The notes under the pieces: generated by a model
The model's input: only the letters and a program-made list of their open reading frames with translations
Databases searched by the model: none
Told to the model about the DNA's origin: nothing
Program-made: the position numbers and the translations under genes
Shown here: positions 1-64,000 of the stretch, one piece after another
How positions within the stretch are numbered: the stretch's first letter is position 1
Layout: the number at the start of each line of letters is the position of its first letter
From: Protoeuglena noctilucae
Lineage: Eukaryota
Assembly: GCA_958009085.1 (NCBI GenBank)
Contig: OY253680.1
Span: 186,001-250,000 of the forward strand
Length of the DNA stretch: 64,000 nucleotides
Reading direction: 5' to 3'

Positions 1-453
1 CGCGCGCGCGGGCTCCGCGATGGTGGCGCTGGTGGCCAGGTCTTACTCAGTGCCTGTCATCGTCCTGGCCGAGACGAACAAGTTTCACGAGCGCGTGCAG
101 CTGGACGCCATCACGACCAACGAGCTCCTCGACCCGCGCGCGCTCATGCAGTTCTCCTTCGAAGGGCCCTCGGAGGCGGAGGTGAAGGGCGCAGCCAACA
201 TGGTGAGCAGCCGTGCGCGCAGCTGCAAATGCGCGGTGCGCCCGGGCGCCCACGGCCGCGGCCGCGCTCACGTGCATGGCATCGCGTCTTGTCGCAGAAG
301 AACCTGCAGCTGCTCAACCTCAACTTCGACGTCACGCCGGCCGACCTCGTCACGGTCGTGGCCACGGAGGCGGGCCTGGTGCCGCCCTCGGCCGTGCCCG
401 TCATCCTGCGCGAGTACCGCAAGGACCTCCACGCCAACCTGGGCAATGCCTGA
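1..453 (+). CDS. EIF2B4: Translation initiation factor eIF-2B subunit delta, 3' end (5' part outside window)
   Basis: [26 protein letters not shown] joined across a GT-AG intron (about 202-297) to [40 protein letters not shown], the eIF2B-delta C-terminal signature. Confidence 0.9.
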
Positions 454-1120
454 AGGAAACAGCCGGCCCTTGCGGCGCTGGCGTTCTCTGGCGTGCCTTT
501 TCCGACTGTTGCTCTTCCTCGGCGAGGTCTTTGCGCGCCCAGTCCGCTGCGTTGAAGTTTCCTGAAGTCGCCCGTGTCCTCCTTCGCCTGCCGTACCGCG
601 CCCAGTCCGTGTTGGTCAACTAGCTGGGCACCCGGGGCCCCGGCAACGCCTGTCCCGACAAACCGAGACGTGCAGGTGAAGGAAGCGCTGTCTTTGCACC
701 GCGGGCGACCCCGCGAGCTGTGGCGGGGTCCCGGGGGTCCTGTGCAGGGTTGGGAATCCCGCGTGGCCCCCTCCGCGACGGGCCCCGACGACGGACCGCA
801 CGCCGACGCCACGAGCGAGGCCACGGATCAAACAAATGCCCCACGGGGCCTGGGATTGTTGACCGCATGCAGCGAGCTTTGCCGCTCGGCGAGCGCGCGT
901 GGGGCCGAAAGCCCATGTCCGGCGCGTCGCTTTTCTCCCAGCGCGGTTGTTCCGGCATCTTGTGGGCGTCTGGCCCTCGCCCGGGCGCTGCCCGACCCGA
1001 GTCGGTCGGGCCGGGAGTCCGCGGCCGCGATGTCCGAATTCCCCGCTTAATCTCCATTCCGTGCAGGTACCGAAGCGTGTCGGGAGGTCCCGCTGCCCGC
1101 ATACTGGAGCCGCGGGCCAC
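401..1120 (-). CDS. Possible hypothetical protein overlapping the eIF2B-delta 3' end
   Basis: Minus-strand stretches read as protein-like ([16 protein letters not shown]...[50 protein letters not shown]). No recognised domain and splice sites unresolved. Confidence 0.25.
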
Positions 1121-2242
1121 CTGGGTGTCTTGCCAGCCGGGCCCCCGCGGCCGGCGCGTTGCATCGGGATCAAAGGTGCGGCGAATGCATCCTTATCGCC
1201 GATCTCTTCTGCTCAAACCAGACCCTCCCCGCTCGCGTCAGGGCGACGGCAGCTCCGGCCAATCGTCGCAGGGAATCGGCTTGACCCTGATAAGGGGCAG
1301 GGGGACGGAGCGCGCACAAGATGGGAAACTCTTGCTCGGGTAAATCGACGGCCCAGGCCGACGCGCCAGCGCCCACGCAGACCAAGGCAGGGAACCCAGG
1401 GAACAAGGTGACTCGCTGCGCGTGACGGGGACGTCCAGCGGGTTTATTTCGCCCTATACGGACGACTTCAGCATTTTACGACTGTGACGGCGCTCGCTCG
1501 CGACTCCTGGGCTCGCCGGGGACGCTGTCCGGCCACCGAACCCTGGCCCAGTCTGGCGTCGCGCGGGGCTCCCCACTGCCCTCCCTAGGCCATCAACCGG
1601 TCTTTTCTTCTTGTATTTAGCCCCGGCAGCGTGCTCTCAACCCCAATGGAGCTTGGCCCGGGGTCCCTTTCAGAAACACCCCGGGTTTCCCATGCTCTTC
1701 ACGTTTCCGCGTGGTTCCTGCACCACATACGCGGCAGACGTTTCCTCCTGCGGTCCTCGGCCTGCTCGTCGTTCCCTGCCGCAGCATTTCGCGGGGCCAG
1801 TGCTGTGACCTCTCCGCTCTGGCCTCCGCACCCGGCCCCCGGTCCCCCGTCTCCGTCGCTTTTTTGACTGTGCCATGGGGGACACGTGGGTCGTCCGCTC
1901 TGCGGGGTGCCCGGAGTCGTCGTATGGCGCCCCTACCTTCCTCGCATGTTGCTTGCCGCGCCTTGGCCGCGCTCCGAGCGACGCGTATCGGTTTCCGACC
2001 CCCGCTACCCCGGCGCCCAATCCCTATTTCTGGCGGGAGCCCGAAACCGAGCCTTTGCTTTGCAAATCCCGAGCGCGGCCTCGCGGGCCTGAGCCGTGGG
2101 TACGCCCCGCCTCGCGCCCTTCCGCCGCGCCTCCCGGGCGCCCCGGCGCGCGTGCCGACGTCGACCGCGCCGCCCTACCCTCCGCCCGCAGCCGGGAGCG
2201 AAAGGGCCAGGTGCCAAGGACCTACCCCCGCCCCCGCCCGCC

Positions 2243-4765
2243 ATGGCGGCCGCTACTGCCCTCGACAAGGCGACCCTGCAGAAGCTCTTCAGCCCCGACT
2301 TCATCATGGGCCGCGTCACGCCGCACATCACGGAGCACTACGACATCAAGGAGACGCTCGGGGAGGGGCAGTTCGGCGTGGTGCGCAAGGCGGTGAACAA
2401 GGAGACAGGGGAGGTCTGCGCCTGCAAAACCGTCACCAAGGCGAGGCTTGGAGCGGGGGGCGAAGATGACGATGTTTGCTGGCTATGTGGGACTCTTCAG
2501 ATGCACCCGAGGGACCACCTGGGGGGACCACCCCGGGTAGGTGTGTTACCCTCACCCCCCGCCCCATAAACCTGCCCCCCCCTTCCCCCCGCAGCGCCAA
2601 GTGCGTTACTTGGAGGAGTTGGAGGACATCCGCCGCGAGGTGAACGTGATGAAGCACCTGGCCGACTGCCCGACCGCGGTTCGGTTCCGCGAGGTGTACG
2701 AGGACAAGCACGCCGTGCACATCGTGATGGAGTACTGCAGCGGGGGCGAGCTGTTTGACCGCATCGTCAAGAAACACAACTACTCGGAGCGCGCCGCGGC
2801 CGAGATCATGCGGCAGATGCTCGAGACGGTTGCCTACATGCACGAGCTGGGCGTGCTGCACCGTGACCTAAAGCCCGAGAACTTCCTGTTCGCGACCCCC
2901 GACGACGACAGCGCCATGAAGCTCACGGACTTCGGCCTGTCGCTGTTCTTCAAGCCTTCCGACGTCTTCCACGACACGCTGGGGTCGGAGCTGTATGCCG
3001 CACCCGAGGTCTGGCCCAAGGTCGTGCGGGGGGCCACGGGGGGGTGGCAGTACCAGAGGCCCAGCGTGAGTGCCGGAGGGAGCGTGCGGGGCTGGGCTGG
3101 GCTGGGTGGGTACTGTCACCCTCTCACCCCACGCGCGCCACGCACCACCCCGCCAACCCATACCGACCACCCCCCCCCCTCCCTGCAGTACACGGAGAAG
3201 GTGGACATGTGGTCGTGCGGCGTCATCCTGTACATCCTGCTCTGCGGCTCGCCCCCCTTCCAGCGCGCCGACGTGGACAAGAAGCTCAACCTGGCGGGCC
3301 CCATTTGGAACCACATCTCCAAGGACGCCAAGGACGTGGTCATGCGGCTGCTGGACCGGGACCCCAAGACGCGCCCGACGGCGCGCGAGGCGCTCAAGCA
3401 CCCGTGGCTGACGGCGGGCGAGCACGTGTCGGACGCCCCGCTCGACTCGGCCGTCGCCGTGCGCATCCAGAACTTCAGCAACATGAACAAGCTCAAGCAG
3501 AAGGCACTGCAGATCATCGCCACCACCATGGACGACTCGGGTGAGGGGGGATGGTTGGGGTGTGGGGGTTGTTGGGCTGCAGCTGCAGCTGGGTACTGTT
3601 GATTGCCCAAGTCGCTGCCTATCTCTCTCATCACTCTCGTCAGTCCTGCTTAAACACACATACCCTTCCCTCCCTCACCTCGCCCACCAACGCACGTACC
3701 ACCCCCCCACCACCCCTCCCACCCCCTTACAGAGATCGAGGGCCTGCGCAACATGTTCGAGGCGATCGACACGGACGGCAGCGGCACCATCACTTTGGAA
3801 GAACTGAAGAACGCGATGAAGCAGTTCAACATGACGATGCGGGACGTCGAGGAGCTGATGGCCGCGGCGGACGTGGACGGCAGCGGGCAGATCGAGTGGG
3901 GCGAGTTCCTGGCCGCCACCATCAACAAGAGCCAGCTGGAGAGGGAGGAGAACATCTACAGGGCATTCCGGTGAGATTGGATACAATGAAGGGATGGGGA
4001 GGGCACAGGGATGTGGTTTATGTTGCTGAGCCATGAGCGGTCATGGCAGTCACCCTTCCTCATGCACTCACTCCCCAACCCTCCCCGACTCCTCTACCCC
4101 AACCTCCAAAAAACCCTTAAAGCACCTCAATCCACTCCCCAACCACCCCCCTCACCCCTCCCTCACCCCCCACGCACCCCCCCCCCCCCGCCCCCAGTGC
4201 CATCGACAAGGACGGCAACGGCGTCCTCTCCCACCAGGAGATCACCGAGGCACTGTCGGACTTCGGCCTGTCGGATTCCGAGATCACGAGCGTGATCCAG
4301 GAGGTGGACGCGGACGGCAACGGGGAGATCGACTACGACGAGTTTTTGACGATGATGAGGTGAGATGTCAGTGACAGTATGGTGGATGGATGGCAGATGA
4401 GGATATGACTAAGTAGATGGCTGTGTGGGTGTATTGACTGTGACGAGTTCCTCGTTGGCGTCAGGCACGACAATGCGGATGGTTGCATAAGTGAATTAAT
4501 ACATCCGTGTCCGTAATTATCCCTCACCACTTCCCCTAAGCCTCCTCTCCCCCACCACCACCCTCCCAGGGGTGCCAACGTGGGCGCGGGCGCGCTGTCC
4601 CGCGCCGCCACGGGATCCTACGGCGAGCCCACCAAGCTGCAGATGCGGCGCAAGGGGGCCATCGGCGTCAACGACACGGGCGACAAGGGCAGCGGGGGCG
4701 GCAACGCGCACGCAAGGGCCGAGAGGGGGGCCGTGGCGAACGGGCACGCCGTGGCGGCCGCATGA
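2243..4765 (+). CDS. Calcium-dependent protein kinase (CDPK), 6 exons
   Basis: Exons 2243-2440, 2595-3065, 3189-3540, 3733-3970, 4198-4359, 4570-4765. GEGQFG, HRDLKPEN, DFG and APE motifs, junction domain (FSNMNKLKQKAL) and four EF hands (DTDGSG, DVDGSG, DKDGNG, DADGNG). Confidence 0.95.
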
Positions 4766-5737
4766 GTGCGCGCCATGGGCTGCAGAGTCGGGTCCATGGG
4801 TCGGGTGCATAAGTTGCACCGTGCACCCTGCTTGCGCCACTGCACCCACCCCGCTTCCGCCACCAGTGCAGGGTTGCATGTCTTGCAACCCACTCAGCCC
4901 CGGCCCTCGCCACTGCGACCCCGGCCCTCGTTTCCTTAGAAACCCCCGGGCTGTCAGGCTGCGTATCCGCCGACCACGCAGCCCAACCACGCAGCCCATT
5001 GCCCACCACGACTGCCCTGCTTAGCCCAGCCACCTGCCCCACACCTCGTCAGCCTGTCAGCTCGAGCGCACTCATGCTTTGCGACCCTAACGCGCCCTTT
5101 CCGCGTCTCATATTTAGAAATCGAGACCTCAAACACAAGACCTCAAACACCACCTGTTAGCTCCAAACTTGATGGCTGGTTGGCAGGTTGGTTGGTTTCT
5201 GGGCCTTTCATGCCCATCACGCCTGCGCCTACGAGCTTTGGCAATGGCGATCACGGCGTGCGATCACGACCGGCCACGCTGATCCTGCTCCGTTCCGCGG
5301 CGTTTGAAAAGGCAACGGCAGCATCATGGCAAGGCCACCGCAAGGCCGGCAAGCGCAGCCAGAGGAGAGCGCTAGCTGGTACGAGGGCGCTGCAAGGGCG
5401 CAGCTGCAGCGCAAGAGCGGTGGTATTGACAGGGCCCGCTGCACCAAGGGCGGTCCAGTACAAACGCGCTGCTATTCAATGTTGCTGACACAAACCGTCT
5501 CTCGCCCTTTGATAGCGAGAGTGTCCCAGCTGCAGTGTGGTGTCCGCATGCTTGGTGTGCGGCCTCTGGCAACTGCTACAGTTACCCTGGGACGTTGACA
5601 GAAGCAAATTAGGGTGCAGAATGCGAAATGTGGCGCAGACTGGGGTCCGTCCATCAATTCTTTGTGAAGCACATTAATGCGTCTCCACCTCAACCTTACC
5701 CCACCACCCCGGCCATCACCGTCCACCCATCCTTTTA

Positions 5738-8440
5738 TCAATCCCCCGTGAACCGCATGTGTGTCTGGACCCCACCGCCACCCCCATCCGCATCGAAGCA
5801 GAATCTCAGGAAGGTCCCCGCCGTCGTAGCCACGTGCAATGCGGGTGCGTCGTCGTCACGCAACGACCCATCGAAGCAAACCTCAGAAGGACCCTCATCC
5901 GGGACCTGTGGAGAATTGGGGTGTGGGTGTGGGTGTGGGGTGATATGATATGACTTGCGAACAAAACCTGCAGCAAGTGATGTTAAGACTGTTTAGAGCC
6001 AAGCACACTGCATCAATCGTCACCTTGAAGTTGATGGACGACCATTGGCTCCGGAAGTAGTCCGGCAGCATGGGCCTGAGCAGCCCCACCACCGCGCTGC
6101 CCTGGCCAAACAGACGATTCGCCAGGCCGGACAGCGGCGTGCCGCCACCGCTGCTCTTGAAGCGAGGGTCGCCTGGGGGGAAGGAGGGGAAGGGGAGTGG
6201 TGAGTGACAGCGGAGGGGAGAGGTGGGAAAAGTGGTGGTTGAGAGTTGGAGTGAGTGGTGGACTTACCCACCCACTCCCCCCACACAGTCACCGTCACCC
6301 TCACCCGCTCCCGCACCCCTCCCTCACCCATCACCACTGACACCCGCTAGCTTACCCGCAAAGGCCGCCCCCGACGTCCCCGCCTCGCTCGCATGGCCGC
6401 TCTCCCGCAGCCCTGGGCCCTCCTGCCCGGAATTTGAAACATCCCCAGACCCCGCAGTGCGCCCCGCCGTGCTTGCTGCACCCGTTGCTTGCCCCGATTG
6501 CTTGCAGTGCGCCCTACTAAGCCCGCCACTTGCCCTGATGTGCCCGTGGCTGCATCCGCGTGTTGCAAGTTGAACACGTGCACTGTCTGTGTGCTCGAGG
6601 ACGCGGCCAGCCACCGGTTCTGCGGATGAGAGCGAGAGTTGAATCATGCACTGGTAACACTGGTAGCCACCCCCTCCACTTGTCCTCAGCTGTGTTGATC
6701 TGTCAAGTTACATTAGGACACCCGACCCCACCATCACCTGCACCACCACCACCACCTCTCACTCCCCTCACCTGTGGCGATATGGCAAGCGAATAAATGG
6801 AAGCTTGCTCCGCCCCCCGCCTCAGCTCATGGAGGCACTCCCCCGTGGCAGTGCGGAAGACCCGAATCAGCGTGCCCTTGACCGATGAGGTGGCGAGGAG
6901 GGAGCCGTCGAGGGACAGCTCGAGGGACCTGGGGGGGTGAGAGTGAGAGCCGTATGATTGGTGAGTGATAATGAGTGAGTGAGTAGTGATGAGTGTGCCT
7001 TTGACGGATGAGGTGGCGAGGAGGGAGCCGTCCAGGGAGAGCTCGAGGGACCTCAAGGGGTGACCGTTTAAGTGGTGAGTAATGAGTTGGGGGTGGGGAG
7101 TGGTAAGTGGTGGTGAGAGGTGAGTGGGGAGTGATGAGTGGGGAGCGGTGAGTGCAATGTCATGTTGTAGCTGTGCCCCCAGATGCAACTCGCCTGATGT
7201 CTGACTGGTGGGCCATCACGACAGCGCCTTTGCGATCACCACTCACCTGATGTCCGACTGGTGGGCGTCGATGAAGCGGGTGCGGCCCTGGGGGGCATAC
7301 CCCGCCTGACCGGGCGCAAGGTCCAAGGGAACGTGCTCCACCCTGACTTGCCCCCTCCGCAGCCCCAGGCACGCCAGGACGCACGCGTCGCGCAGCGAGC
7401 TCTGCGTGCAAGAGGGAGTTGGGAGAGCTGAACGGCGGGATCCAAATCGCACTGCATGGCTGGTTGTAAGCGAACGGGCAGTGAGACCCCCTCACCATGG
7501 CGACCAGTCCCATGGGGTTGTCGAGGGTCTCACTCTCCAACACCTGCGGGGAGTAATTGGTGATAACACAATCATGTCCTCGCGCACCCACACCAGTGTC
7601 CGCGGAAGCAGCGACTCTATCTGCGCTCCACTGCCACCGCAGCACCCGTAGCATTCGCAGCACGTCGACATACATCGCATCTTCCGACCTGCACAGCACG
7701 TTCAGGCGGCACTCACGAGGGACATGTCTTGCAGGCGATAGACGCACACGCGGTGCTGGCACGCAGCGGCCACGGCGTCGTTCCGCATGCGCACGGCCTT
7801 GACCGGAGCGCGCAAGGATACCTCGCAGGTCTGCAAGATAGCAGAAGGCGCGAATCGCCGCAAGTCGCCGCGGCGCGCGCTGCACAGGGTGCTGCCCCAT
7901 TCTGCGGAAAGCCACGCGCGTCAGCCGCGGCCTCGCGTCCCCGCATGCAGACTCCGAAATAGCAACTCACCTCCTGACGCCGCGCGTCGTCCCAAATCAC
8001 CACCTTGTTCGGTAGATAGCGCGGGGACGGGCCCCCGCCCAGGAGCGCCAAGAGCTGGCACTGGAAGAGCATTTCCGATTGCGCGAGCCCACCCCCGCAC
8101 TGCCGTCGGAACGCTTGCTGCATAAGAGAGGTGAATCGCAAGGCGTCACGGCGACATAGCCAGGGATGCCGCCGCGGCGGGGTGCATGGATGTCGGCGCC
8201 ACTGCGGAGCTCGCCTGGAAAGGAGCGCACTGAAACACCGCGAAACCATCCTCCGTCGCGACGCTCAGGAACGTCCCGTTCTGATTGAATCGCACCGACT
8301 GCGAATAGTGCGGGAGCTGAGCGGGCTCACGGGTGGCAGCAACACAGGTCGCCACCGATGAAGCAGGGGCTCATTCGAGATGCGAAGAACAACATCTCGT
8401 TGTTGAGTTCACTCACAAGCACGCGCGACGAGCGCGACAT
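5738..8440 (-). CDS. ATG18: PROPPIN autophagy protein, ATG18a/WIPI3-4-like, multi-exon
   Basis: [54 protein letters not shown] and [10 protein letters not shown] across GT/GC-AG introns. ATG at 8440, stop at 5738. Confidence 0.92.
6865..7053. repeat. 66-nt direct repeat (6865-6930 exonic, 6988-7053 intronic) in ATG18
   Basis: Hand alignment gives 59/66 identity; both copies encode [22 protein letters not shown]. Confidence 0.95.
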
Positions 8441-8816
8441 GTCGTCCGGCCTGGCACGCGATTTTCTGCGAGCTCTGGAGTTGGGCGCCCGACGCGCTCT
8501 CCTGATTAGCTGCCGTGGTGCATCCGACTCGAGGACTCGCCAACCGCTTGGTGGACACCCATCTCGCGCTTGCGACACCACGCGCTTGGCTCTTGCCTGA
8601 ACACAGGCCCTGCCGAAGCACGTAGGTCGCCACCCGTAAGAGTGAGTGTCAGCAACTCCTGTGACACGCAGCATCGCTCGAGACAGCCCGCGTGGGCAAG
8701 CCGGTGGGCTAAGCTTGCGCGCCGGTTGGCGGCCTGGCGGCGCGACAGGGCCCGCGCCTCTCACTGCTGCACAGCTCCCCGCCTCCTCGGTCGATATATA
8801 CGCATTCTCTCCCCGA

Positions 8817-10677
8817 TGGCGAACGAGTCGGAGTTATTCGATCTCATCGTCGCGGCAGACAGGATCGGCTCGCTCGTGGATGCGGCGCTCAACCTCGACT
8901 TTCCCCTGCCTAGGCACATGCACGCCCGCGCGGCCCAGGCTGGGGATCCGGGACCCCAACGGGACCCCAACTGTCTTATTTCGACGCTCATGACATCACG
9001 GCCAGCATCGCGTCCCTTATATACAGGCGCATTCGAGCCCTGAAGGACCTGGCGAAGGCCGTCGAAGGATCCGACGCGCTCTTCGACGAGGCGCAGGCGA
9101 CGACTGCGCTGCACCCTCCCGAGTGTGCTTTAATGCTACCTGTACCCATTCGGTATCGCGGACCTAATTGACATGTTTTCTCTCCTCAGAGGCAGCAGGT
9201 CGCGCGGCGCCTGGCGCGGTACGCCGAGCGCCCCGACCTGGACGATGCTTTGGCAAACGCCCTGAGCCATGCGGTCTCTGCATGCTCGGGAGCGCAAGCT
9301 CGCGGCCTGCAAGAAGAAGAATACGTCCTCCCGGGCGGACAATTGCGCATTCGGCTTCGGGAACAGAGCCTCGGAGACGGCCTGGGGATGCGCTTATGGG
9401 CGGGGGCCTTCACGCTTGTGCGGGAGTTAATCGAGTGCGTGAGCAGGCGAATGCTTCCGGCCCTCCGCTGTCCGCACGCGCTGGCTGACCTCGCAGCTTC
9501 TTCGCATGAGCCCGCAGGTTCCCCGAGATCGTGCGGGATCGCTTTGTTCTGGAGCTGGGCTCCGGCACGGGTTTCTGCGGCATCGTGGCGCGGCTCCTGG
9601 GTGCGGCGCACGTGACGTTGACGGACAACGAGCCGGCAGTGCTCGAGAATTTGCGAAAGTGCGTGGAGATGAACGCGGAGCCGATCAGCTCGTCTTCCAG
9701 CGATGCCGGTGTCGTCTCGCCGCTCGGTCAGAGGCCGTGGCGGATGGGAGGGATGGAGGTCCGGCGCCTGGAGTGGGCGGAGTGGGGGGGCGACGACGGT
9801 GCTGGCTACCAGGCGAGGCACTTTGCAAGCAGCGACACCTTTTGTGGTGTATAGCAGCCTCTCCATTACATGCCGACTGATATGCTGAATCAGATGGTGT
9901 GGCTGAGAAGTCGTCAGTAGTAATGGTGTATACATGTGAACACGTGTTTCTGTATCCGCAGTTGGGCCACGTGATGCCGACGCTTCCGTGTGAGGAGGGT
10001 CCTGGGCAAACAGCGCCAGCCATGCCTCCCGGGATCCGATTCGACACCATCATCGGTGAGACCGATGAGGTGTCATGTCGTGTCATGAATGACCTATGAA
10101 CTGCCCGGTTGCCCTGGGTACAGTCGACCTCAGCCCCAACCAAGCTCTTCCCCTGCACCCACTTGCAGCGACGGACGTGCTTTACGACGAAGCCGCCGCG
10201 ACGGTGTTCCCGCGCGCTGTGGCGGCGCGGCTGGCGCCCGGCGGCCGCTGCTTGGTGGGCGGGCCTGTGAGGGACACCAAAACCCACGACAAGTTCCTCA
10301 GGTGTTGTGACGATTTCAAATACCATGCATGGGTGCGGTTCTGTTTTGGAACTGCTCGTGCTGTCTGGAAACAGATGTGGTCTTTGAGATGTATTCTGAA
10401 ACCCTCCCCTGCTCATGATGTAGCCGTGACGATTCATACCGCCTGCACCTCGGGCTGCATACCGCTTGCACCAGCACTCTCGTCGCCTCACAGGTCCTGC
10501 GTCGAGTCGGAGCTGAGGTACGCGCAGCGGCAGGTGAGTGATGCGATGCCCGAGGTCTACGCCGGCGTGCTGATGCGCAAGAAGGAGTACGAGTGTTATG
10601 TGCTGGTGTACGTGGAGCGTCGCGACGCACCGGCGGCGCAGTGGTGGCGGGGCGACCTGCCGTGGGTCGATGGATAA
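8817..10677 (+). CDS. SAM-dependent protein-lysine methyltransferase-like (Methyltransf_16; METTL21/EEF2KMT-type)
   Basis: GLGMRLWAGA, VLELGSGTGFCG, VTLTD and FDTII/ATDVLY motifs in spliced exons. The 5' exons are less certain. Confidence 0.88.
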
Positions 10678-10850
10678 GTGGGCAGACGAGCGTTGACGAT
10701 GCGTGTATGTATGTGACGTGTGACCGTGTGAGTGAGGGCAGCCAGAGAAAAGGTTTCTTGACAGCTTTCTTGGGTAGCGTAGTGGCAGATCTTTCTTTCT
10801 TGAAGGACAGCCAAGGCAGTGAGACAAATGTCACAGACATCGTCACCCAG

Positions 10851-11917
10851 TCACACATCCTCATCGCCAGGATCACGGTACTGGCTCGGATCGACCCAGG
10901 CAGATATCGGGTACGCCATGTGCCCCACGACGAGCAGCACCACGTCTCTCGGCATGTCACTGAAGCTGCAATCATTCCTGGGCACCTCACCACCCTCTCC
11001 CTTCATGCACCCATCATTAAACCCCCCGTCCGCTGCCGCGCCGCCCGGGGCAGGCAACGACAACGCCGGTCCGTAAACGTCCCCGTCTCTGCTGTCAAGG
11101 CCCTCTTGCAACCCACAGCACGTCGTCGTCGTTGTCGTGGCGCACGTGGAGGCCATCAGCAAAAGCCGGGCTGCGTCTCGGAACTTTCTGGGAAAGCATT
11201 GGTGGAGGGCGGGGCTCCAGGGTGGTTGCTCGAGGGTTAGGCGAATGGTGTCGTTCTTAGCGAGGGCCGCGGGGGACTCGGAGCACGGCTGCAGGCGAGG
11301 CGGGGGCGTGATGGTCACAGGCAGGGTTGGCATACATGGGCCCTTGAGACGGCACAGGTAGGGCCTTGCGTGGCGATGGCTGCGGGAGGTGGTGACGTGA
11401 GACGAGCAAGTGTGGATAGCACAAGGCAGGGTCATGAGCGGGTGTCAGGGCCTGTCTCTCACCTCCGTGTGGTCAATCAACTCCCCGCACCGCACTCCTT
11501 GGACGAGGTGAAACCATCCCTTGCCGTGCGCTTGCGTGTCTGCCCCATGGTCACGCAGCAGCTCCACTGTCCTGCACAGACAACAGCGTTGGTGCACTCG
11601 GTGTGCTGCACTGCCCTCAGGCAGGTCCACCATCACTGCAGACGCTTGCCGCACCGGATGTGGCCCTTCTGACAGGCCCAGTGGAGGGCGGTGCGCCGCA
11701 TGCCACCGTAATCGATCGCCCGAACGTCCGCCCCGCGGCTTAAGAGCAGCTCGACGGCCGCCCAGTGCCCGCAACGCGATGCGATGTGCAGCAGCGTGGA
11801 CTGGAACACGGTGCGGGCGTCCACGGGCAGTCCGGCGTCCAGTGCAGCGCGCAGAGTCTCTACATCGCCCCTCTCCACTGCCTCTGCCACGTCGCTGGGC
11901 ACCAGCCGAGCAGCCAT
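10851..11917 (-). CDS. Ankyrin-repeat protein, 3 exons
   Basis: STLLHIASRCGHWAAVELLLSRGADV and TALHWACQKGH repeats. C-terminal PWSPALHQCFPRKFRDAARLLL...MPRDVVLLVV segment. Confidence 0.85.
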
Positions 11918-12224
11918 GACGGAGTCGCTACTGTCACCTGTCCCGCGTTGTTCAATAAGAGCTTTTTAGACGCAAGCGAGATCACCACGGGATGATACTT
12001 AGGTCGAAATTGAGACACCGCCGAATACTTTGGCAAAACCGCTTTGGTGTTGCAACAGCCGGGCGGTGCCAGTGAAAACCTGCTTGCCAGTCCTGTCGCA
12101 AGGCTCTGGATCAAACAGCGCCGTGCTCAACACAGCGATTCACGTGCAAGCAAGCAAGGGCGACTCTTAGGCCCGGCCGATAGCGCATGGCCAGCGCGTC
12201 TTCGCCACCAAGAGTTTTTCCCAG

Positions 12225-14255
12225 ATGGCCGCGTCACGCATCGCTAGCCCGCCTGCGTGCGCGAGCCCTGTCCATAACAGACGTATCGGTCGCGCTTCAC
12301 CACCACGGGCGTCGGGCTTCCGATGTCTCGACGCCGAGGAGCAACGAGAGCAACTCGCGCCGCTGCTGGTCCAGCGGAGGCGGAGGAGTAGCTCCCTCGC
12401 GCGTAGCCAATCGCCGTCGTCCTCCGAGACACCTCATGATCCACCTCATGACCCGGTGAGTTCGTTTGGCTCATGAGCACGTCCTTTGGCGCGGGTGTCG
12501 GGGTGCAATTGTCTAGGTCTTGTCAATTCGCAGGGTAGAGGTCCGGGCACGTCTTGGGGCCCAGACCTGATGACCCTCGCCATTTTCCTCTTCCCTGCCA
12601 TGGGCGGCGCTGCTTTCGGCTACGACATCGGCAGCTCTTCCGGCGCCCTCGTGAGCCTCACAGACCCTCACACGAGCGGGACGGATTGGTACAACCTATC
12701 TGCAAGCGAGATGGGCGTGTTCGTGTCCATGAGCCTCTTCGGCGCACTTGCTGGGTCCGCGGCGGCGCTGGTGGCAGGCGACCGGCTGGGCCGCAGGGGC
12801 GAGCTTCAGTTGGCCGCGGTGCTGTACCTCGCGGGGGCTCTGGGAGGCGCCGCCGCACCGTCGTACGCGGCTCTGCTGGCCGCCAGGGGAGCTTACGGGC
12901 TGGGTATCGGTTTCGCCATGCACGCCGCCCCTGCGTACATTGCGGAGGCAGCAGCGCCGTCTGTGAGGGGCACGCTCATAGCTCTCAAAGAGGCTCTCAT
13001 CGTCACGGGCGTGCTGCTGGGCTACGTGGGGGGTTACGTGACCGTGGGAGCCGAGGGCGGGTGGCGGATGGCGCTGGGTGCCCCGGCGGCCCTCGCTGTG
13101 GCGCTCCTGCTCGGCATGACCTGGCTTCCCGAGTCGCCACGCTGGCTGCTGCTGGTGAGAAGCATTGAGCAGGGTGGACGGCACTGCTAGTGTTGGGTAT
13201 GAATGGATGGATGGGCACTGCTTGTGTTGGCTGTGGACGGGCGGCGCTAGGGTTGTTAACGTGTTCCCCAAGCACGCTTCCCCACAATGCCCGCAGGCGG
13301 GCAGGGGTGACGAGGCGCGTGAGGCGCTGCTGCGGTTGCGAGGCGCGGACGAGGCTGCGGTGGAGGCGGAGGTGGCGAGCGTGAGGAGGGCGGCTGAGTC
13401 GACGACGGCGAGCGACAAGGCATTCATGACGATACTGTCCTCTCCAAGGTAAGCATGGTACCCAGTGATACTGATGAAGTACTACCGCGTGGCAGGAGCA
13501 CGCCTGGAATCAGAGCATGCCTGGCATTGCACCTCTGCCCTAGGTCGTCACAAACGTCACGATTGCGTCCGGGCAGCTGGCTACGTATAAGCATCCTTGC
13601 GTGAGCCTTCTCATCCACCCTTCGTCGACCCAGGTACTGGCGGCCCGTGTCAGTGGGCCTGTCTCTCATGGTTTTCCAACAGATCACCGGCCAGCCATCG
13701 GTGCTGTATTACGCATCACAAGTCTTGCAACAGGCGGGTCTCACCGACGCCAAAGACGCCGCGGGCACGTCGGTGCTGATCGGGGCATGCAAGCTGGCCA
13801 TGACGGGCGTGGCGGTGGCGGCCGTGGAGACGGTGGGCCGCCGGCCTCTGCTGATCGGTGGGGTGGGGGCCATGACAGCCGCTCTCGTAGTGCTGTCGGC
13901 AGCAGCTGCCGAGGGGAGTGCCCTACCCGCTCTGGGCCCGGCCGCAGCCGTGGTCGCTCTGCTCGTGTATGTGGGGGCATATCAGGTGTCCTTTGGGCCC
14001 ATCTCCTGGCTCATCTGTGGGGAGGTCTTCCCCTTGACGGTGCGGTCTCAGGCGCTGGCGCTTGCCACGCTGGCGAACTTCGGGTGCAACTTCGGCGTCG
14101 CCCTCGTGCTGCCAGCGCTGCAGCGGGAGTGGGGCCTGTCGGGCACGTTCGCTCTGTTCGCGGCGCTCAGTGCCGCCGCCGTTGCCGTCATCGCCGTCAC
14201 TATCCCCGAGACCAAGGGGAAGGCGCTCGAGGAGATTGAGGAGATGTGGATGTGA
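12225..14255 (+). CDS. MFS sugar porter, D-xylose-proton symporter-like (VGT-type), probable plastid transit peptide
   Basis: FPAMGGAAFGYDIG, DRLGRR, YIAE, PESPRWL, QQITGQPSVLYYA, YQVSFGPISWL and PETKG motifs. R/S-rich first exon 12225-12455. Confidence 0.93.
13175..13253. repeat. Degenerate intronic tandem repeat (ggacggcactgctagtgttgg-like, about 3 copies)
   Basis: Seen directly in the sugar transporter intron. Confidence 0.6.
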
Positions 14256-14329
14256 GGCTATCCATGTTATGCTGTAGTAGCACTGGCCACCTGTGCCTAA
14301 GTGTGAGAGACGCCTCCTCACTCACGTTT

Positions 14330-14978
14330 TCAAAACAGACGGACCTTGAGGACGAGGATGCTGTAGATGTTGTACAGAATGACGAAGGTCACAATAATCT
14401 GCAAGTAGTCCACCCAGGTCGCACGGGGCGCGAGCGTGCGGTACAGCGTCCATCCACCATAAAGGATGGCCGGCGCGGCCGCGATGAGGAGCTCCGCCTG
14501 CGTGAATCCCATGAAGACGGGCTCGGCTGCCGCTTCCAGTGCTCCCTGCGCTTCCGGCGCCGCGGCTTCCGCAATGGACGCCACCTCGCACGCTGCGCAC
14601 AGGGGACGTCACGGACCCTTCGCAGCGTGGCGCCATGGACCTGGTAAAGGGCGCCCGGAAGCGACGTAACCGTGCACGTACTGGCTGCCTGCGCGCTCAC
14701 CGGCGACGGAGGAGGCGGGGGTCCAGGAGGGGGGAAGTGCATGCGCGGATGCAATCCTGCGGGAGCGGATTCGTGGGCGCGCTGTGCGCCTGAAGCTGCG
14801 CACCGGTCGATGCAACTGCTACTTTCAGCTCTGCATCGGCCCGCGGCAGCCCGGTCCTGATGCGGCGCAGGCGCGCAGCGCACCGAGATCTCGCCCGCAT
14901 TGCCGTGGAACCCCCCGTCGTCCTCCTCAGCGATGGAGGCGCGCGCAGTGCGCCAGCCCCCAATGCAACGGCCTCCAT
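14330..14978 (-). CDS. Small two-TM protein of unknown function, possibly plastid-targeted
   Basis: Last exon encodes ELLIAAAPAILYGGWTLYRTLAPRATWVDYLQIIVTFVILYNIYSILVLKVRLF*. Upstream sequence is A/R/S-rich and transit-peptide-like; 5' exon structure uncertain. Confidence 0.65.
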
Positions 14979-15399
14979 CTCCTCGTGAACGAAGGGAAGG
15001 CCTTATGGGCGCTTGGGACGCGAAACCTTTTCTCACAGGACACAGCGGTGCGTGACGCGTGCGGGTGACGATGACGATGGGGATCGGTGGCCAAAGACGA
15101 TACGCGTGTCCGCCCCCCGGTTGAGCCCGCACATGAACTCGCCGTCGTCCGACTGCTGTCAGTCTCGGCGCGCAGCTGATTGGCCCCGCTCCGTAGATGA
15201 CACGTCCCAGCAATACTCGCACGTTGTCGGCACGTTAGCCCAAAAGCGCGCGTCTTGGTCCCCCGGCTGGCTCGCCCCAGGCCCAGGCACTTACCAAGCC
15301 CGCTGCAGATGGTGTGAGGCCGCGCGGGGCCTCTTTGGGGCGTCGTTGGCTCGACTTGGACAGCTTTTCGCTTGACCGACTCGCGAGCCTTTCATCGTA

Positions 15400-18300
15400 A
15401 TGGACTGGGTGAGTTAGTTCGCCTCGAAACCTGCCCCTGGCATCGCGGCGCCCCTCGTCGCCACGCCCGCTCTCCCAGCGAGATGAATTGCTGCGTAGCA
15501 GTCGCGCTCCACGCGACGGGCTGTCGGATCGCGTGCCGCTCCCGATGGCCCTAGACATCGCAGGGCCTGGGCCCTCTGACTAACCGGGCGCTCGCGGCGT
15601 CATAGGCGCACAAATGTCAGCTGCCCGCACGTGGTTGGGTCGCAATAGGCGCACGGACCCCCCTTCCACCCCGCAGACCCAGACGCGGTCGGGGGAGGAG
15701 CCCCGTGACACTCCAGGGCTGGGCGAGCATGAGCATGTGAGTCGCTGCAGCGCCAGGACCCGTGCATGGCTCGCGTGCAGGCCCATACAGCCCCGTGCAT
15801 GGCAGCTGCGGGCGCCAGGGCCGCCGTGCGACCGCGAGGGCCGCGGGAGCGCGACGTCGGGGCTGGGCCCCTCCTAGCCGCGTCTGCGGAGCGCGCCGAG
15901 CCGGACAGGCCATCGGCCGATCGTTCATGTCATTTCGCCTTTTCTCGGCGACACTCGCTGCCCCGCGCGCGAGGCCGCGCCACCAGCTGCTCTGGTCGCG
16001 CATGTTTCGCTGGGCCCCCGGTTGCCCCGCAGAGCGTGGTGGACGAGGAGGTGCTGAAGAGGCTGCGGGAGGCGGAGAACGAGGACAGTGACGACAAGCG
16101 GGACAAGAAGATCAGCCTGGCGAAGCTCATTTTCCGCCTCTTGCTCTGGCTGGCCTCGATCCTGTGCATCCTCATCGGCGCCTTCACGTCCAAGGGCAAG
16201 AACACCTTCAGCACCGATCACTGGCGCTTCTGGGTCGTCGGCGGCCTCGTCATCCCGATATGGGACGTGTCCACGTGGAGTGAGTCTCGCAGCGCTGCAC
16301 CCGCGCGCCTGCACCCGCACGCCTGCGCCTGCGCGCCCGCGCCCCGCCCGGCCGCTTGATTTACTCGCTCTCTTTCTCTCCGCGCAGTCTTCAACGTCCT
16401 CTACGGACTGCTGGAGCACCAGGGCCAGATTTTCACCGACCGTGTGGCCTACTTCCTCATCCCGCTCCGTAACACGCTCATGAACGTCTTCCGGTGGTGC
16501 ATGTACCTCGCCGGATGGGCCAGCGTGATGGCCGTGCGCCACAGGGAGTCCATGTACAGCTACGTGCTGCGGGCGATCGTGTCGGTCGTCTTACTGTGGA
16601 CGGCGCGTGGCCTGGGGATCGCCTTCGCCCGCGGCATCTCCATCAAGTTCTACTCCGCCAACTACTTCACCAAGATGCAGGTCAGGGGCGGGCACGGGTG
16701 GGCATGGTTGGGCTGCCGGGTAGGGGTTCCGCTGCATCGACGCACAACCTTTACAAACTCGTCCCACGCTTTGATCCGTTTCCGCAGGGTTCGATCGAGA
16801 AGGAGTTCTACCTGCACGCCCTGACGCTGCACAAGCCCAAGCCGCGCCCGGCGCCCGCCAAGGGTCCCAGCCAGTACCACTTCGCACGGTCGAGCATGAT
16901 GTGAGTGGCGGGTGGCGATGCGGGGAGAGTCAGGCGCAGGGCCACGGTGTGCCTTGTGTGTGTCTCTTACATAGCAGAGCAGAGCAAAGCAGGATAGACC
17001 CAGGCGTGTGACATGTGACAAGCGACATGCCCAGCTCATCAGCTGTCTCTCTGCTGTCCATGTGTAATGCTCGACACCGTGCCCTTACACCCCTGCCTTG
17101 ACCCCTGCCTTAACACACAACAAACAACAACAACACACACACACACACACACACGCCTGCCTCAAACACAGGAAGATGTTCACGCGGCCTTCCTCCCCGG
17201 ACGCATCTGTGACATCCGGCACGAACGGGCAGGGCCCAGCAAAGACGGTTGACGGCAAGCGTGCGGGGCGGTGGTTCAATGGCGCGTCCCAGCGGCAGCT
17301 GACGGGGAAGGGCCCCTCGCAGCGGCAGCTGGCGATGACGGGGAGCGACACGCTGCGGCCGGTGCCCGAGTCGGAGCCCTCGCGCCTGGGCAGCATGACG
17401 AACGCCGGGGATTTGGAGCGTGGGGTCACGCCGGGGTTACCCGACCGTAGCTTCACCCCTGGCATGGATGGGATGAGCACGGGGCCTACGTCGGGGTTCC
17501 AGACGCCCGGGGTGGAGACGACGAAGTCGTCGTCATCGGTGGACATGAAGGCGCTGCTCAAGGAGCTGCAGGCGCTGGCGTTCATGTGAGGGGCTGCTGG
17601 TGTTGAGGGGGGGTTAATGAGGTGGTGTGTTGTTCATGTGAGGGGCGGTGGGATGGATGTTGAAAAACTGTGAGGGGCCAGGAAGACTGTGATGGCTGTA
17701 GGTCAAGTTGACTCTGTGTTATGCTGAAGCACTGCGCGGCATGAAGCAACAATGTGATGTGCTCCCGCCCGCAGGCAAATCGGGGGCAAGGACCAGGCGT
17801 CGCACATCCTGACCCTGCAGCGCTTCGTCCTGACGCACAAGCCCCAGGCGGCATTCCAGGCCAAGATCGGCAAGGTGTCTGCGTCCAGCACCGCCGAGAG
17901 CATCGCCAAGTCCGCGCACCGGCTCACGAAGGCGAGGGCCGGGGGCGGCGGGACGAATGGGGTTTTGAAATGGGGGGCGGTTGTGGTGTGGGTGACTTAA
18001 TCAGTGGATTGTTGTAATGATAGGGACACTCGCTGAATGTGCATGGGCGAACGATTGACGAATGATGAGGGTGGATGGTTGCTATCCCACTTCCCCACCC
18101 TTTCCCCCATGCAATGCCCCCACTGCTACCCGCGACCGTCACCCACCGTCACTACCCAATGCTACCCACGACCCCCACCCCGCACCCCCGCAGGTGATTT
18201 TCAAGAACCTTAGGCACCCCTCGCGCCCCCACATCACGCGGGACGACTTCGAGGGCGTGCTGCCAAAAGAGATGGTCGAGGAGGCCTTCCAGATGCTCAA

Positions 18301-20234
18301 CCCGGTCAACAACAAGTGCATCATCTTCGAAAGATGCGAGGTGAGGGGCTGGTCAACAATCTTCAACAATGCGGGGTGAGACCGATAGACCCCGTTGCCC
18401 ATGTGCGATGCGAGGTGTGAAGGGTGGGCATCATCGTTAAACACTGTGAGGCAAGACAATCTCGCCGCCTGCCTGCGTTCATATCAATCGCTGCTTTCCT
18501 CACCCGCAGCAAAGCATCAAGGAAATCTTCACGCAGCGTAGGGAGCTCAAGCGCGCCCTCAAGGACTCCAAGACCATGGTCGGGTCACTCAGGTGCGGGA
18601 CAGTAGCGACAGCAAACTTTTACAGTATATACCAGGTGCAGGATGGTCCCTTGTTAGCTACCTTAGCCAACACATGTGATGTCGTGCAATGTGTATCGCC
18701 ATGCTGGGCCCAACGGCCCTGCTCCTACCCCACCCCAACCAACCCCCCGCCCCTCTCCCCCTCCCCCAGGAGCGTGCTGGTGGTGGTGTTTGAGATCGCC
18801 ACCGTGATGATCATCCTTCTCATCTTCCGCGTGCAAGTGGGCACGCTGTGGGTGTCCCTCACCTCGCCCATCCTGGCCTTCACGTTCATCTTCGGCAACA
18901 CCCTCAAGACCATGTTTGAAACCCTGGTCATCATGTTCGGTCCTCATCCCTTTGATGTCGAGGACAAGCTGGTCGTGCCGGGGATCGGGTGGTGCAACGT
19001 GCTGGAAGTGACGCTGGTGAGAGATGAGGGGAGATGAGGGCGAAAGGGTGGTGCAACGTGCTGGAAGTGAACAGCAGACGTGTTTGGAAAGCCATCAATT
19101 AGCGCCCTCCAACCCCCTCACCACCCACACCCACCACCACCCCCCGCAGTGGCAGACGGTGCTGGTGGACTGGCAGGGCCAGCACTGGCACATCCCCAAC
19201 AGCAAGCTCCTGGCCGAGACGATCGTCAACGTCACGCGCTCCGACACCATGGGCGACGAGTTCGCCATATGGGTAGATTTGGAGACGGACTTCAACATCG
19301 TGGACGTGCTGTACGAGGAACTGGACAACTTCCGCAAGGCCAACCCCCAGCATTTCGGGGAGTGGGTCTCGTGAGTGCTTGTGTGCTTTGTGATTGTGTG
19401 TTGTATATTGTGTGTATTGTACATTATAGTTGTACTGAGTGGCATGGGGAGAGTGACTGGGGCGATGGGGCCGCGCAGCATCAGGTTGCTCAGCTAACCC
19501 CACCCTCTCGTTCACCGCACCCTCCACCCCCACTCACCCCACTCGCAGCGTCCGCGTGCAAAAGTGCGTCGAGTCCGGCCTCAAGATCCGCCTGGCCGTC
19601 TACTATGCGTGGGCATTCAACAACGTGGATCTGGGCAAGTGCGGTGACGCCAGGAACCTCATGTTCCGCAAGGTGCTGGAGATATTGCAGAGACACCGCA
19701 TCCGCCTCAGCAACCGGCAGGAGGTGAAGATCACCGACGTGCCCCCCACGCCCAGCACCACCAGCAACAGCATCCTGGACAGGTGAGGAGGGGTTTTTGG
19801 GGATACAAACACTCACCTTCACTGCTACCCCCAACTCTCACCCCCCAACCTCACTGCTACCCCGCCCCCACCCTCACCCTCACCCTCGCCCCCATCCCCA
19901 CCCTCACTGCTACCCTCACTTCCACCCTCACCCCAGGGCATTCGAAGCCGCCGAGCTCCGCCACCGCCACGCCCCCTTGCAACGGGGCCAGGAGGCCTGG
20001 GAACCCCGAGCCACGGTGCGCCCCAGCGGCTTGAGTGCCGAGGAACGTGCTACGGCCGAGGAGATCGCTTTGATCATGGCCAACGCAAGCGCCGCGCGCG
20101 CCGCGGCCAACGCCGAGGTCAACGGATCGAATCTCGCGGGGAATGGGGACCTGGCGCGGGCGTCGGTGCATGGTGCGGGGACGGGGACGGGGACGGACCG
20201 GGTGGACGTGGATCTGGGCCGGAAGAGCTTATGA
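15400..20234 (+). CDS. MscS-like mechanosensitive channel (MSL type, with EF-hand-like segment), about 12 exons
   Basis: LAFTFIFGNTLKTMFETLVIMFGPHPFDVEDKL and IPNSKLLAETIVNVTRS are MscS-domain motifs; several N-terminal TM segments. Start at 15400 is tentative. Confidence 0.9.
17113..17154. repeat. (CAA)n/(CA)n microsatellite in intron
   Basis: acacacaacaaacaacaacaacacacacacacacac read directly. Confidence 0.85.
19845..19935. repeat. Hexamer-like (ccctca/ccccca) intronic tandem repeat
   Basis: Read directly upstream of the last MSL acceptor. Confidence 0.7.
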
Positions 20235-20499
20235 GGGGAGTGGCGAATGGCGGCGTGGGTTGCAAGAGCACCTGAATGCCAGCGCTCACCCTGAACCCCC
20301 GACCAGTGCCCAGTTTGACGAGTGCTCTTCCTGACTCAGCGGCTGGCGCGGGCCCGCGTCGATTTTCCTATGCCGCCGCCGCGCGCCTCTTCCGGTCGCT
20401 TACCAACCCTGTGGCGCTTGCGCGGTCGGGAGCTGGGCACGCACGGTTATGCACCCCTCTGCAACTTGCTTGCGAGGCGGGGAACGTGCCTTGCAGCGT

Positions 20500-20652
20500 G
20501 GGGCTGCGGCGCTTTGCAGCTGCCGTGGTCTGCGGCCGCCGTGGTCTGCGGCTTTCGTGCTTTGCGACTGTGCCTTGACACAGCACGCGGCTTTCGTGCT
20601 TTGCGGCTGTGCTCGCCCCTCCCCAGCTTGGGGCTGCCGTGCTTTGCGACCG
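20500..20652. repeat. Degenerate tandem repeat (cggctttcgtgctttgcg-like, 3-4 copies) between convergent genes
   Basis: ggctttcgtgctttgcgactgtgc near 20550 and ggctttcgtgctttgcggctgtgc near 20589, with partial copies flanking. Confidence 0.75.
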
Positions 20653-21135
20653 CGACCGGTGTCCCCTGCCCCTCCCCCCTCCCTTTCCCCGCTGCCGTCC
20701 TGCATGACCGTGCATAGCCGTAGACAGCGGATTGGACCTCGCAGCCCCCCTGGGCGCAGTGACTTGGGCCCCAATGTCCAACTACCCCTCCCCCTTACAT
20801 ATAGCAATGCGGCCGGGCCACTTTCGCATCCGGCGCTCTCTCTGCCATTTCTCTGTCCAGTAGCCTTCGCTGTCACAGCGTTTCTCACCCTTAGAAGCCC
20901 TTGAATCGGCGTCGGAAACAGACGGTCACGGAATGCAGCAGAAAGGCGGGCACGTCAAAGCAAATGTCGAAGGCGCGAGGCGGATCACGAGCACGTGTCA
21001 GTGCCGGCGTCAGCAGAACGCAACAAACTCCCACCCTAACCCTACCACAACCAGCCACCAGGTCAACGATGATTAGTGGGTGTCCACCACTTGGAAACCG
21101 CACCAGCACCACGCTCCCATCAACCGCATCGACGG

Positions 21136-24100
21136 TCAGTTGTTCTCCACCACGCTGTCGCTCCTCTCCCGGGGCGTCATCAGCTTGGCCACCACCTGGC
21201 CCGCCCTCTGCGTGCATGTCGGCAAGCGTGGGAAATAGATCACGCGCACTCGCCCCTCGAGATTGGACAATGTAAACATGTTGCCATTCAGTGAACATCT
21301 TTTGAACACGGAAGCTGGTCTCAAGCTGGCCGGCGACTCCATGCCGACTGCCCTGCCCCGCACCTTCATCGCTTCCCCGGCCCTGGCGTCCCGGCCCGAC
21401 AGGACCGTGATGATGGAGTCCAGGCCAGCCATCCTGCAACGGGGAAAAAGCGACAGCTAACTTATCACCAGAAGCGTGTTTCTGCTAACAATGTAGATGA
21501 CAGAGGCCTGCTGCTGTCATCCCTGCCGCTCGCCTGTCCCTGCCACCCCATCTGCCACCATCGTCCGCCACCCCCTCACCTGTCCCTGCCGCTCTGGTCG
21601 GCCCTCAGCGCGTCCCTCAGCGTCATCGTCACCACGGCCACGCTGATGGGGAGGAGGAGGTGGGCGAGCACGGAGAGGGGCGCCGCGGCACGGCCGAACG
21701 TGGGCGTCAGGAACAGCGCCAGGCCCCAGACGTCAACGTGGACGCGCGGGAAGGCTGCGGGGGTGGTTATGGAAGGGTTTGAGGGAGGGTTTGAGTTCGT
21801 TACCTTGGGGTGCGGAAGGGGATACTGGGTGGTAAGGCTGGATGGGGGTTGACAGCGTGAAGTCTGAAACTTGCTACAAGTTGCCAGGGGTAGTGGTGTC
21901 CCGACGTTCCCCTCACACAGTCACCCTTTCGCGCAGCCAGCCAGCCACTTAGTCACCCACACCCACAGTCACTCAGTCCCACGCCCCTCACCTCTCGCCA
22001 CGGCCCGTGTCATCCACGAGGGGAGGTGGGCGTGGGCGAAGCTGGAGGCGGCACCGGAGGCACGGACCAGCATCTGAGAGACGGGCAGCGAGGGTGTAGT
22101 GACATGTTCCATTGTGGTGTGCACGAGCAGCGAGGGTGTGGTGACATGTGCGGTGGTTGTGCAAGTGAGCAGCGAGCGTGCGGTGTTTTGCGGAGCTTCC
22201 TGGTGAAATGGAGGTGAAGATAGCGTAAGTGTCACCCTTCACCGTCCTCCTCACCTCGACAGGCAGCGAGAGGCCGACGCAGAAGGCTGCCCACAGGCAC
22301 ATCGCCAGCCCCCAGGCCGCCAGGCACGCCGCCGCGAAGGCCCGGGCAGCCCACCCGTGGCCCCTAAGCACGATCGCGCCTGCCTTCCCCGCCCGGCACC
22401 CGACCGCCCGCAACGCCCTCCCGGCAACGGACGACGCGACCGGGGCGAGTGCCGAGGTCAGGATGCGGCGCGTGGCGGCCGCGGCGGCAAGCGTGGGGCG
22501 CGCGAGGGCGGCGAGTGCGGGGCTGATTGTGGCGCGGTGGGCGGTGCGCAGTGCGGCGGTGAGGAGGGCGAGGACGGGCGTGAAGGGGCGGAGGATCGCC
22601 TTGGTCGCGGCGCAGATGGCCGCTTGGAGCAGGGGCGGGGGGAGCCTGAGGGAAGGGAGGGAGAAAAGGGATTTTTTGGCTCTGGTCAGTGGTTCAGCAT
22701 AACTCGCTCCCTCACCCCACCGCTTCCATGACATGACTGCAGCCCACGTGCTCACCCGATGGCGCCCAGCAGCGTTGCAGCTGGCTGCTCTGCCTGCGCT
22801 TGCATGGCGTTGCAGAGGGCGAGGAAGGCGCAGAGGGCCACGCGGGAGGCCACCGAGAGGGCCGCCATGGTCAGCAGGTGGCTGTCCCACGCTGCGGGGG
22901 GAGGCGGGGTTGGGGTGCTGGGTGAGCGAGGTGGAGTGGGATGCAGGGTGCTGGGTCAGGTGGGGTGGGGCACAGAGTGGGGAGTGGGGGCACAGGGTGA
23001 AGCGGGGTGGGGCGGGGTGGAGCGTACACTGAAGCGCGGCGTAGCAATTTCGCTCGCTCACCGGGGACCCTAACAGCAGGAAAGGCCTTTTGCCAAAAAC
23101 GGACCAGGTGCTCCTCGGAGGCGACGAGGGCACCGTTGAGCAGGAAGAACTGCGGGGGTGTGTGGAGGGCAGATGAGCGAGGGGACGTGAGGCAGCACAC
23201 GGGGCCATTGCAGCTGGGTGCACACGGGCTGTGTCGACGCTGTGGCTGCATGTCCACAGCATGCATAACACTATGCACGAAGACCCGAGACCGACACCCA
23301 AGAGCCGTGCCTTCCCTGTGCACCCCACAATTTATACATGTCCAACCGTTGACCATCAATCATCGCCTCACCGCGAGCCAGGACTGGAAGGGCGAGGGCC
23401 GTCCGAGCGTGGAGCAGTGCACCGCCTCCATCGCCAAGCCCAGGAAGGCAAACGTCGCCAGCACCGCCACCGCGCGCCGCGAGGGTGGGGCCGAGGCGAC
23501 CGCGTCGTCCCTCGACTTCTTGGGGCTGCGATGCCAGGAAACGAATGGCAATATTCTTATTGTCATGTACATTTCTTGCTCTGCATGACCCTGACCCTCA
23601 CGAGCCACTCCGCTCGGGGCTGTTTTCAATGGGCATGTGGGCATATGAGCGTGTGAGGGGCATGGAGAGAATTAAATTGCAACCCTCGCAGACCCAGCAG
23701 CCCTCGCATCCCACTCTCGCTCCGCACCTGAAGGGCCCCGCCAGGGCCCCCAGCACCCGCCCGATGATGTTGCCGTTGCCGCCGTCCTTGGGGGCCACGG
23801 CCACCCGCACCGCGCTCCCCTCCACCACCGCCTCCATCACCAGCGCCTGAGCGCTCTGCAGCACCCCGCCGCCTGCGAGTAACCACGTTGTTCCTAGCAT
23901 ATAGCAACAACGAGCACGCCGCGTCTGTATCATTTCTGGTCATCTCTCGCCATGAGCCTCGACTGAATCGCGGTCACCAGCCCCGTTGGTGGGGCTGTTA
24001 TTGAGGCCCGGCGCTCATTCGCTCCCCACAGCCTCCGCGCCCCTCACCTGCCGCTGCCCAGAACGCCCCCACGGAGGCCGCCCAGGGGCACCCGGCCCAA

Positions 24101-25184
24101 CGGTGGGCGGGCGCCACGCGCAGAGAAGGGGCGACGTGGGCGACCAGCGACGCGCAGGCGTCCTGCACGGCCGCAAAGGCAGACAGGGCAGCGTACCAGA
24201 GGGCCAGGCCCTGGATCCACCGCGGCCAGGCCCTGCGGCGGTGGCGACAGCGGTGAGTGGGGTATGCAATGAGGGGCAATGAGGGATGCGGGTCATTGGT
24301 CTCGTCAGCTCCGTGCTACAGTGCTGCTGTGAAAAGGTAAACTTGAAGAGCGGTGCGCGTTTGGCTCTCACTTGTGCACGCCGGCAGCCAGGACGGGCAG
24401 CAGCACGGCCAGCTCCGCCGCCCTGCACGCGCGGTGGGAGCGCAGCGCGGTTTTCCAATCCACCGATGCCGCGAGGGCGGCGACCGAGTGGGGGATCGCG
24501 ACGGCCCATCGCGGCTGCTTGGCGGGGGTCCTCTTGTCCTCCTGCTTCCGCGGAGTGCTGCGGAGAGAACGCAAAGCACGGTTTTGGCAGGGAACAGATG
24601 CTGCTGCTGGGAACGGCGATACACTGTCACAACAGTATTCATACAGTCTTGAATTACAGTCGCTGTGTAGCTGCCCTCACTTGCTGGCATCCTTGCGCGG
24701 TGTGGAGGGGGCCTTCTGCGGTGTGGCGGGCGCCGGTGGGGTGGACAGCGGGGCCGCCGATGCGGGAATGCCGGCGGGCGACAGGGCCGGCCCGGCGCCG
24801 ACGAAGTCCACCGGGAGGAAGAGCACGGCGGCGTGCTCCGCGAGGTGTGTGAGCGTGAGGCCCTTGCCGATGATCGCGGCCAAAGGGCCCCGGCCCATGG
24901 CAGCCGCAGCGGTCCTCGGGAGGGCCAGCGCGAACACCAGGAACGCCGCCAGCGCCGACACGATCGCGGGCGTCTCGGAGCTCACGGGGCGCGACACCTG
25001 CGGGTGGGTAAAACAGCCGAATGCATGCATGCGCTGCGGTGGCCTGCAGAGGCGGGGCGTTTCACCGAGCTCGCGGGCGATGCGCACCAGGAGAGCCCCG
25101 GAGAAGAGAAGCAGTATAGACGGCACCAGGAGGAGCGAGCGCTTGCGGCCTGGGGGCGCGCGATCTCTGCGGGCGGGACAAGGA
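21136..25184 (-). CDS. Multi-TM protein with degenerate MBOAT_2 (wax-synthase-like) domain
   Basis: PWAASVGAFWAAA, AVLATFAFLGLAMEAV and FFLLNGALVASE occur in the same order as the wax-synthase motifs PYLxTSLQDFWGRRWN, VLATFLVSGLMHELI and FFLLHGVCVAAE. Start not located. Confidence 0.65.
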
Positions 25185-26093
25185 AAGGGAAGGGCTTCCC
25201 TCAACCCTCGACGCCTCGTGCTCGAAGAAGGGGAAGAGAGGCGAGCGGGCAAAACCGCTTTGCAAAGAGATACTCGTGAAGCTAGCAAGCAGCGCTGGCC
25301 GCGATCGTGCACACGCGCGCAACGCGGGACGCGCAAGCGCAGCCCTTAGGTCTCGGGCGTTACGGGACGTAGATGCCGGGATGCTTGTAAGGAGGATGAA
25401 ATGCGATTGTCGAAAATGCGCTTAAGCAGCACCCGGTCCCGACGTATTGAACTTCGGCGCTCGGGGGGGGCTCGCATGCGGAAACGGGCGGCAAGCTCGG
25501 ATTCGGCGCAAGAGGCTTCCGGCAAACGTTTTGTCGAAGTCGCTACACCGAAAATCTGTTCCTCTCCACGCTCATCCAAGCGACGGACTCACATTGCCAG
25601 CCGTGACAGCGCTGCGGCGGAGACCGCGAGAGCGAGGGCGAGGGCGGCGCCCGCCCAGACAGGAGGAGGGCCGGCTCGTGGCCTAGCCACCTCATGCCTA
25701 GCCCCTCCAAACATCGTCCTCTCGAGGCCCGCCTCGGCGCGGACCGCGCTGTTGTCACACCCCCGGGCCCTCGGGCCCTAGTTCCCACTCGACGCCCCGC
25801 GGAGGGCACGGAACGAGCAAGGCGATGCGCTTTGTTTTCTCCTCCCGAAACGTGGACTGCGTAACGACACGCCACCGAGCTCGGAAATGAATTTTTTTCG
25901 CGCCAGAATCAGCCCAGCCGGGTGGCGCCAGGAGCCAAGTTGCTCTCCCGTGCGCTTGCAGGGACACTCCGGCAATGCCATCGAGTAGTTGGTGTTGGCT
26001 TCACCGACCCCAGTGGACATCCTCGGTTTTCCTGGATACGTGAGCAGCAAGCTCACCGTGGCCGCTAGCCAAGGCCAAGTGGGTGGCGAGGTC

Positions 26094-26974
26094 ATGTCGA
26101 GACTCATAACACTCGCGCGCTGCATGCGTGCCGCGGCTGCGGACGCCAAAGGGGTTGCGATGGGGAAGGCTGCGGCTGCCCTCCACAGGTGCGCAGCCAC
26201 TGCAGGCCCGGGGGCAGGCCGCGCGCTCCCAGATCAAGCAGATGTCCTCCTTGATGCCAAATCCATGCTATTCGACTGATTGCACGGGTTTGCGCTCGAG
26301 ATCGGCGTCATTTCCGTGCGCGCGAACCCCACCTGGTTTTGGCGCGACGACGCGATGCCTGACGAGACGGCCGGCATAGCGTCGAGAGCCTATTTTGACC
26401 ACACATTCGAATCGCGACGCGCGGGGCTCAGGACCGCCGCACCTGACGTGCTGGGGCCTCACGTCAACATCCGCTCCCTCTCGCCCGCAGCGGAAGCATC
26501 GGCGGCCGCGTCGGCCAGGCGCTTAGGTCAGCGTATTCGAACGTGATGAAGCCTGGGTCGGTCGCGCAGCCGGGGATGGGGGCAGTGGGTTCCCGGAGGG
26601 CTGCAACAGCTGTGGCGGCTGGCCCCGCTCCTCTCTCCGCCCTCAGCCGTCCGGCGGGGCGTGGGATGCTTGGAATCGGTCTCACATCCGCGCTGCGAGT
26701 CGTAGACGCGCTGCGCGCCGGCGAAGGGGGCGAAGGGTGAGTGGCTGGCGGTCGCAAAACGCACGCTGCAACGTGCAGCAACACCCGGCGTGTTTGCGCG
26801 CATCCCGGTCGCTTCGGGCCCCCGCTTCAGTCGAGCGTCCTTTCTGGCGTTCCGCTCAGGTCTTTGATCGAGGGCGGTGAGGACGACGACACGACCACAA
26901 CGACTGGCGAGGGCAAGAAGGGTCGAATACGAGGGGCGGTCTTTGATGCGGGCATACGACCCGCACGGGACTAG
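26094..26974 (+). CDS. Hypothetical small protein with transit-peptide-like N terminus
   Basis: ATG exon MSRLITLARCMRAAAADAKG... ends at a GT donor; plausible last exon SLIEGGEDDDTTTTTGEGKKGRIRGAVFDAG. No domain recognised. Confidence 0.35.
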
Positions 26975-27169
26975 GGCAGCGGTGTCCGACAGTCGAACTT
27001 GAGCTCCTCTGTTACTTGATGGCCTGATGTACGTAGCGTGCGCATTGAGGTCGAGTAAGAGTTCAAGCTAGGGTGGTGCCACACTTGTCTTGGGAGCTAA
27101 GCAAGGAGGCAATGTATGCCACTCTGCACTATGAGGATAGATAATGTTCGCACTAGCTATGTTATGCAA

Positions 27170-30100
27170 TCACGGATCCACGGGACCACGAATCGCACCC
27201 CCCACCGCCACCTGCCCCCCGTCACCCATACCCATGCCTCGCCCCCGTGCCTGCGCAAAGCGCCCCATGCCCATCGCCACGGTCATTCCCACCACAACGC
27301 CGCTCAGCCCGACGATAAGCAAATCCTTAGTGTCCCAGCCCCATCCAGTACCCTGCAGCGACACCCCCATCGCATGACCGGCTGCTGCCTCATATGCTGA
27401 CAGCTCCCCGTCTCCTCCACCCCCACGAGCCCTTTCACCACTCCCATCACGACCGCCATTGCCACCTCCATTACCGCTTCCATTACCACCCCCATCACCA
27501 CCCCCCTCCCGATCCCCCACCCCTGTAGCACTGCCACCCTCTTCACCTCCTCCCCCAGGCGAGGTCCCCGCAGGCCCCACAGCCGCCTCCGTCCCCCCAT
27601 CTGCAACAGGTGTCTCCACCCCCACCGCCGCACCGCCGCCGCTGTCAGGCGTCACTGCCTCGCTCCCGCCAGTATCGGTACCACTATTGGTGCCCGTGGG
27701 CGTCCCCTCGGCACCAGTACTTGAACCAATCTCGGTGCCAGTCGCAGTGCCAGTCTCTACACCAGTCTCTACGTCAGTCTCCACGCCCGGAGTCCCACCC
27801 TGCTCAGGTGCCGCAGACCCACCCGCAGTTTCCATGTCCCACCACCAGCCGCCAAGAATGGACCCATTGCTGCCCCCGTCCGCCCCCGCCCACCCCTCCC
27901 ACTTGCGCCGCTCGTTGCCCTGACGCGCCAGTCGGAGTGCCAGAATGTTCCATAGGGTCTCCCAGGCGTCCTCGTTGCCCGTCTCTCCCAAGTAACTCCC
28001 CGACTGAAGGATGCCGCCCTTTTTTACAAAGTTGGTGTAGAGCAGCCGCTCCCACTGCGGGTGGTAGATAGAGCAGAACTAATGAACGCAGCAAATGATC
28101 GAAACGGAATCATATAACGTATTACCATGTCTGCCTTACGCCACTCACCAGTCACCACTCAACACCCGCATGGTCGCGTTAACACCATTCACCCCGTCAC
28201 CACTCACCACCCTTGTCTCTCTCAAGCACGCCACCATGTCCGCGTAACGCCCGTCCGCCACCATCGCCTCCAATGTCTCCTTCAGCCCAGGCATCCCCTC
28301 CCTCGTCACCGTGACGCTGCAGCGGTGCCAGTCGATGTCCGGGTGCTCGTTGAAGGGGTACGTGCGGCCCCACACCGTGCCGTCCACCTGAAGCCATTGA
28401 AATCACGGTCATTATGATTGACGATGAGTTATTATAGGGGTTGGAGATGCATGGGGACGTCGAGAGAGGGTCGACAGTGAAGGGTTGCAATTGACGAAAC
28501 AAGCAAGCGGGAGAGGATAGTAAGGCATCGGTGGTGATGGCAGGGGGAATAGGCACCTCCAATAAGCTGAGCAATGCACGCATCTCACCCAATACACGGG
28601 TATACAGCCGAACAGCACCGCGTTGAGGTATCGTGCCCCGTAGCCCAGAGTGAAACCGAAGGGCTGCAGGGGAGCGGAGGATGAGGGTGACATGGGTATC
28701 AGCAAGCGCAGAAACAGCAAGGTGGCATGAGCGGGCAATCACGCACAATCACCATGCAGTGTGTTCACACGTGCAGACCCTCGCAGTCACGCTGCAGTGT
28801 GGTAACGCAAGCGTGCAATCCTTCACAGTGACGCTGCAACTGCTCACCACATAGCAGAACTTGGCCTTGCTCATCTCCTCAGGCATGGGCAGGGAGTTGG
28901 GGTCTGCGGGGCGTGGGCAGGGAGTGGAGGGTCTGCGGGGCATGGGCAGGGAGTTGGGCAGTCCTGGGTCTGCCAAACACTGCTCACCCTGCCCTGCGCA
29001 CAGCACGGTCAACATACAACCCACCACACAGCGATCGATCGATACAACACCCGCCACATAACTCGATCCAACAGCCCCACAGCCCGCCATGCAGCCCAGC
29101 ACGCGGCACCCCGCACCGTTCGCCCCGCCCATGCGCACAGCGACCTTGAAGCCGGTCGTGTTGCGGTGGTAGTGGATAAGAGGGTAGCGTCCCGTGAGAT
29201 CGGACGCTTGCATGTCTGCGATCCGGTCCATGTTCATCCCGCCTGGCACCAGGCCCGCCCAGTACAGCAAGGTGGGGCGGTCGGCCCCTGCAGAGGTGAA
29301 GCGACAGAGACGTCACGCGGGGTGGTACCAGGTGGTGTGAAACGAGTTGGCGAGAGGTTGCTGTTGAGCTTGCTTACTGGCTATACCGGGGTGGAGTACG
29401 AGTCGGTAGAGTTTGTTGTTGATCTTGCTATTATGCATACATAGGATTTGTGGTACGAGTTGGTGGAGTCTGCTACAGAGCTTGCTATAGAGCTTTGTAT
29501 ATCAATATAGTCTCACAGTCAAGGCCAGCCTCACCATTTACATCGCCCTTGTTCGCGTTGTCGGGTGACCATGGGGACTTGGCTTGCAGGTCTTGGTAGG
29601 AGTAGCCGTGCATGGGGCCATTCAAGGACGCGTGCGATGGTGGGATGCCTATGTCCTTCCCCTCTTGGAAACAACTCCAACACACACCGCTCGAGGGGCC
29701 CCTGGGGGTGGACGACAGGGGCGATAGCTGGGTGAGGCCTTGTGGGCATCACACATGCACTGCGCTTTTCACACAAGCAACGTGCTCATCACATGCTCTG
29801 TGCTTAGTCCACATCCACCCTACCCGTCGCACACGCACCCCTGCCCATCACACCCACTAGATGCCTATCACCCCACTCCATCCTCAGTCACTCACATGGT
29901 ACCCAAATGGTGCTGCAAGTAGAAGAAGTGTCGCTTTTCGCTGGCTGGGTTGAAATCGTCTGGGAAGCCTCGGAAACCGACGTGCCACATGTTGGGATGA
30001 TAGTCCGTCAAACCGTGGTCCAACACGCCCATGCCGAAGTGGCGAGGGAGCGTGTTTCCCGACATGGACTGGCGATAGGGGGGCCAGTAGTCCCGCAGCC

Positions 30101-31720
30101 AGAAGAGGTTGGCGAGCAATGCGTCGACGGGCATGTACTGCGATCAGACCACGAGAGAGCATGAGTGACGACTGACGCAAGAAGACAGGTCGGCGACCCG
30201 CCCACCTCGACCATGTTCTGCATCAACAAGCAGCAGTTAGTCACTCACATATAACACTCACCATGCTCTGCGTGAAGAAGAAGTAATTGGCCTCCCGGGG
30301 GTCCCCGACACGCCTGGGGTCCGACAGCACATACGGCCACCAGTCCCCGTGCTCCCAGAAGTTCGGCTGGGAACGGAACTGCGGCGGCTGGTCCACCACG
30401 TAAAAGGTAGGCGACCGAGGATCGAACGCGTCGCGCTCGGCGTCGCCGGCATCCGCGCCCGCCGCCCCGCGCACGCCCTTGGGCACGAGGGAGTAACGAC
30501 TGATGTCGTAGTTGACGTCCACGACCGCGCGCCGCGAGTCTCCGGAACCCTCCCACCGCACGGCGCAGTCGATGCCCCAGTAGCCCTTCTCGCACAGGCA
30601 CAGGCCCTGGGGGGACGGGGGCCAGATGGGGCGTAAGAGCCGTGGTAATGCAGGAGCCCCTGTGCAGCGGCATATGCGTGCGTTGAAGATGGGCATTGAG
30701 ATTGGGGACTGGTCGGTGCCAAAGAGCAACGTGCGCTTCTGGGCACCAGTCGCAAGCAAGCTCCTCTCGCCTTGTAGCACGATCCTCGGAAGTTGCACTG
30801 GTTGGGGCAGGACCGCAGGAGCCACTCCCCCTCGCTGCAGCCGCCCGGGCAATGGCAAAAGGGCGGGGTGTTGTCATTGTGGCGGCGGCAGAAGCCCTCA
30901 TGACCACAGCTGCGGGCAGCAAGCGACGGGTGAGCGGTGAGCCCACACCCGCCAGCACCGACGCAGGCCCTGTGCGCTGCAATCCACCAGCCGCCGCACC
31001 TGTTGGCGGTGACGCGGACCTCGGTGCATAGGGACATGTCACGGATCTCCCCCAGCGCGACGCTCACGCTCGTCACGTGCGTGCCCCCTCGAGGCAGCGC
31101 GTGGTCCGGCAAGTCGACGACAGGGTAGCCCTCTTGCATCAGCACCGCCCGGATGCGGTTGCGGTACCTCGCCGCCGTCGGTTGCGCAAAGGCCCCGTCC
31201 AGCGTCGGGTCGTCTACGTCATAACAAAGCCACGCGTGGCCGGAGCGCCCGGCCCAAAATCGGCCCAGCTGCTGCGCGCACGCGCACGTCAGGGGCCCCA
31301 CGATCTCGACCGTGCGCACGAGCCCCGTCTCCGCGAATTCCGCGGCCTCCGACTGCGGATCGGGGTCGGGCAGCGGGCCGGGGAATGTGACGGTGACCGA
31401 GTAGAGGTGCATGCCCTCCGCGGTGAACGGGCGGCCCTCCTCTCCCAGCGAGCACGCCGGTAGGAGGTTTCTGCGGCGCGGGATGGCGTCCGTTGCGCAG
31501 GAATCCGGGCAATCGCTGCAGCATGGCGCGCAGAACATCCATTTCCTCACCGCGAGCAATCGGCACCGCAAAAGCCCGAGATACAGGAACACTCTCGCAG
31601 CAATTCGTTGCATGTCCCACGCCCGCTGCAGCTCCCCGGGCAAGCGCTGTCGGCTCTTGCCGCCAGCGGCAGCCACGCCACGAGCAGCGCTAGGGGCAGG
31701 GCACTGCGCCAAGCCGACAT
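27170..31720 (-). CDS. Exostosin-family (GT47) glycosyltransferase with EGF-like domains and a C-terminal hydrophobic segment
   Basis: Signal peptide; CPGSCSGRGTC...CSCISGFCGADC and CPNQCNFRGSC..GLCLCEKGYWGIDC; RRVGDPREANYFF, EMSKAKFC, GYGARYLNAVLFGCIPV and PFNEHPDIDW motifs. Confidence 0.88.
28882..28973. repeat. About 29-nt unit, 3 copies, spanning a GT47 acceptor site and exon start
   Basis: ggcatgggcagggagttggggtctgcggg repeated with small variations. Confidence 0.9.
29341..29490. repeat. Degenerate 55-60-nt intronic tandem repeat, 3 copies
   Basis: acgagttgg...gagcttgct, acgagtcgg...gatcttgct and acgagttgg...gagcttgct units. Confidence 0.6.
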
Positions 31721-32246
31721 CTCCCACCCGCAAGGCTTCACGTCTGCATAATCCTGGCTCGCTGCTCAACGATGCAGCGGCCAAACAGCCTGTGGGCAAT
31801 CACCGGTCACCCAATATGATCGCGGGAAGCGCAAAAGTGTGATGAGGGCGTCAGCCTCCTTGGCCTGAGCGCCTGGGAGGCATGCACCCGGCAATAAATC
31901 GCCATTCGCGTGCGCGCAGGGGCATCTGAAGCATTTTGGCGGAAACTTTGGTCGGGGAGGGCTATGAGTATGTGCAAGAAACCGACGGAGTGCCCCCCGG
32001 GTCCCCGCGATGCCTTCCGTGACATCTGCTCAGCGCGGCGAAGGCGGTGGAACGCTGCTGCGCCCGGACTGGGCGTCTCCGCTCGCGCTTCGGTGCGCTG
32101 GGACGGTGCACTGCTCACGACGAGCTGCCTCGACGCCACGGCGGCCTGCCGCCATACCGCTTGCACTCGTACCAACCCAACTTCAACCTCCCATCCCCAC
32201 TACCGAAACCCCAGTGCCAGCCAGCTGGCCAGCAGCGCAGCGCCGC

Positions 32247-33217
32247 TCAGAAGCGGAGCTTGGTGAAGAACCACCGCTGCTTGCCCGTCTTGAACTTGGC
32301 CTCCAGAACCTTTTTCGCCTCCTTGTTGGCCTGCACGCGGGCCGTCGCCGTCATCTTCCCCTTGCCCGTGGCCTCCTTGGCCGCCGTCACCACGTCCATG
32401 GTCGCGATGTTCTTGAGCGCCTCCTCGTCGAGCGAGTAACGCGTGGGCATCAGGTGCCGGAAGTTCACGACCTTGATGAACGTCTTGAGCTTCATGCGGC
32501 GGGCCTGCACCTTCTCCGTCGCACCCTTGGTCACCTGCGCGGGGAGGGGACAGATGCATCGCCTCAGCGCCCGCAACAGGCCCCGCATCGAGCCCCGAAC
32601 GCTGCCGAACGGCCGCGGGACGGCGGGCGCCGCGGCGCGAGGGCCACGGCCGGCGCTGGCCCCAGCACGCGCTGCCGAGCGCGCGGTGAGCCAGGCCCGC
32701 CGGCATGGACGTCGCCGGCGTGGCCACAGCCGCAGGAACATCGAGAGCGGCGACCGGTGCCCCTGGTGGCTCGCCCCGCGCGCCCGTCCGGCCCATCACC
32801 TTCCGCGGAGGCTTGGAGAGCCCCACGACGAGAGCGTGCCCGTACGAGCGCCCCGTCTGCCCGTCATCGTACGTCTTGACGATGACCGCCTTCTTCCCGG
32901 CGTACTTGCCGGCGAGGCAAATCACCACCTTGCCCGGCTGCAGGGGGGGAGTGTGGGCACGTCGCGGGCAGCGCTGGGGTCGTAGCGGCGACATCAGACG
33001 CAATTACTAGGGTCGGTGAGCAAGAGCAGCGCCTGCCGGCCCGGGGTCTGGCCGCGAGCGGGTCGACGGGCCCCCGCGGCGCGTCCCGGCGCCTACTGCC
33101 GGTTCGGCAGCCCGGTCGCGCTAAATGATGTCCGCAAGAGACCCCAGCGACCCCCGCCGTCCCCAGCTCCCGCTCCGCCGCGCCCCCGCGTCGCCCCACC
33201 TTCAGGAACTTCCCCAT
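32247..33217 (-). CDS. RPL27: 60S ribosomal protein L27 (eL27), 3 exons
   Basis: MGKFLK|PGKVVICLAGKYAGKKAVIVK...|...FIKVVNFRHLMPTRY...KTGKQRWFFTKLRF*. Confidence 0.97.
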
Positions 33218-33424
33218 CGTGCAGCCGGGAGGACGCCGAGAAGAAGAGGAAAAGGGCGGGCGAGGTTCCGAGCCCCGTCGCTTGGCCTGGGCCCGGTCCG
33301 TCCAGCGGACGTCAGGGTCCCTGATGTCAGGTGCTGCGCTTCTCTTTTTAGCGTTCCCGCGGCCGCCGGTGCACCTCCGCCGTGTGCCACATCAACCGTG
33401 ACAACCGGGCATCCCACAGCGGAG

Positions 33425-35556
33425 ATGCGGGGGACTGTCATGTTGGCTCAGGGCCTCGCAGGCGCCGCGAAGGGTGGCAAGGGCCGTTGGGCCAGCAGGT
33501 GAGGTGTTTCGTGGCGCCGCTTTCTGCAACTTGTGGAAGACTTTTTAGAGAAGGGGAATCGACCATGAAGTCGTTCGTTGGTCGAGGGCGGAGCCAGCAT
33601 GCCACCGTTAGGGCAGGGAATGATTTTTCGTCAAAACCGACGTCTCGCGCCCTGCGCTCAGGGTCCACGTGGCCACGGGCCGAGCTCTCCGCGCGCCGGC
33701 GCCACGTGCGGGCGCCCGCACCCAGGGCCGCGCGCCGGGGGACGAGGAGGCGCTCGGCCGCATCAACTCGTTCCGAAAGGAGGGCGGCCGTGCGCCCCCG
33801 AGCGCAGGGAATACCAATGGGGATCGCGGGTCCAGCCCCTCTTCGAGCCCCGCGTCCCCCGCTGGCCGGTTCGGGAGGACTGCGCTCGACGACCGGGAGT
33901 GGGAGACGTGGGGGGAGTCCCCTGCAGCGGACCGCCCCGCGCGACCTGCGAGGGGTCCCGGCCGTGACCGAGCGGAAGATGGGGCGCAGGACGGCGGCGA
34001 CTGGGACGCCTCGCCAGGGCCGCGGTGGGGCCGCGGCAGGGGCGAGGACGACGGGGGCCGCGAGTATGGCGAAAGGAGGAGGTCGGGCGGGCAGGAGGAG
34101 ACGTGGCGGCGCGGGGGTTGGCGCGGCGGTCGCGGGGGCGACCCTGGCGACCGGGAGCGGGACTGGCGTGGCGCTGGCCGCGACCGCGGGGGGCGTCGGG
34201 GGGACTGGAGTCCGTGGAACCGTGACCGAGCCTCGCCTGCCGGGGAGAACCCCAGGGCTGCCTTGCAAGGAGGTGCGTCGTTTGGAAGTTGTGCCGCACC
34301 TGTCGGTGGCTGCGGCTCTGCTTTTGTAACGATGATGGACGCAGCCCCCGCAGAGTGCCTGTACGGGTCGTCGCCGGTGGTGGCCGCCCTGTCCGCGGGG
34401 CGCCGGGAGGTGTACAAGGTGTTTGTGCAGGAGGGCCTCGGGTCATCGCCGACGAAGGGGCAGGTGGGTCGGCACCAGGCGGGGATGTCGAGCGGCATGG
34501 GATGCATTACACCATATAACCCAGACCCCTTCAGCTGTCGTTGTCAATCACGAATCAAGTTTTCTACACCTTTCTCGCAGGGCGGCAAGGACCCGGCGTT
34601 GGCCGCACGCATCCGTCGGCTGGCGGAGGCGGCGGGGGCGATTGTCGAGGAGGCGTCCAAGCATACGCTCAACTTGCTCAGCGAGAACCGCCCGCACCAG
34701 GGCGTGTGCGCGGACGTGGGGCCTCTCACCATGCCCGAGCTGGGCGAGGTGCCTCGTGAGTGGGCCGCGTGCATGCGTACCCTCACGCTTACCCCCATGC
34801 ACGGCAGCCGCGTCACGACCTGGCGAACACACCGGGACACGCGGCTGCGCTTGTCCCACGCAGGCGTCGCGGCCGGTGCGCGTCCACTGTGGCTGGCGCT
34901 GGACCAGGTGTCTGATCCCCAGAACTTGGGCGCCGTGATCCGTTCGGCGCATTTCTTGGGAGTCACCGGCGTGGTGTTGTGCGCGAAGAATTCCGCCCCG
35001 CTCTCCCCCGTGGTCAGCAAGGCCAGCGCCGGGGCGCTGGAGGTGAGGTCGCGGTCGCCCTTAACGCAGAGAGAGCCTCGCTCGCAAGCGTGCCCTGAAC
35101 CCTGGTCGCCACCCCTTCGCAGGTGATGGAGATCCACGAGGTGCGGAACCTCCCGAAGTTCCTGACCAGGTGCCAGGAGGCGGGCTGGGACGTGTACGGG
35201 ACTGACGCGGGGCCTGAATCTGTGGATGTGGCCCAGGTCGTGCCGGGGGGCCCCTGTGTGGTGGTCATGGGGTCTGAGGGCTTCGGCCTCCGCGCTCTCG
35301 TGCGGCAGGCGTGCTCGAGGCTCGTACGCGTGTCGGGCGCCCCGACCAGCACACACGCGGTGCGTGCGCTCGCCATGTATGCGCCACGGCTGTGACGCAC
35401 GGCAGGGGAGTTGGCGCAACTCAAACTTCACTTCGCGTTTCGCCACTCACGCAGGCGGACGGGTTCGCTGTCGATTCGCTGAACGTCAGCGTCGCAGCGG
35501 GAGTCGTCCTTCATCAGCTGTTGCTCCACAGGGACGCAAAGCCCGCCAGCCAGTAG
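33425..35556 (+). CDS. SpoU/TrmH-family rRNA 2'-O-methyltransferase (MRM1/RlmB-like), probably organellar
   Basis: LYGSSPV, RPHQGV, LDQVSDPQNLGAVIRSA, VMGSEGFGL and DSLNVSVAAG motifs, after an R/G/D-rich N-terminal extension. Confidence 0.92.
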
Positions 35557-35578
35557 GCAGCCTCGCGAATCGCGGACC

Positions 35579-36634
35579 CTATGCAGACTTGTTTTCGGTC
35601 GCTGCCGCCCCCTCCTTGCCCTGCCGCCTAGCGCGGGCAGCCTCGAAGCGCGCCCGCAGCTGCGCGCCCCACCCCTGCTTGCGCATGCCCTCCGGCCCCT
35701 CACAGGGCAGCGCGGCTGCCGAGTTGGTGAAGAGATCGAGCACCACGAAGGCAAGGATAGGCGACAGATCGATCGCGCCGCCGATCGGGGGGATGATGCC
35801 CCGGAAAAGGCCCAGGTACGGGTCCGTCACCGTAGCGAGGGGCTCAACCACAGCGGCGGGCGGGTTGGGGAACCAGGTGAGGATGAGACGCACGACGAGG
35901 GCAGCGTTGTACAGGCTCAGGAAGGACGAGATGCCCTGCGGGGTTGGGGCCCTGGCCATGTGACGGTGAGGCCAGCGACGCTGTTGCGCGAACATGATTC
36001 TGTGCACAAGCCCCCCGGCGTCACCTGCGTGAGCACGGCCTCCGCGGCCGTGTCCCCCGGAATCACCGCCGCGAACTTGCTGCCCCGGAACGACACAATG
36101 CGCCGCGGGGGGCCTGCTTCCGGGTTCCTGGCCGAGAGCGAGAACCCGCCGTTCTCCCTGCGCGTGCGGGTCAGGCAAGGAGGTCGTACAAGAGATCGCG
36201 GATATGTACGCGACGGGCAGGCTGCTGCCGCGCCGAGGCCGCTTCAGCGCACCGCCCGGCAGGCTCTACCACACCACACCACACGCAAGCCGTCTCTGCA
36301 CGCGCTGGGCCGACCGATGGCCATCTACGGGTGCGCTGGTGGTTTCACGTACACGCACGCGGTGACGTCTAGCCCCCGATGGGCGAAAGCGCGAGCATCG
36401 GCGCGAGGAGCACCGCACGATCCGTTCCACTCACCGTTCCCGGGCGACCACCTGCACGCGCTCCCGGAACGCCCTAAACTCCTTCACCACTTCCTCGATG
36501 GGATTCATGGCGCCAGCGCAGTCCCTTTTAGCGGAAATAGATGCGGAGTGTTCGAGCGTGGCTAGGAACAGGCCTAACGTCGCTGGCGTTGCGATGGACT
36601 GCCACCCCCGAGTCAATGGCCGAGCTCTCAACAT
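35579..36634 (-). CDS. YGGT/YlmG-family plastid membrane protein (YLMG2-like)
   Basis: FAAVIPGDTAAEAVL|GISSFLSLYNAALVVRLILTWFPNPP...DPYLGLFRGIIPPIGGAIDLSPILAF. 5' exons tentative. Confidence 0.9.
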
Positions 36635-37147
36635 CAAGACCGCCGCGCAGGAGAAGGCAGGCGCTCTTGACGACGCGCCAGAGTTGGATTGACCTCCCCC
36701 GCCTCAGCTGAAGGCCCGCTGGGCGACGCCATTCAGCCCCATCGTAACTCGTTCGCCTGGCGCACTTGTACGCACCGATTGCTCTGCTGAGCCCTTGAAT
36801 TTTTTGGCTCGTCGACTGAGAGCCGCTTGGCCGAGGCACGGAGGGACTCGCTGCAGCATTCACGACTTCGAAACGTTCGTTGCAAATGCTCGGGTGAGTG
36901 CAGGCAGCGCGTGCGCGCAGAGCAGGCGCCTCATCCAGGAGGATCCGGCGCTCTCGTCCCTCAAGAGCTCGTACGCACGGCCATATCCGCGCGCTTAGGC
37001 GATGGTTGTCGGTTGTGGACGTTGTGGCCGCCGCTCGGGCCTCCAGTGCCACCTGCTCGCTCGGGAGGCGTTGGCAACTGCATCCCGCGCTGTGCGGAGG
37101 AGCCACGCGAGCGACAGTCGCAAACCGCTCGCCTGCGCTACAGGACG

Positions 37148-38192
37148 ATGTACGGGAACGCGTGCATGGCAGCGCGCAGGGCGCTGGGTGGCCCAGCCGC
37201 GAGCGTGGGGCCGGCCCGGCCCGCAAGCCGGTCGCTCCCCGCGCGCACGCGGTCCCAGGCTGAGACCAGGGCAGAGGCGCGTACGGAGGACACGGCGGAG
37301 GACGCGCCAAGCACTTCTGGGCTTGCGTCGGAGGCGCCCCGGGCTCGCAAGGACACGCTGAGCAAGACGGGTGCGTGGCGCCCCGCTGGCCGAGGCTGCC
37401 TGGCCGCGCGCGGCTCCCTCTCACGCCGCGCCGCGCTCTCTTCCCGCAGCGAAGGACATCGCGACCACCTTCGCGCCGCGCGCGTCGGGGAGCACGGGCA
37501 AGAACCAGGCGGTGAAGGGCTCCTTGCTCTACGAGATTTTCGTCTGGCAGGGGTGGCTGTCCGCGGTGGCGGGCGGCCTCCTAAGCTTCAACCTCCTTTT
37601 CCCTTCGGACCACCCGGACATCGCCCGCCTCCTCGGCATGTGGAGCGTGTGGATGCTCACGGTCCCCAGCTGGCGTGCGCGGGAGGTGAGCCTGGCAAGT
37701 CTGGGCGATCGCGTGCGCAGCGCAGATGACGCGAGTGGTGACATCGCGAACGATCCACTAGTGCGGCACTTGCATTTGAGCTGGGGGCGCGGCCTCTTGC
37801 CGGTCACCTCCCAGGCAAGCGCAGTGCCAGAGGAATGTAGGGCGCGTTTTCCACCCGATGCCCCTTGCCGGTGGGGCCCCGGGCGAGACGCGCTGCACAC
37901 CCCAACTCACCCCTGGACGTGCGGCCCTGAGATCCCATACCTAGCATCGGGACGACGACCACGCGTACTTTGGTCGGCGTGACCCAACGCCGACCCTGGG
38001 CCATCCCTGGTCTGTTCGCAGTGCACGGCTGAGGAGAAGGACGCACTGAACGTGCTCTTCCTGGGCATGCCCGTCCTCAACATCATGCTCCCTTTCGTGT
38101 GGAAGAGCTTCGCGTTTGTGTGGAGCGCGGACATGGTCATGCTGTTCCTCGTTTACAACTGGAAGAACGCGCTCCGGTACCTCCTCCCCTGA
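37148..38192 (+). CDS. RPH1: RESISTANCE TO PHYTOPHTHORA 1-like chloroplast membrane protein, 3 exons
   Basis: TFAPRAS..KN, GGLLSFNLLFPSDHPDIARLLGMWSVWMLTVPSWRARE|CTAEEKDALN and PFVWKSF match the plant RPH1 family as I recall it. Confidence 0.85.
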
Positions 38193-38671
38193 ACTTGCTA
38201 CCTGATCTGGCGCCTCCCAGTGGCCCCGTTTTCTCTCCTGCTTGCCTTTCTTAGGTTGACCTGCCACGCCTGGGTCTCAGTGGCTTGTCAGCGGGCCCAT
38301 GTGTTTTGCCGGCACCGGCATAGGCCCCGTGCCCCGCACATGTGCCAGGGGCGGCGCTCAGGCACACGCACTTGAACGCTTGAAGCTCAGACGCCAGTCT
38401 TCCTTTCGTGAACGGAACGTTCAAAAACAACTGGGTGTTGGTGCACCAGGGCTCGATCCCTCAGTGCCAGGGCTGGTGCGCAAAGGGGGGCTGGGATGCT
38501 GGCCCAGTGGGACGGCCACACACGCAGCCAGGACGGACAGTCGCCACCCAGCCCTCGGAGTAGTGAAAAACAGTGCATGAAGTCAGGCGCACGATCCGAC
38601 GCGCTCGTCGCGCCCGCAGACCGTGTGAACCTTTCCATCCCCTCGCAACCGCCGCCTCACGGGGTACCACC

Positions 38672-40089
<1,418 letters not shown>

Positions 40090-41220
40090 CGGGAGCCAAG
40101 GGGAACGCTCGCGGCCTCGACAAGACTGCGTCGGGACCGGACGCGGCACCCCAGCAAGCAAATTCGCGCACTGCGATCGCAGTAATGACTCGACGGCGCG
40201 GGAGCGGCCGAGCAGGCGCGGGGAGATCAGATAGCCCGGAAATTCGTTGTCCCCGAAGCTGCGCGCCAGAAGCCACCTCTCCCTGGCACCAACCGGCACA
40301 ATTTGAAGCGAACAAAACATCGACGCCGCCGCGACGCGGATGGTGGGCCAGCGCCCCGCTGACGCTGGCCCGACCGTCCCCCAGCACCTTTAGCTGCCGA
40401 GAGGGCGCCGCAGATGGGGCGGGAAGCGTGTGCGGAAATGAGACGGCCGAAAAGAGCGGATGGGGCAGGACGGATGGGCTGGGCGCCCCCCCGTGCCCGC
40501 AATCGGCCGCTCGGCCCTGGAGCCCCAGGAAGCCAGCGCCTGGTCGCGAGGGGCCAATGCGCGGCAGATGCCCCGCAGGATCGCGTCGGCAGGGAGGTCC
40601 CGCTCGCAAATGTCCCGCGAGAGTCGGGCTCGGCGGCCGGCGCGCCCGCGATGCCCGTTCCATGCTGCCGGGGACCCCGCCCACACCCGATGGCAGTCCC
40701 AGCGAAGGATCTTCACCTGAATTTGCCCCATGTGGCTTCTGTATCCGAGCCGGAACGCCGTGGTTGAGAATCCCGCGGAGACGGACCCCGTCATGAGCGC
40801 CATGGCAGAGGCGTGAACAGCCCACCCGGCGCCGCTCGGAGACGCTGTAGCACGCCCCCCGAGCAACTGAACTCACGTCAACCACAACACCTGAGCGTTG
40901 CCGCGGCCGAGCCATCTTGAACTGCTTTTATTTGTGTATGCCCTTGCGCAAGTTGCATCTTCGCCCGGGAGGGACGAAGGCAGCCGTGACTGGGCTCCCT
41001 GGACAGACGCGAGCTTTGCTGAGCGCAGGGAGGAGATCCCCGCGTCTTCGTTTGCGCGAATCCCCTCATCCCTGCTGGGCCCGCTCAAGTCACAGGGCTG
41101 TGCGCGAGTGGCAGTCGCCGGACGCCGCTAGATGCTGAGGACTGAGACGTCGTGAACAAGTCGCGAGCGGAAGGGCCTAACCGGGCGTCCCGCGCCGCCG
41201 GGAGCCCCGCCAAGGCCGCC

Positions 41221-44200
41221 ATGCCGGCCTTTGGCGTGGGCCCTGCGCAAGTCGGGGGGGCCATCCCCGCGGAGGGCATCTACGGCGTTTCCCTCGCCTC
41301 CCAATTCAACGGTGCGTGGCCGCAAGGCGCTGTCGCATGGGCTGGTCAAGCCTGCCACGCCTTGCTGGGCTCCCGTGTGTCCCCCGCGCCACGGGTCAGG
41401 GCCGCGTGGCGTCCCAAGCGCGTCTCATGCGCGACTCGGGGCCCCGGTCCGCTGATCCCGCGCGAGGACGAACAGTCCCGGCGAACGGCCCGTCACGTCC
41501 ACCCCACCCTGCGTTCGCAGACCGCGAGGCCGTTTCGCCGGGCCGCTTCGGGAATGGGCTGGTTGCATCATCGAGTCTGGCGGGACCACGTCCATTCCTG
41601 CGGTCGGAGGCCCGCGCCGGGGATGCGGGGGCACCCCCGTCCGCCCTCCACCTCTACCGGACCCGCAAGGCCGCGCCGCACCGCGCCGACGCCTCCGCTT
41701 CGCGCGGGACCCCCACGCCCGGATTTTTCCAGTCTTCCTCGCCGGCCCGCCGCTGGGACCACGCCTCCGCGGCGCCGCCGTACGGGGAAGCGCGCGCCCC
41801 GCCCCGCACCGCCAACTCCGACGCCCCAGGCAACGCCCAGGCGAGGAGTTCGCTTTCATCGTGCGGCCTACTCGCCGTATGACGCAGTGGCCTTCGAACA
41901 GGACCGCGAGCCGGCCACGCTCGGTCCGTGTCCGCAGTTGAGCCCATGGAGGGGCGGGCGGTACCCCGCAGCCCCCTGGGACATCTGGCCCTGGGCAGCG
42001 GTCTCCCGGCGCGCGAGGACAGCAATCTCTCACGCACACGATGCGACCGGGGTGGGGCGCGGGTCAGGGCGCGGTGGGGCAGGGCTTGGGTCCACCCCGG
42101 CTGGGATGGGCCACCGGGACGGGGCGTGGCGGGCAGGAGGCCAACGCAGGTCCGTCGCGGAGGGACGCCCCGGCTGCGGCGCGGGCCCAGCGCGGGCGGC
42201 AGGGTCCGGCGGCGGGGGGCGAGCCCTTCGGTCGCTCCACCGTGGTCGGGAAGGGCGGGGCTGCGGCCGCCGCGGCCGGCCTGGAGGGTCTCCCGGTGCT
42301 GCCTGTGGACCCCGGCCATCGCGGGGCGACCTACGGGGGCCCGGCGACGGGACCGGCTGCTTGCGCACGGCGGGGTGTCGGGCGCCGTGCCTGGGGGAGG
42401 GTCGTACCCTGCCCCGGGGTCCGCGGCGCGGCTGACGGCCATCTACGGCGCAGCGGCGGGGGTTTCCCGAGCGGGCTCGATGGCGGGCGTGGCGCAGTCG
42501 TACCTGCCCATGCCCCGTCAGCCGCCGGCCGCGGCAGGGCCGTTGCACGTCACGCTGCCGGCGCGGCCGCCTTGGCCCGTGGGGTGCGTCGTCGGTGNNN
42601 NNNNNNNNNNNNNNNNNNNNNNNNNNNNNNNNNNNNNNNNNNNNNNNNNNNNNNNNNNNNNNNNNNNNNNNNNNNNNNNNNNNNNNNNNNNNNNNNNNNN
42701 NNNNNNNNNNNNNNNNNNNNNNNNNNNNNNNNNNNNNNNNNNNNNNNNNNNNNNNNNNNNNNNNNNNNNNNNNNNNNNNNNNNNNNNNNNNNNNNNNAGG
42801 CCGACTTGAAGGCCCGGTACGACATCATGGGGATGGTCGGGGAGGGGGCGTACGGTCTGGTGATGAAGTGCCGGGAGGTGGCCTCGGGGCAGCTGGTGGC
42901 GATCAAGGAATTCAAAGTGGAGGACTCGGACCCGGACGCCAAGGAAGTGCGGCGCACGGGTGAGAGGGAGACGGGGGTTGTTGCAGCTTGCAGTGCCATG
43001 GCAAACGACCTGTTGCATGCCAAAACTTTACTGCGCCGGTTGCAACTGCCCCCCCCCCACCCCCCCTCGTTTGCATAAATGATCGCATGCAAAGCCCCCC
43101 TTGTGTAAGCACGCCTGCCACATCGCCCGCCCCGGCTGCAATCCTCTCTCCCCCCTTCCTGCAGCCAAGCGCGAGGTGGCTCTCATGAAGGAGCTGCAGC
43201 ACGACAATGTGGTAGAGTACATCGACGACTTCTACATCGGCCCTAAGCTCTTCATCGTCATGAAGTTCGTGCCGAGGAACGTCCTGGAGGTCTTGGAGTC
43301 CTCCCCGGGGAACCGACTGCCGCGGGAGACGGGTGAGAGTTGCTTGGGAATGGGTGAATGGATATCGGTGACTGCGCGCTTAGCAGGGGAGACGAATGCC
43401 GCTCCTCCCTGAGCCCCCTAGCACTTCTGCCGCGCCATCGCCGCTCTCCGATCCTCAAGCTGCCCATCTCAGCACCCCACCCACCCACCCTCCTCTCGTC
43501 CCCCGCAGTGCGTCTGCTGCTCTGGCAGCTCTGCCGCGCGATCGCCTTCCTCCACTCCAAGGGCGTGGTGTACCGGGACATCAAGCCGGAGAACATGCTG
43601 CTGTCCGACGAGGGAGAGCTGCGGCTGTGCGACTTTGGATTCGCCAGGCGGCTCGACGTCGAGGGGTGCCCCTGGGGGGGGGTGCACGCAGGCCAACGAC
43701 GCCAAGCTCACCGACTACGGTGAGGGTATGCCTGACTTGCCAGTGAATGTGTTGTCTGTGGATTGTGAATGCGAACCTTTCTTCACAAGTGCTTTGACTG
43801 TGTGAGTGTGCGTATCTGCAAAGGACCCCCGCAGCCCCACAGCCACCCCACTAGTTCTTCACCCACCCACCCCCACCCCACCCCCCCCAGTCGCCACCCG
43901 CTGGTACCATGCCCCCGAGCTCCTCCTGGGCCCTCCCTACCGCCGCCAGGGCCACCAGTGGCGCCCCGCATACGGCTTCGCCGTGGACATGTGGGCCATC
44001 GGGTGCCTGGTGGGAGAGCTCATCGACGGCGACCCCGTGTTTCCTGGCGATAGTGACGTGGACCAACTGGACCGCATCCAGAGCCTCCTGGGCCCGGTCA
44101 TACCCGAGCACCTCGAGCAGTGGCGCAGCAACCCCGCCCACAAGAAGGCCAGCCTGGGCCGGGCGGCGAGCGGGCGCAACACGGCGCTGCACCGGCGCTA

Positions 44201-44354
44201 CATGGGCAAGCTGGGCGCCGCGGAGATGGACTTCATGCTCCGGTGCCTCGATCTGGACCCCTCCCGCCGCATCACCGCCGCAGAGGCGCTCAGCCACCCC
44301 TACTTCGCCGGCCTGGAGTGGCGCGCGCCCCGCCCCGCCAGAAACCACGGCTGA
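41221..44354 (+). CDS. CDKL-type (CMGC) protein kinase with long low-complexity N terminus; assembly gap inside
   Basis: GEGAYG, VAIKEF, YRDIKPEN, CDFGFAR, TDY|VATRWY and FPGDSDVDQL motifs in 42800-44354. Start uncertain; frame problem near 43680. Confidence 0.85.
42598..42797. other. Assembly gap (200 N)
   Basis: Run of n. Confidence 1.
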
Positions 44355-44865
44355 CGCGGGGGCGGGTTCTGCCCTGGCATGGGAGATTGGCATGTTTGAT
44401 ATGTCACTCGTGGCGCGTGGATAGCCGCCGTGACACGGGGGCCCCTCGGTGACACCCCCGTTGGCCGCCCCTGGTGTCTCCCACCTTCTGTGTTCCCAAC
44501 TCCTTTGCTGTTCCACCGACCGTGATTCACGTCGCGTGTATTGGATCTAAGGGCCCTCCCTCGCAGCGCACTGACTCTCTGTCAGGACCACTCAGCGCCA
44601 CTCACTGCCCTGACCCCCACGCCGGTCGCTTTCCGATCCTGGGTTGTGGTCGTGACCATTAGTTCGTGCATACGCGTCTTCTTTTCCAAAGTGACTTCCC
44701 AGCCAGCTCCGGCGCTTGAATGGCCGCAGTCCCTGACTTTTAGTCGGTACTAAGGGAGTGGCACTGGCGATTACAAAGGCAACGCTCTCACAGCCTCGCG
44801 CCGGCCAGCTGCAGTGGTCGCGTATCAATCCTCTAACATAGCCCTAGAAGGAGCCCGGCGACCCC

Positions 44866-47759
44866 TTAGTCGTCGCTGTCGTCTGGTGGTGTCCGGAACT
44901 TGATGAGCGCAAACGCCACGACAACCGTGGCCTCTGCGGTCAAATCAAAGCCCAGGTGGTTGGCGCATGGGTCGCATGGTGCATGGGTCGCATGGCGCAT
45001 GAGTCGCATGGTGCGAACGACGCAGCACTAAGTCATCTTGTCGCCCTTCCTTCACACCCCACCCATCCACTCACCCAGCAGGATGACCAGGACAGGCACA
45101 GCATATCTCGTGTCTCCCCGCCATCCACTCACCCAGCAGGATGACCAGGACAGGCACGACGTATCTCCCCGCATCGTTCCCCATCTGTCGTACCACCGCG
45201 TACCCCACCCAACACTGCGCGACGCCCCCCAGCACCACCAGCCACCCCAGCGTGCGGTGGCCCAATTCAAACACACGTCGTCGACGGTGCAGGGGCTTGT
45301 CCTCTCCCAAAGCCCTCGCGCCCTCGTAGCCCTCTGGCACCTTGGGGCGTGAGAAACCCCACGTCATCTGCGGGGCACACAGGTACATATGTCAAGATCT
45401 GCTCGCCGCCAGTCTAGCGTGCAGACTGCGAGCTTTGCGATCGTGAGTGTGGGTGTAAGTGTGGGTGCGGGTGTGGGTGTTCATGGTCAAGCATTGGATG
45501 GGACTTGCTTGGATCACGGCTGCCGAGAGAAGGGTGAACCCCAGCACGGCGTGGGCACGGCTGAGGGTCCCTGGGTACTTGGGAGACATGACCGTCATGT
45601 AGATGCCTCCTGACACCGCCAGTACCATCGCCAGAGCCTGGACGACCCAGTGGGTGGCAAAGATGCGGTCGCAGCTGCGGGGGTCGCAAGGGCGGCATCG
45701 GATGGTGCTTTGTGCTGGTCGATGCTGTCTCGGTTTGTGCTTTGGAGATGGGCAAGCAATTAGGCAAGCTTGTGCTCTGTGCGGTTCGGTTCGTGCTTCG
45801 TGCTTTGTCGGCAAGCGGTCACTCACGCAAGTCCCTGTGGCAGCCCTCGTCGCGCCAGCATCGCCAGGGAGGCTGAGGGCAGCAGGAAGGCAAAGGGCAG
45901 GGCCAGGAGGCACGCGTGGATGAGGATGATTCTGGCGTTGCGGGTCAGGGGCAAGGACGCGCCACGGCCTGCATGGGCGAAACGAGGCGAAGCGAGGGTG
46001 TGGGAGTTCGGGCCAGCGAACGTGATCGTGGAATGCGATTGCGGAAGCACATGAAGCACCATCAATAAAGAGTTTTAAACATCTCATGCCGCGCCACTCA
46101 CCGATCAGGTCAGGCCCCTCAAACACAAGAGACAGTCGCCCCTTCGCAGCGTGCATCGCGAGCGCCGTCTGTGCCAGCGAACGCCGCTTGGCCGCCTGCC
46201 CCGGCCCCAACGCCCACAGCACGTCGTTGGCCCTCGAAAGGTCCAGCCCGGGCGACTCCTTGGTCGCAATCGTGAACGTGACGGTCATCGTATTGCCCAC
46301 CACCGTCACCGCCCCACCATGCACGGCGACGGCGTCCGTGGGCGTCACCCCATCCACGGTGTACGACGTCATGTGATAGCTCGACACACCGCCCGTCCCT
46401 GGGAAGCCCACCACTGCGTATCCCGGCACCATGTCTCCGGTACTCGACCACCCGAACGCCAGGTATGAGGCTGCAGGGCCCTGCGGAGTCGATCGGACCC
46501 ACCCCATTGTGCCACGAAGCACGGGCCACGCCACCATGCAAGGTGTTGCAATGCAGGGGCCACGTGCCATCTCCTGCCAGGGCAATGCATAATCCGCAAT
46601 CTTGCCTGTAAAGCGAGGGTGATGGCGCCGTTGGGGTCGCGGCGCGCGGCCTGGGCGTCGGACCAGTGCAGCACGACGTCGCTCGCCAGAGGCGCCATAC
46701 AAGCGAAACCACCCAGCGTGGACGGGGTGCTGTATCCGCAGGCGGCAGACAGACCGCCGCTGCTGGAGGGCGGCACGAGCCACGACGGCTGCGTGAAGGC
46801 AGGGACCGGAGTGGGGCTGGCCGACGAGGCGGGCGTGGGCGCTGGGGTGGCCGCTGCCGCTGCCGTGAAGGCAACGCTTCCGGCGTACTGCGCGAAGCGG
46901 TGCTGCCCGGACGCGAGGCCCATCGGGGCCGAGGTGCCCGATCGACCAATTGCCACCCACAGGTTGTTGCCCTGGGTGGCCGAGAGGCTTTTGGCCGGGG
47001 CCTGCGAGGGCGTCGACAGGATTCGATCTGAAACCCCGTCAGTGGTGTTGAAATACGCATATATTGGTAGTGATGGAATGGCTAGCGGGTCTTGATCGAC
47101 GCACGGGCGGCCCTTGGTTGGTGAAAAGGTGAGGTAAGAAGGGGGCAAGCGCTCACGTTGGGTATGCTCAGCGTGAGCGTGGCGCTCCATATCATGACGC
47201 CGTCCTGGGTGCGCGTCTGCGCGTCCGTGATGGTGACGTCCGAGGTGGACACCGGGGTCACGTGGCCCTGCCCGCGGTACGTCCCGACGAAGCCTGGGGC
47301 GCAGCACCGCAAGGAACCGTGGGCACGACTTGCCGTGCCTCGAGAATTGCGCCGGGCGCGCGGGCGGGCCTCACCGGTGCTCCCGTCGTTGTAGCCCAAA
47401 ATAATGTACGAGCCGTCCATGCCGCTCGTGCCCCCGAAAGCCACGGCGGAGTAGCTGCTGGGCTCCGACTCCATCCCCAGCTGCACGGTAGGCTCGACGC
47501 CCGCCGTGGGGATCCAGTGAATGGCCAAGTATGGAGAGGACATGACTTGGAGCTTGCATCCGCCTGCGATGGCGGTCTTCGGTTGTCGGGACGAGGCATC
47601 GGCGCGCAATGATGGGTATTGGGGGGCTTGAGCGCCCAACTTGCCTGGAAATACCGCATCGCTTGGTACGCAAACGGCCAACACTGAGCTCAGCAAGCAG
47701 CCGGCGAGGGCTGCTGCGAAGAGCATCGCAGGCCCCGGCGGGGCCCACGCCCTATCCAT
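44866..47759 (-). CDS. Two DOMON domains plus cytochrome b561 (CYBDOM-type)
   Basis: Signal peptide; DOMON1 (IHW, AVAFGG.SGMDGS, GQH) and DOMON2 (LHW, YLAFGWS..GDMVPG, AMH); b561 with four His (ILIHAC, ATHWVVQ, RAHAVLG, LGHRTLG). Confidence 0.9.
44963..45013. repeat. gcatgg-based intronic tandem repeat (16-nt period)
   Basis: gcgcatgggtcgcatggtgcatgggtcgcatggcgcatgagtcgcatggtgc read directly. Confidence 0.85.
45063..45157. repeat. 37-nt perfect direct repeat of exon end plus donor (45063-45099, 45121-45157)
   Basis: ccatccactcacccagcaggatgaccaggacaggcac occurs twice. Confidence 0.95.
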
Positions 47760-48211
47760 CGGGGCCACCCACAGCTTGAGCGGGGAGGCCCCGCCCCGCC
47801 CACACCCCTCCACTGGCCAAATGCGTCTGCCACTACGCAGAGGGCTGCAGAGTACAGCCTGGTAATCGCGCCGATTGGCCAGGCCTTGCTCAGCAGGGAA
47901 ATCAACGAGCAGGATCACGCGGCACGCGTGCAAGCGATAGGAATACAAGGTCCGGAGAGTGAGGCTCACATGACGCTGCTATCTTGACGGACGCAGCAGC
48001 GAATCTCGCGGCTATGCTTTGCCCGCGCCGCTTGTAAGCACGCAAGAAAGGCATTTCTGAAACCCAGGGCTCCTTTGCGCACGCAAAGCCAACACATCCG
48101 GCATCGGCATCTCTGCCCGCGGCCGCAGCGAGCAAAAGGGGCAACCGGGTACCTCATTAGGGCGGCTCGCCTCAGGGGATTGCACCTCAGTCTCATGCGC
48201 GGCGCGGGCCC

Positions 48212-49385
48212 ATGAAAGCGTGCACGCTGCCCCCCCCCTTGTCGGGGCACTCGTCTTCCTGCTTGTGGTGTGTCCCTTGTGCGCCGTGGGGGCCTCGACG
48301 TGCCTAGCGAGCGATACCGTGTTCGCGGGTAAGAAGGCGCCCCGGCCCCAGCCAGGTGCTTTCTGCGCACGGCAGTCGCATCCCCCGTAAACGTCTGTAC
48401 ATCATGTTGCAGGCGGATGCAAGGTGGTGGTCCGGGACTCGCCGTACGTGGCCATCCACTGGCTGCCGGATGAGGGAGGTGGCACGGTCAAGATTGGCAT
48501 GGAAACGGACTTGAAGCGCTGGTCCGCGTTCTCGTTTGGAGGGAGCACTGGCATGCTGGATTCTTACGGCATCGCAGGGTTCTACGACGGCGTGTCTGCA
48601 GGTGACGGCCTCAGCAGCTGCCCATTCGACCCGCGCCGCGACCCTCCTCGCGCATTCGCCGCGCAGAATCATCAATAGTGCGAGGCATCCTGTATGTGCC
48701 TCTTCCCGGGCCGCGCCGCAGCCTGCACTCGCGCTCCGCGGCTGTGCAGCCGCCTGCATCCGCCCTTTCACGACTGCTGCGCCATAGCCGTGCGACGTCC
48801 GTATCCTTTGCCGGCGCAGGCGGATACCAAGCCTTTTACTCTACGTCCGAATCCGTCACGCCCGGGGGCACCAGCGATTTGGCCGTCGCGGACTTTGTGG
48901 CGGGCGCCCTCAACGGCCGGCTCGTGTGGAGCGCGACGTTAACCCGGGAAATCCCCAACGTGAGTTGCGCAAGCATTTATCCAATCGCCGGCACCTGCGC
49001 CTCGCAGTAGTTTCACACCCCGGGACGTCTCCACCACGCCCGGCGGTGGTATATCCGAGGCTAGAGCGACGGGTCGCAAAGCAAGGGGCCATATCACTCA
49101 TCTGTCTGGTTCCCTCCGTCAAACGGTCCGACACTCACACCTCCGCCTCGCCCGCAGGCGCCCTCCAAGAGCCTCGGCCCAGGGTCCAATGCCTTTTGGT
49201 GGGCCATCCACGGCCAGGCACCCAACCAGGGTGCCACCCTGGGCTTGGCAGCGGGGGAGCACGCGTACGCAGGTGGTCCCGTCGTAATTGACTTCTCCGC
49301 GCGGCCCTCCACGACATCCGCCTCTCCGACCGTGACCCTGTCTGCCGCAGCTGTGGCCGCGTTCGTAGCACTGTCCGTTCTGTGA
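48212..49385 (+). CDS. Single-DOMON secreted protein with GPI-type C-terminal signal; apparent frameshift in a C9 run
   Basis: Four exons paralogous to DOMON1 of the neighbour (SPYVAIHWLP, GGSTGMLDS, WSATLTREIPN, GLAAGEH). Ends PSTTSASPTVTLSAAAVAAFVALSVL*. Confidence 0.8.
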
Positions 49386-50182
49386 CGCTGTGCCCTGACC
49401 TAGGCGACGCCCTCCGCTCGCCACCTAGTTTCGATTGTCTACCATCGCTTTCCACTTTCAAAACGACCACGAGACGGTCTGTACACGCTGCCGTGGAGCC
49501 GACGTCGGAAACGCCGGGCACGCTGCGCTGTTGGCTAGAGTCCCTGGGCGCGACTTGCGGACTGCAGCAGGTGCGGTCCCCCGGGGCTCGATCAGAAACA
49601 CAGTACGCATTGGTCTGACAGCCTGACGGGGAGCCTGGTCAAACGAAGACGTCGCTGAGAACCTCAAAGACGAAGCACGAACCACATATGGCACCACGAG
49701 TGCGAGCGGAGGCGTGTTGGGCGTACACATAGTACCACCTCAGTGACGGCTATACGTGAGCGGACGACAGGGTCGGCTATCTAAGGGTAGGGGTGATCAG
49801 AAATGCGATGGAAAGGAGCGCAGCGATATTGCGAGGTACGGAATGCTCTAATACGACTCTCGGCGAGAGCGGGGAGCAGGGGCGGGGGCGGTAGGAGAGG
49901 GGAGGGGGCAGGGCGTCACTCGAGATGGTGACGGTGGGTGGAAAGCGCTACGGGAAGCGAATGCATCACGACGCCGCAGGCATGGGCGAACAGGGTGCAT
50001 CACTCTGTCGCAAGCCATTCGGTGGCGTCAGGGAGCGGGAATCACCAAGGCCCTCGGGACTAGTCGATGAGGACCCATCAGGACCTGATAACTCGTCAAT
50101 CAGAGCCCACCAGGACCCACCAGGACCCATTGAAGTTGGTCCGTAGAGACCGACCCATGAGTTCCGGTCTCAGAGCCGGCTG

Positions 50183-53100
50183 TTAGGGTTCTTTGCCGTG
50201 GTTCCCTTTGGGCCCCATAGGTGCGTGAGGGGGGCCATCCATACTGTGCACGGCCAGACGCCCCACTGACCCCCCCGCAACCGGCCCAGCCTCATTCCCC
50301 GCCGCCCCCTCCGTCATCCGGTGCGGGGCAACCCCGCGGTCTGTCGTCCGCTCCGTGGTGCGCCCCCGCGACCCCACCTCCGTCACACGCACGGTCGTGC
50401 GCTCCGTCATGCGCCCGGCCCTGGGACCCAGGGCAAAGGCCCGCTGCGACCCGGGCTTCGTGCGGAGCGACCCGGACGCCAGGATGCCCCCGCTCTCCTG
50501 CGTCCGCATCGGCCGGACGATGTCCGGGGCCTCGATGTCCGTCGGCGCCAGGACCACACCCGCACTCGACTGCGGCACGGGGCCGACCTCCCGGGACCCG
50601 CCGCTCCGCTGGGGCGCGGACCGGGCCATGAGGAGCTTGCCGACCGTCTGGCTGGAGTTGGCGCCTTGTAAGGGCATCACGAACATGTCCTCGTTCTGGT
50701 TGGCCTTGTTATACACTGACTGGCGAACGCAGATGGCCTGGATGTCGGACCCTAGTGCCCCGTGCAGCGCGCCGCTCATCCCGAGCGCCCCTGCGGACGG
50801 ACGGCGGAGCGGCGGCTTGAGACGCAACGCGGGCGCGGCGCTGGAGCTGGAAACAATAACGAGTTCTGGCTGCTGTGGCTGGCCACGCCATCGCAACCCT
50901 GACAACCTCTTCGCATTGCACACTGTCGCGGAAAGTCACCTGTCGACACGGCTGGTAGCAGCGAGAGGGCCGTCTGCACGGGTCCCAGGAAGCGCAGCAG
51001 TGGCCGCCTTGCGCCCGCCACCGTGACGAGCGCGTCGCCCGCCGCAGCCGCCAGCTTGCACCGGAAGATGCCCGCCTGACACAGGGCCGACACGTGCGAA
51101 CTGGCGCGCGCCAGCTCCTGGAGGGAGAAGTGGAGTGCCTCGGCCAGGACCTGGGGAGGTGAAGCGATGTTTCGAATCAGATGGCGAAAGTGAGACTATA
51201 AACGCCCATGCTTGTGACGGAGGGCCAGCCACCAACGCGCCCGTGTGAGTGATGCGCCTTGCATCACACCACCCGTGCATCTCTCCACGCCATCCGCACG
51301 CAGAGCGCCAAAGAGAGGACCGTCGCCGGCCCCTTCACTCACCAGGCCCCGCTCCTCAGGCCGATCCATCGTCTCGTCGATGTTGAGGACCCCCAGCACC
51401 AATGCGGGCGTGCCCGTCTCGAGCCTCAGCGCGCCCGCCGCATCCATGATCCGGTCCACCACGCCGTCGATCTCGCGAATGGCCTCCAGGCAGTCGATGG
51501 CCTTGTGCCGGACCAGCAGGGCCGTGACCTGGGGTAGCAGGGGTGGGTGTGGGGGGGGGTGTGGGTGGGAGAGGTGTGGAAGGGGCGTGTGCGAGGGAGA
51601 GGTGGGTGGGAGAGGAGTGTTGTGGGGCACGCCAGACAGCAAACGGCCGTTGCACAGATGGAGTTGGCGTGCAGTGCAATCCGCCTGCCTTTCCCATCCC
51701 AACACCGCCACTCGCCTGGGGCATGTGGAGAGCAACAGCCAGTCACATGCTTATAACCATCATACGCCAATTGCAAAACTGCCACTCGCCTGGGGCATGT
51801 CGAGGGCGATGGTCGTGAGGCCGTGGACGGCGCGGGCGTACTGGGGCCGGGACGCGTCTGTCGGCATGCCAGAGTCCCCAGACATGCCGCCCTCGTCGGT
51901 CTGCGCCAGAGCCCCGAACGTCGCCGGAGTGCCTTTGTCCTCACGACCCCGCGCCTCCCGGCCCCGCGCGTCCCTGCCCCGTGCCACCCGCTTCCTCTCC
52001 CGGTCCTCCACCTGCTGCAGCGTCACGCCTGGGAGACGAGGAAAGCAAAAGAGCGGTTTCGCAAGGCGGATGGGACTCAGTCGGGGGAGACAAGCTGACT
52101 GCCCATCTGCCGACACACCGCACATCTGAACCCAGTCAGCCAGGCCCCGCCTGGCTGTGCATGGGCCACACACGCATGCGCATGCCATGCAGTGCTTGTG
52201 CCCTCACCTTGCAGGACCTGCTTGGCCGCGTCCAACGGCAGGATCTGCCCCAGCAGCATGTCGCGGGAGTAGCGCGTGATGCCGCTGACGTGCCTCATGG
52301 CCGCAAACTCCACGGCCGCGCACACGGACCCGACCACCAGGAAGAACTGCCGCGAGAACACGGCTCTGTCGATGTCCGGAACAAGGCCGATCGGGGCGCC
52401 CAGCAGCAGGTAGCACCCGAACCCAAACGTGAGGAGGTTGAAGAGCCATGAGAATAGGACCATGGTGGCGCCACGGTACATGCTGTCCTGGTCCTCCGAG
52501 AAACTCTTGGCGCGACGCATGACGACCGAGATGGGCCCGCCGTGGAGGAGGTGGGAGAAGACAAAATAGGAGACGGGGGCCACCAGGCCGAGGAGGACGG
52601 CGCCGGCGCGGTCGGCGGGGGTGGGCATGGAGAAGGACTGCGGGGGTGGGGAGGGGTGTGCGGGGGTGGGGACGTGTGTGCGGGGGTTGGGGAGGGTGTA
52701 TGCGGGGATGGGGAGGTGTGGGGAATGCATGGGCTGGTGCGGGGGCGAGCCACTGCACTCAGCTTCGTTTCCTGGCGCCGGCATTTCTGCCAGTAGTATG
52801 CATGTCAGACGCACCGGTGGCACGACGTCTCGGTAGTGCGTGACCCGCACGAGGAAGAGCTCGCCCACGATGAAATAGACGACGCCCGGGAACACGGCAG
52901 CGGCGGCCTCGAACCATGCGGGAATGTTGACGCCCGCGTTGGCGTAGAGGGCGGCGACGGCGGCGAACACCCCAGAGAAGAAGGCGCGGTAGGTGAGGAA
53001 TTGGGAAGAGGAGAGGTTGCCGCCGTGGACGCTCATGCCGCCCACGAGGTAGCCGACGTGGTGGAGGGAGAGGACGGCCTGGGACGCGAGCTGCGGGGGC

Positions 53101-54904
53101 GAGGGAGCCAAATAGGCTTTGACGACATGCTGGCTCCAGGACTGTAACACTGGTCTTGGCGTGAGAGCACGAGACGACATGCCGATGACCAAGAAGCGGG
53201 TTGGGCATTGGGGAACTGGGAGTATTAGACAAGCGCGGTGGGGTGCGGCGTGCATAGTCATACGGGGATAGAGACCGGAGCATATCCCAGCATGCCCAGC
53301 AGAAGGGAATTACCATGGCGTAAGGCTGGATGCGGATGGCCAGGGGGAGCGTGGCGGGCAGGAGGGAGAGGACGAGGCTGTTGAGATTGATGAGGGCATA
53401 GACGATGAACCATGTGACCATATAGACACCTCCCCCGGTGCTGCAGGACCGGTCAGGGGGCTCCGTGTGCAGCAGGGAGCACGGCTGGAAGATGAGCGTC
53501 TGCGACCCGATGCCGATGACCTCGAACACCACCCTGCGGCGAACAAGGCGACGGGGTGCATTTGTAGGAAGCGAGTCTTCCTGAGCGAGACGAGCCAGGT
53601 GCGTGGTCGGAAAGGCCGTGCGGTCCGCGTCGGTGGAGCGCCGACTGCAGAGGGTCAGAGGCGGGAGCAGGGAGGACCTCACTTGACAAGCATCGCAAGA
53701 CTGAGGCGCAGGCGGGTGTTGAGGCGCAAGTCCCATCCTCGGAGCATCATGTCGACGACCGTGCGGCGGAAGGCGTCCTGCACTCGCCCGAGCGGAGACC
53801 GGCGCGGAAGGACCGGCTCCACAGCGCTCCCCATCTTCAACGCCACCGCTCTGCCCTGCAATCCACCGAGCCGGGACGGAGCAGGTGAGCATTCCGCGCG
53901 CCGCCCGGGCCTCTCGCGAATCTCGCAAATGCATCAAGAGCGCATCTCGCCTGTTTGTCGAGGTCCTCCTTGGGCGCAGATCCCACGGAACCCAGGGGAC
54001 GGTCCGGCTCGTTGTTCTGCAGGCCCGAGTACTTGGGCCGCGCTACGGCCGCAGCCGCGGGCATGATGGCGGGAACGGACACTTGGCTGTGCGGCGTAGG
54101 TGCGGGGACGGCGGATCCGTTCGCGGATTCGCGGAGAGGGGCGGAGGGAGCGGCAGATGCTGCATCGGCCGTCCGGAGCAAGGACTCCTCGCCCGGGAAG
54201 TGGCGGGGAGGTCCGCGCCGACGGGAGGCGCTGCGAGATCTCCGCGAGCGCCGCCCACGGCTCTGGCGCGGCTCGGAAACCCAGGGCCCCGTGGCATCCG
54301 TCTCAGGGAGAAGGCCAATGCGGACTGCGGAGGGGTTCACGCCGACGAGGGTGGAGGTAACGGAGAGAAACTGTGCGAGAGAACATGCAGACGAGCAGAC
54401 AAGGCCGGAATTCGCGCCTGCTCCGCCGCCAGCCCAGCCCGCACCTGCCGCCGAACGCCAGTACTCCGCGGCGACGCGAAAGTCCGTGACTTTCGGAGGC
54501 TCTAAATAACCAAGTCCCACTTGATGCAGGAACACGTCCGGAGCTGCAAGTCGGCGTGGGAGGGGGGAGCACGGTAGCACCTTGCGCTGCAAACGCCCCG
54601 GCCTTCCGGGGGCGACGCGCCGGCGCGGGGCCGTCGGAGTCGAGTACATCAGAAGAGAGGCAATACGCACGACGCTTGGGAAGGCCAGTGACACGCGCGC
54701 GCGAGGAGCACCAGCGGGAGAAGGGAATCGCGCTGCTCAGAGCGCGCACCGGGGGAGAGCGAAGAGCGAGGCGCTCACGCGCGGCACGATGTATGCCACG
54801 GCATCCTCACCGTCCGAGTCCAGCCCCGAAATCCACGCAGCGGGGGCTCCGAAGGGCGCCGGGCGTGCATCGTCCACCCCCGGCGGGAGGTCCTCCTCCT
54901 CCAT
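50183..54904 (-). CDS. Multi-TM protein with degenerate class III adenylate/guanylate cyclase domain
   Basis: After many TM segments: LLGQILPLDAAKQV (signalling helix), TTIALDMPQVT, GALRLETGTPALV and AGDALVTVAGARRPLLRFLGPVQTA, in cyclase motif order. Exons above about 54540 are tentative. Confidence 0.7.
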
Positions 54905-55406
54905 CGCGTCTGCCAGGACTAGGCCGGGTGGGAAGACACTGCGCCTACCAATTCATCGCTCCACGAGACGAGCGCGTGCGTAGGCGCGAAGCTCCTTGTT
55001 GCTGTTAAGCCAAGTCCCGCTTCTTTTCAGGCCTTCGGCGCGAGCTCTGTGATGTCAGCCGTGGAATTGCGTGGCGCGCTCTCTCAGCGGTCGAGGATCA
55101 GGCAATCTGGCAAGGTCTGACGCTCAGGCGATGGCGTTGCATTTGGCTGAGGCTTCCGCGCTCCTCGGTACGCCAGTTCGGAGAGACTCAGCAAGTTCCC
55201 TCTCGTTGTCTCAGCCGAGCGAGTCGTGAATCTTGGCGTCAGATTTTAGCACGCAGCATGCTCCCTTACTGGTTTTAATACTTCGACGACGAAGGTTGGC
55301 TTCGTCGTGACTGTCGGGCGCCAGTAGGCGGGGCGTGGAAGCGGCCGAGGCCGGGGCCTGGAAGAGGCAGGGGCTTTTGCAGGGGTGGGTCTTCAAACAA
55401 GCGCCC

Positions 55407-58386
55407 ATGGCGGCCATACCGCCCGGGACGGCCGCGCAGAGGGTCGACCTGACGCTGTATCCCCACGATGACATCAGACAGGTGGGTGTCGTCTCCGATG
55501 CACTGCCGCTGCGCAACCTCGCGCTGCGCGTTTCCCGCCACCCTGGCTTCATCATCTTCAACCGCCTGCGTGCGGTCCTCCGCCCGCAGGCGATGGTCGA
55601 GGCGGGCTTCAATCCCGTTCTTACTGTGGAAGCCCCGCGCCGCAAGCTGCTCCCCAAAATCCTCGCCTATTTGGAGGGCAAGTGGCGGCGCGCTGGGGAC
55701 CGCATCGCAGGCCCTGGTTCGGAGGTCGCGCTCCTGGTGAGAAAGTCCATTCTGCGCTTGTCAGCGTTCATATTCTCCGTCACTGCGTGCCTCAACGCAC
55801 TCTCCCTCCCTACCGCAGGTGCGGAACGCCTTCGCCCGTAATGCTTGGTTTGTCCTGGGGCCCAAGAGCTCCCCGCAGGCGCCCCGGAGCTCCATAGGGG
55901 AGCTTCTTGCCGTGATGCAGCACCGGGACGCCACGCAGCTGTGCTGCGTCTATGCCTGGGTGCAGCCGGGGGCCGCGGTGCCCATACCGGGTCAGCGCCA
56001 ACTGTCGACAGCTGTACCTACGGTGAGCCGGGTGCCGGGGGGCAGGGCAAGGTCAGCGGGGCCCGGGCGGTGCGTGAATGCGTTTTTCACGCCACGTTAC
56101 TTCGCCGTGCTTCATTCCGACGAGAAAGGGTCAGAGCACCTTCTGCTCGCAGGCACCGTACCCCTCTTACCCAGCCGCGGCGCTGGCCGCACCCTCCGCG
56201 CCCATCGCGTCCGCCTGGGGCACGCAAGTCTTTCCGACGGGGTACCCTGCCCCTGGCGGCGCCTCCTGGCTCCCCGGGACTGCCTCGGGTGCCACCATCG
56301 CGACGTCCCACCCCACGGCCTTGGCCACACCCTCACCCCTCCCCGCCCACGCGCCTCTGGGGCCCGGGTCATGGATTCAAGGCAACGCCAACGCCGCACC
56401 GGCGCAGTCGGCGGCGCGTCGGGGCCAGACGGGGCGCAGCCAGCCCGCAACAGCCTCGACAACACCGCAGCCGCAGCCGCGCGTCGGCCAGGCGCAGCCG
56501 CGGTCCCGGACAACCCCCGCGGATGCGCGGGCGACGAAGCGCGGCGGGCGAGGGGGCGAGAACAAGGGCGGCGGGCAAGCCGGTGCAGCACAGGCACAGG
56601 CACAGGGGCCGGCATCGGCAGTGGAAACGGACCCATGGCTGCGCGCGGCGGGTGTCTCTGCTCCTCCCGCGGCCGGCGAGGACTTCTTCTCTCTCGGCGG
56701 CGTGAGCCTGGGCTTCCTGCCGGGCCTCAGTCAAATGGGGTCATTGGATGGCGAGCCTGGGGAGCCTGGGCCGGACCAGGGCGGGGCTGGGCCCGCCTCA
56801 GAGGCCCGACCCGAGTCCCTGTTGGGGCATGAGGACTCATTCATGCGACAGCTGCACGCGTCGGCTATGATTCGGAGCCCTGACCGGGGCCCGACACCGA
56901 CCAAGGGAAGCGGTGGGGGTGCGAGGGCGGCGGATGGGGGACGCGGGGCGGGGACTGCGCCCGTGGACTTCCGGGCCGCTTTGCAAGGCATCGTGCCCAG
57001 CAAGGAGGCGCAAGATGAAGCTAAGGGGCAGGGGGCCGCGAGCGAGGCGGGGCCGAAGCAGCAAGGTGGCGCGGGCGTGGAAGATAAGGGCGAGAAGGCG
57101 AAGCAACCTGAGGAGAAGGGTGGCGCGCGGCGAGAGGGGATGCTGGGGGAGGTGAGGAGCAGGCGTGGCGGTTGCGCGCACACCACTCATTGACTGGTGT
57201 CGGATGGTCCAGGCGGCTTACTGATGCTGCCCTGCTTTGCTCCCGCCCCGGATGTGTGACAAGCGTTTCGACGTCCTCCCTGCACTTCGCTCTGCACGCA
57301 GGGAGAGTCCCTTTTGGGTAGCGGGGCCATGTCTCGGTTCGACCTCTCTCTGCGCGGCACCGGGCAGGGCGACGATTCGATGTGGCGCGGCGCGGGCGGC
57401 GAGGCCGCGCCTTTCTTGGGCCTGGAGGGGTCGCTCCTGGGGTCCGATCGGGTCGGGGGCTCCGCGACCCTCGACGCTTTCTACAGGGAGGCGATGAAGG
57501 TGGGCCTTGTGGGCAGAGATGCTGTGGCTGGGTGGGTGGCGGGGTGGTTGGTAGGTTGGTTGGAGGAAAGTCCACGGCAGGAGGTAGGAGACGTGATGGC
57601 ATGGGGTGCGGAACGTCTTTGCTTCTGCTCATGTGTTCTCGTCAAGTAATCACACGTTGCCCCCTGTGCCGCTCTCCCTGCAGGGCCCGGCAGAGAGCTC
57701 ACAGCAGGGGAGCGCACCTTTGCGTGCGTCGCATGCGGCTGGGAACGCTGACCAAAGGCGTGGGGTTGCGGGGGCCACAGGGGCCCCGGCCGGGCCCGGA
57801 AAGGGGCCAGCCAAGCGCGGCAAGCGCGCGAGAGGCCAGGAGGTGAGGGTTTGGATGGTCAGTGGGTGTCGGTTGTGCTTTGGTCGCAGCAGCTGCAGTC
57901 CAAATTGGTCACTTGCAAAGCGTGCACAGCATGTCGGGATCAGATGTCCGATCTCATCTCAAGGCCTGCGTGCTCCTGGCATTCTGACTCTGTCCACTCG
58001 GCTCTCGGCTCCCGCAGGTGGCCGTCCCTTCGGCCGGGCTGTCGCCGCTACCCGGCAGCGCGATGAACGCGGCAGCAGGCACGCCACCACGCAGCCCACG
58101 GCCGCAGCCTCCAAATGCGGCGTGGGCGGACGGCTGGGGCGGTTCTCCGGGCAATGACGCGCGGCAGCCCGGCGGCGCGACGGCGAGGGAGCAGATGCTG
58201 GCGGCGCAACGCCAGATGAAACGTTTGGCCACCGAGAACCTCATGAGGCTGCATGCGAGGATGGCGGGAGGCGAGAGCGTTCCGGGGAGGCAGAGCCAGG
58301 GCTGGTCCGCGCCGCTGTCGGCTGGGGCACTCGGCTACGGCACTGTGAGCGTGGGTGTCCCACCCTACCTGGTCGCGCCACGGTGA
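55407..58386 (+). CDS. TSL-kinase-interacting protein 1 / CRAMP1-like domain protein with long low-complexity C terminus
   Basis: RVDLTLYPHDDIRQ|AMVEAGFNPVLTVEAPRRKLLPKILAYLEGKW resembles the TKI1 motif KIKLQLFPID...HNPYLELTL...KKISSVLEHLNRKW as I recall it. Confidence 0.6.
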
Positions 58387-58677
58387 GGGCGATTTTAAGC
58401 CGCTTAGGCCGCTTTCGTATCTCTGCAAGGCTCATTGAAAGGGCGGACTGCGTGTTTGTGCCGGCACTGGAAAGGCAAGAGCGTAGCATTGAACGCACCC
58501 TTGGCAGGGTAGTGCTTGCGCGAAGGGACGCGGGCAGTGGGCATGCACGGGCGCACTGAAACGCCAAGCAGAGGCACGCCAAAGCAAGAAAAAGCAAGAA
58601 ACGAGTGCAGTGCGACGACGAGAGAGCCGACGCGCTTTTCAAACAACTGGGCATGCATGCAGGAAAGTGTGCGCCCT

Positions 58678-61145
58678 TCAGGCATCGCGGAGTACCGTAG
58701 TCGCCACCCTCTCCATCTCCGCCAACCGCGCGTCCACCTGGCCCCGCAACTCCTCCTCGTTCGGCTCTCCGTGGACCTCCGGGTCCATCTCAACGGGCTC
58801 TCCAGCGCCTGCGGGGGAATGACGAGGGATGAGGAGGCTGAGGTGAAGCGACAACGACGGTGCCCGTGTCGGCCATGGACGGGTGGGCGACGAGGGTGGT
58901 GACGGGAGATAGGAGGGCGCGGTGGGGTTGCATGGGGCATGAGATTCGGCGTAGTCATACCATCGTGTCATAGGTCGTGTCGCGTCTCATGGACAGACGT
59001 GCTGTGGTTAGACCCGACGCATGTCTCACCGCCCCGCGCCATGACGAAGCAGTCGCCTCCGAGGTTCGTGATGGTCTTGCTGCTCGCCGCGGATATGGCC
59101 TTTGCCTGGGCGCTCTCCATTCGCCGTGTGACGAGTGCACGCGCTGCGGAGCCTGCAGGTTGCGGGAAGGGCGAGGTTAGCACGGCGTTGCCAAAGCACG
59201 AAATGAGACGCGACAGAGAGCTTTTTGAATAGACATGGAACACGAAGCCGCGATGCCAGCAGCGGATCTGAGCACTGGCACCACCGCCCGGCTTCCCCAT
59301 GTAAAAGAGTCGGCAAATACTCACCTGCGTGTCCCATGCGCTTCTCCGCCAGAAGCACGAGGCTTTCCCACACGGTGACGGCCTGCCGCTGGCTGATCTT
59401 GAACTCATTCTGCAGCCTCTCAGCCACCCACGCCGGCTGCGGGTCGAGCATAGCAAAGGTCCACATCAGCTCCCACATGGGACACGTGATGGGCCAAGAG
59501 GTGCCACGCACTTCGCAAGACGCCACTCACCAGCAGCAGGAGCTGGGAAACGTGGGCGTTCACGCGACCCTCTCCGCCGCCGCTACCGCTGCCGCTGCAC
59601 TCCGCCAGGAACCGGGCCACGGCGTCCGACGCCGCCTCCACCGGCCACTCTGCCGCCACGCACCGCTCGACGTCTGCGCACGTGGTGATGTCATGTGATG
59701 TCATACCATGATGCACAGGCGTGAGCAAATGTACTACACACGGCAGGTCGCACGCTAGGCACTTTGGCCACGCATGTGCAGACGCCACCATCGCAAGCGC
59801 CCTTGTCATCACGCAGCAACGCACCTGCCACGTCACGCATGCGGGTGACGATGGGCGTGGGGTCTTCCAGCGTAAAGTCCACCACGCCTGCGTCCGACAG
59901 CGCCATCTCCTGTGCCGCACGCAACAGCTGCCGGCCCACGCCACGCCCCCGGCAGGGGGGCAGCACGAAGAGCTGCGAGAGCTTCAGGCGCGTCTTGTCG
60001 GGGTAATGGAAGTGGCGGTACAGGGCGGCGATGCCCGCGGGGACCCACTGGGGCTGGCCGCCCGCCGGCCGGTGCTGCACGCACGCAAACAGCACCTCCC
60101 AGCCCGGGTCGCTGCGCTGGATCTGAGTCAGGCCGTCGATGAAAAAGAACATGAGCTGCTCGAAGCGCTGGTGCAGGGCGCGCGCCGCCTCGCTCGATGG
60201 GCCCGCCAGGGACGCGTGCAACACACGCACGTCGGGTGCAGCCCCCGGAGCTTCCGGCACCTCCGCCCCGCAGTCCTCCAGGCGCCAGCCGTCCCTGCGA
60301 ACGACCCATGCGGCGAACATCACAAGCTGTCCCTACCCCAGGGCCTCTGGCGTCGGGCCTCTCATTTAAGTGAGCCCACGGGAGCCTCGCTGGCTGGCGC
60401 TGAGCACAGGGGTGTGGCGTAGCGTACGCCCACTCGCCTGGGGGGCCCACGGAGCTCCTCGGCGAAGCGGCGGGCGTCCTCCTCGCTCCCGATTCGCGCC
60501 GAGTGGGGGAAGCCTCCCTGTATGACCGCCTGGGCTGTGTGCCTGGGCCGTGCTGAGGACCCCTGGCTCCGGAACTCCACAGCGCTCGAGAGGTCGCTCC
60601 GCCGCACTGCGGGGACGGTGCCCATGCTTTAGTAAGGGAGCGCGGCGCTGAGGCCCTGCACAGGGCATGCCATATAGAGACGCTGCTCACCATAGCAGCG
60701 GAACTCGGGGTCCAAGTGTCCCGACAGCGTTTCCTCTTCACCAAGCAAGAACACGGTGTATTCTGCGGCGTACGCGTCTGTTGGACGCTGCGGGGAGCCC
60801 TCTTCTCCAGGCTCCGGCATGAGCGCCTCCCTCGCAGCGGCAAAATCCTCGGGCGCGTCGACGGTGAAGAATCCGATGCATCGCCTGCCTGCAATCATGT
60901 GCGGTTACGCAGGTCGCGCCAATGTGCCAATGAGCAGTCAAAGCAGCTCTGGGAAGGCGCGGCAGGGCGGAGCATTCAAGTTCGAGCAGTGCATACGCTT
61001 GTATCCGCTTTTCTGCCCCCTTTCCGCTCTCACCCTCCGTCTCGTATCTCGCCCGACTGTCCTTTGCTCGACTGTTATCCGGAGGCCCCGCATCTGCCCT
61101 GGCGCGCTTCGGGGCCGGCTCCCCAGGCTCTCCCAGGGGCTGCAT
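58678..61145 (-). CDS. HAT1: Histone acetyltransferase type B catalytic subunit-like
   Basis: AEYTVFLLGEEETLSG, LHQRFEQLMFFFIDG, RHFHYPDKTRLKLSQLFVLPPCRGRGVG and FTLEDP motifs. Confidence 0.88.
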
Positions 61146-61693
61146 CTTTGCCCGCCCCTCCCAGCGCGATCCGACGACCGCTCCGCTGACTTCTCACAGG
61201 GTTGCCGTAACTATGTCCACAACGTACACGTAAGGGGGTACATAACGAGAAATTTAAGCCTCCCAGTCTTCAAAGCTTGTGCAAAGCAAACGCTGTTCAA
61301 TATTTGCCCGCCACTGCCGTGCGAGGGCGCCAATCACACCGTCCGAAAGTCCATTCGATCGGCGAACAACGGGAGACATCTGCAGGCCCAGCGATTCGCC
61401 GCCACGCCGCTCGACTGGCGTCAGAAGCGTGCGCCCTCCCTCCGTCGCCGGGCGGGCTCTAGGGGCTGTCATCGCAGGCCATCCGCATCATCTTCGCATC
61501 TGTGATGTCCTCGCATCCTGTCACTCTGTGAGCTCCCCAGATTCCCAGCCAGGCCGCACCTCGATCCTCCTGCTGGCCGATTGGGCGCGCGGCACCTCCA
61601 GCGACTCATCTGCGTCTCATTATTTAACCGGCTGCTGGCGGGGAGGCGCGTCGCTGCGTCGGTGCGGTGCCCGGCGAGGCCCGGGGGGGAAAA

Positions 61694-64000
61694 ATGCTGC
61701 CCCAACTGGGGAACATCGATGAGGCAGAAGAACGCACCGTCCTGGAGTTCGGGTTCGGTGCCCAGGGCCTGGGGAAGAGCAGCGCCGGCGATGTCCCGTG
61801 CAGGCGAGGCTCGCGACGCACCGGTCCCGCTGTCCTCTCACCCGGCCGTTTCGACGTAGCGTCGCCCGCTCCCTCGCCGCGTCGGTCGCCAGGCAGCCCT
61901 CGCGCCGTATCTATTCAGCAGCTGATTCCGCCGAGGGCGAGCCGCGCGGCACGATGGACGGATCCCATGTGCGCTTGCGAAAGCTCTCCGGCGGGCTGGC
62001 GGGGAGCGCTCCCACCAGGGAGCCGCGGGAACCCGAGTGGAGCTTGTCTCTGGGAATCGCCGCTTCTCTCGAGCTCCGCTCTTGCGCGTCGAGACGCTTT
62101 CCCGATGGGCCAATGGAATCCGCGCTGTCCCGCCAGCCGCATCCGTAGGGCCGCCCCGGGTGTGCACAGTCGACCCCGCCCCCCGCCGGGCACACCCCCA
62201 AGCCGGGAGCCCCTCCGCTCTGCCCGCAGAGTAGCGCCGCGCACCGCCTCTCGACTGGCTTCCGGCCAGGGATGGGGCTGGTCCATCTGCGTGGCGGACG
62301 GGAACGAGCTGTACGCGTGGGGCCCCGTCCCGACAGCACGCGACCCTCCGTCGGACGCGCGGCCCGCCTCCGCCTCCGCGCCGCCCCACGTCTCCCTGGT
62401 GCCAGTCCCAGGCGGCTGCCAGCAGGCGTCGGCGTGGCGCTCGACGATCGTCGCCTGCAACGCGAGCGGAGAGCTCTTCCAGGTGCCGACCCGCCATCTG
62501 CCGCCATCCGCAGGCAGCCGCCATCCCGTGGCTCTCCCTCGCGCCCCATCGCGCTGATTGACTCGGGCACTTCACTCCGCTCCGCCGCATCCCCCCGCGC
62601 AGGCCTCCGTGGATGCGCTGACGGAGGCGGGGGAGGCGCGAGACCCTTCGTCCCCTGCCGTGTGGCGCGTCGAGGTGGTCGAGTTCCCGTTGCAGAGCAT
62701 AGCGTTAAGCCAAGTCGCGGCGGGCGAGGGGCACTGCCTGGCGCTCAGGTGAGGGCACGCCTCCGAGCGTCGCGTGTCGGTGTTGCATCACACGCGGCGC
62801 ACGTGGTCACAGGGTCTCTGTTGCCCCCAGCACGGCTCTATGTCTTTGCCCCCCCGCAGTGAGACGGGCGAGGTGTGGGCATGGGGTTCGAACGACTGCG
62901 GTCAGGTCCGAGGGAACGTGCTGCGGGAGGTCTCACGCCCCGCGCTCGTGTGGGGGCCGGCCATGATGTCGGCCATCGAGGTCGAGATGGGCGCCCAGTC
63001 CGACTCGGGTGCGTGAGACCGTCGTTGCGCGCGAGGGAGGGGCGGCGTCTGCTCAAGGCCCTACGCCCGCTGGCACAGCCACCGTGACGACACCCACCCA
63101 ACCTCAACTTCTTGCCGCCCCCGCAGGCTCGGAGGGCCGCCGCGCCTCTGCCGGCGCGCTGGGCGTGCGTTCGGCCACGCAGCCGCGCATGCACGCCCGC
63201 CCGCTGTCGACCGCGAGCTCCTTCCGCTTACCCACCAAGGCCGCCTCGGCCCTGTCGCCCCTCGCCACCACGCAGTCCCTCGTGCCGTCCTTCCGCTTCC
63301 ACGCCTCGCCGCTCGAGACTCCCGCGAGCCCCCGCACGCTGACCACCATCCCCAGCTCCCGACTCGCGTCGGGCACAGACGCAGAGAACAACCCCACACC
63401 GGTCCTGGGGCCCCTGGGGGCCGTGTCAGGCATCGCCCCCGCACCCCAGGGCGCGCCGGGGATGGGCCCGGTGCCCGCTGCGGCCCCCGGGCTCCTCGGC
63501 AGCGTCCCACGCGGGGCCGGGCCCAACAAGCAGAAGAGCGGCATCTCGAGGTTCGCCTCGGTCCGGGGCACGGCGGGGCACATGGGGGCAGCGCCCGCGG
63601 TGAGCCTGGCTGCTGCGGTGCCTCGGTTGCCTCCTGCCCTACCCGCTCTTGCGTTGCGACCTCAGACGCTGCGGATAGCCCAGCGTCGTGCATCTGTGCT
63701 CGTGCCAGGCCTGTCAGCACGAGCGTGTTGGTTGTACAGCACGTCGCGATATGCGAATCCGCTTTTCGCCTCTTCCCGCAGCTGGCAAACGGCACGGCCG
63801 GTGGCACCCAGCAGCAGGGCTGGCACGCCCACTCGGCCCAGAGCGTGGCCGCCGGGTCTCGCCACAGCTGCATCGTGATGCGGGCGGGGGAGGTGCTTCT
63901 GTGGGGCTGGAACCTCTACGGGCAGTGTGGGCAGGACCCGATGGCGAAGGCGAGCGAGGACGTCGGCCGTTCTTGGCGACTGAGAGCCAAGCAGGCTTGT
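61694..64000 (+). CDS. RCC1-repeat beta-propeller protein (3' end outside window)
   Basis: QVAAGEGHCLAL|SETGEVWAWGSNDCGQ and VAAGSRHSCIVMRAGEVLLWGWNLYGQCG repeats. Confidence 0.88.

Follow-up and report, generated by a model that had tools for sequence, protein, structure and literature searches.

Long introns in a subset of the genes of Protoeuglena noctilucae gather local direct duplications of approximately 25-155 nt, and many of these carry a copy of the adjacent exon end into the intron (hereafter, an echo). In 1.05 Mb of this genome, including the 64-kb stretch of DNA analyzed here (the window), 53 junction-anchored echoes were found in 51 of 1639 introns, as compared with 0 of 4894 controls. 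By extrapolation, approximately 1300 echoes would be expected in the whole 26 Mb. The echoes bear a coding signature, a feature overlooked in an earlier sequence-only reading of the window.

Gene models were obtained with our own predictor, which yielded 1953 introns in the sample, 1928 of them with complete N-free flanks; the filters for exon length and coding content were passed by 1466 or 1639 introns in two separate counts. Exon-end probes of 45 nt were compared with the adjacent intron, and matches scoring at least 28 were counted. Matches to the 3'-terminal 45 nt of the upstream exon were found in 41/1466 introns, and matches to the 5'-terminal 45 nt of the downstream exon in 15/1466, whereas the controls gave 2/14582 per side (exon ends of other genes), 1/7544 per side (non-adjacent exons within the same gene), 2/1088 (exon positions -90 to -46), and 1/1466 and 0/1466 (inverted probes). 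The sequence-only reading had proposed comparing introns with their own flanking exon ends and with non-adjacent exons as a check; the enrichment is clear, echo likeness being restricted to the adjacent exon in this comparison, and the recurrence it reported holds genome-wide in the 1.05 Mb scanned. The 53 echoes comprise 41 donor and 12 acceptor echoes (asymmetry, P = 8e-5), are spread over many chromosomes, and consist of echoed exon ends of 13-66 nt in units of 46-155 nt.

Within the window, each junction probe was compared with its own intron against a null of approximately 1600 other junctions. Among 102 introns, 10 donor-side and 4 acceptor-side probes reached P ≤ 0.01, where about 1 of each was expected. 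Copies had been named in at least six genes (CDPK, ATG18, MSL, GT47, CYBDOM and cyclase), and all of them are present: 9/10 beat matched controls at P ≤ 0.004, the CDPK copy being weak. Pfam confirms CDPK, while MscS-like (MSL) and DOMON (CYBDOM) appear only below the Pfam cut-off, and four GT47 exons and three cyclase exons gave no Pfam match; the names ATG18, GT47 and cyclase are labels of the sequence-only reading, used without confirmation here. The features are the following:

4433..4465, plus strand: CDPK intron 4360-4569, decayed likeness to the upstream exon end 4328-4360; weak, as P = 0.02 falls short of significance among 204 tests
6988..7057, minus strand: ATG18 acceptor-side echo in intron 6929-7246, corresponding to the first 21 codons of exon 6772-6928; P = 0.0006
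6865..6934, minus strand: real ATG18 acceptor and exon start, source of the acceptor echo
7188..7213, minus strand: ATG18 donor-side echo in intron 6929-7246, source 7241-7266; P = 0.0006
17632..17646, plus strand: short donor echo in MSL intron 17586-17774, 6 exon nt and 9 intron nt, source 17580-17594; P = 0.0025
18351..18424, plus strand: two partial donor echoes in MSL intron 18341-18509, at 18351-18380 (with an 11-nt gap) and 18407-18424; P = 0.0037
19046..19070, plus strand: exon stretch 18987-19011 copied without mismatch over 25 nt in MSL intron 19017-19149; P = 0.0006
28910..28960, minus strand: GT47 intron 28904-29116, acceptor and exon start in two tandem copies with a 29-nt unit; P = 0.0006
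30206..30238, minus strand: decayed donor echo in GT47 intron 30138-30261, source 30257-30288; P = 0.0006
43418..43454, plus strand: decayed copy, in kinase intron 43333-43508, of 43522-43558 in the downstream exon; P = 0.004
45058..45109, minus strand: donor echo in CYBDOM intron 44934-45132, 35 nt of exon end and about 17 nt of intron, source 45116-45167; P = 0.0006
51707..51733, minus strand: GC-donor echo in cyclase intron 51529-51789, source 51781-51807; P = 0.0006

The kinase echo was absent from the sequence-only list. At MSL 19046-19070 the copy reported there is real (25/25 identical), but it ends 5 nt before the junction and includes no splice site. The ATG18 acceptor echo carries a GAG pseudo-acceptor, has a unit of 123 nt, and differs from the exon only synonymously (7/7 differences); the donor echo of the same intron consists of 20 nt of exon end with 1 silent change and a GC pseudo-donor. 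For the acceptor echo, the only one searched in this way, no third copy was found in the genome, where introner-type mobile introns would form a dispersed multi-copy family, and a paralog was rejected as its source.

As had been claimed, echoes lengthen introns. An echo intron exceeds its gene median by 102 nt and falls 1.5 nt below it once spacer and echo are subtracted (n = 53), which is the one-unit lengthening expected of a same-molecule tandem duplication. In genes with long introns, local duplication adds approximately 100 nt to about 7% of introns (44/631). GC3 does not differ between echo genes and other genes (0.87 vs 0.876). A junction-centred or splicing-linked process, as suggested from the sequence, is unsupported, since ordinary local repeats abound within long introns: purely internal repeats occur in 99/534 long echo-free introns vs 2/534 cross-intron controls. 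With 57/119 internal repeats set aside as low-complexity, 62 remain beside the 41 donor and 12 acceptor echoes; uniform placement would give internal, donor and acceptor copies at about 2.5:1:1, so that any excess of donor echoes is modest at best. A special mechanism targeting junctions is not required. As junction-spanning duplications would survive when one intact junction remains, the junction focus is probably mostly a filter, and the “survivable outcomes” offered as an alternative by the sequence-only reading are plausible.

The coding signature was evaluated after trimming 3 distal bases from every echo. Exon and echo differ at 52/249 fourfold sites and 61/934 zero-fold sites over the 53 echoes, a ratio of 3.2 (gene-level bootstrap CI 2.4-4.5). 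Neutral decay leads to a ratio of about 2, and the excess over a generous twofold null has P = 0.002; under codon-bias equilibrium, 27.8 fourfold differences would be expected against the 52 observed. The ratio is 3.0 without the window echoes (n = 48), 3.6 without contig C13 (n = 34), 3.5 for blocks of at least 30 nt (n = 25) and 4.5 for isolated differences (P = 0.0009), while twofold transitions give 3.2 (P = 0.07 vs the twofold null). Multi-nucleotide clustering was rejected as a cause, with 28 adjacent pairs vs 23.6 expected. Moreover, at NCG codons silent G>A changes number 6/48 vs 0/49 for replacement C>T (P = 0.012), whereas NNC-G shows no such contrast (7/52 vs 4/51). Simulated same-molecule duplication followed by neutral decay, passed through the same detector, gave ratios of 1.4-2.2 and attained 3.2 in 0-2% of 150 runs per setting; a rate at exon fourfold sites about 3x that of neighbouring intron sequence was sufficient by itself to reproduce the observed ratio. 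Overall, the codon-blind decay expected of a same-molecule tandem duplication (ratio at most about 2) is not what the echoes display.

The intron spacers of the echoes point in the same direction. Spacer class could be assigned to 51/53 echoes, the spacers of the other 2 being too short; 11/51 are full tandem units, and in 40/51 the spacer is duplicated weakly or not at all, in place of the head-to-tail repeat of the whole unit expected of same-molecule duplication. Twenty-nine spacers match no better than unrelated introns and, with spacers of at least 40 nt, 15/37 echoes have at most one zero-fold difference yet a spacer that matches like an unrelated intron. The fourfold to zero-fold ratio is 1.7 in the 11 full tandem units, as against 3.7 in the 40 whose spacers match poorly, a borderline contrast (tandem 10:17 vs non-tandem 68:46 synonymous to non-synonymous, P = 0.051). 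Plain slippage, which the sequence-only reading had entertained, fails on the silent-site excess and the unduplicated spacers, neither of which it had noticed. Spacer mismatch is not special to echoes, however, since 23/31 internal repeats with a spacer likewise have a poorly matching one. In the 21 echoes with a recognisable spacer, mismatch is 0.20 in the spacer, 0.20 at fourfold sites and 0.07 at zero-fold sites. Past the echo, GC content is close to normal (0.55 vs 0.58), and the spacer is AT-richer (0.49), in the tandem class too (6/8). The distal edge is sharp, identity beyond the block being at background, and a decayed extension past the echo was looked for by gapped extension and not found (P ≤ 0.05 in 3/44). 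A direct repeat with a sharp new junction, as in aborted SDSA followed by end joining, is thus what is seen.

Based on these results, the explanation we favour for most junction-spanning units, at about an even chance, is that break repair used a diverged allele as the template for the exon end and the beginning of the intron and was then completed by end joining, stranding the old exon end. The break would fall inside the exon, 20-60 nt from the junction, and the broken end would invade the homologous allele, the conserved exon being the sole place where this could happen. Copying would then run through the exon end and splice site into approximately 50 nt of the other allele's dissimilar intron; re-annealing would fail, and end joining would link the product to the opposite side of the break. 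The working exon end would now be the new copy, with the old exon end and its whole intron stranded as the echo. Because both copies would have been coding until the event, silent differences would exceed neutral decay by approximately 0.10 per fourfold site. The minority of full tandem units may result from the same repair from the sister chromatid, or from slippage. Capture from an allele is consistent with the normal length of introns after subtraction of the unit and with the difference in ratio between the classes; against it, no diverged allele was found (see below), recombining alleles would have to differ at approximately 10% of silent sites, a high value, and the AT-richer spacer of the tandem class is not predicted. 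By extension, and with a likelihood slightly short of even, the introns may be a fossil record of recombination between alleles with approximately 10% silent divergence in a now clonal-looking alga, in which failed inter-allelic repair at the boundary of exon and intron homology would recurrently add approximately 100 nt per event and swap exon ends between lineages.

It is possible, if somewhat doubtful, that tandem duplication within one chromatid (slippage or sister repair) occurs at a high local rate, passes a selection filter and is followed by neutral decay of the echo; the silent excess would then stem from differences in rate outside the model, and rapid gain and loss of indels would account for the spacer mismatch. 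Internal repeats as common as echoes, the 11 full tandem units with their low ratio, the clonal look of the sampled populations (see below), and mismatches in spacer, fourfold and zero-fold sites near the expected 2:2:1 all fit this account. Nevertheless, the observed ratio is rarely simulated unless exon silent sites evolve 3x faster, and the tandem class suggests no such speed-up; in addition, 15 nearly intact echoes adjoin unalignable spacers, and the NCG asymmetry also disagrees, even though NNC-G is flat.

Splicing of the echo introns bears on whether the echoes are under selection. Splice-site scores lie in the range of real donors for 33/41 donor echoes and in the real range for 5/12 acceptor echoes, but use of the decoy sites foreseen by the sequence-only reading does not appear in RNA contigs, which join only original sites in the 2 echo introns covered, although contigs drop rare forms. 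The gene models were checked against RNA within 4200-17000, where in run X9 the CDPK intron 4360-4569 is spliced at its original sites, and RNA contigs use the original ATG18 acceptor. Post-duplication selection keeping echoes compatible with the protein, through minor alternative splicing, decoy-regulated intron retention or echo-exon recombination returning letters to the protein, appears unlikely. It would account for the coding signature itself and the donor-like scores, and the ATG18 echo acceptor, if used, would bring in 123 stop-free nt with the frame kept. However, unit lengths have no frame bias (remainders 0/1/2 = 20/16/17), only 8/53 echo sites are in frame and stop-free if used, and an AG at the distal edge, read by eye, is present in just 2/41 donor echoes, which therefore cannot be alternative exons; furthermore, recombination frequent enough to matter would probably first delete the repeat. 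Tandem mutually exclusive exons were rejected on these same counts and on the lack of an RNA-contig joint, and intron gain by proto-splice-site duplication was rejected because the introns that contain the echoes still use their original splice sites (2/2 RNA-covered).

Splicing-linked or RNA-templated repair writing exon ends into the adjacent intron, the alternative raised by the sequence-only reading, is very improbable. Matching often fades 5-20 nt beyond the splice site and donor echoes outnumber acceptor echoes, as this process would have it, but beyond the echoed donor, identity is higher than for unrelated introns at the majority of 30 positions, which implies a template containing intron sequence. 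Copies of spliced exon-exon junctions, which cDNA or RNA templates would leave, amount to 4 weak matches in 1639 introns, none convincing and two of them already counted as donor echoes. Moreover, an RNA template from the same gene would yield no silent excess, and the asymmetry may reflect greater harm from an upstream decoy AG, given the fewer acceptor echoes that score in the real range.

An assembly artefact merging two haplotypes or strains is hardly credible: silent-only differences resemble two haplotypes and the assembly has gaps, but a single 12.8-kb contig of metagenome run X5, a possible assembly source, spans 4200-17000 with 0 other letters and 0 gaps, the stretch is contained in eight DNA or unlabelled runs of two studies (six at 0.97-1.00), and no second haplotype is seen at depth 15. 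Read support extends to the CDPK and ATG18 echoes, the only ones covered, and all of the 1062 words sampled from 3001-13000 (1.00) occur in each of four runs of another study. Over 4200-17000, no second haplotype and no more than a few single-letter differences are seen in runs X5, X7, X9 and X13 (three studies); the sampled populations look clonal. X7 (share 0.63) and X13 (0.10) were rejected as diverged strains, their coverage being patchy instead, and runs X18-X24, with the same species label, contain 0.00 of sampled words, which counts neither for nor against diverged alleles. No diverged allele was found in the runs over 4200-17000, in metagenome scans that may omit near genomes (no relative with the MSL exon; 9 loci of only 34-56% identity with the CDPK exon), or in the CDPK protein cluster, which holds no allelic variants, only identical products and one 79% relative. 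The duplication had been called ongoing, but no presence/absence variation was seen.

The searchable literature (titles and abstracts, few subscription journals) yielded no description of intronic exon-end copies with a synonymous excess. The closest known system, in the available text, is the C. elegans helq-1 mutant, where aborted SDSA resolved by polymerase-theta end joining leads to tandem duplications (PMC8654963), a precedent for direct duplications made by this route. Direct duplication of the copied tract and a sharp junction are common to both; the tracts from helq-1, a repair-mutant background, range from approximately 100 bp to 10 kb with a median near 1 kb and are not described there as diverged, whereas the units here measure 46-155 nt, lie at splice junctions of a wild genome and carry allele-like differences. 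Tandem duplication of a proto-splice site has been linked to intron gain or sliding (PMC2891723; Hellsten 2011 via bioRxiv 10.1101/051292), and it likewise duplicates exon sequence with a splice motif, one copy becoming intronic, as outlined in PMC2891723; here there is no new intron or shifted junction, the original sites still being used (2/2 RNA-covered). In the parts available, Drosophila Y-linked genes harbour duplicated exon subsets attributed to MMEJ (PMC8794474), again partial duplicates within or beside functional genes and ascribed to end joining, but as whole exons on a chromosome without a homolog, while the present copies are exon ends of 13-66 nt that show a silent-site excess and are distributed over many chromosomes. 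A green-algal precedent is offered by allodiploid Auxenochlorella, in which diverged haplotypes recombine mitotically (PMC12636532); the available account gives approximately 2.7% divergence, mosaic haplotypes and LOH, and describes no exon-end duplications, and here no second haplotype is seen.

The echoes bear on how introns grow longer and on how traces of cryptic sex or hybridisation might be recognised in one haploid genome. If the silent signature stems from allelic capture, counting echo differences by codon position would allow past outcrossing and the divergence of alleles to be assayed from one genome in any intron-rich microbe. Moreover, the many strong donors that lie tens of bases downstream of the real ones, apparently without being used, constitute a natural test set for how the first 5' splice site wins out.

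Every exon copy named by the sequence-only reading, in the CDPK, ATG18, MSL, GT47, CYBDOM and cyclase genes, is present in the sequence, and nine of the ten outscore approximately 1600 foreign junctions at P ≤ 0.004, with CDPK at P = 0.02. Across the window, 14 of 204 junction tests reached P ≤ 0.01, including three further introns that the sequence-only reading did not list:
Window 21434-21579, minus strand: junction similarity, P ≤ 0.01 in the junction test
Window 6620-6771, minus strand: junction similarity, P ≤ 0.01 in the junction test, partly low-complexity
Window 52638-52814, minus strand: junction similarity, P ≤ 0.01 in the junction test, partly low-complexity

We then focused on a sample of 1.054 Mb (the window and 990 kb more of the same genome), in which a self-trained gene finder predicted 1953 introns. 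Matches were found on the donor side (41) and the acceptor side (15) among 1466 introns, against 1-2 per 7,500-14,600 controls. A stricter search for gap-free, junction-anchored matches (1639 introns, 4894 controls) recovered 53 echoes, 41 at donors and 12 at acceptors, spread over 51 introns of 31 genes, and none in the controls; exon-end echoes are confirmed genome-wide. They are 13-66 nt long (median 29), with a median spacer of 53 nt between junction and echo, and are almost restricted to long introns of lower GC: in long-intron genes 44 of 631 introns carry one, vs 6 of 860 in other genes, and 9 of 18 blocks have none. On the window's contig, C13, two genes at 174000-178100 and 141800-144500 have echoes in several introns (strict counts of 5/16 and 4/13 introns), more densely than in the window, and are the most suitable loci for further study.

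The interpretation given in the sequence-only reading is partly supported. Its claim that this process lengthens introns holds, as an echo intron exceeds its gene's median by 102 nt and falls 1.5 nt below it once spacer and echo are taken out. The decoy splice sites proposed alongside exist as sequence, with scores in the range of real sites for 33 of 41 donor echoes and 5 of 12 acceptor echoes. At the two echo introns covered by RNA contigs, joints use the original sites only, although contigs lose rare forms and minor use would be compatible with this. Echoes as alternative exons were rejected, their sites being unused in RNA contigs at those two introns and 8 of 53 being open and in frame. 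Moreover, junction targeting proved unnecessary: internal direct repeats occur in 99 of 534 long echo-free introns vs 2 of 534 cross-pairs, 62 internal repeats that are not low-complexity were found in 821 introns, and uniform placement leads one to expect internal, donor and acceptor copies at 2.5:1:1. Exon-internal duplications would be purged, and a conserved exon copy would remain recognisable for longer. The median unit (spacer plus echo) is 88 nt, vs 42 nt for internal repeats. Examples of the background duplication process are the direct local repeats off exon ends in the window, with periods of 16-57 nt, at 20502-20655, 22081-22164, 29354-29498 and 44961-45014.

The surprising part, missed by the sequence-only reading, is a silent-site signature that is statistically solid in this sample. 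The ATG18 acceptor echo, which is removed by splicing in an RNA contig and has no paralog in the genome, differs from its exon at seven sites in 21 codons, all seven synonymous. Pooled, the 53 echoes show 87 silent differences (pS 0.25) and 71 replacement differences (pN 0.064), and they differ at 52 of 249 fourfold and 61 of 934 zero-fold sites (ratio 3.2, bootstrap CI 2.4-4.5); the silent excess is approximately 0.08-0.10 per fourfold site. Six echoes have at least two silent and zero replacement changes, and three show the converse. At twofold third positions, transversions were seen at 1 of 194 sites vs 29 of 934 zero-fold sites. Divergence of approximately 6% at zero-fold sites, approximately 21% at fourfold sites and at least 20% in introns, with many gaps there, is what alleles or close orthologues typically show, not what a copy decaying since birth would. 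In addition, the spacer match is weak in 40 of 51 classifiable units, 29 of which do not exceed the level of unrelated introns. Of 37 echoes with a long spacer, 15 have almost intact zero-fold sites although the spacer itself is unalignable.

Based on these comparisons, we hold with about even confidence that most echoes are born of repair with a diverged homolog as template, followed by end-joining. In the steps we infer, a break within the exon, close to the junction, would let the broken end enter the homolog via the conserved exon; copying would run over the splice site into dissimilar intron, and failed re-annealing would lead to end-joining, so that the resident exon end stays behind as intronic sequence. 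The features seen in the units are direct orientation, a sharp distal edge, addition to an intron of normal length, an AT-richer spacer and the coding signature. Echoes work like repair-born tandem duplication; in C. elegans, aborted SDSA closed by polymerase-theta joining yields direct duplications (PMC8654963), and diverged haplotypes are known to recombine in a green alga (PMC12636532). They differ from intron gain via proto-splice duplication, as presented in PMC2891723 and bioRxiv 10.1101/051292, and titles and abstracts of open-licence papers yielded no description of this pattern. Against homolog copying, spacer mismatch is also present in 23 of 31 internal repeats having a spacer, tandems likewise show an AT-rich spacer, and the 21 echoes whose spacer is recognisable come close to simple-duplication expectations. 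Moreover, no diverged allele was found at window 4200-17000, where four runs drawn from three studies barely differ, nor any close relative in two metagenome scans.

Simple duplication combined with unmodelled rate differences is a tentative alternative, on the unlikely side. It fits those 21 echoes roughly and the 11 full tandems, in which the spacer is duplicated too: their fourfold to zero-fold ratio is 1.7, as it predicts, vs 3.7 in the remaining units, a class difference that is borderline (P = 0.051). However, a neutral intronic copy of an exon tolerating silent changes only should give a ratio of about 2, and simulated copies passed through the same detector gave 1.4-2.2; 3.2 was reached in ≤2% of runs, except when silent sites of the exon ran three times faster. 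Selection acting after duplication is improbable, as the units show no frame bias and the open, in-frame ones number just those eight. RNA-linked repair, related to the splicing-linked repair mechanism suggested by the sequence-only reading, is very improbable, as no convincing spliced-junction insert was found among 1639 introns; echoes as cDNA insertions were rejected on the same absence. An assembly artefact is hardly credible: a metagenome contig covers window 4200-17000 with zero differences (its run may be a source of the assembly, according to a flag), and all sampled words of window 3001-13000 are present in four runs of a second study, which rules out assembly error for the CDPK and ATG18 echoes.

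The window's sequence is found in marine metagenomes and metatranscriptomes, and over window 4200-17000 wild samples of 2016 and 2022 (three studies) are almost letter-identical to the assembly, which suggests a lineage of very low diversity; seven runs labelled as the same species have almost no words in common with the assembly. The genome comprises 27 contigs (26.3 Mb, GC approximately 65%), the window being positions 186001-250000 of C13, with assembly gaps at about one per 100 kb, such as the 200-N gap at window 42598-42797 that breaks a protein kinase gene in its 5' part. By gene content the genome is that of a green alga; among named chlorophytes, a CDPK exon scored best against Pedinophyceae sp. 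YPF-701, whose 60% identity is too weak for placement.

The splicing of the CDPK gene is confirmed by database proteins that are 100% identical to its product. Among 14 listed joints from RNA runs over window 4200-17000, 11 match predicted introns and the remaining three sit upstream of predicted gene starts; the sugar transporter and MSL genes have longer 5' ends than modelled (RNA-contig introns 12455-12533, 15408-15676 and 15737-16032).

In animals and plants, roughly 1% of donors are GC. Here, GC instead of GT donors make up 374 of the 1953 predicted (19%), far above that level, which PMC3167603 also gives for human (approximately 1%), and the GC donor of the minus-strand window intron 8118-8214 was confirmed by an RNA contig. 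In the genome sample, genes form a region-clustered gradient between short GC-rich introns (approximately 90-110 nt) and long introns with more AT (160-250 nt), the long ones having G-rich 5' ends and C-rich 3' ends.

Follow-up and report, generated by a model that had tools for sequence, protein, structure and literature searches.

Nested copies of both exon borders inside an intron of a PROPPIN autophagy gene, with exon-derived parts differing only at synonymous sites

Alternative 3' splice sites and mutually exclusive exons born of tandem exon duplication are selected at the protein level, and their divergence is mostly synonymous. Copies of exon borders are also described within introns: in human F7, the first 37-bp unit of the intron 7 minisatellite spans the exon 7/intron 7 boundary (PMC1557585). 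Elsewhere, local duplications carrying splice signals are absorbed by splicing and lengthen or create an intron (PMC2891723, PMC3265369, PMC4974935), while interlocus gene conversion and templated insertion copy short tracts of a diverged homologue (PMC3924818, PMC7407515). Local duplication is known to leave behind introns that carry copies of their own borders; that both borders are copied in nested order, and that the exon parts differ only synonymously, is unusual. One such case is reported here, from a window (the whole stretch of DNA analyzed) of 64 kb.

The host intron (6929-7246, minus strand, 318 nt) lies inside a PROPPIN (ATG18/WIPI-like) autophagy gene of a GC-rich marine eukaryote. 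Its limits are those claimed by an earlier note on this DNA, which had also reported two inner copies of the flanking exon ends, found here at 7213-7188 and 7053-6988. Exon 6 ends with ...GCC CAC CAG TCG GAC ATC AG, followed by GTGAGT (border 7247/7246); exon 7 starts at 6928 and is preceded by CAG (6931-6929). The order of the elements, A, A', B', B, is nested:

7247..7401, minus: exon 6 (gene model; RNA contig joints 7401/7496 and 6928/7247)
7247-7266, minus: copy A, the last 20 nt of exon 6
7241..7246, minus: outer donor GTGAGT, in use (the joint in the X9 RNA contig skips 6929-7246)
7214..7240, minus: 27-nt filler between outer donor and A', with no detectable homologue
7188..7213, minus: A', 20 nt repeating the exon 6 end with a single synonymous change (TCG/TCA), and donor-like GCGAGT
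7064..7187, minus: core of the inner intron-like segment, CA-rich, with CACTCAC-type repeats of ~14 nt, AG-free between 7171 and 7054
7052..7063, minus: copied acceptor flank TCACCCCTTGAG, with the inner AG at 7053-7052 and G at -3
6988..7051, minus: B', a second version of the opening 64 nt of exon 7, encoding 21 residues, with 7 synonymous third-position differences
6929..6987, minus: 59-nt spacer, G-poor and intron-like in composition, ending in the outer acceptor CAG (X9 joint)
6772..6928, minus: exon 7, carrying SSVKGTLIR and LRRG (gene model, RNA contig, Pfam match)
6865-6928, minus: copy B, the first 64 nt of exon 7

A' and its GCGAGT (7213-7194 and 7193-7188) match 7266-7241 at 24 of 26 nt, with an offset of 53; B' and its AG (7053-6988) match 6930-6865 at 59 of 66 nt, with an offset of 123. 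On the acceptor side, the similarity reaches into the intron flank (TCACCCC...AG), for a total of 75 nt at 88%; the inner flank TCACCCCTTGAG and the outer flank TCACCCCCCCAG differ at 3 of 12 nt.

Both profile and full-length alignment place the gene in the PROPPIN family. Exon 7 alone (52 aa) matches the Pfam PROPPIN profile PF21032 with E 9.5e-6 and 25.4 bits, below the 30-bit cut-off, the query being a fragment. Over residues 4-397, the 400-aa protein predicted after splicing can be aligned with relatives; with P0011 (Autophagy-related protein 18a) the alignment covers residues 76-388, at 37% identity and E 1e-56. In Pichia angusta Atg18, lipid site 1 features H221, S241, R248 and F261 of FRRG (PMC5656675). 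The window protein carries a His, followed by Ser at +20, Arg at +27 and LRRG, in place of FRRG, at +40: the spacing is the same, and the mapping is by spacing only, not by structure. To this extent, the phosphoinositide site-1 residues recognized in the earlier note are confirmed. B' ends one residue before the site-1 Arg.

The possibility that an assembler had stitched together two haplotypes or strains deserves attention, as the window appears to come from, or to match, marine metagenome samples, and synonymous-only differences look like allelic or strain variation. Against it stands a 7514-nt contig from an isolate run (X2), of a different study from the metagenomes, which spans 5700-8500 at depth 175, free of differences and gaps; X2 may itself be the source of the window DNA. 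The two copies thus lie on one molecule, and the haplotype stitching that the earlier note had named as grounds for refutation was not found. Variant letters are absent over the region in 4 runs, the ORF in which A' lies (P0044/P0194) is present on 15+2 contigs, and a stitch would give a tandem order, not the nested one. Moreover, identity between B and B' is unbroken over at most 26 nt, less than the 31-mer presumably used for these contigs, so that a graph chimera is not expected. An artefact is scarcely credible.

The differences between the copies follow the codons. Over its 64 nt of exon origin, B' has 7 mismatches, every one synonymous and at codon position 3, exactly the seven silent codon pairs of the earlier note; the single exon mismatch between A and A', TCG/TCA, is again synonymous and at position 3. 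The exact chance of 7/7 at third positions is 2.7e-4, that of 8/8 over both copies 7.1e-5. Codon positions 1 and 2 show 0 changes out of 56, versus 12 out of 46 for position 3 and the copied intron flanks (Fisher 2.9e-5). If the copy had been neutral throughout, 9.0 changes would be expected at positions 1 and 2 (P(0) = 1.3e-4); as none is found, neutrality can account for at most about one third of the divergence time. The contrast between 0/56 and 12/46 means that, while diverging, the inner copy was coding most of the time, and the suggestion of protein-level selection, past or present, holds in this form. Four of the 8 differences are G/C transversions, and GC3 in B' is 0.86, as compared to 0.81 in the CDS and 0.53 in the adjoining spacer (over 57 nt), which fits divergence under codon bias, not intronic decay. 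Synonymous divergence between B and B' is about 30%, with perfect identity over 27 residues across the copies. Ongoing conversion between B and B', considered as a cause of the synonymous-only pattern, was rejected on reasoning alone, because it erases all types of difference alike and is incompatible with a synonymous divergence of this size.

Plain neutral duplicates, with a mismatch pattern due to chance, are very improbable: random placement has P = 7e-5, and P is 0.004 even when the exon copy is allowed to change only at third positions. In favor of neutrality, two of the 8 differences (ACG/ACA and TCG/TCA) are CpG transitions, which neutral decay favors, and the pattern is mixed in other border duplicates of the window (45058-45167 and 51693-51807), each of which differs in one synonymous codon and in one non-synonymous codon.

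The inner copies are non-coding today, as the whole intron is removed, from outer donor 7246 to outer acceptor 6929. A single RNA contig, X9 (1023 nt), extends across the intron; it connects 7247 directly with 6928, from outer donor to outer acceptor, and shows no difference from the exon sequences (TCG; B codons). No joint to the inner acceptor, at 7051, is present in RNA runs X9, X10 and X11, all evidence of this kind consisting of assembled contigs, which drop rare variants; X10 and X11 contain no spliced cover of intron 6929-7246, and absence from them is not used as evidence. Three X11 "RNA" pieces (6840-7084, 7266-7423, 5958-6117), colinear with the genome, were rejected as signs of inner-site use and read as unspliced RNA or DNA carry-over, because they cross exon-intron borders.

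The inner acceptor is TTGAG|G, versus CAG in 9/9 other introns of the gene (8 with an RNA joint, 1 inferred). With the inner donor, the transcript would be 53 nt longer and run at once into a stop (AGG TGA), so that A' cannot be coding; the 59-nt spacer contains no GT, and B' is therefore without a donor of its own. Read-through at the 123-nt offset is indeed in frame and stop-free, as had been pointed out. This carries little weight, since 69 of 87 frames are also stop-free over 19 codons in comparable G-poor intron 3' segments of the window; the joint chance of a stop-free frame and an offset that is a multiple of 3 is about 0.26. A present isoform with 41 additional residues, as proposed in the earlier note, finds no support in the outer-to-outer contig, the GAG acceptor and the low GC3 of the spacer; the inner-site junctions by which it was to be recognized are not seen in the RNA contigs, which a rare isoform could escape. 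The inner copies appear to be a relic, left when a relative that had once been coding was copied, rather than a new protein form.

The reading that we favor, with a probability of roughly 0.4, takes the inner segment for a non-coding patch whose template was a homologue of this PROPPIN gene, diverged yet still functional. Either a paralogue or the gene's counterpart in a diverged lineage or haplotype would have served. The patch would include at least B' and its acceptor flank, and possibly the whole of 7213-6988, in which a full GC...(G)AG intron of 142 nt lies between an exon 6 end and an exon 7 start. It may have entered the resident intron by recombinational break repair, candidate routes being templated insertion and a gene conversion that primed out of register and was aborted. 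Both copies would have diverged while coding, before the insertion, and for this reason would differ only by synonymous changes or in the intron flanks. After insertion the patch would be harmless, because the outer sites are used; the inner ones are now apparently weakened (GC for GT at the donor, GAG for CAG at the acceptor). Alternatively, A' may be a separate local duplication, like three other donor-side duplications of the window. The inner segment is a well-formed intron in the style of this genome, which supports a patch: a GC-AG intron is used elsewhere in the same gene (RNA joint 8215|8117, GC..AG ends). The intron without the patch, 33+59 = 92 nt, is also counted in favor, neighboring introns measuring 94-183 nt.

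Against a patch, the donor copy was not found. X2 depth is exactly 175 over 6922-7109, 7204-7297 and exon 7, and thus no other sequence with a likeness of 90% or more contributes to these stretches. No PROPPIN paralogue is located within the 64-kb window. A scan of metagenome contigs with exon 7 (52 aa) gave 19 loci, none a close relative (best 67% identity); in the 7 inspected, coding sequence continues without an intron at the site, and these loci, from distant and mostly intron-poor taxa, are uninformative on the nested copy. In protein collections, searched for exon 7-related ORFs of at least 92 aa, the 170-aa read-through ORF found 39 matches and exon 7, at the "longer" lengths, 6, in both cases only P0001 being close; the 268-aa ORF containing A' found 1, the window's own. 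Among 1.84 billion representatives, the best 150 of 6766 matches to exon 7 are mostly multi-repeat WD40 proteins, and again only P0001 is close. This protein (ENA, 1462-nt contig) is identical from "LSPPLTT" onward, while its first 22 residues, corresponding to about 7119-7187, are very different: a diverged version of part of the intron exists in public data, a point in favor of the patch. No paralogue matching the intronic codons, which the earlier note had suggested looking for, emerges from the window, X2 (at least 90% alike), the metagenome or the protein collections, and the donor would have to be lost, foreign, or more than 10% diverged. The captured allele or paralogue fragment, advanced in the same note as a fallback, comes close to the favored reading in its substance; the copy from which it was captured is the part that was not found.

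Further points weigh against a patch. If there was a single patch, the 33 nt that follow the outer donor should look like the beginning of the inner intron; only GAGT does, the score being otherwise at or below that of shuffled sequences, as is also the case for the exon 6 tail compared with the 27-nt filler. Perfect identity over 27 residues is somewhat above that of a typical paralogue at such synonymous divergence. Finally, the last ~45 nt of the inner segment align to the spacer with a score of 30 (null 18.7 +/- 3.9; 1 of 29 null segments reaches 30); the spacer is possibly homologous to them, and this would fit a plain in-situ tandem duplication of ~123 nt equally well. Over the putative units, 75 of 123 nt are alike on the acceptor side, the remainder being only suggestive, and 26 of 53 on the donor side, the remainder being at random level. 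For the fillers and the inner core, the window contains no template, and no other copy beyond low-complexity words of up to 21 nt. Introners and transposon-derived introns are marked by numerous similar copies, with terminal repeats and short target duplications; for the inner segment, such copies were looked for within the 64 kb of the window.

Such duplications are not confined to this intron. An exon end with its donor is duplicated at three more loci in the window, giving five border copies at four loci in 64 kb; splice-boundary duplication therefore recurs in this genome, and the prior for an in-situ origin is raised.

The main rival of the patch, although unlikely, is an origin in situ, by a tandem duplication of ~123 nt over the acceptor border and a separate 53-nt duplication on the donor side, with a former or minor coding use. 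The upstream acceptor would have been used for long, giving a protein with 41 more residues and purifying selection on B', and would either have been weakened to GAG recently or still be used at low level or under particular conditions. The in-frame, stop-free offset suits this history, even if it carries little weight; codon-periodic divergence requires a coding past, the inner AG is the first after an AG-free zone of 119 nt, like a real 3' splice site, the possible homology between the inner 3' end and the spacer is what a tandem unit predicts, and border duplications are common in the window. The lack of a 7051 junction in three RNA runs, with a spanning contig that uses the outer sites, tells against it, softened by the loss of rare variants from RNA contigs. 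So do the GAG acceptor, the intron-like composition of the spacer and the non-coding state of A'. Strict constraint on both copies (0/56) would not be expected either, if, as the PROPPIN fold suggests, a propeller blade needs only one of two duplicated strand pairs.

In a mirror version, rather improbable, recent duplications in situ came first and the exon was later overwritten, by conversion or introgression from a diverged functional homologue, B' being the fossil exon. The same codon-periodic pattern would result, the local duplication habit backs the first step, and the abrupt switch of P0001, from high divergence to identity within the intron, is what recombination between diverged lineages gives. 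However, this version also needs an unseen donor, and X2 depth over exon 7 is the uniform 175 reported above; moreover, if spacer and inner 3' end are homologous at about 73%, the duplication is old and B' should have decayed, which it has not.

A still more doubtful reading joins two suggestions: that a border-rewriting process is active in this alga, and that B' is kept codon-perfect as a conditional 3' splice site, giving a PROPPIN with a duplicated blade-5 strand pair beside lipid site 1. Breaks near intron ends would be repaired by copying the adjacent exon end, with its splice signal, into the intron; the template would sometimes be a diverged homologue or its pre-mRNA, and the ATG18 intron would have had both borders rewritten.

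In any case, the nested copy records either an exchange with coding sequence or a past life as such. Should the donor of the favored patch be found, the locus would offer a clean natural case of an intron enlarged by homologue-templated repair, a route by which introns grow and splice sites turn over. Should the copy instead be constrained in place, it would hint at a hidden PROPPIN isoform, altered in the blade that forms phosphoinositide site 1. The five border copies suggest a genome-wide habit.

The comparison with known systems may now be drawn. As in systems derived from tandem exon duplication, protein-level selection has left its trace in the duplicated exon sequence, whose divergence is mostly synonymous; B', in contrast, lacks a separate donor and follows a GAG acceptor, to which no RNA junction leads. 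Interlocus gene conversion and templated insertion likewise copy a short tract of a diverged homologue, with differences that reflect the coding history of the donor (PMC3924818, PMC7407515); such tracts ordinarily replace, whereas the ATG18 tract comes as an addition, nested and keeping the register of the resident borders, its donor not being found. Duplication-born introns share with the ATG18 intron a local duplication with splice signals, absorbed by splicing, yet they turn a duplicated exon into a new intron between AG|GT copies (PMC2891723, PMC3265369, PMC4974935), while here a pre-existing intron contains nested copies of both borders, with unlike flanks. The F7 minisatellite is similar in that exon end and donor are repeated inside the intron, with pseudo-donors downstream of the authentic one, and that the most upstream donor is used, as is the outer ATG18 donor in the X9 contig (PMC1557585). 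Thus a first unit over the exon-intron border and the use of the upstream donor are common to both. F7 units, however, are identical and arranged head to tail, in contrast to the single extra copy and the partial likeness of the units on either side of the ATG18 intron, which also duplicates its acceptor side, in a copy that differs codon-periodically (PMC1557585).

The minus strand of the window carries a PROPPIN (ATG18/WIPI-like) gene, for which a model was built from the sequence. In the spliced model (400 aa), residues 4-397 align with PROPPIN relatives, one of them named Autophagy-related protein 18a, and exon 7 on its own matches Pfam PROPPIN. The earlier note had claimed lipid site-1 residues: by spacing, the His, Ser (+20), Arg (+27) and LRRG (+40) of the predicted protein would indeed correspond to H221, S241, R248 and the FRRG motif, reported for Pichia angusta Atg18 in PMC5656675.

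Exons of the PROPPIN gene, sequence-built model
8440-8417, minus strand, exon 1
8298-8215, minus strand, exon 2
8117-7971, minus strand, exon 3
7830-7717, minus strand, exon 4
7543-7496, minus strand, exon 5
7401-7247, minus strand, exon 6
6928-6772, minus strand, exon 7
6619-6530, minus strand, exon 8
6422-6356, minus strand, exon 9
6172-~6022, minus strand, exon 10 (3' limit approximate)
~5903-5741, minus strand, exon 11 (5' limit approximate)

Intron 8118-8214 (minus strand; CAG/GCGAGC ... TGCAG, the slash marking the splice site) is of the GC-AG type, with a joint having GC..AG ends in a contig of the RNA run X9; further GC donors are found at 51790 and, as the inner copy, at 7193. The 107-nt intron 6423-6529 (minus strand; CAA/GTGGCG ... 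GGGCAG/GAG) is needed to bring the conserved C-terminal PROPPIN exons into frame; it is retained in an X9 contig reading straight across 6419-6619, and two X9 contigs meet at 6418/6419.

The intron between exons 6 and 7 has the limits previously claimed (6929-7246, 318 nt), and contains copies of both flanking exon ends. A', a copy of the last 20 nt of exon 6 (A), is located at 7213-7194 and followed by GCGAGT: it follows the real exon end by 53 nt, matching it in 24 of 26 nt. B', a copy of the first 64 nt of exon 7 (B), consists of an AG at 7053-7052, followed by 7051-6988: it precedes the real exon start by 123 nt, with 59 of 66 nt matching (75 nt at 88%, when the intron flank TCACCCC...AG is included). 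The mismatches are silent, as had been noticed: all 7 in B/B', and the sole exon mismatch in A/A', fall on third codon positions and leave the amino acid unchanged. Third-position-only mismatches have an exact chance of 2.7e-4 in B taken alone, and of 7.1e-5 when both copies are counted. One of the two differences found in A' is a CpG transition; A' may be another local duplication, like the other donor-side ones in the window.

These were found by a blastn self-scan of the window, which detects 11 local direct repeats with spacing up to 600 nt. A splice border is spanned by five: A/A', B'/B and three more, all composed of an exon end plus donor with the second copy downstream of the first.

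Other border duplications in the window
45058-45167, minus strand, period 58: exon end ...VPVLVILLG plus GTGAGT donor, 52 nt at 90%
51693-51807, minus strand, period 74: exon end ...TTIALDMPQ plus GC donor CAG/GCGAGT, 41 nt at 83%
18980-19070, plus strand, period 59: exon end ...GIGWCNVLE plus GTGA donor, 25 nt identical

At 45058-45167, where the second copy is placed inside the intron, one codon differs silently (TAC/TAT) and another with a change of amino acid (GTC/GCT); neither donor is damaged, and splicing from the second one would cause a frameshift. The exon part of 51693-51807 features one synonymous (GCC/GCT) and one non-synonymous (GAC/CAC) change. At 18980-19070, in a gene whose translation suggests an MscS-like channel, exon parts do not differ and the filler between copies is unrelated. 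Since differences are mixed or absent at these three loci, the ATG18 intron stands apart in having purely synonymous ones.

The 3' halves of introns, at 6975-7155 and elsewhere (e.g. 6180-6262, 51530-51640), are G-poor and rich in CACTCAC-type words, repeated with a period of about 14 nt at 7083-7155. Read on the opposite strand, such words give the donor consensus GTGAGTG, and they are compatible with a branch-point-like CTCAC too; they account for inverted-repeat pairs, 6752-6767 with 7126-7141 being one example. At 28882-28958 (minus strand), shortly before an exon begins, the intron contains tandem units of about 28-29 nt, each with CCCCGCAG at its end, which generate several acceptor-like sites in series.

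Divergence between the copies follows the codon. In the copied exon parts, 0 of 56 first and second codon positions differ; for third positions plus copied intron flanks the differences are 12 out of 46 (Fisher 2.9e-5). Under neutral drift since the split, first and second positions would be expected to carry about 9 changes (P(0) = 1.3e-4): the inner copy was therefore neutral for at most about one third of the time since the split. Half of the differences (4 of 8) are G/C transversions, as expected for coding sequences under strong GC3 bias and not for intron decay. Given this codon periodicity, the suggestion that the inner copy was subject to protein-level selection is sound. Ongoing gene conversion between B and B', considered as a cause, was rejected by reasoning, as it would erase every kind of difference alike.

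The nested structure is real DNA. In the isolate DNA run X2, a single 7514-nt contig (depth 175) spans 5700-8500 free of differences and gaps, placing both copies on one molecule; the study differs from that of the marine metagenomes also carrying the stretch, and X2 may be the source of the DNA. That two haplotypes were stitched by assembly is most improbable: a tandem order would result, while the observed one (A, A', B', B) is nested. Identical runs between B and B' never exceed 26 nt, so that a graph of 31-mers, presumably the word size used for these contigs, is unable to jump between them. The protein collection also contains an ORF reading through A', which is carried by 15+2 contigs.

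RNA evidence consists of contigs, not reads, and contigs drop rare variants. A 1023-nt X9 metatranscriptome contig contains exon 1 and exons 3 to 8, together with their joints; a second one joins exons 8, 9 and 10. In the former, the only one spanning the intron, position 7247 is joined to 6928: both outer sites are used, the ends are GT..AG, and there are 0 differences from the exon versions. Joints at the inner sites (donor 7193, acceptor 7052), proposed in the earlier note, were looked for in X9, X10 and X11 contigs and none was seen; since rare variants are lost from contigs, a minor isoform may still use them. Colinear X11 pieces crossing exon-intron borders (6840-7084, 7266-7423, 5958-6117) are read as unspliced RNA or DNA carry-over.

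The inner donor, CAG/GCGAGT, is similar to the GC donor in use at 8214; splicing from it would lengthen the exon by 53 nt, and a TGA would be met at once (AGG TGA). The inner acceptor is TTGAG/G, versus CAG at 9 of 9 other acceptors of the gene (8 introns by RNA joint, 1 inferred); its AG is the first past a 119-nt AG-free zone. Outer donor and inner acceptor together would add 41 residues in frame: B', then a 19-codon spacer (6929-6987) with the completing Arg. This 123-nt extension is in frame and stop-free, as claimed, yet a weak sign (chance about 0.26), for 69 of 87 frames lack a stop codon in similar G-poor intron ends. The spacer has an intron-like composition (GC3 0.53, 5% G; GC3 is 0.81 for the CDS and 0.86 for B'). 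A present +41-aa isoform is disfavoured by this spacer, the GAG acceptor and the outer-site joint. The feature is real, statistically striking and removed by splicing in the lone spanning transcript; it is most likely that the copies are a silent remnant of once-coding sequence rather than a new isoform.

The favoured origin, with a probability of about 0.4, is that this coding history took place elsewhere, in a diverged functional homologue. Through break repair, a tract of it comprising the whole inner segment, or no less than B' and its acceptor flank, would have been copied into the resident intron. In line with this origin, the inner segment makes a well-formed intron of 142 nt in the style of this genome, the leftover 33+59 nt make a normal 92-nt intron (neighbours 94-183 nt), and B' still looks freshly coding, the adjoining spacer not. 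P0001, a metagenome ORF from ENA (1462-nt contig), is identical to the window read-through ORF from 'LSPPLTT' (about 7119) to its end, covering B', spacer, exon 7 and beyond; its first 22 residues (about 7119-7187) are colinear, but strongly diverged. Either the inner half of the intron has a structural or recombinant variant there, or the contig is chimeric; in favour of an outside origin, it indicates that diverged versions of this intron exist, by recombination or chimeric assembly. Against an outside origin, the paralogue sought for the intronic codons was not found in the 64-kb window, in X2 (depth is exactly 175 across nested segment and exon 7), in metagenome contigs or in protein searches; the 33 nt past the outer donor are unlike the inner-intron start.

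A tandem duplication of about 123 nt over the acceptor border, with the upstream acceptor then used over a long period, is unlikely, although splice-border duplications recur in the window and the last 45 nt or so of the inner segment are possibly homologous to the spacer (score 30 versus 18.7 +/- 3.9, reached by 1 of 29 null segments). A propeller blade needs only one of two duplicated strand pairs, making strict constraint on both hard to explain, and the acceptor, spacer and RNA joint described argue against it as well. Less probable still is the mirror case, with local copies formed first and the exon overwritten later from a homologue.

Finally, a non-exhaustive literature search found no described case in which copies of both borders are nested in an intron and diverge at synonymous sites only. 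Intron sequence arising by tandem duplication is described in several papers. The human F7 intron 7 minisatellite is the closest documented analogue on the donor side: its first unit crosses the exon-intron border and its pseudo-donors are silent, as the most upstream donor wins (PMC1557585). For transfer from a homologue, the closest known mechanisms are interlocus gene conversion and templated insertions.
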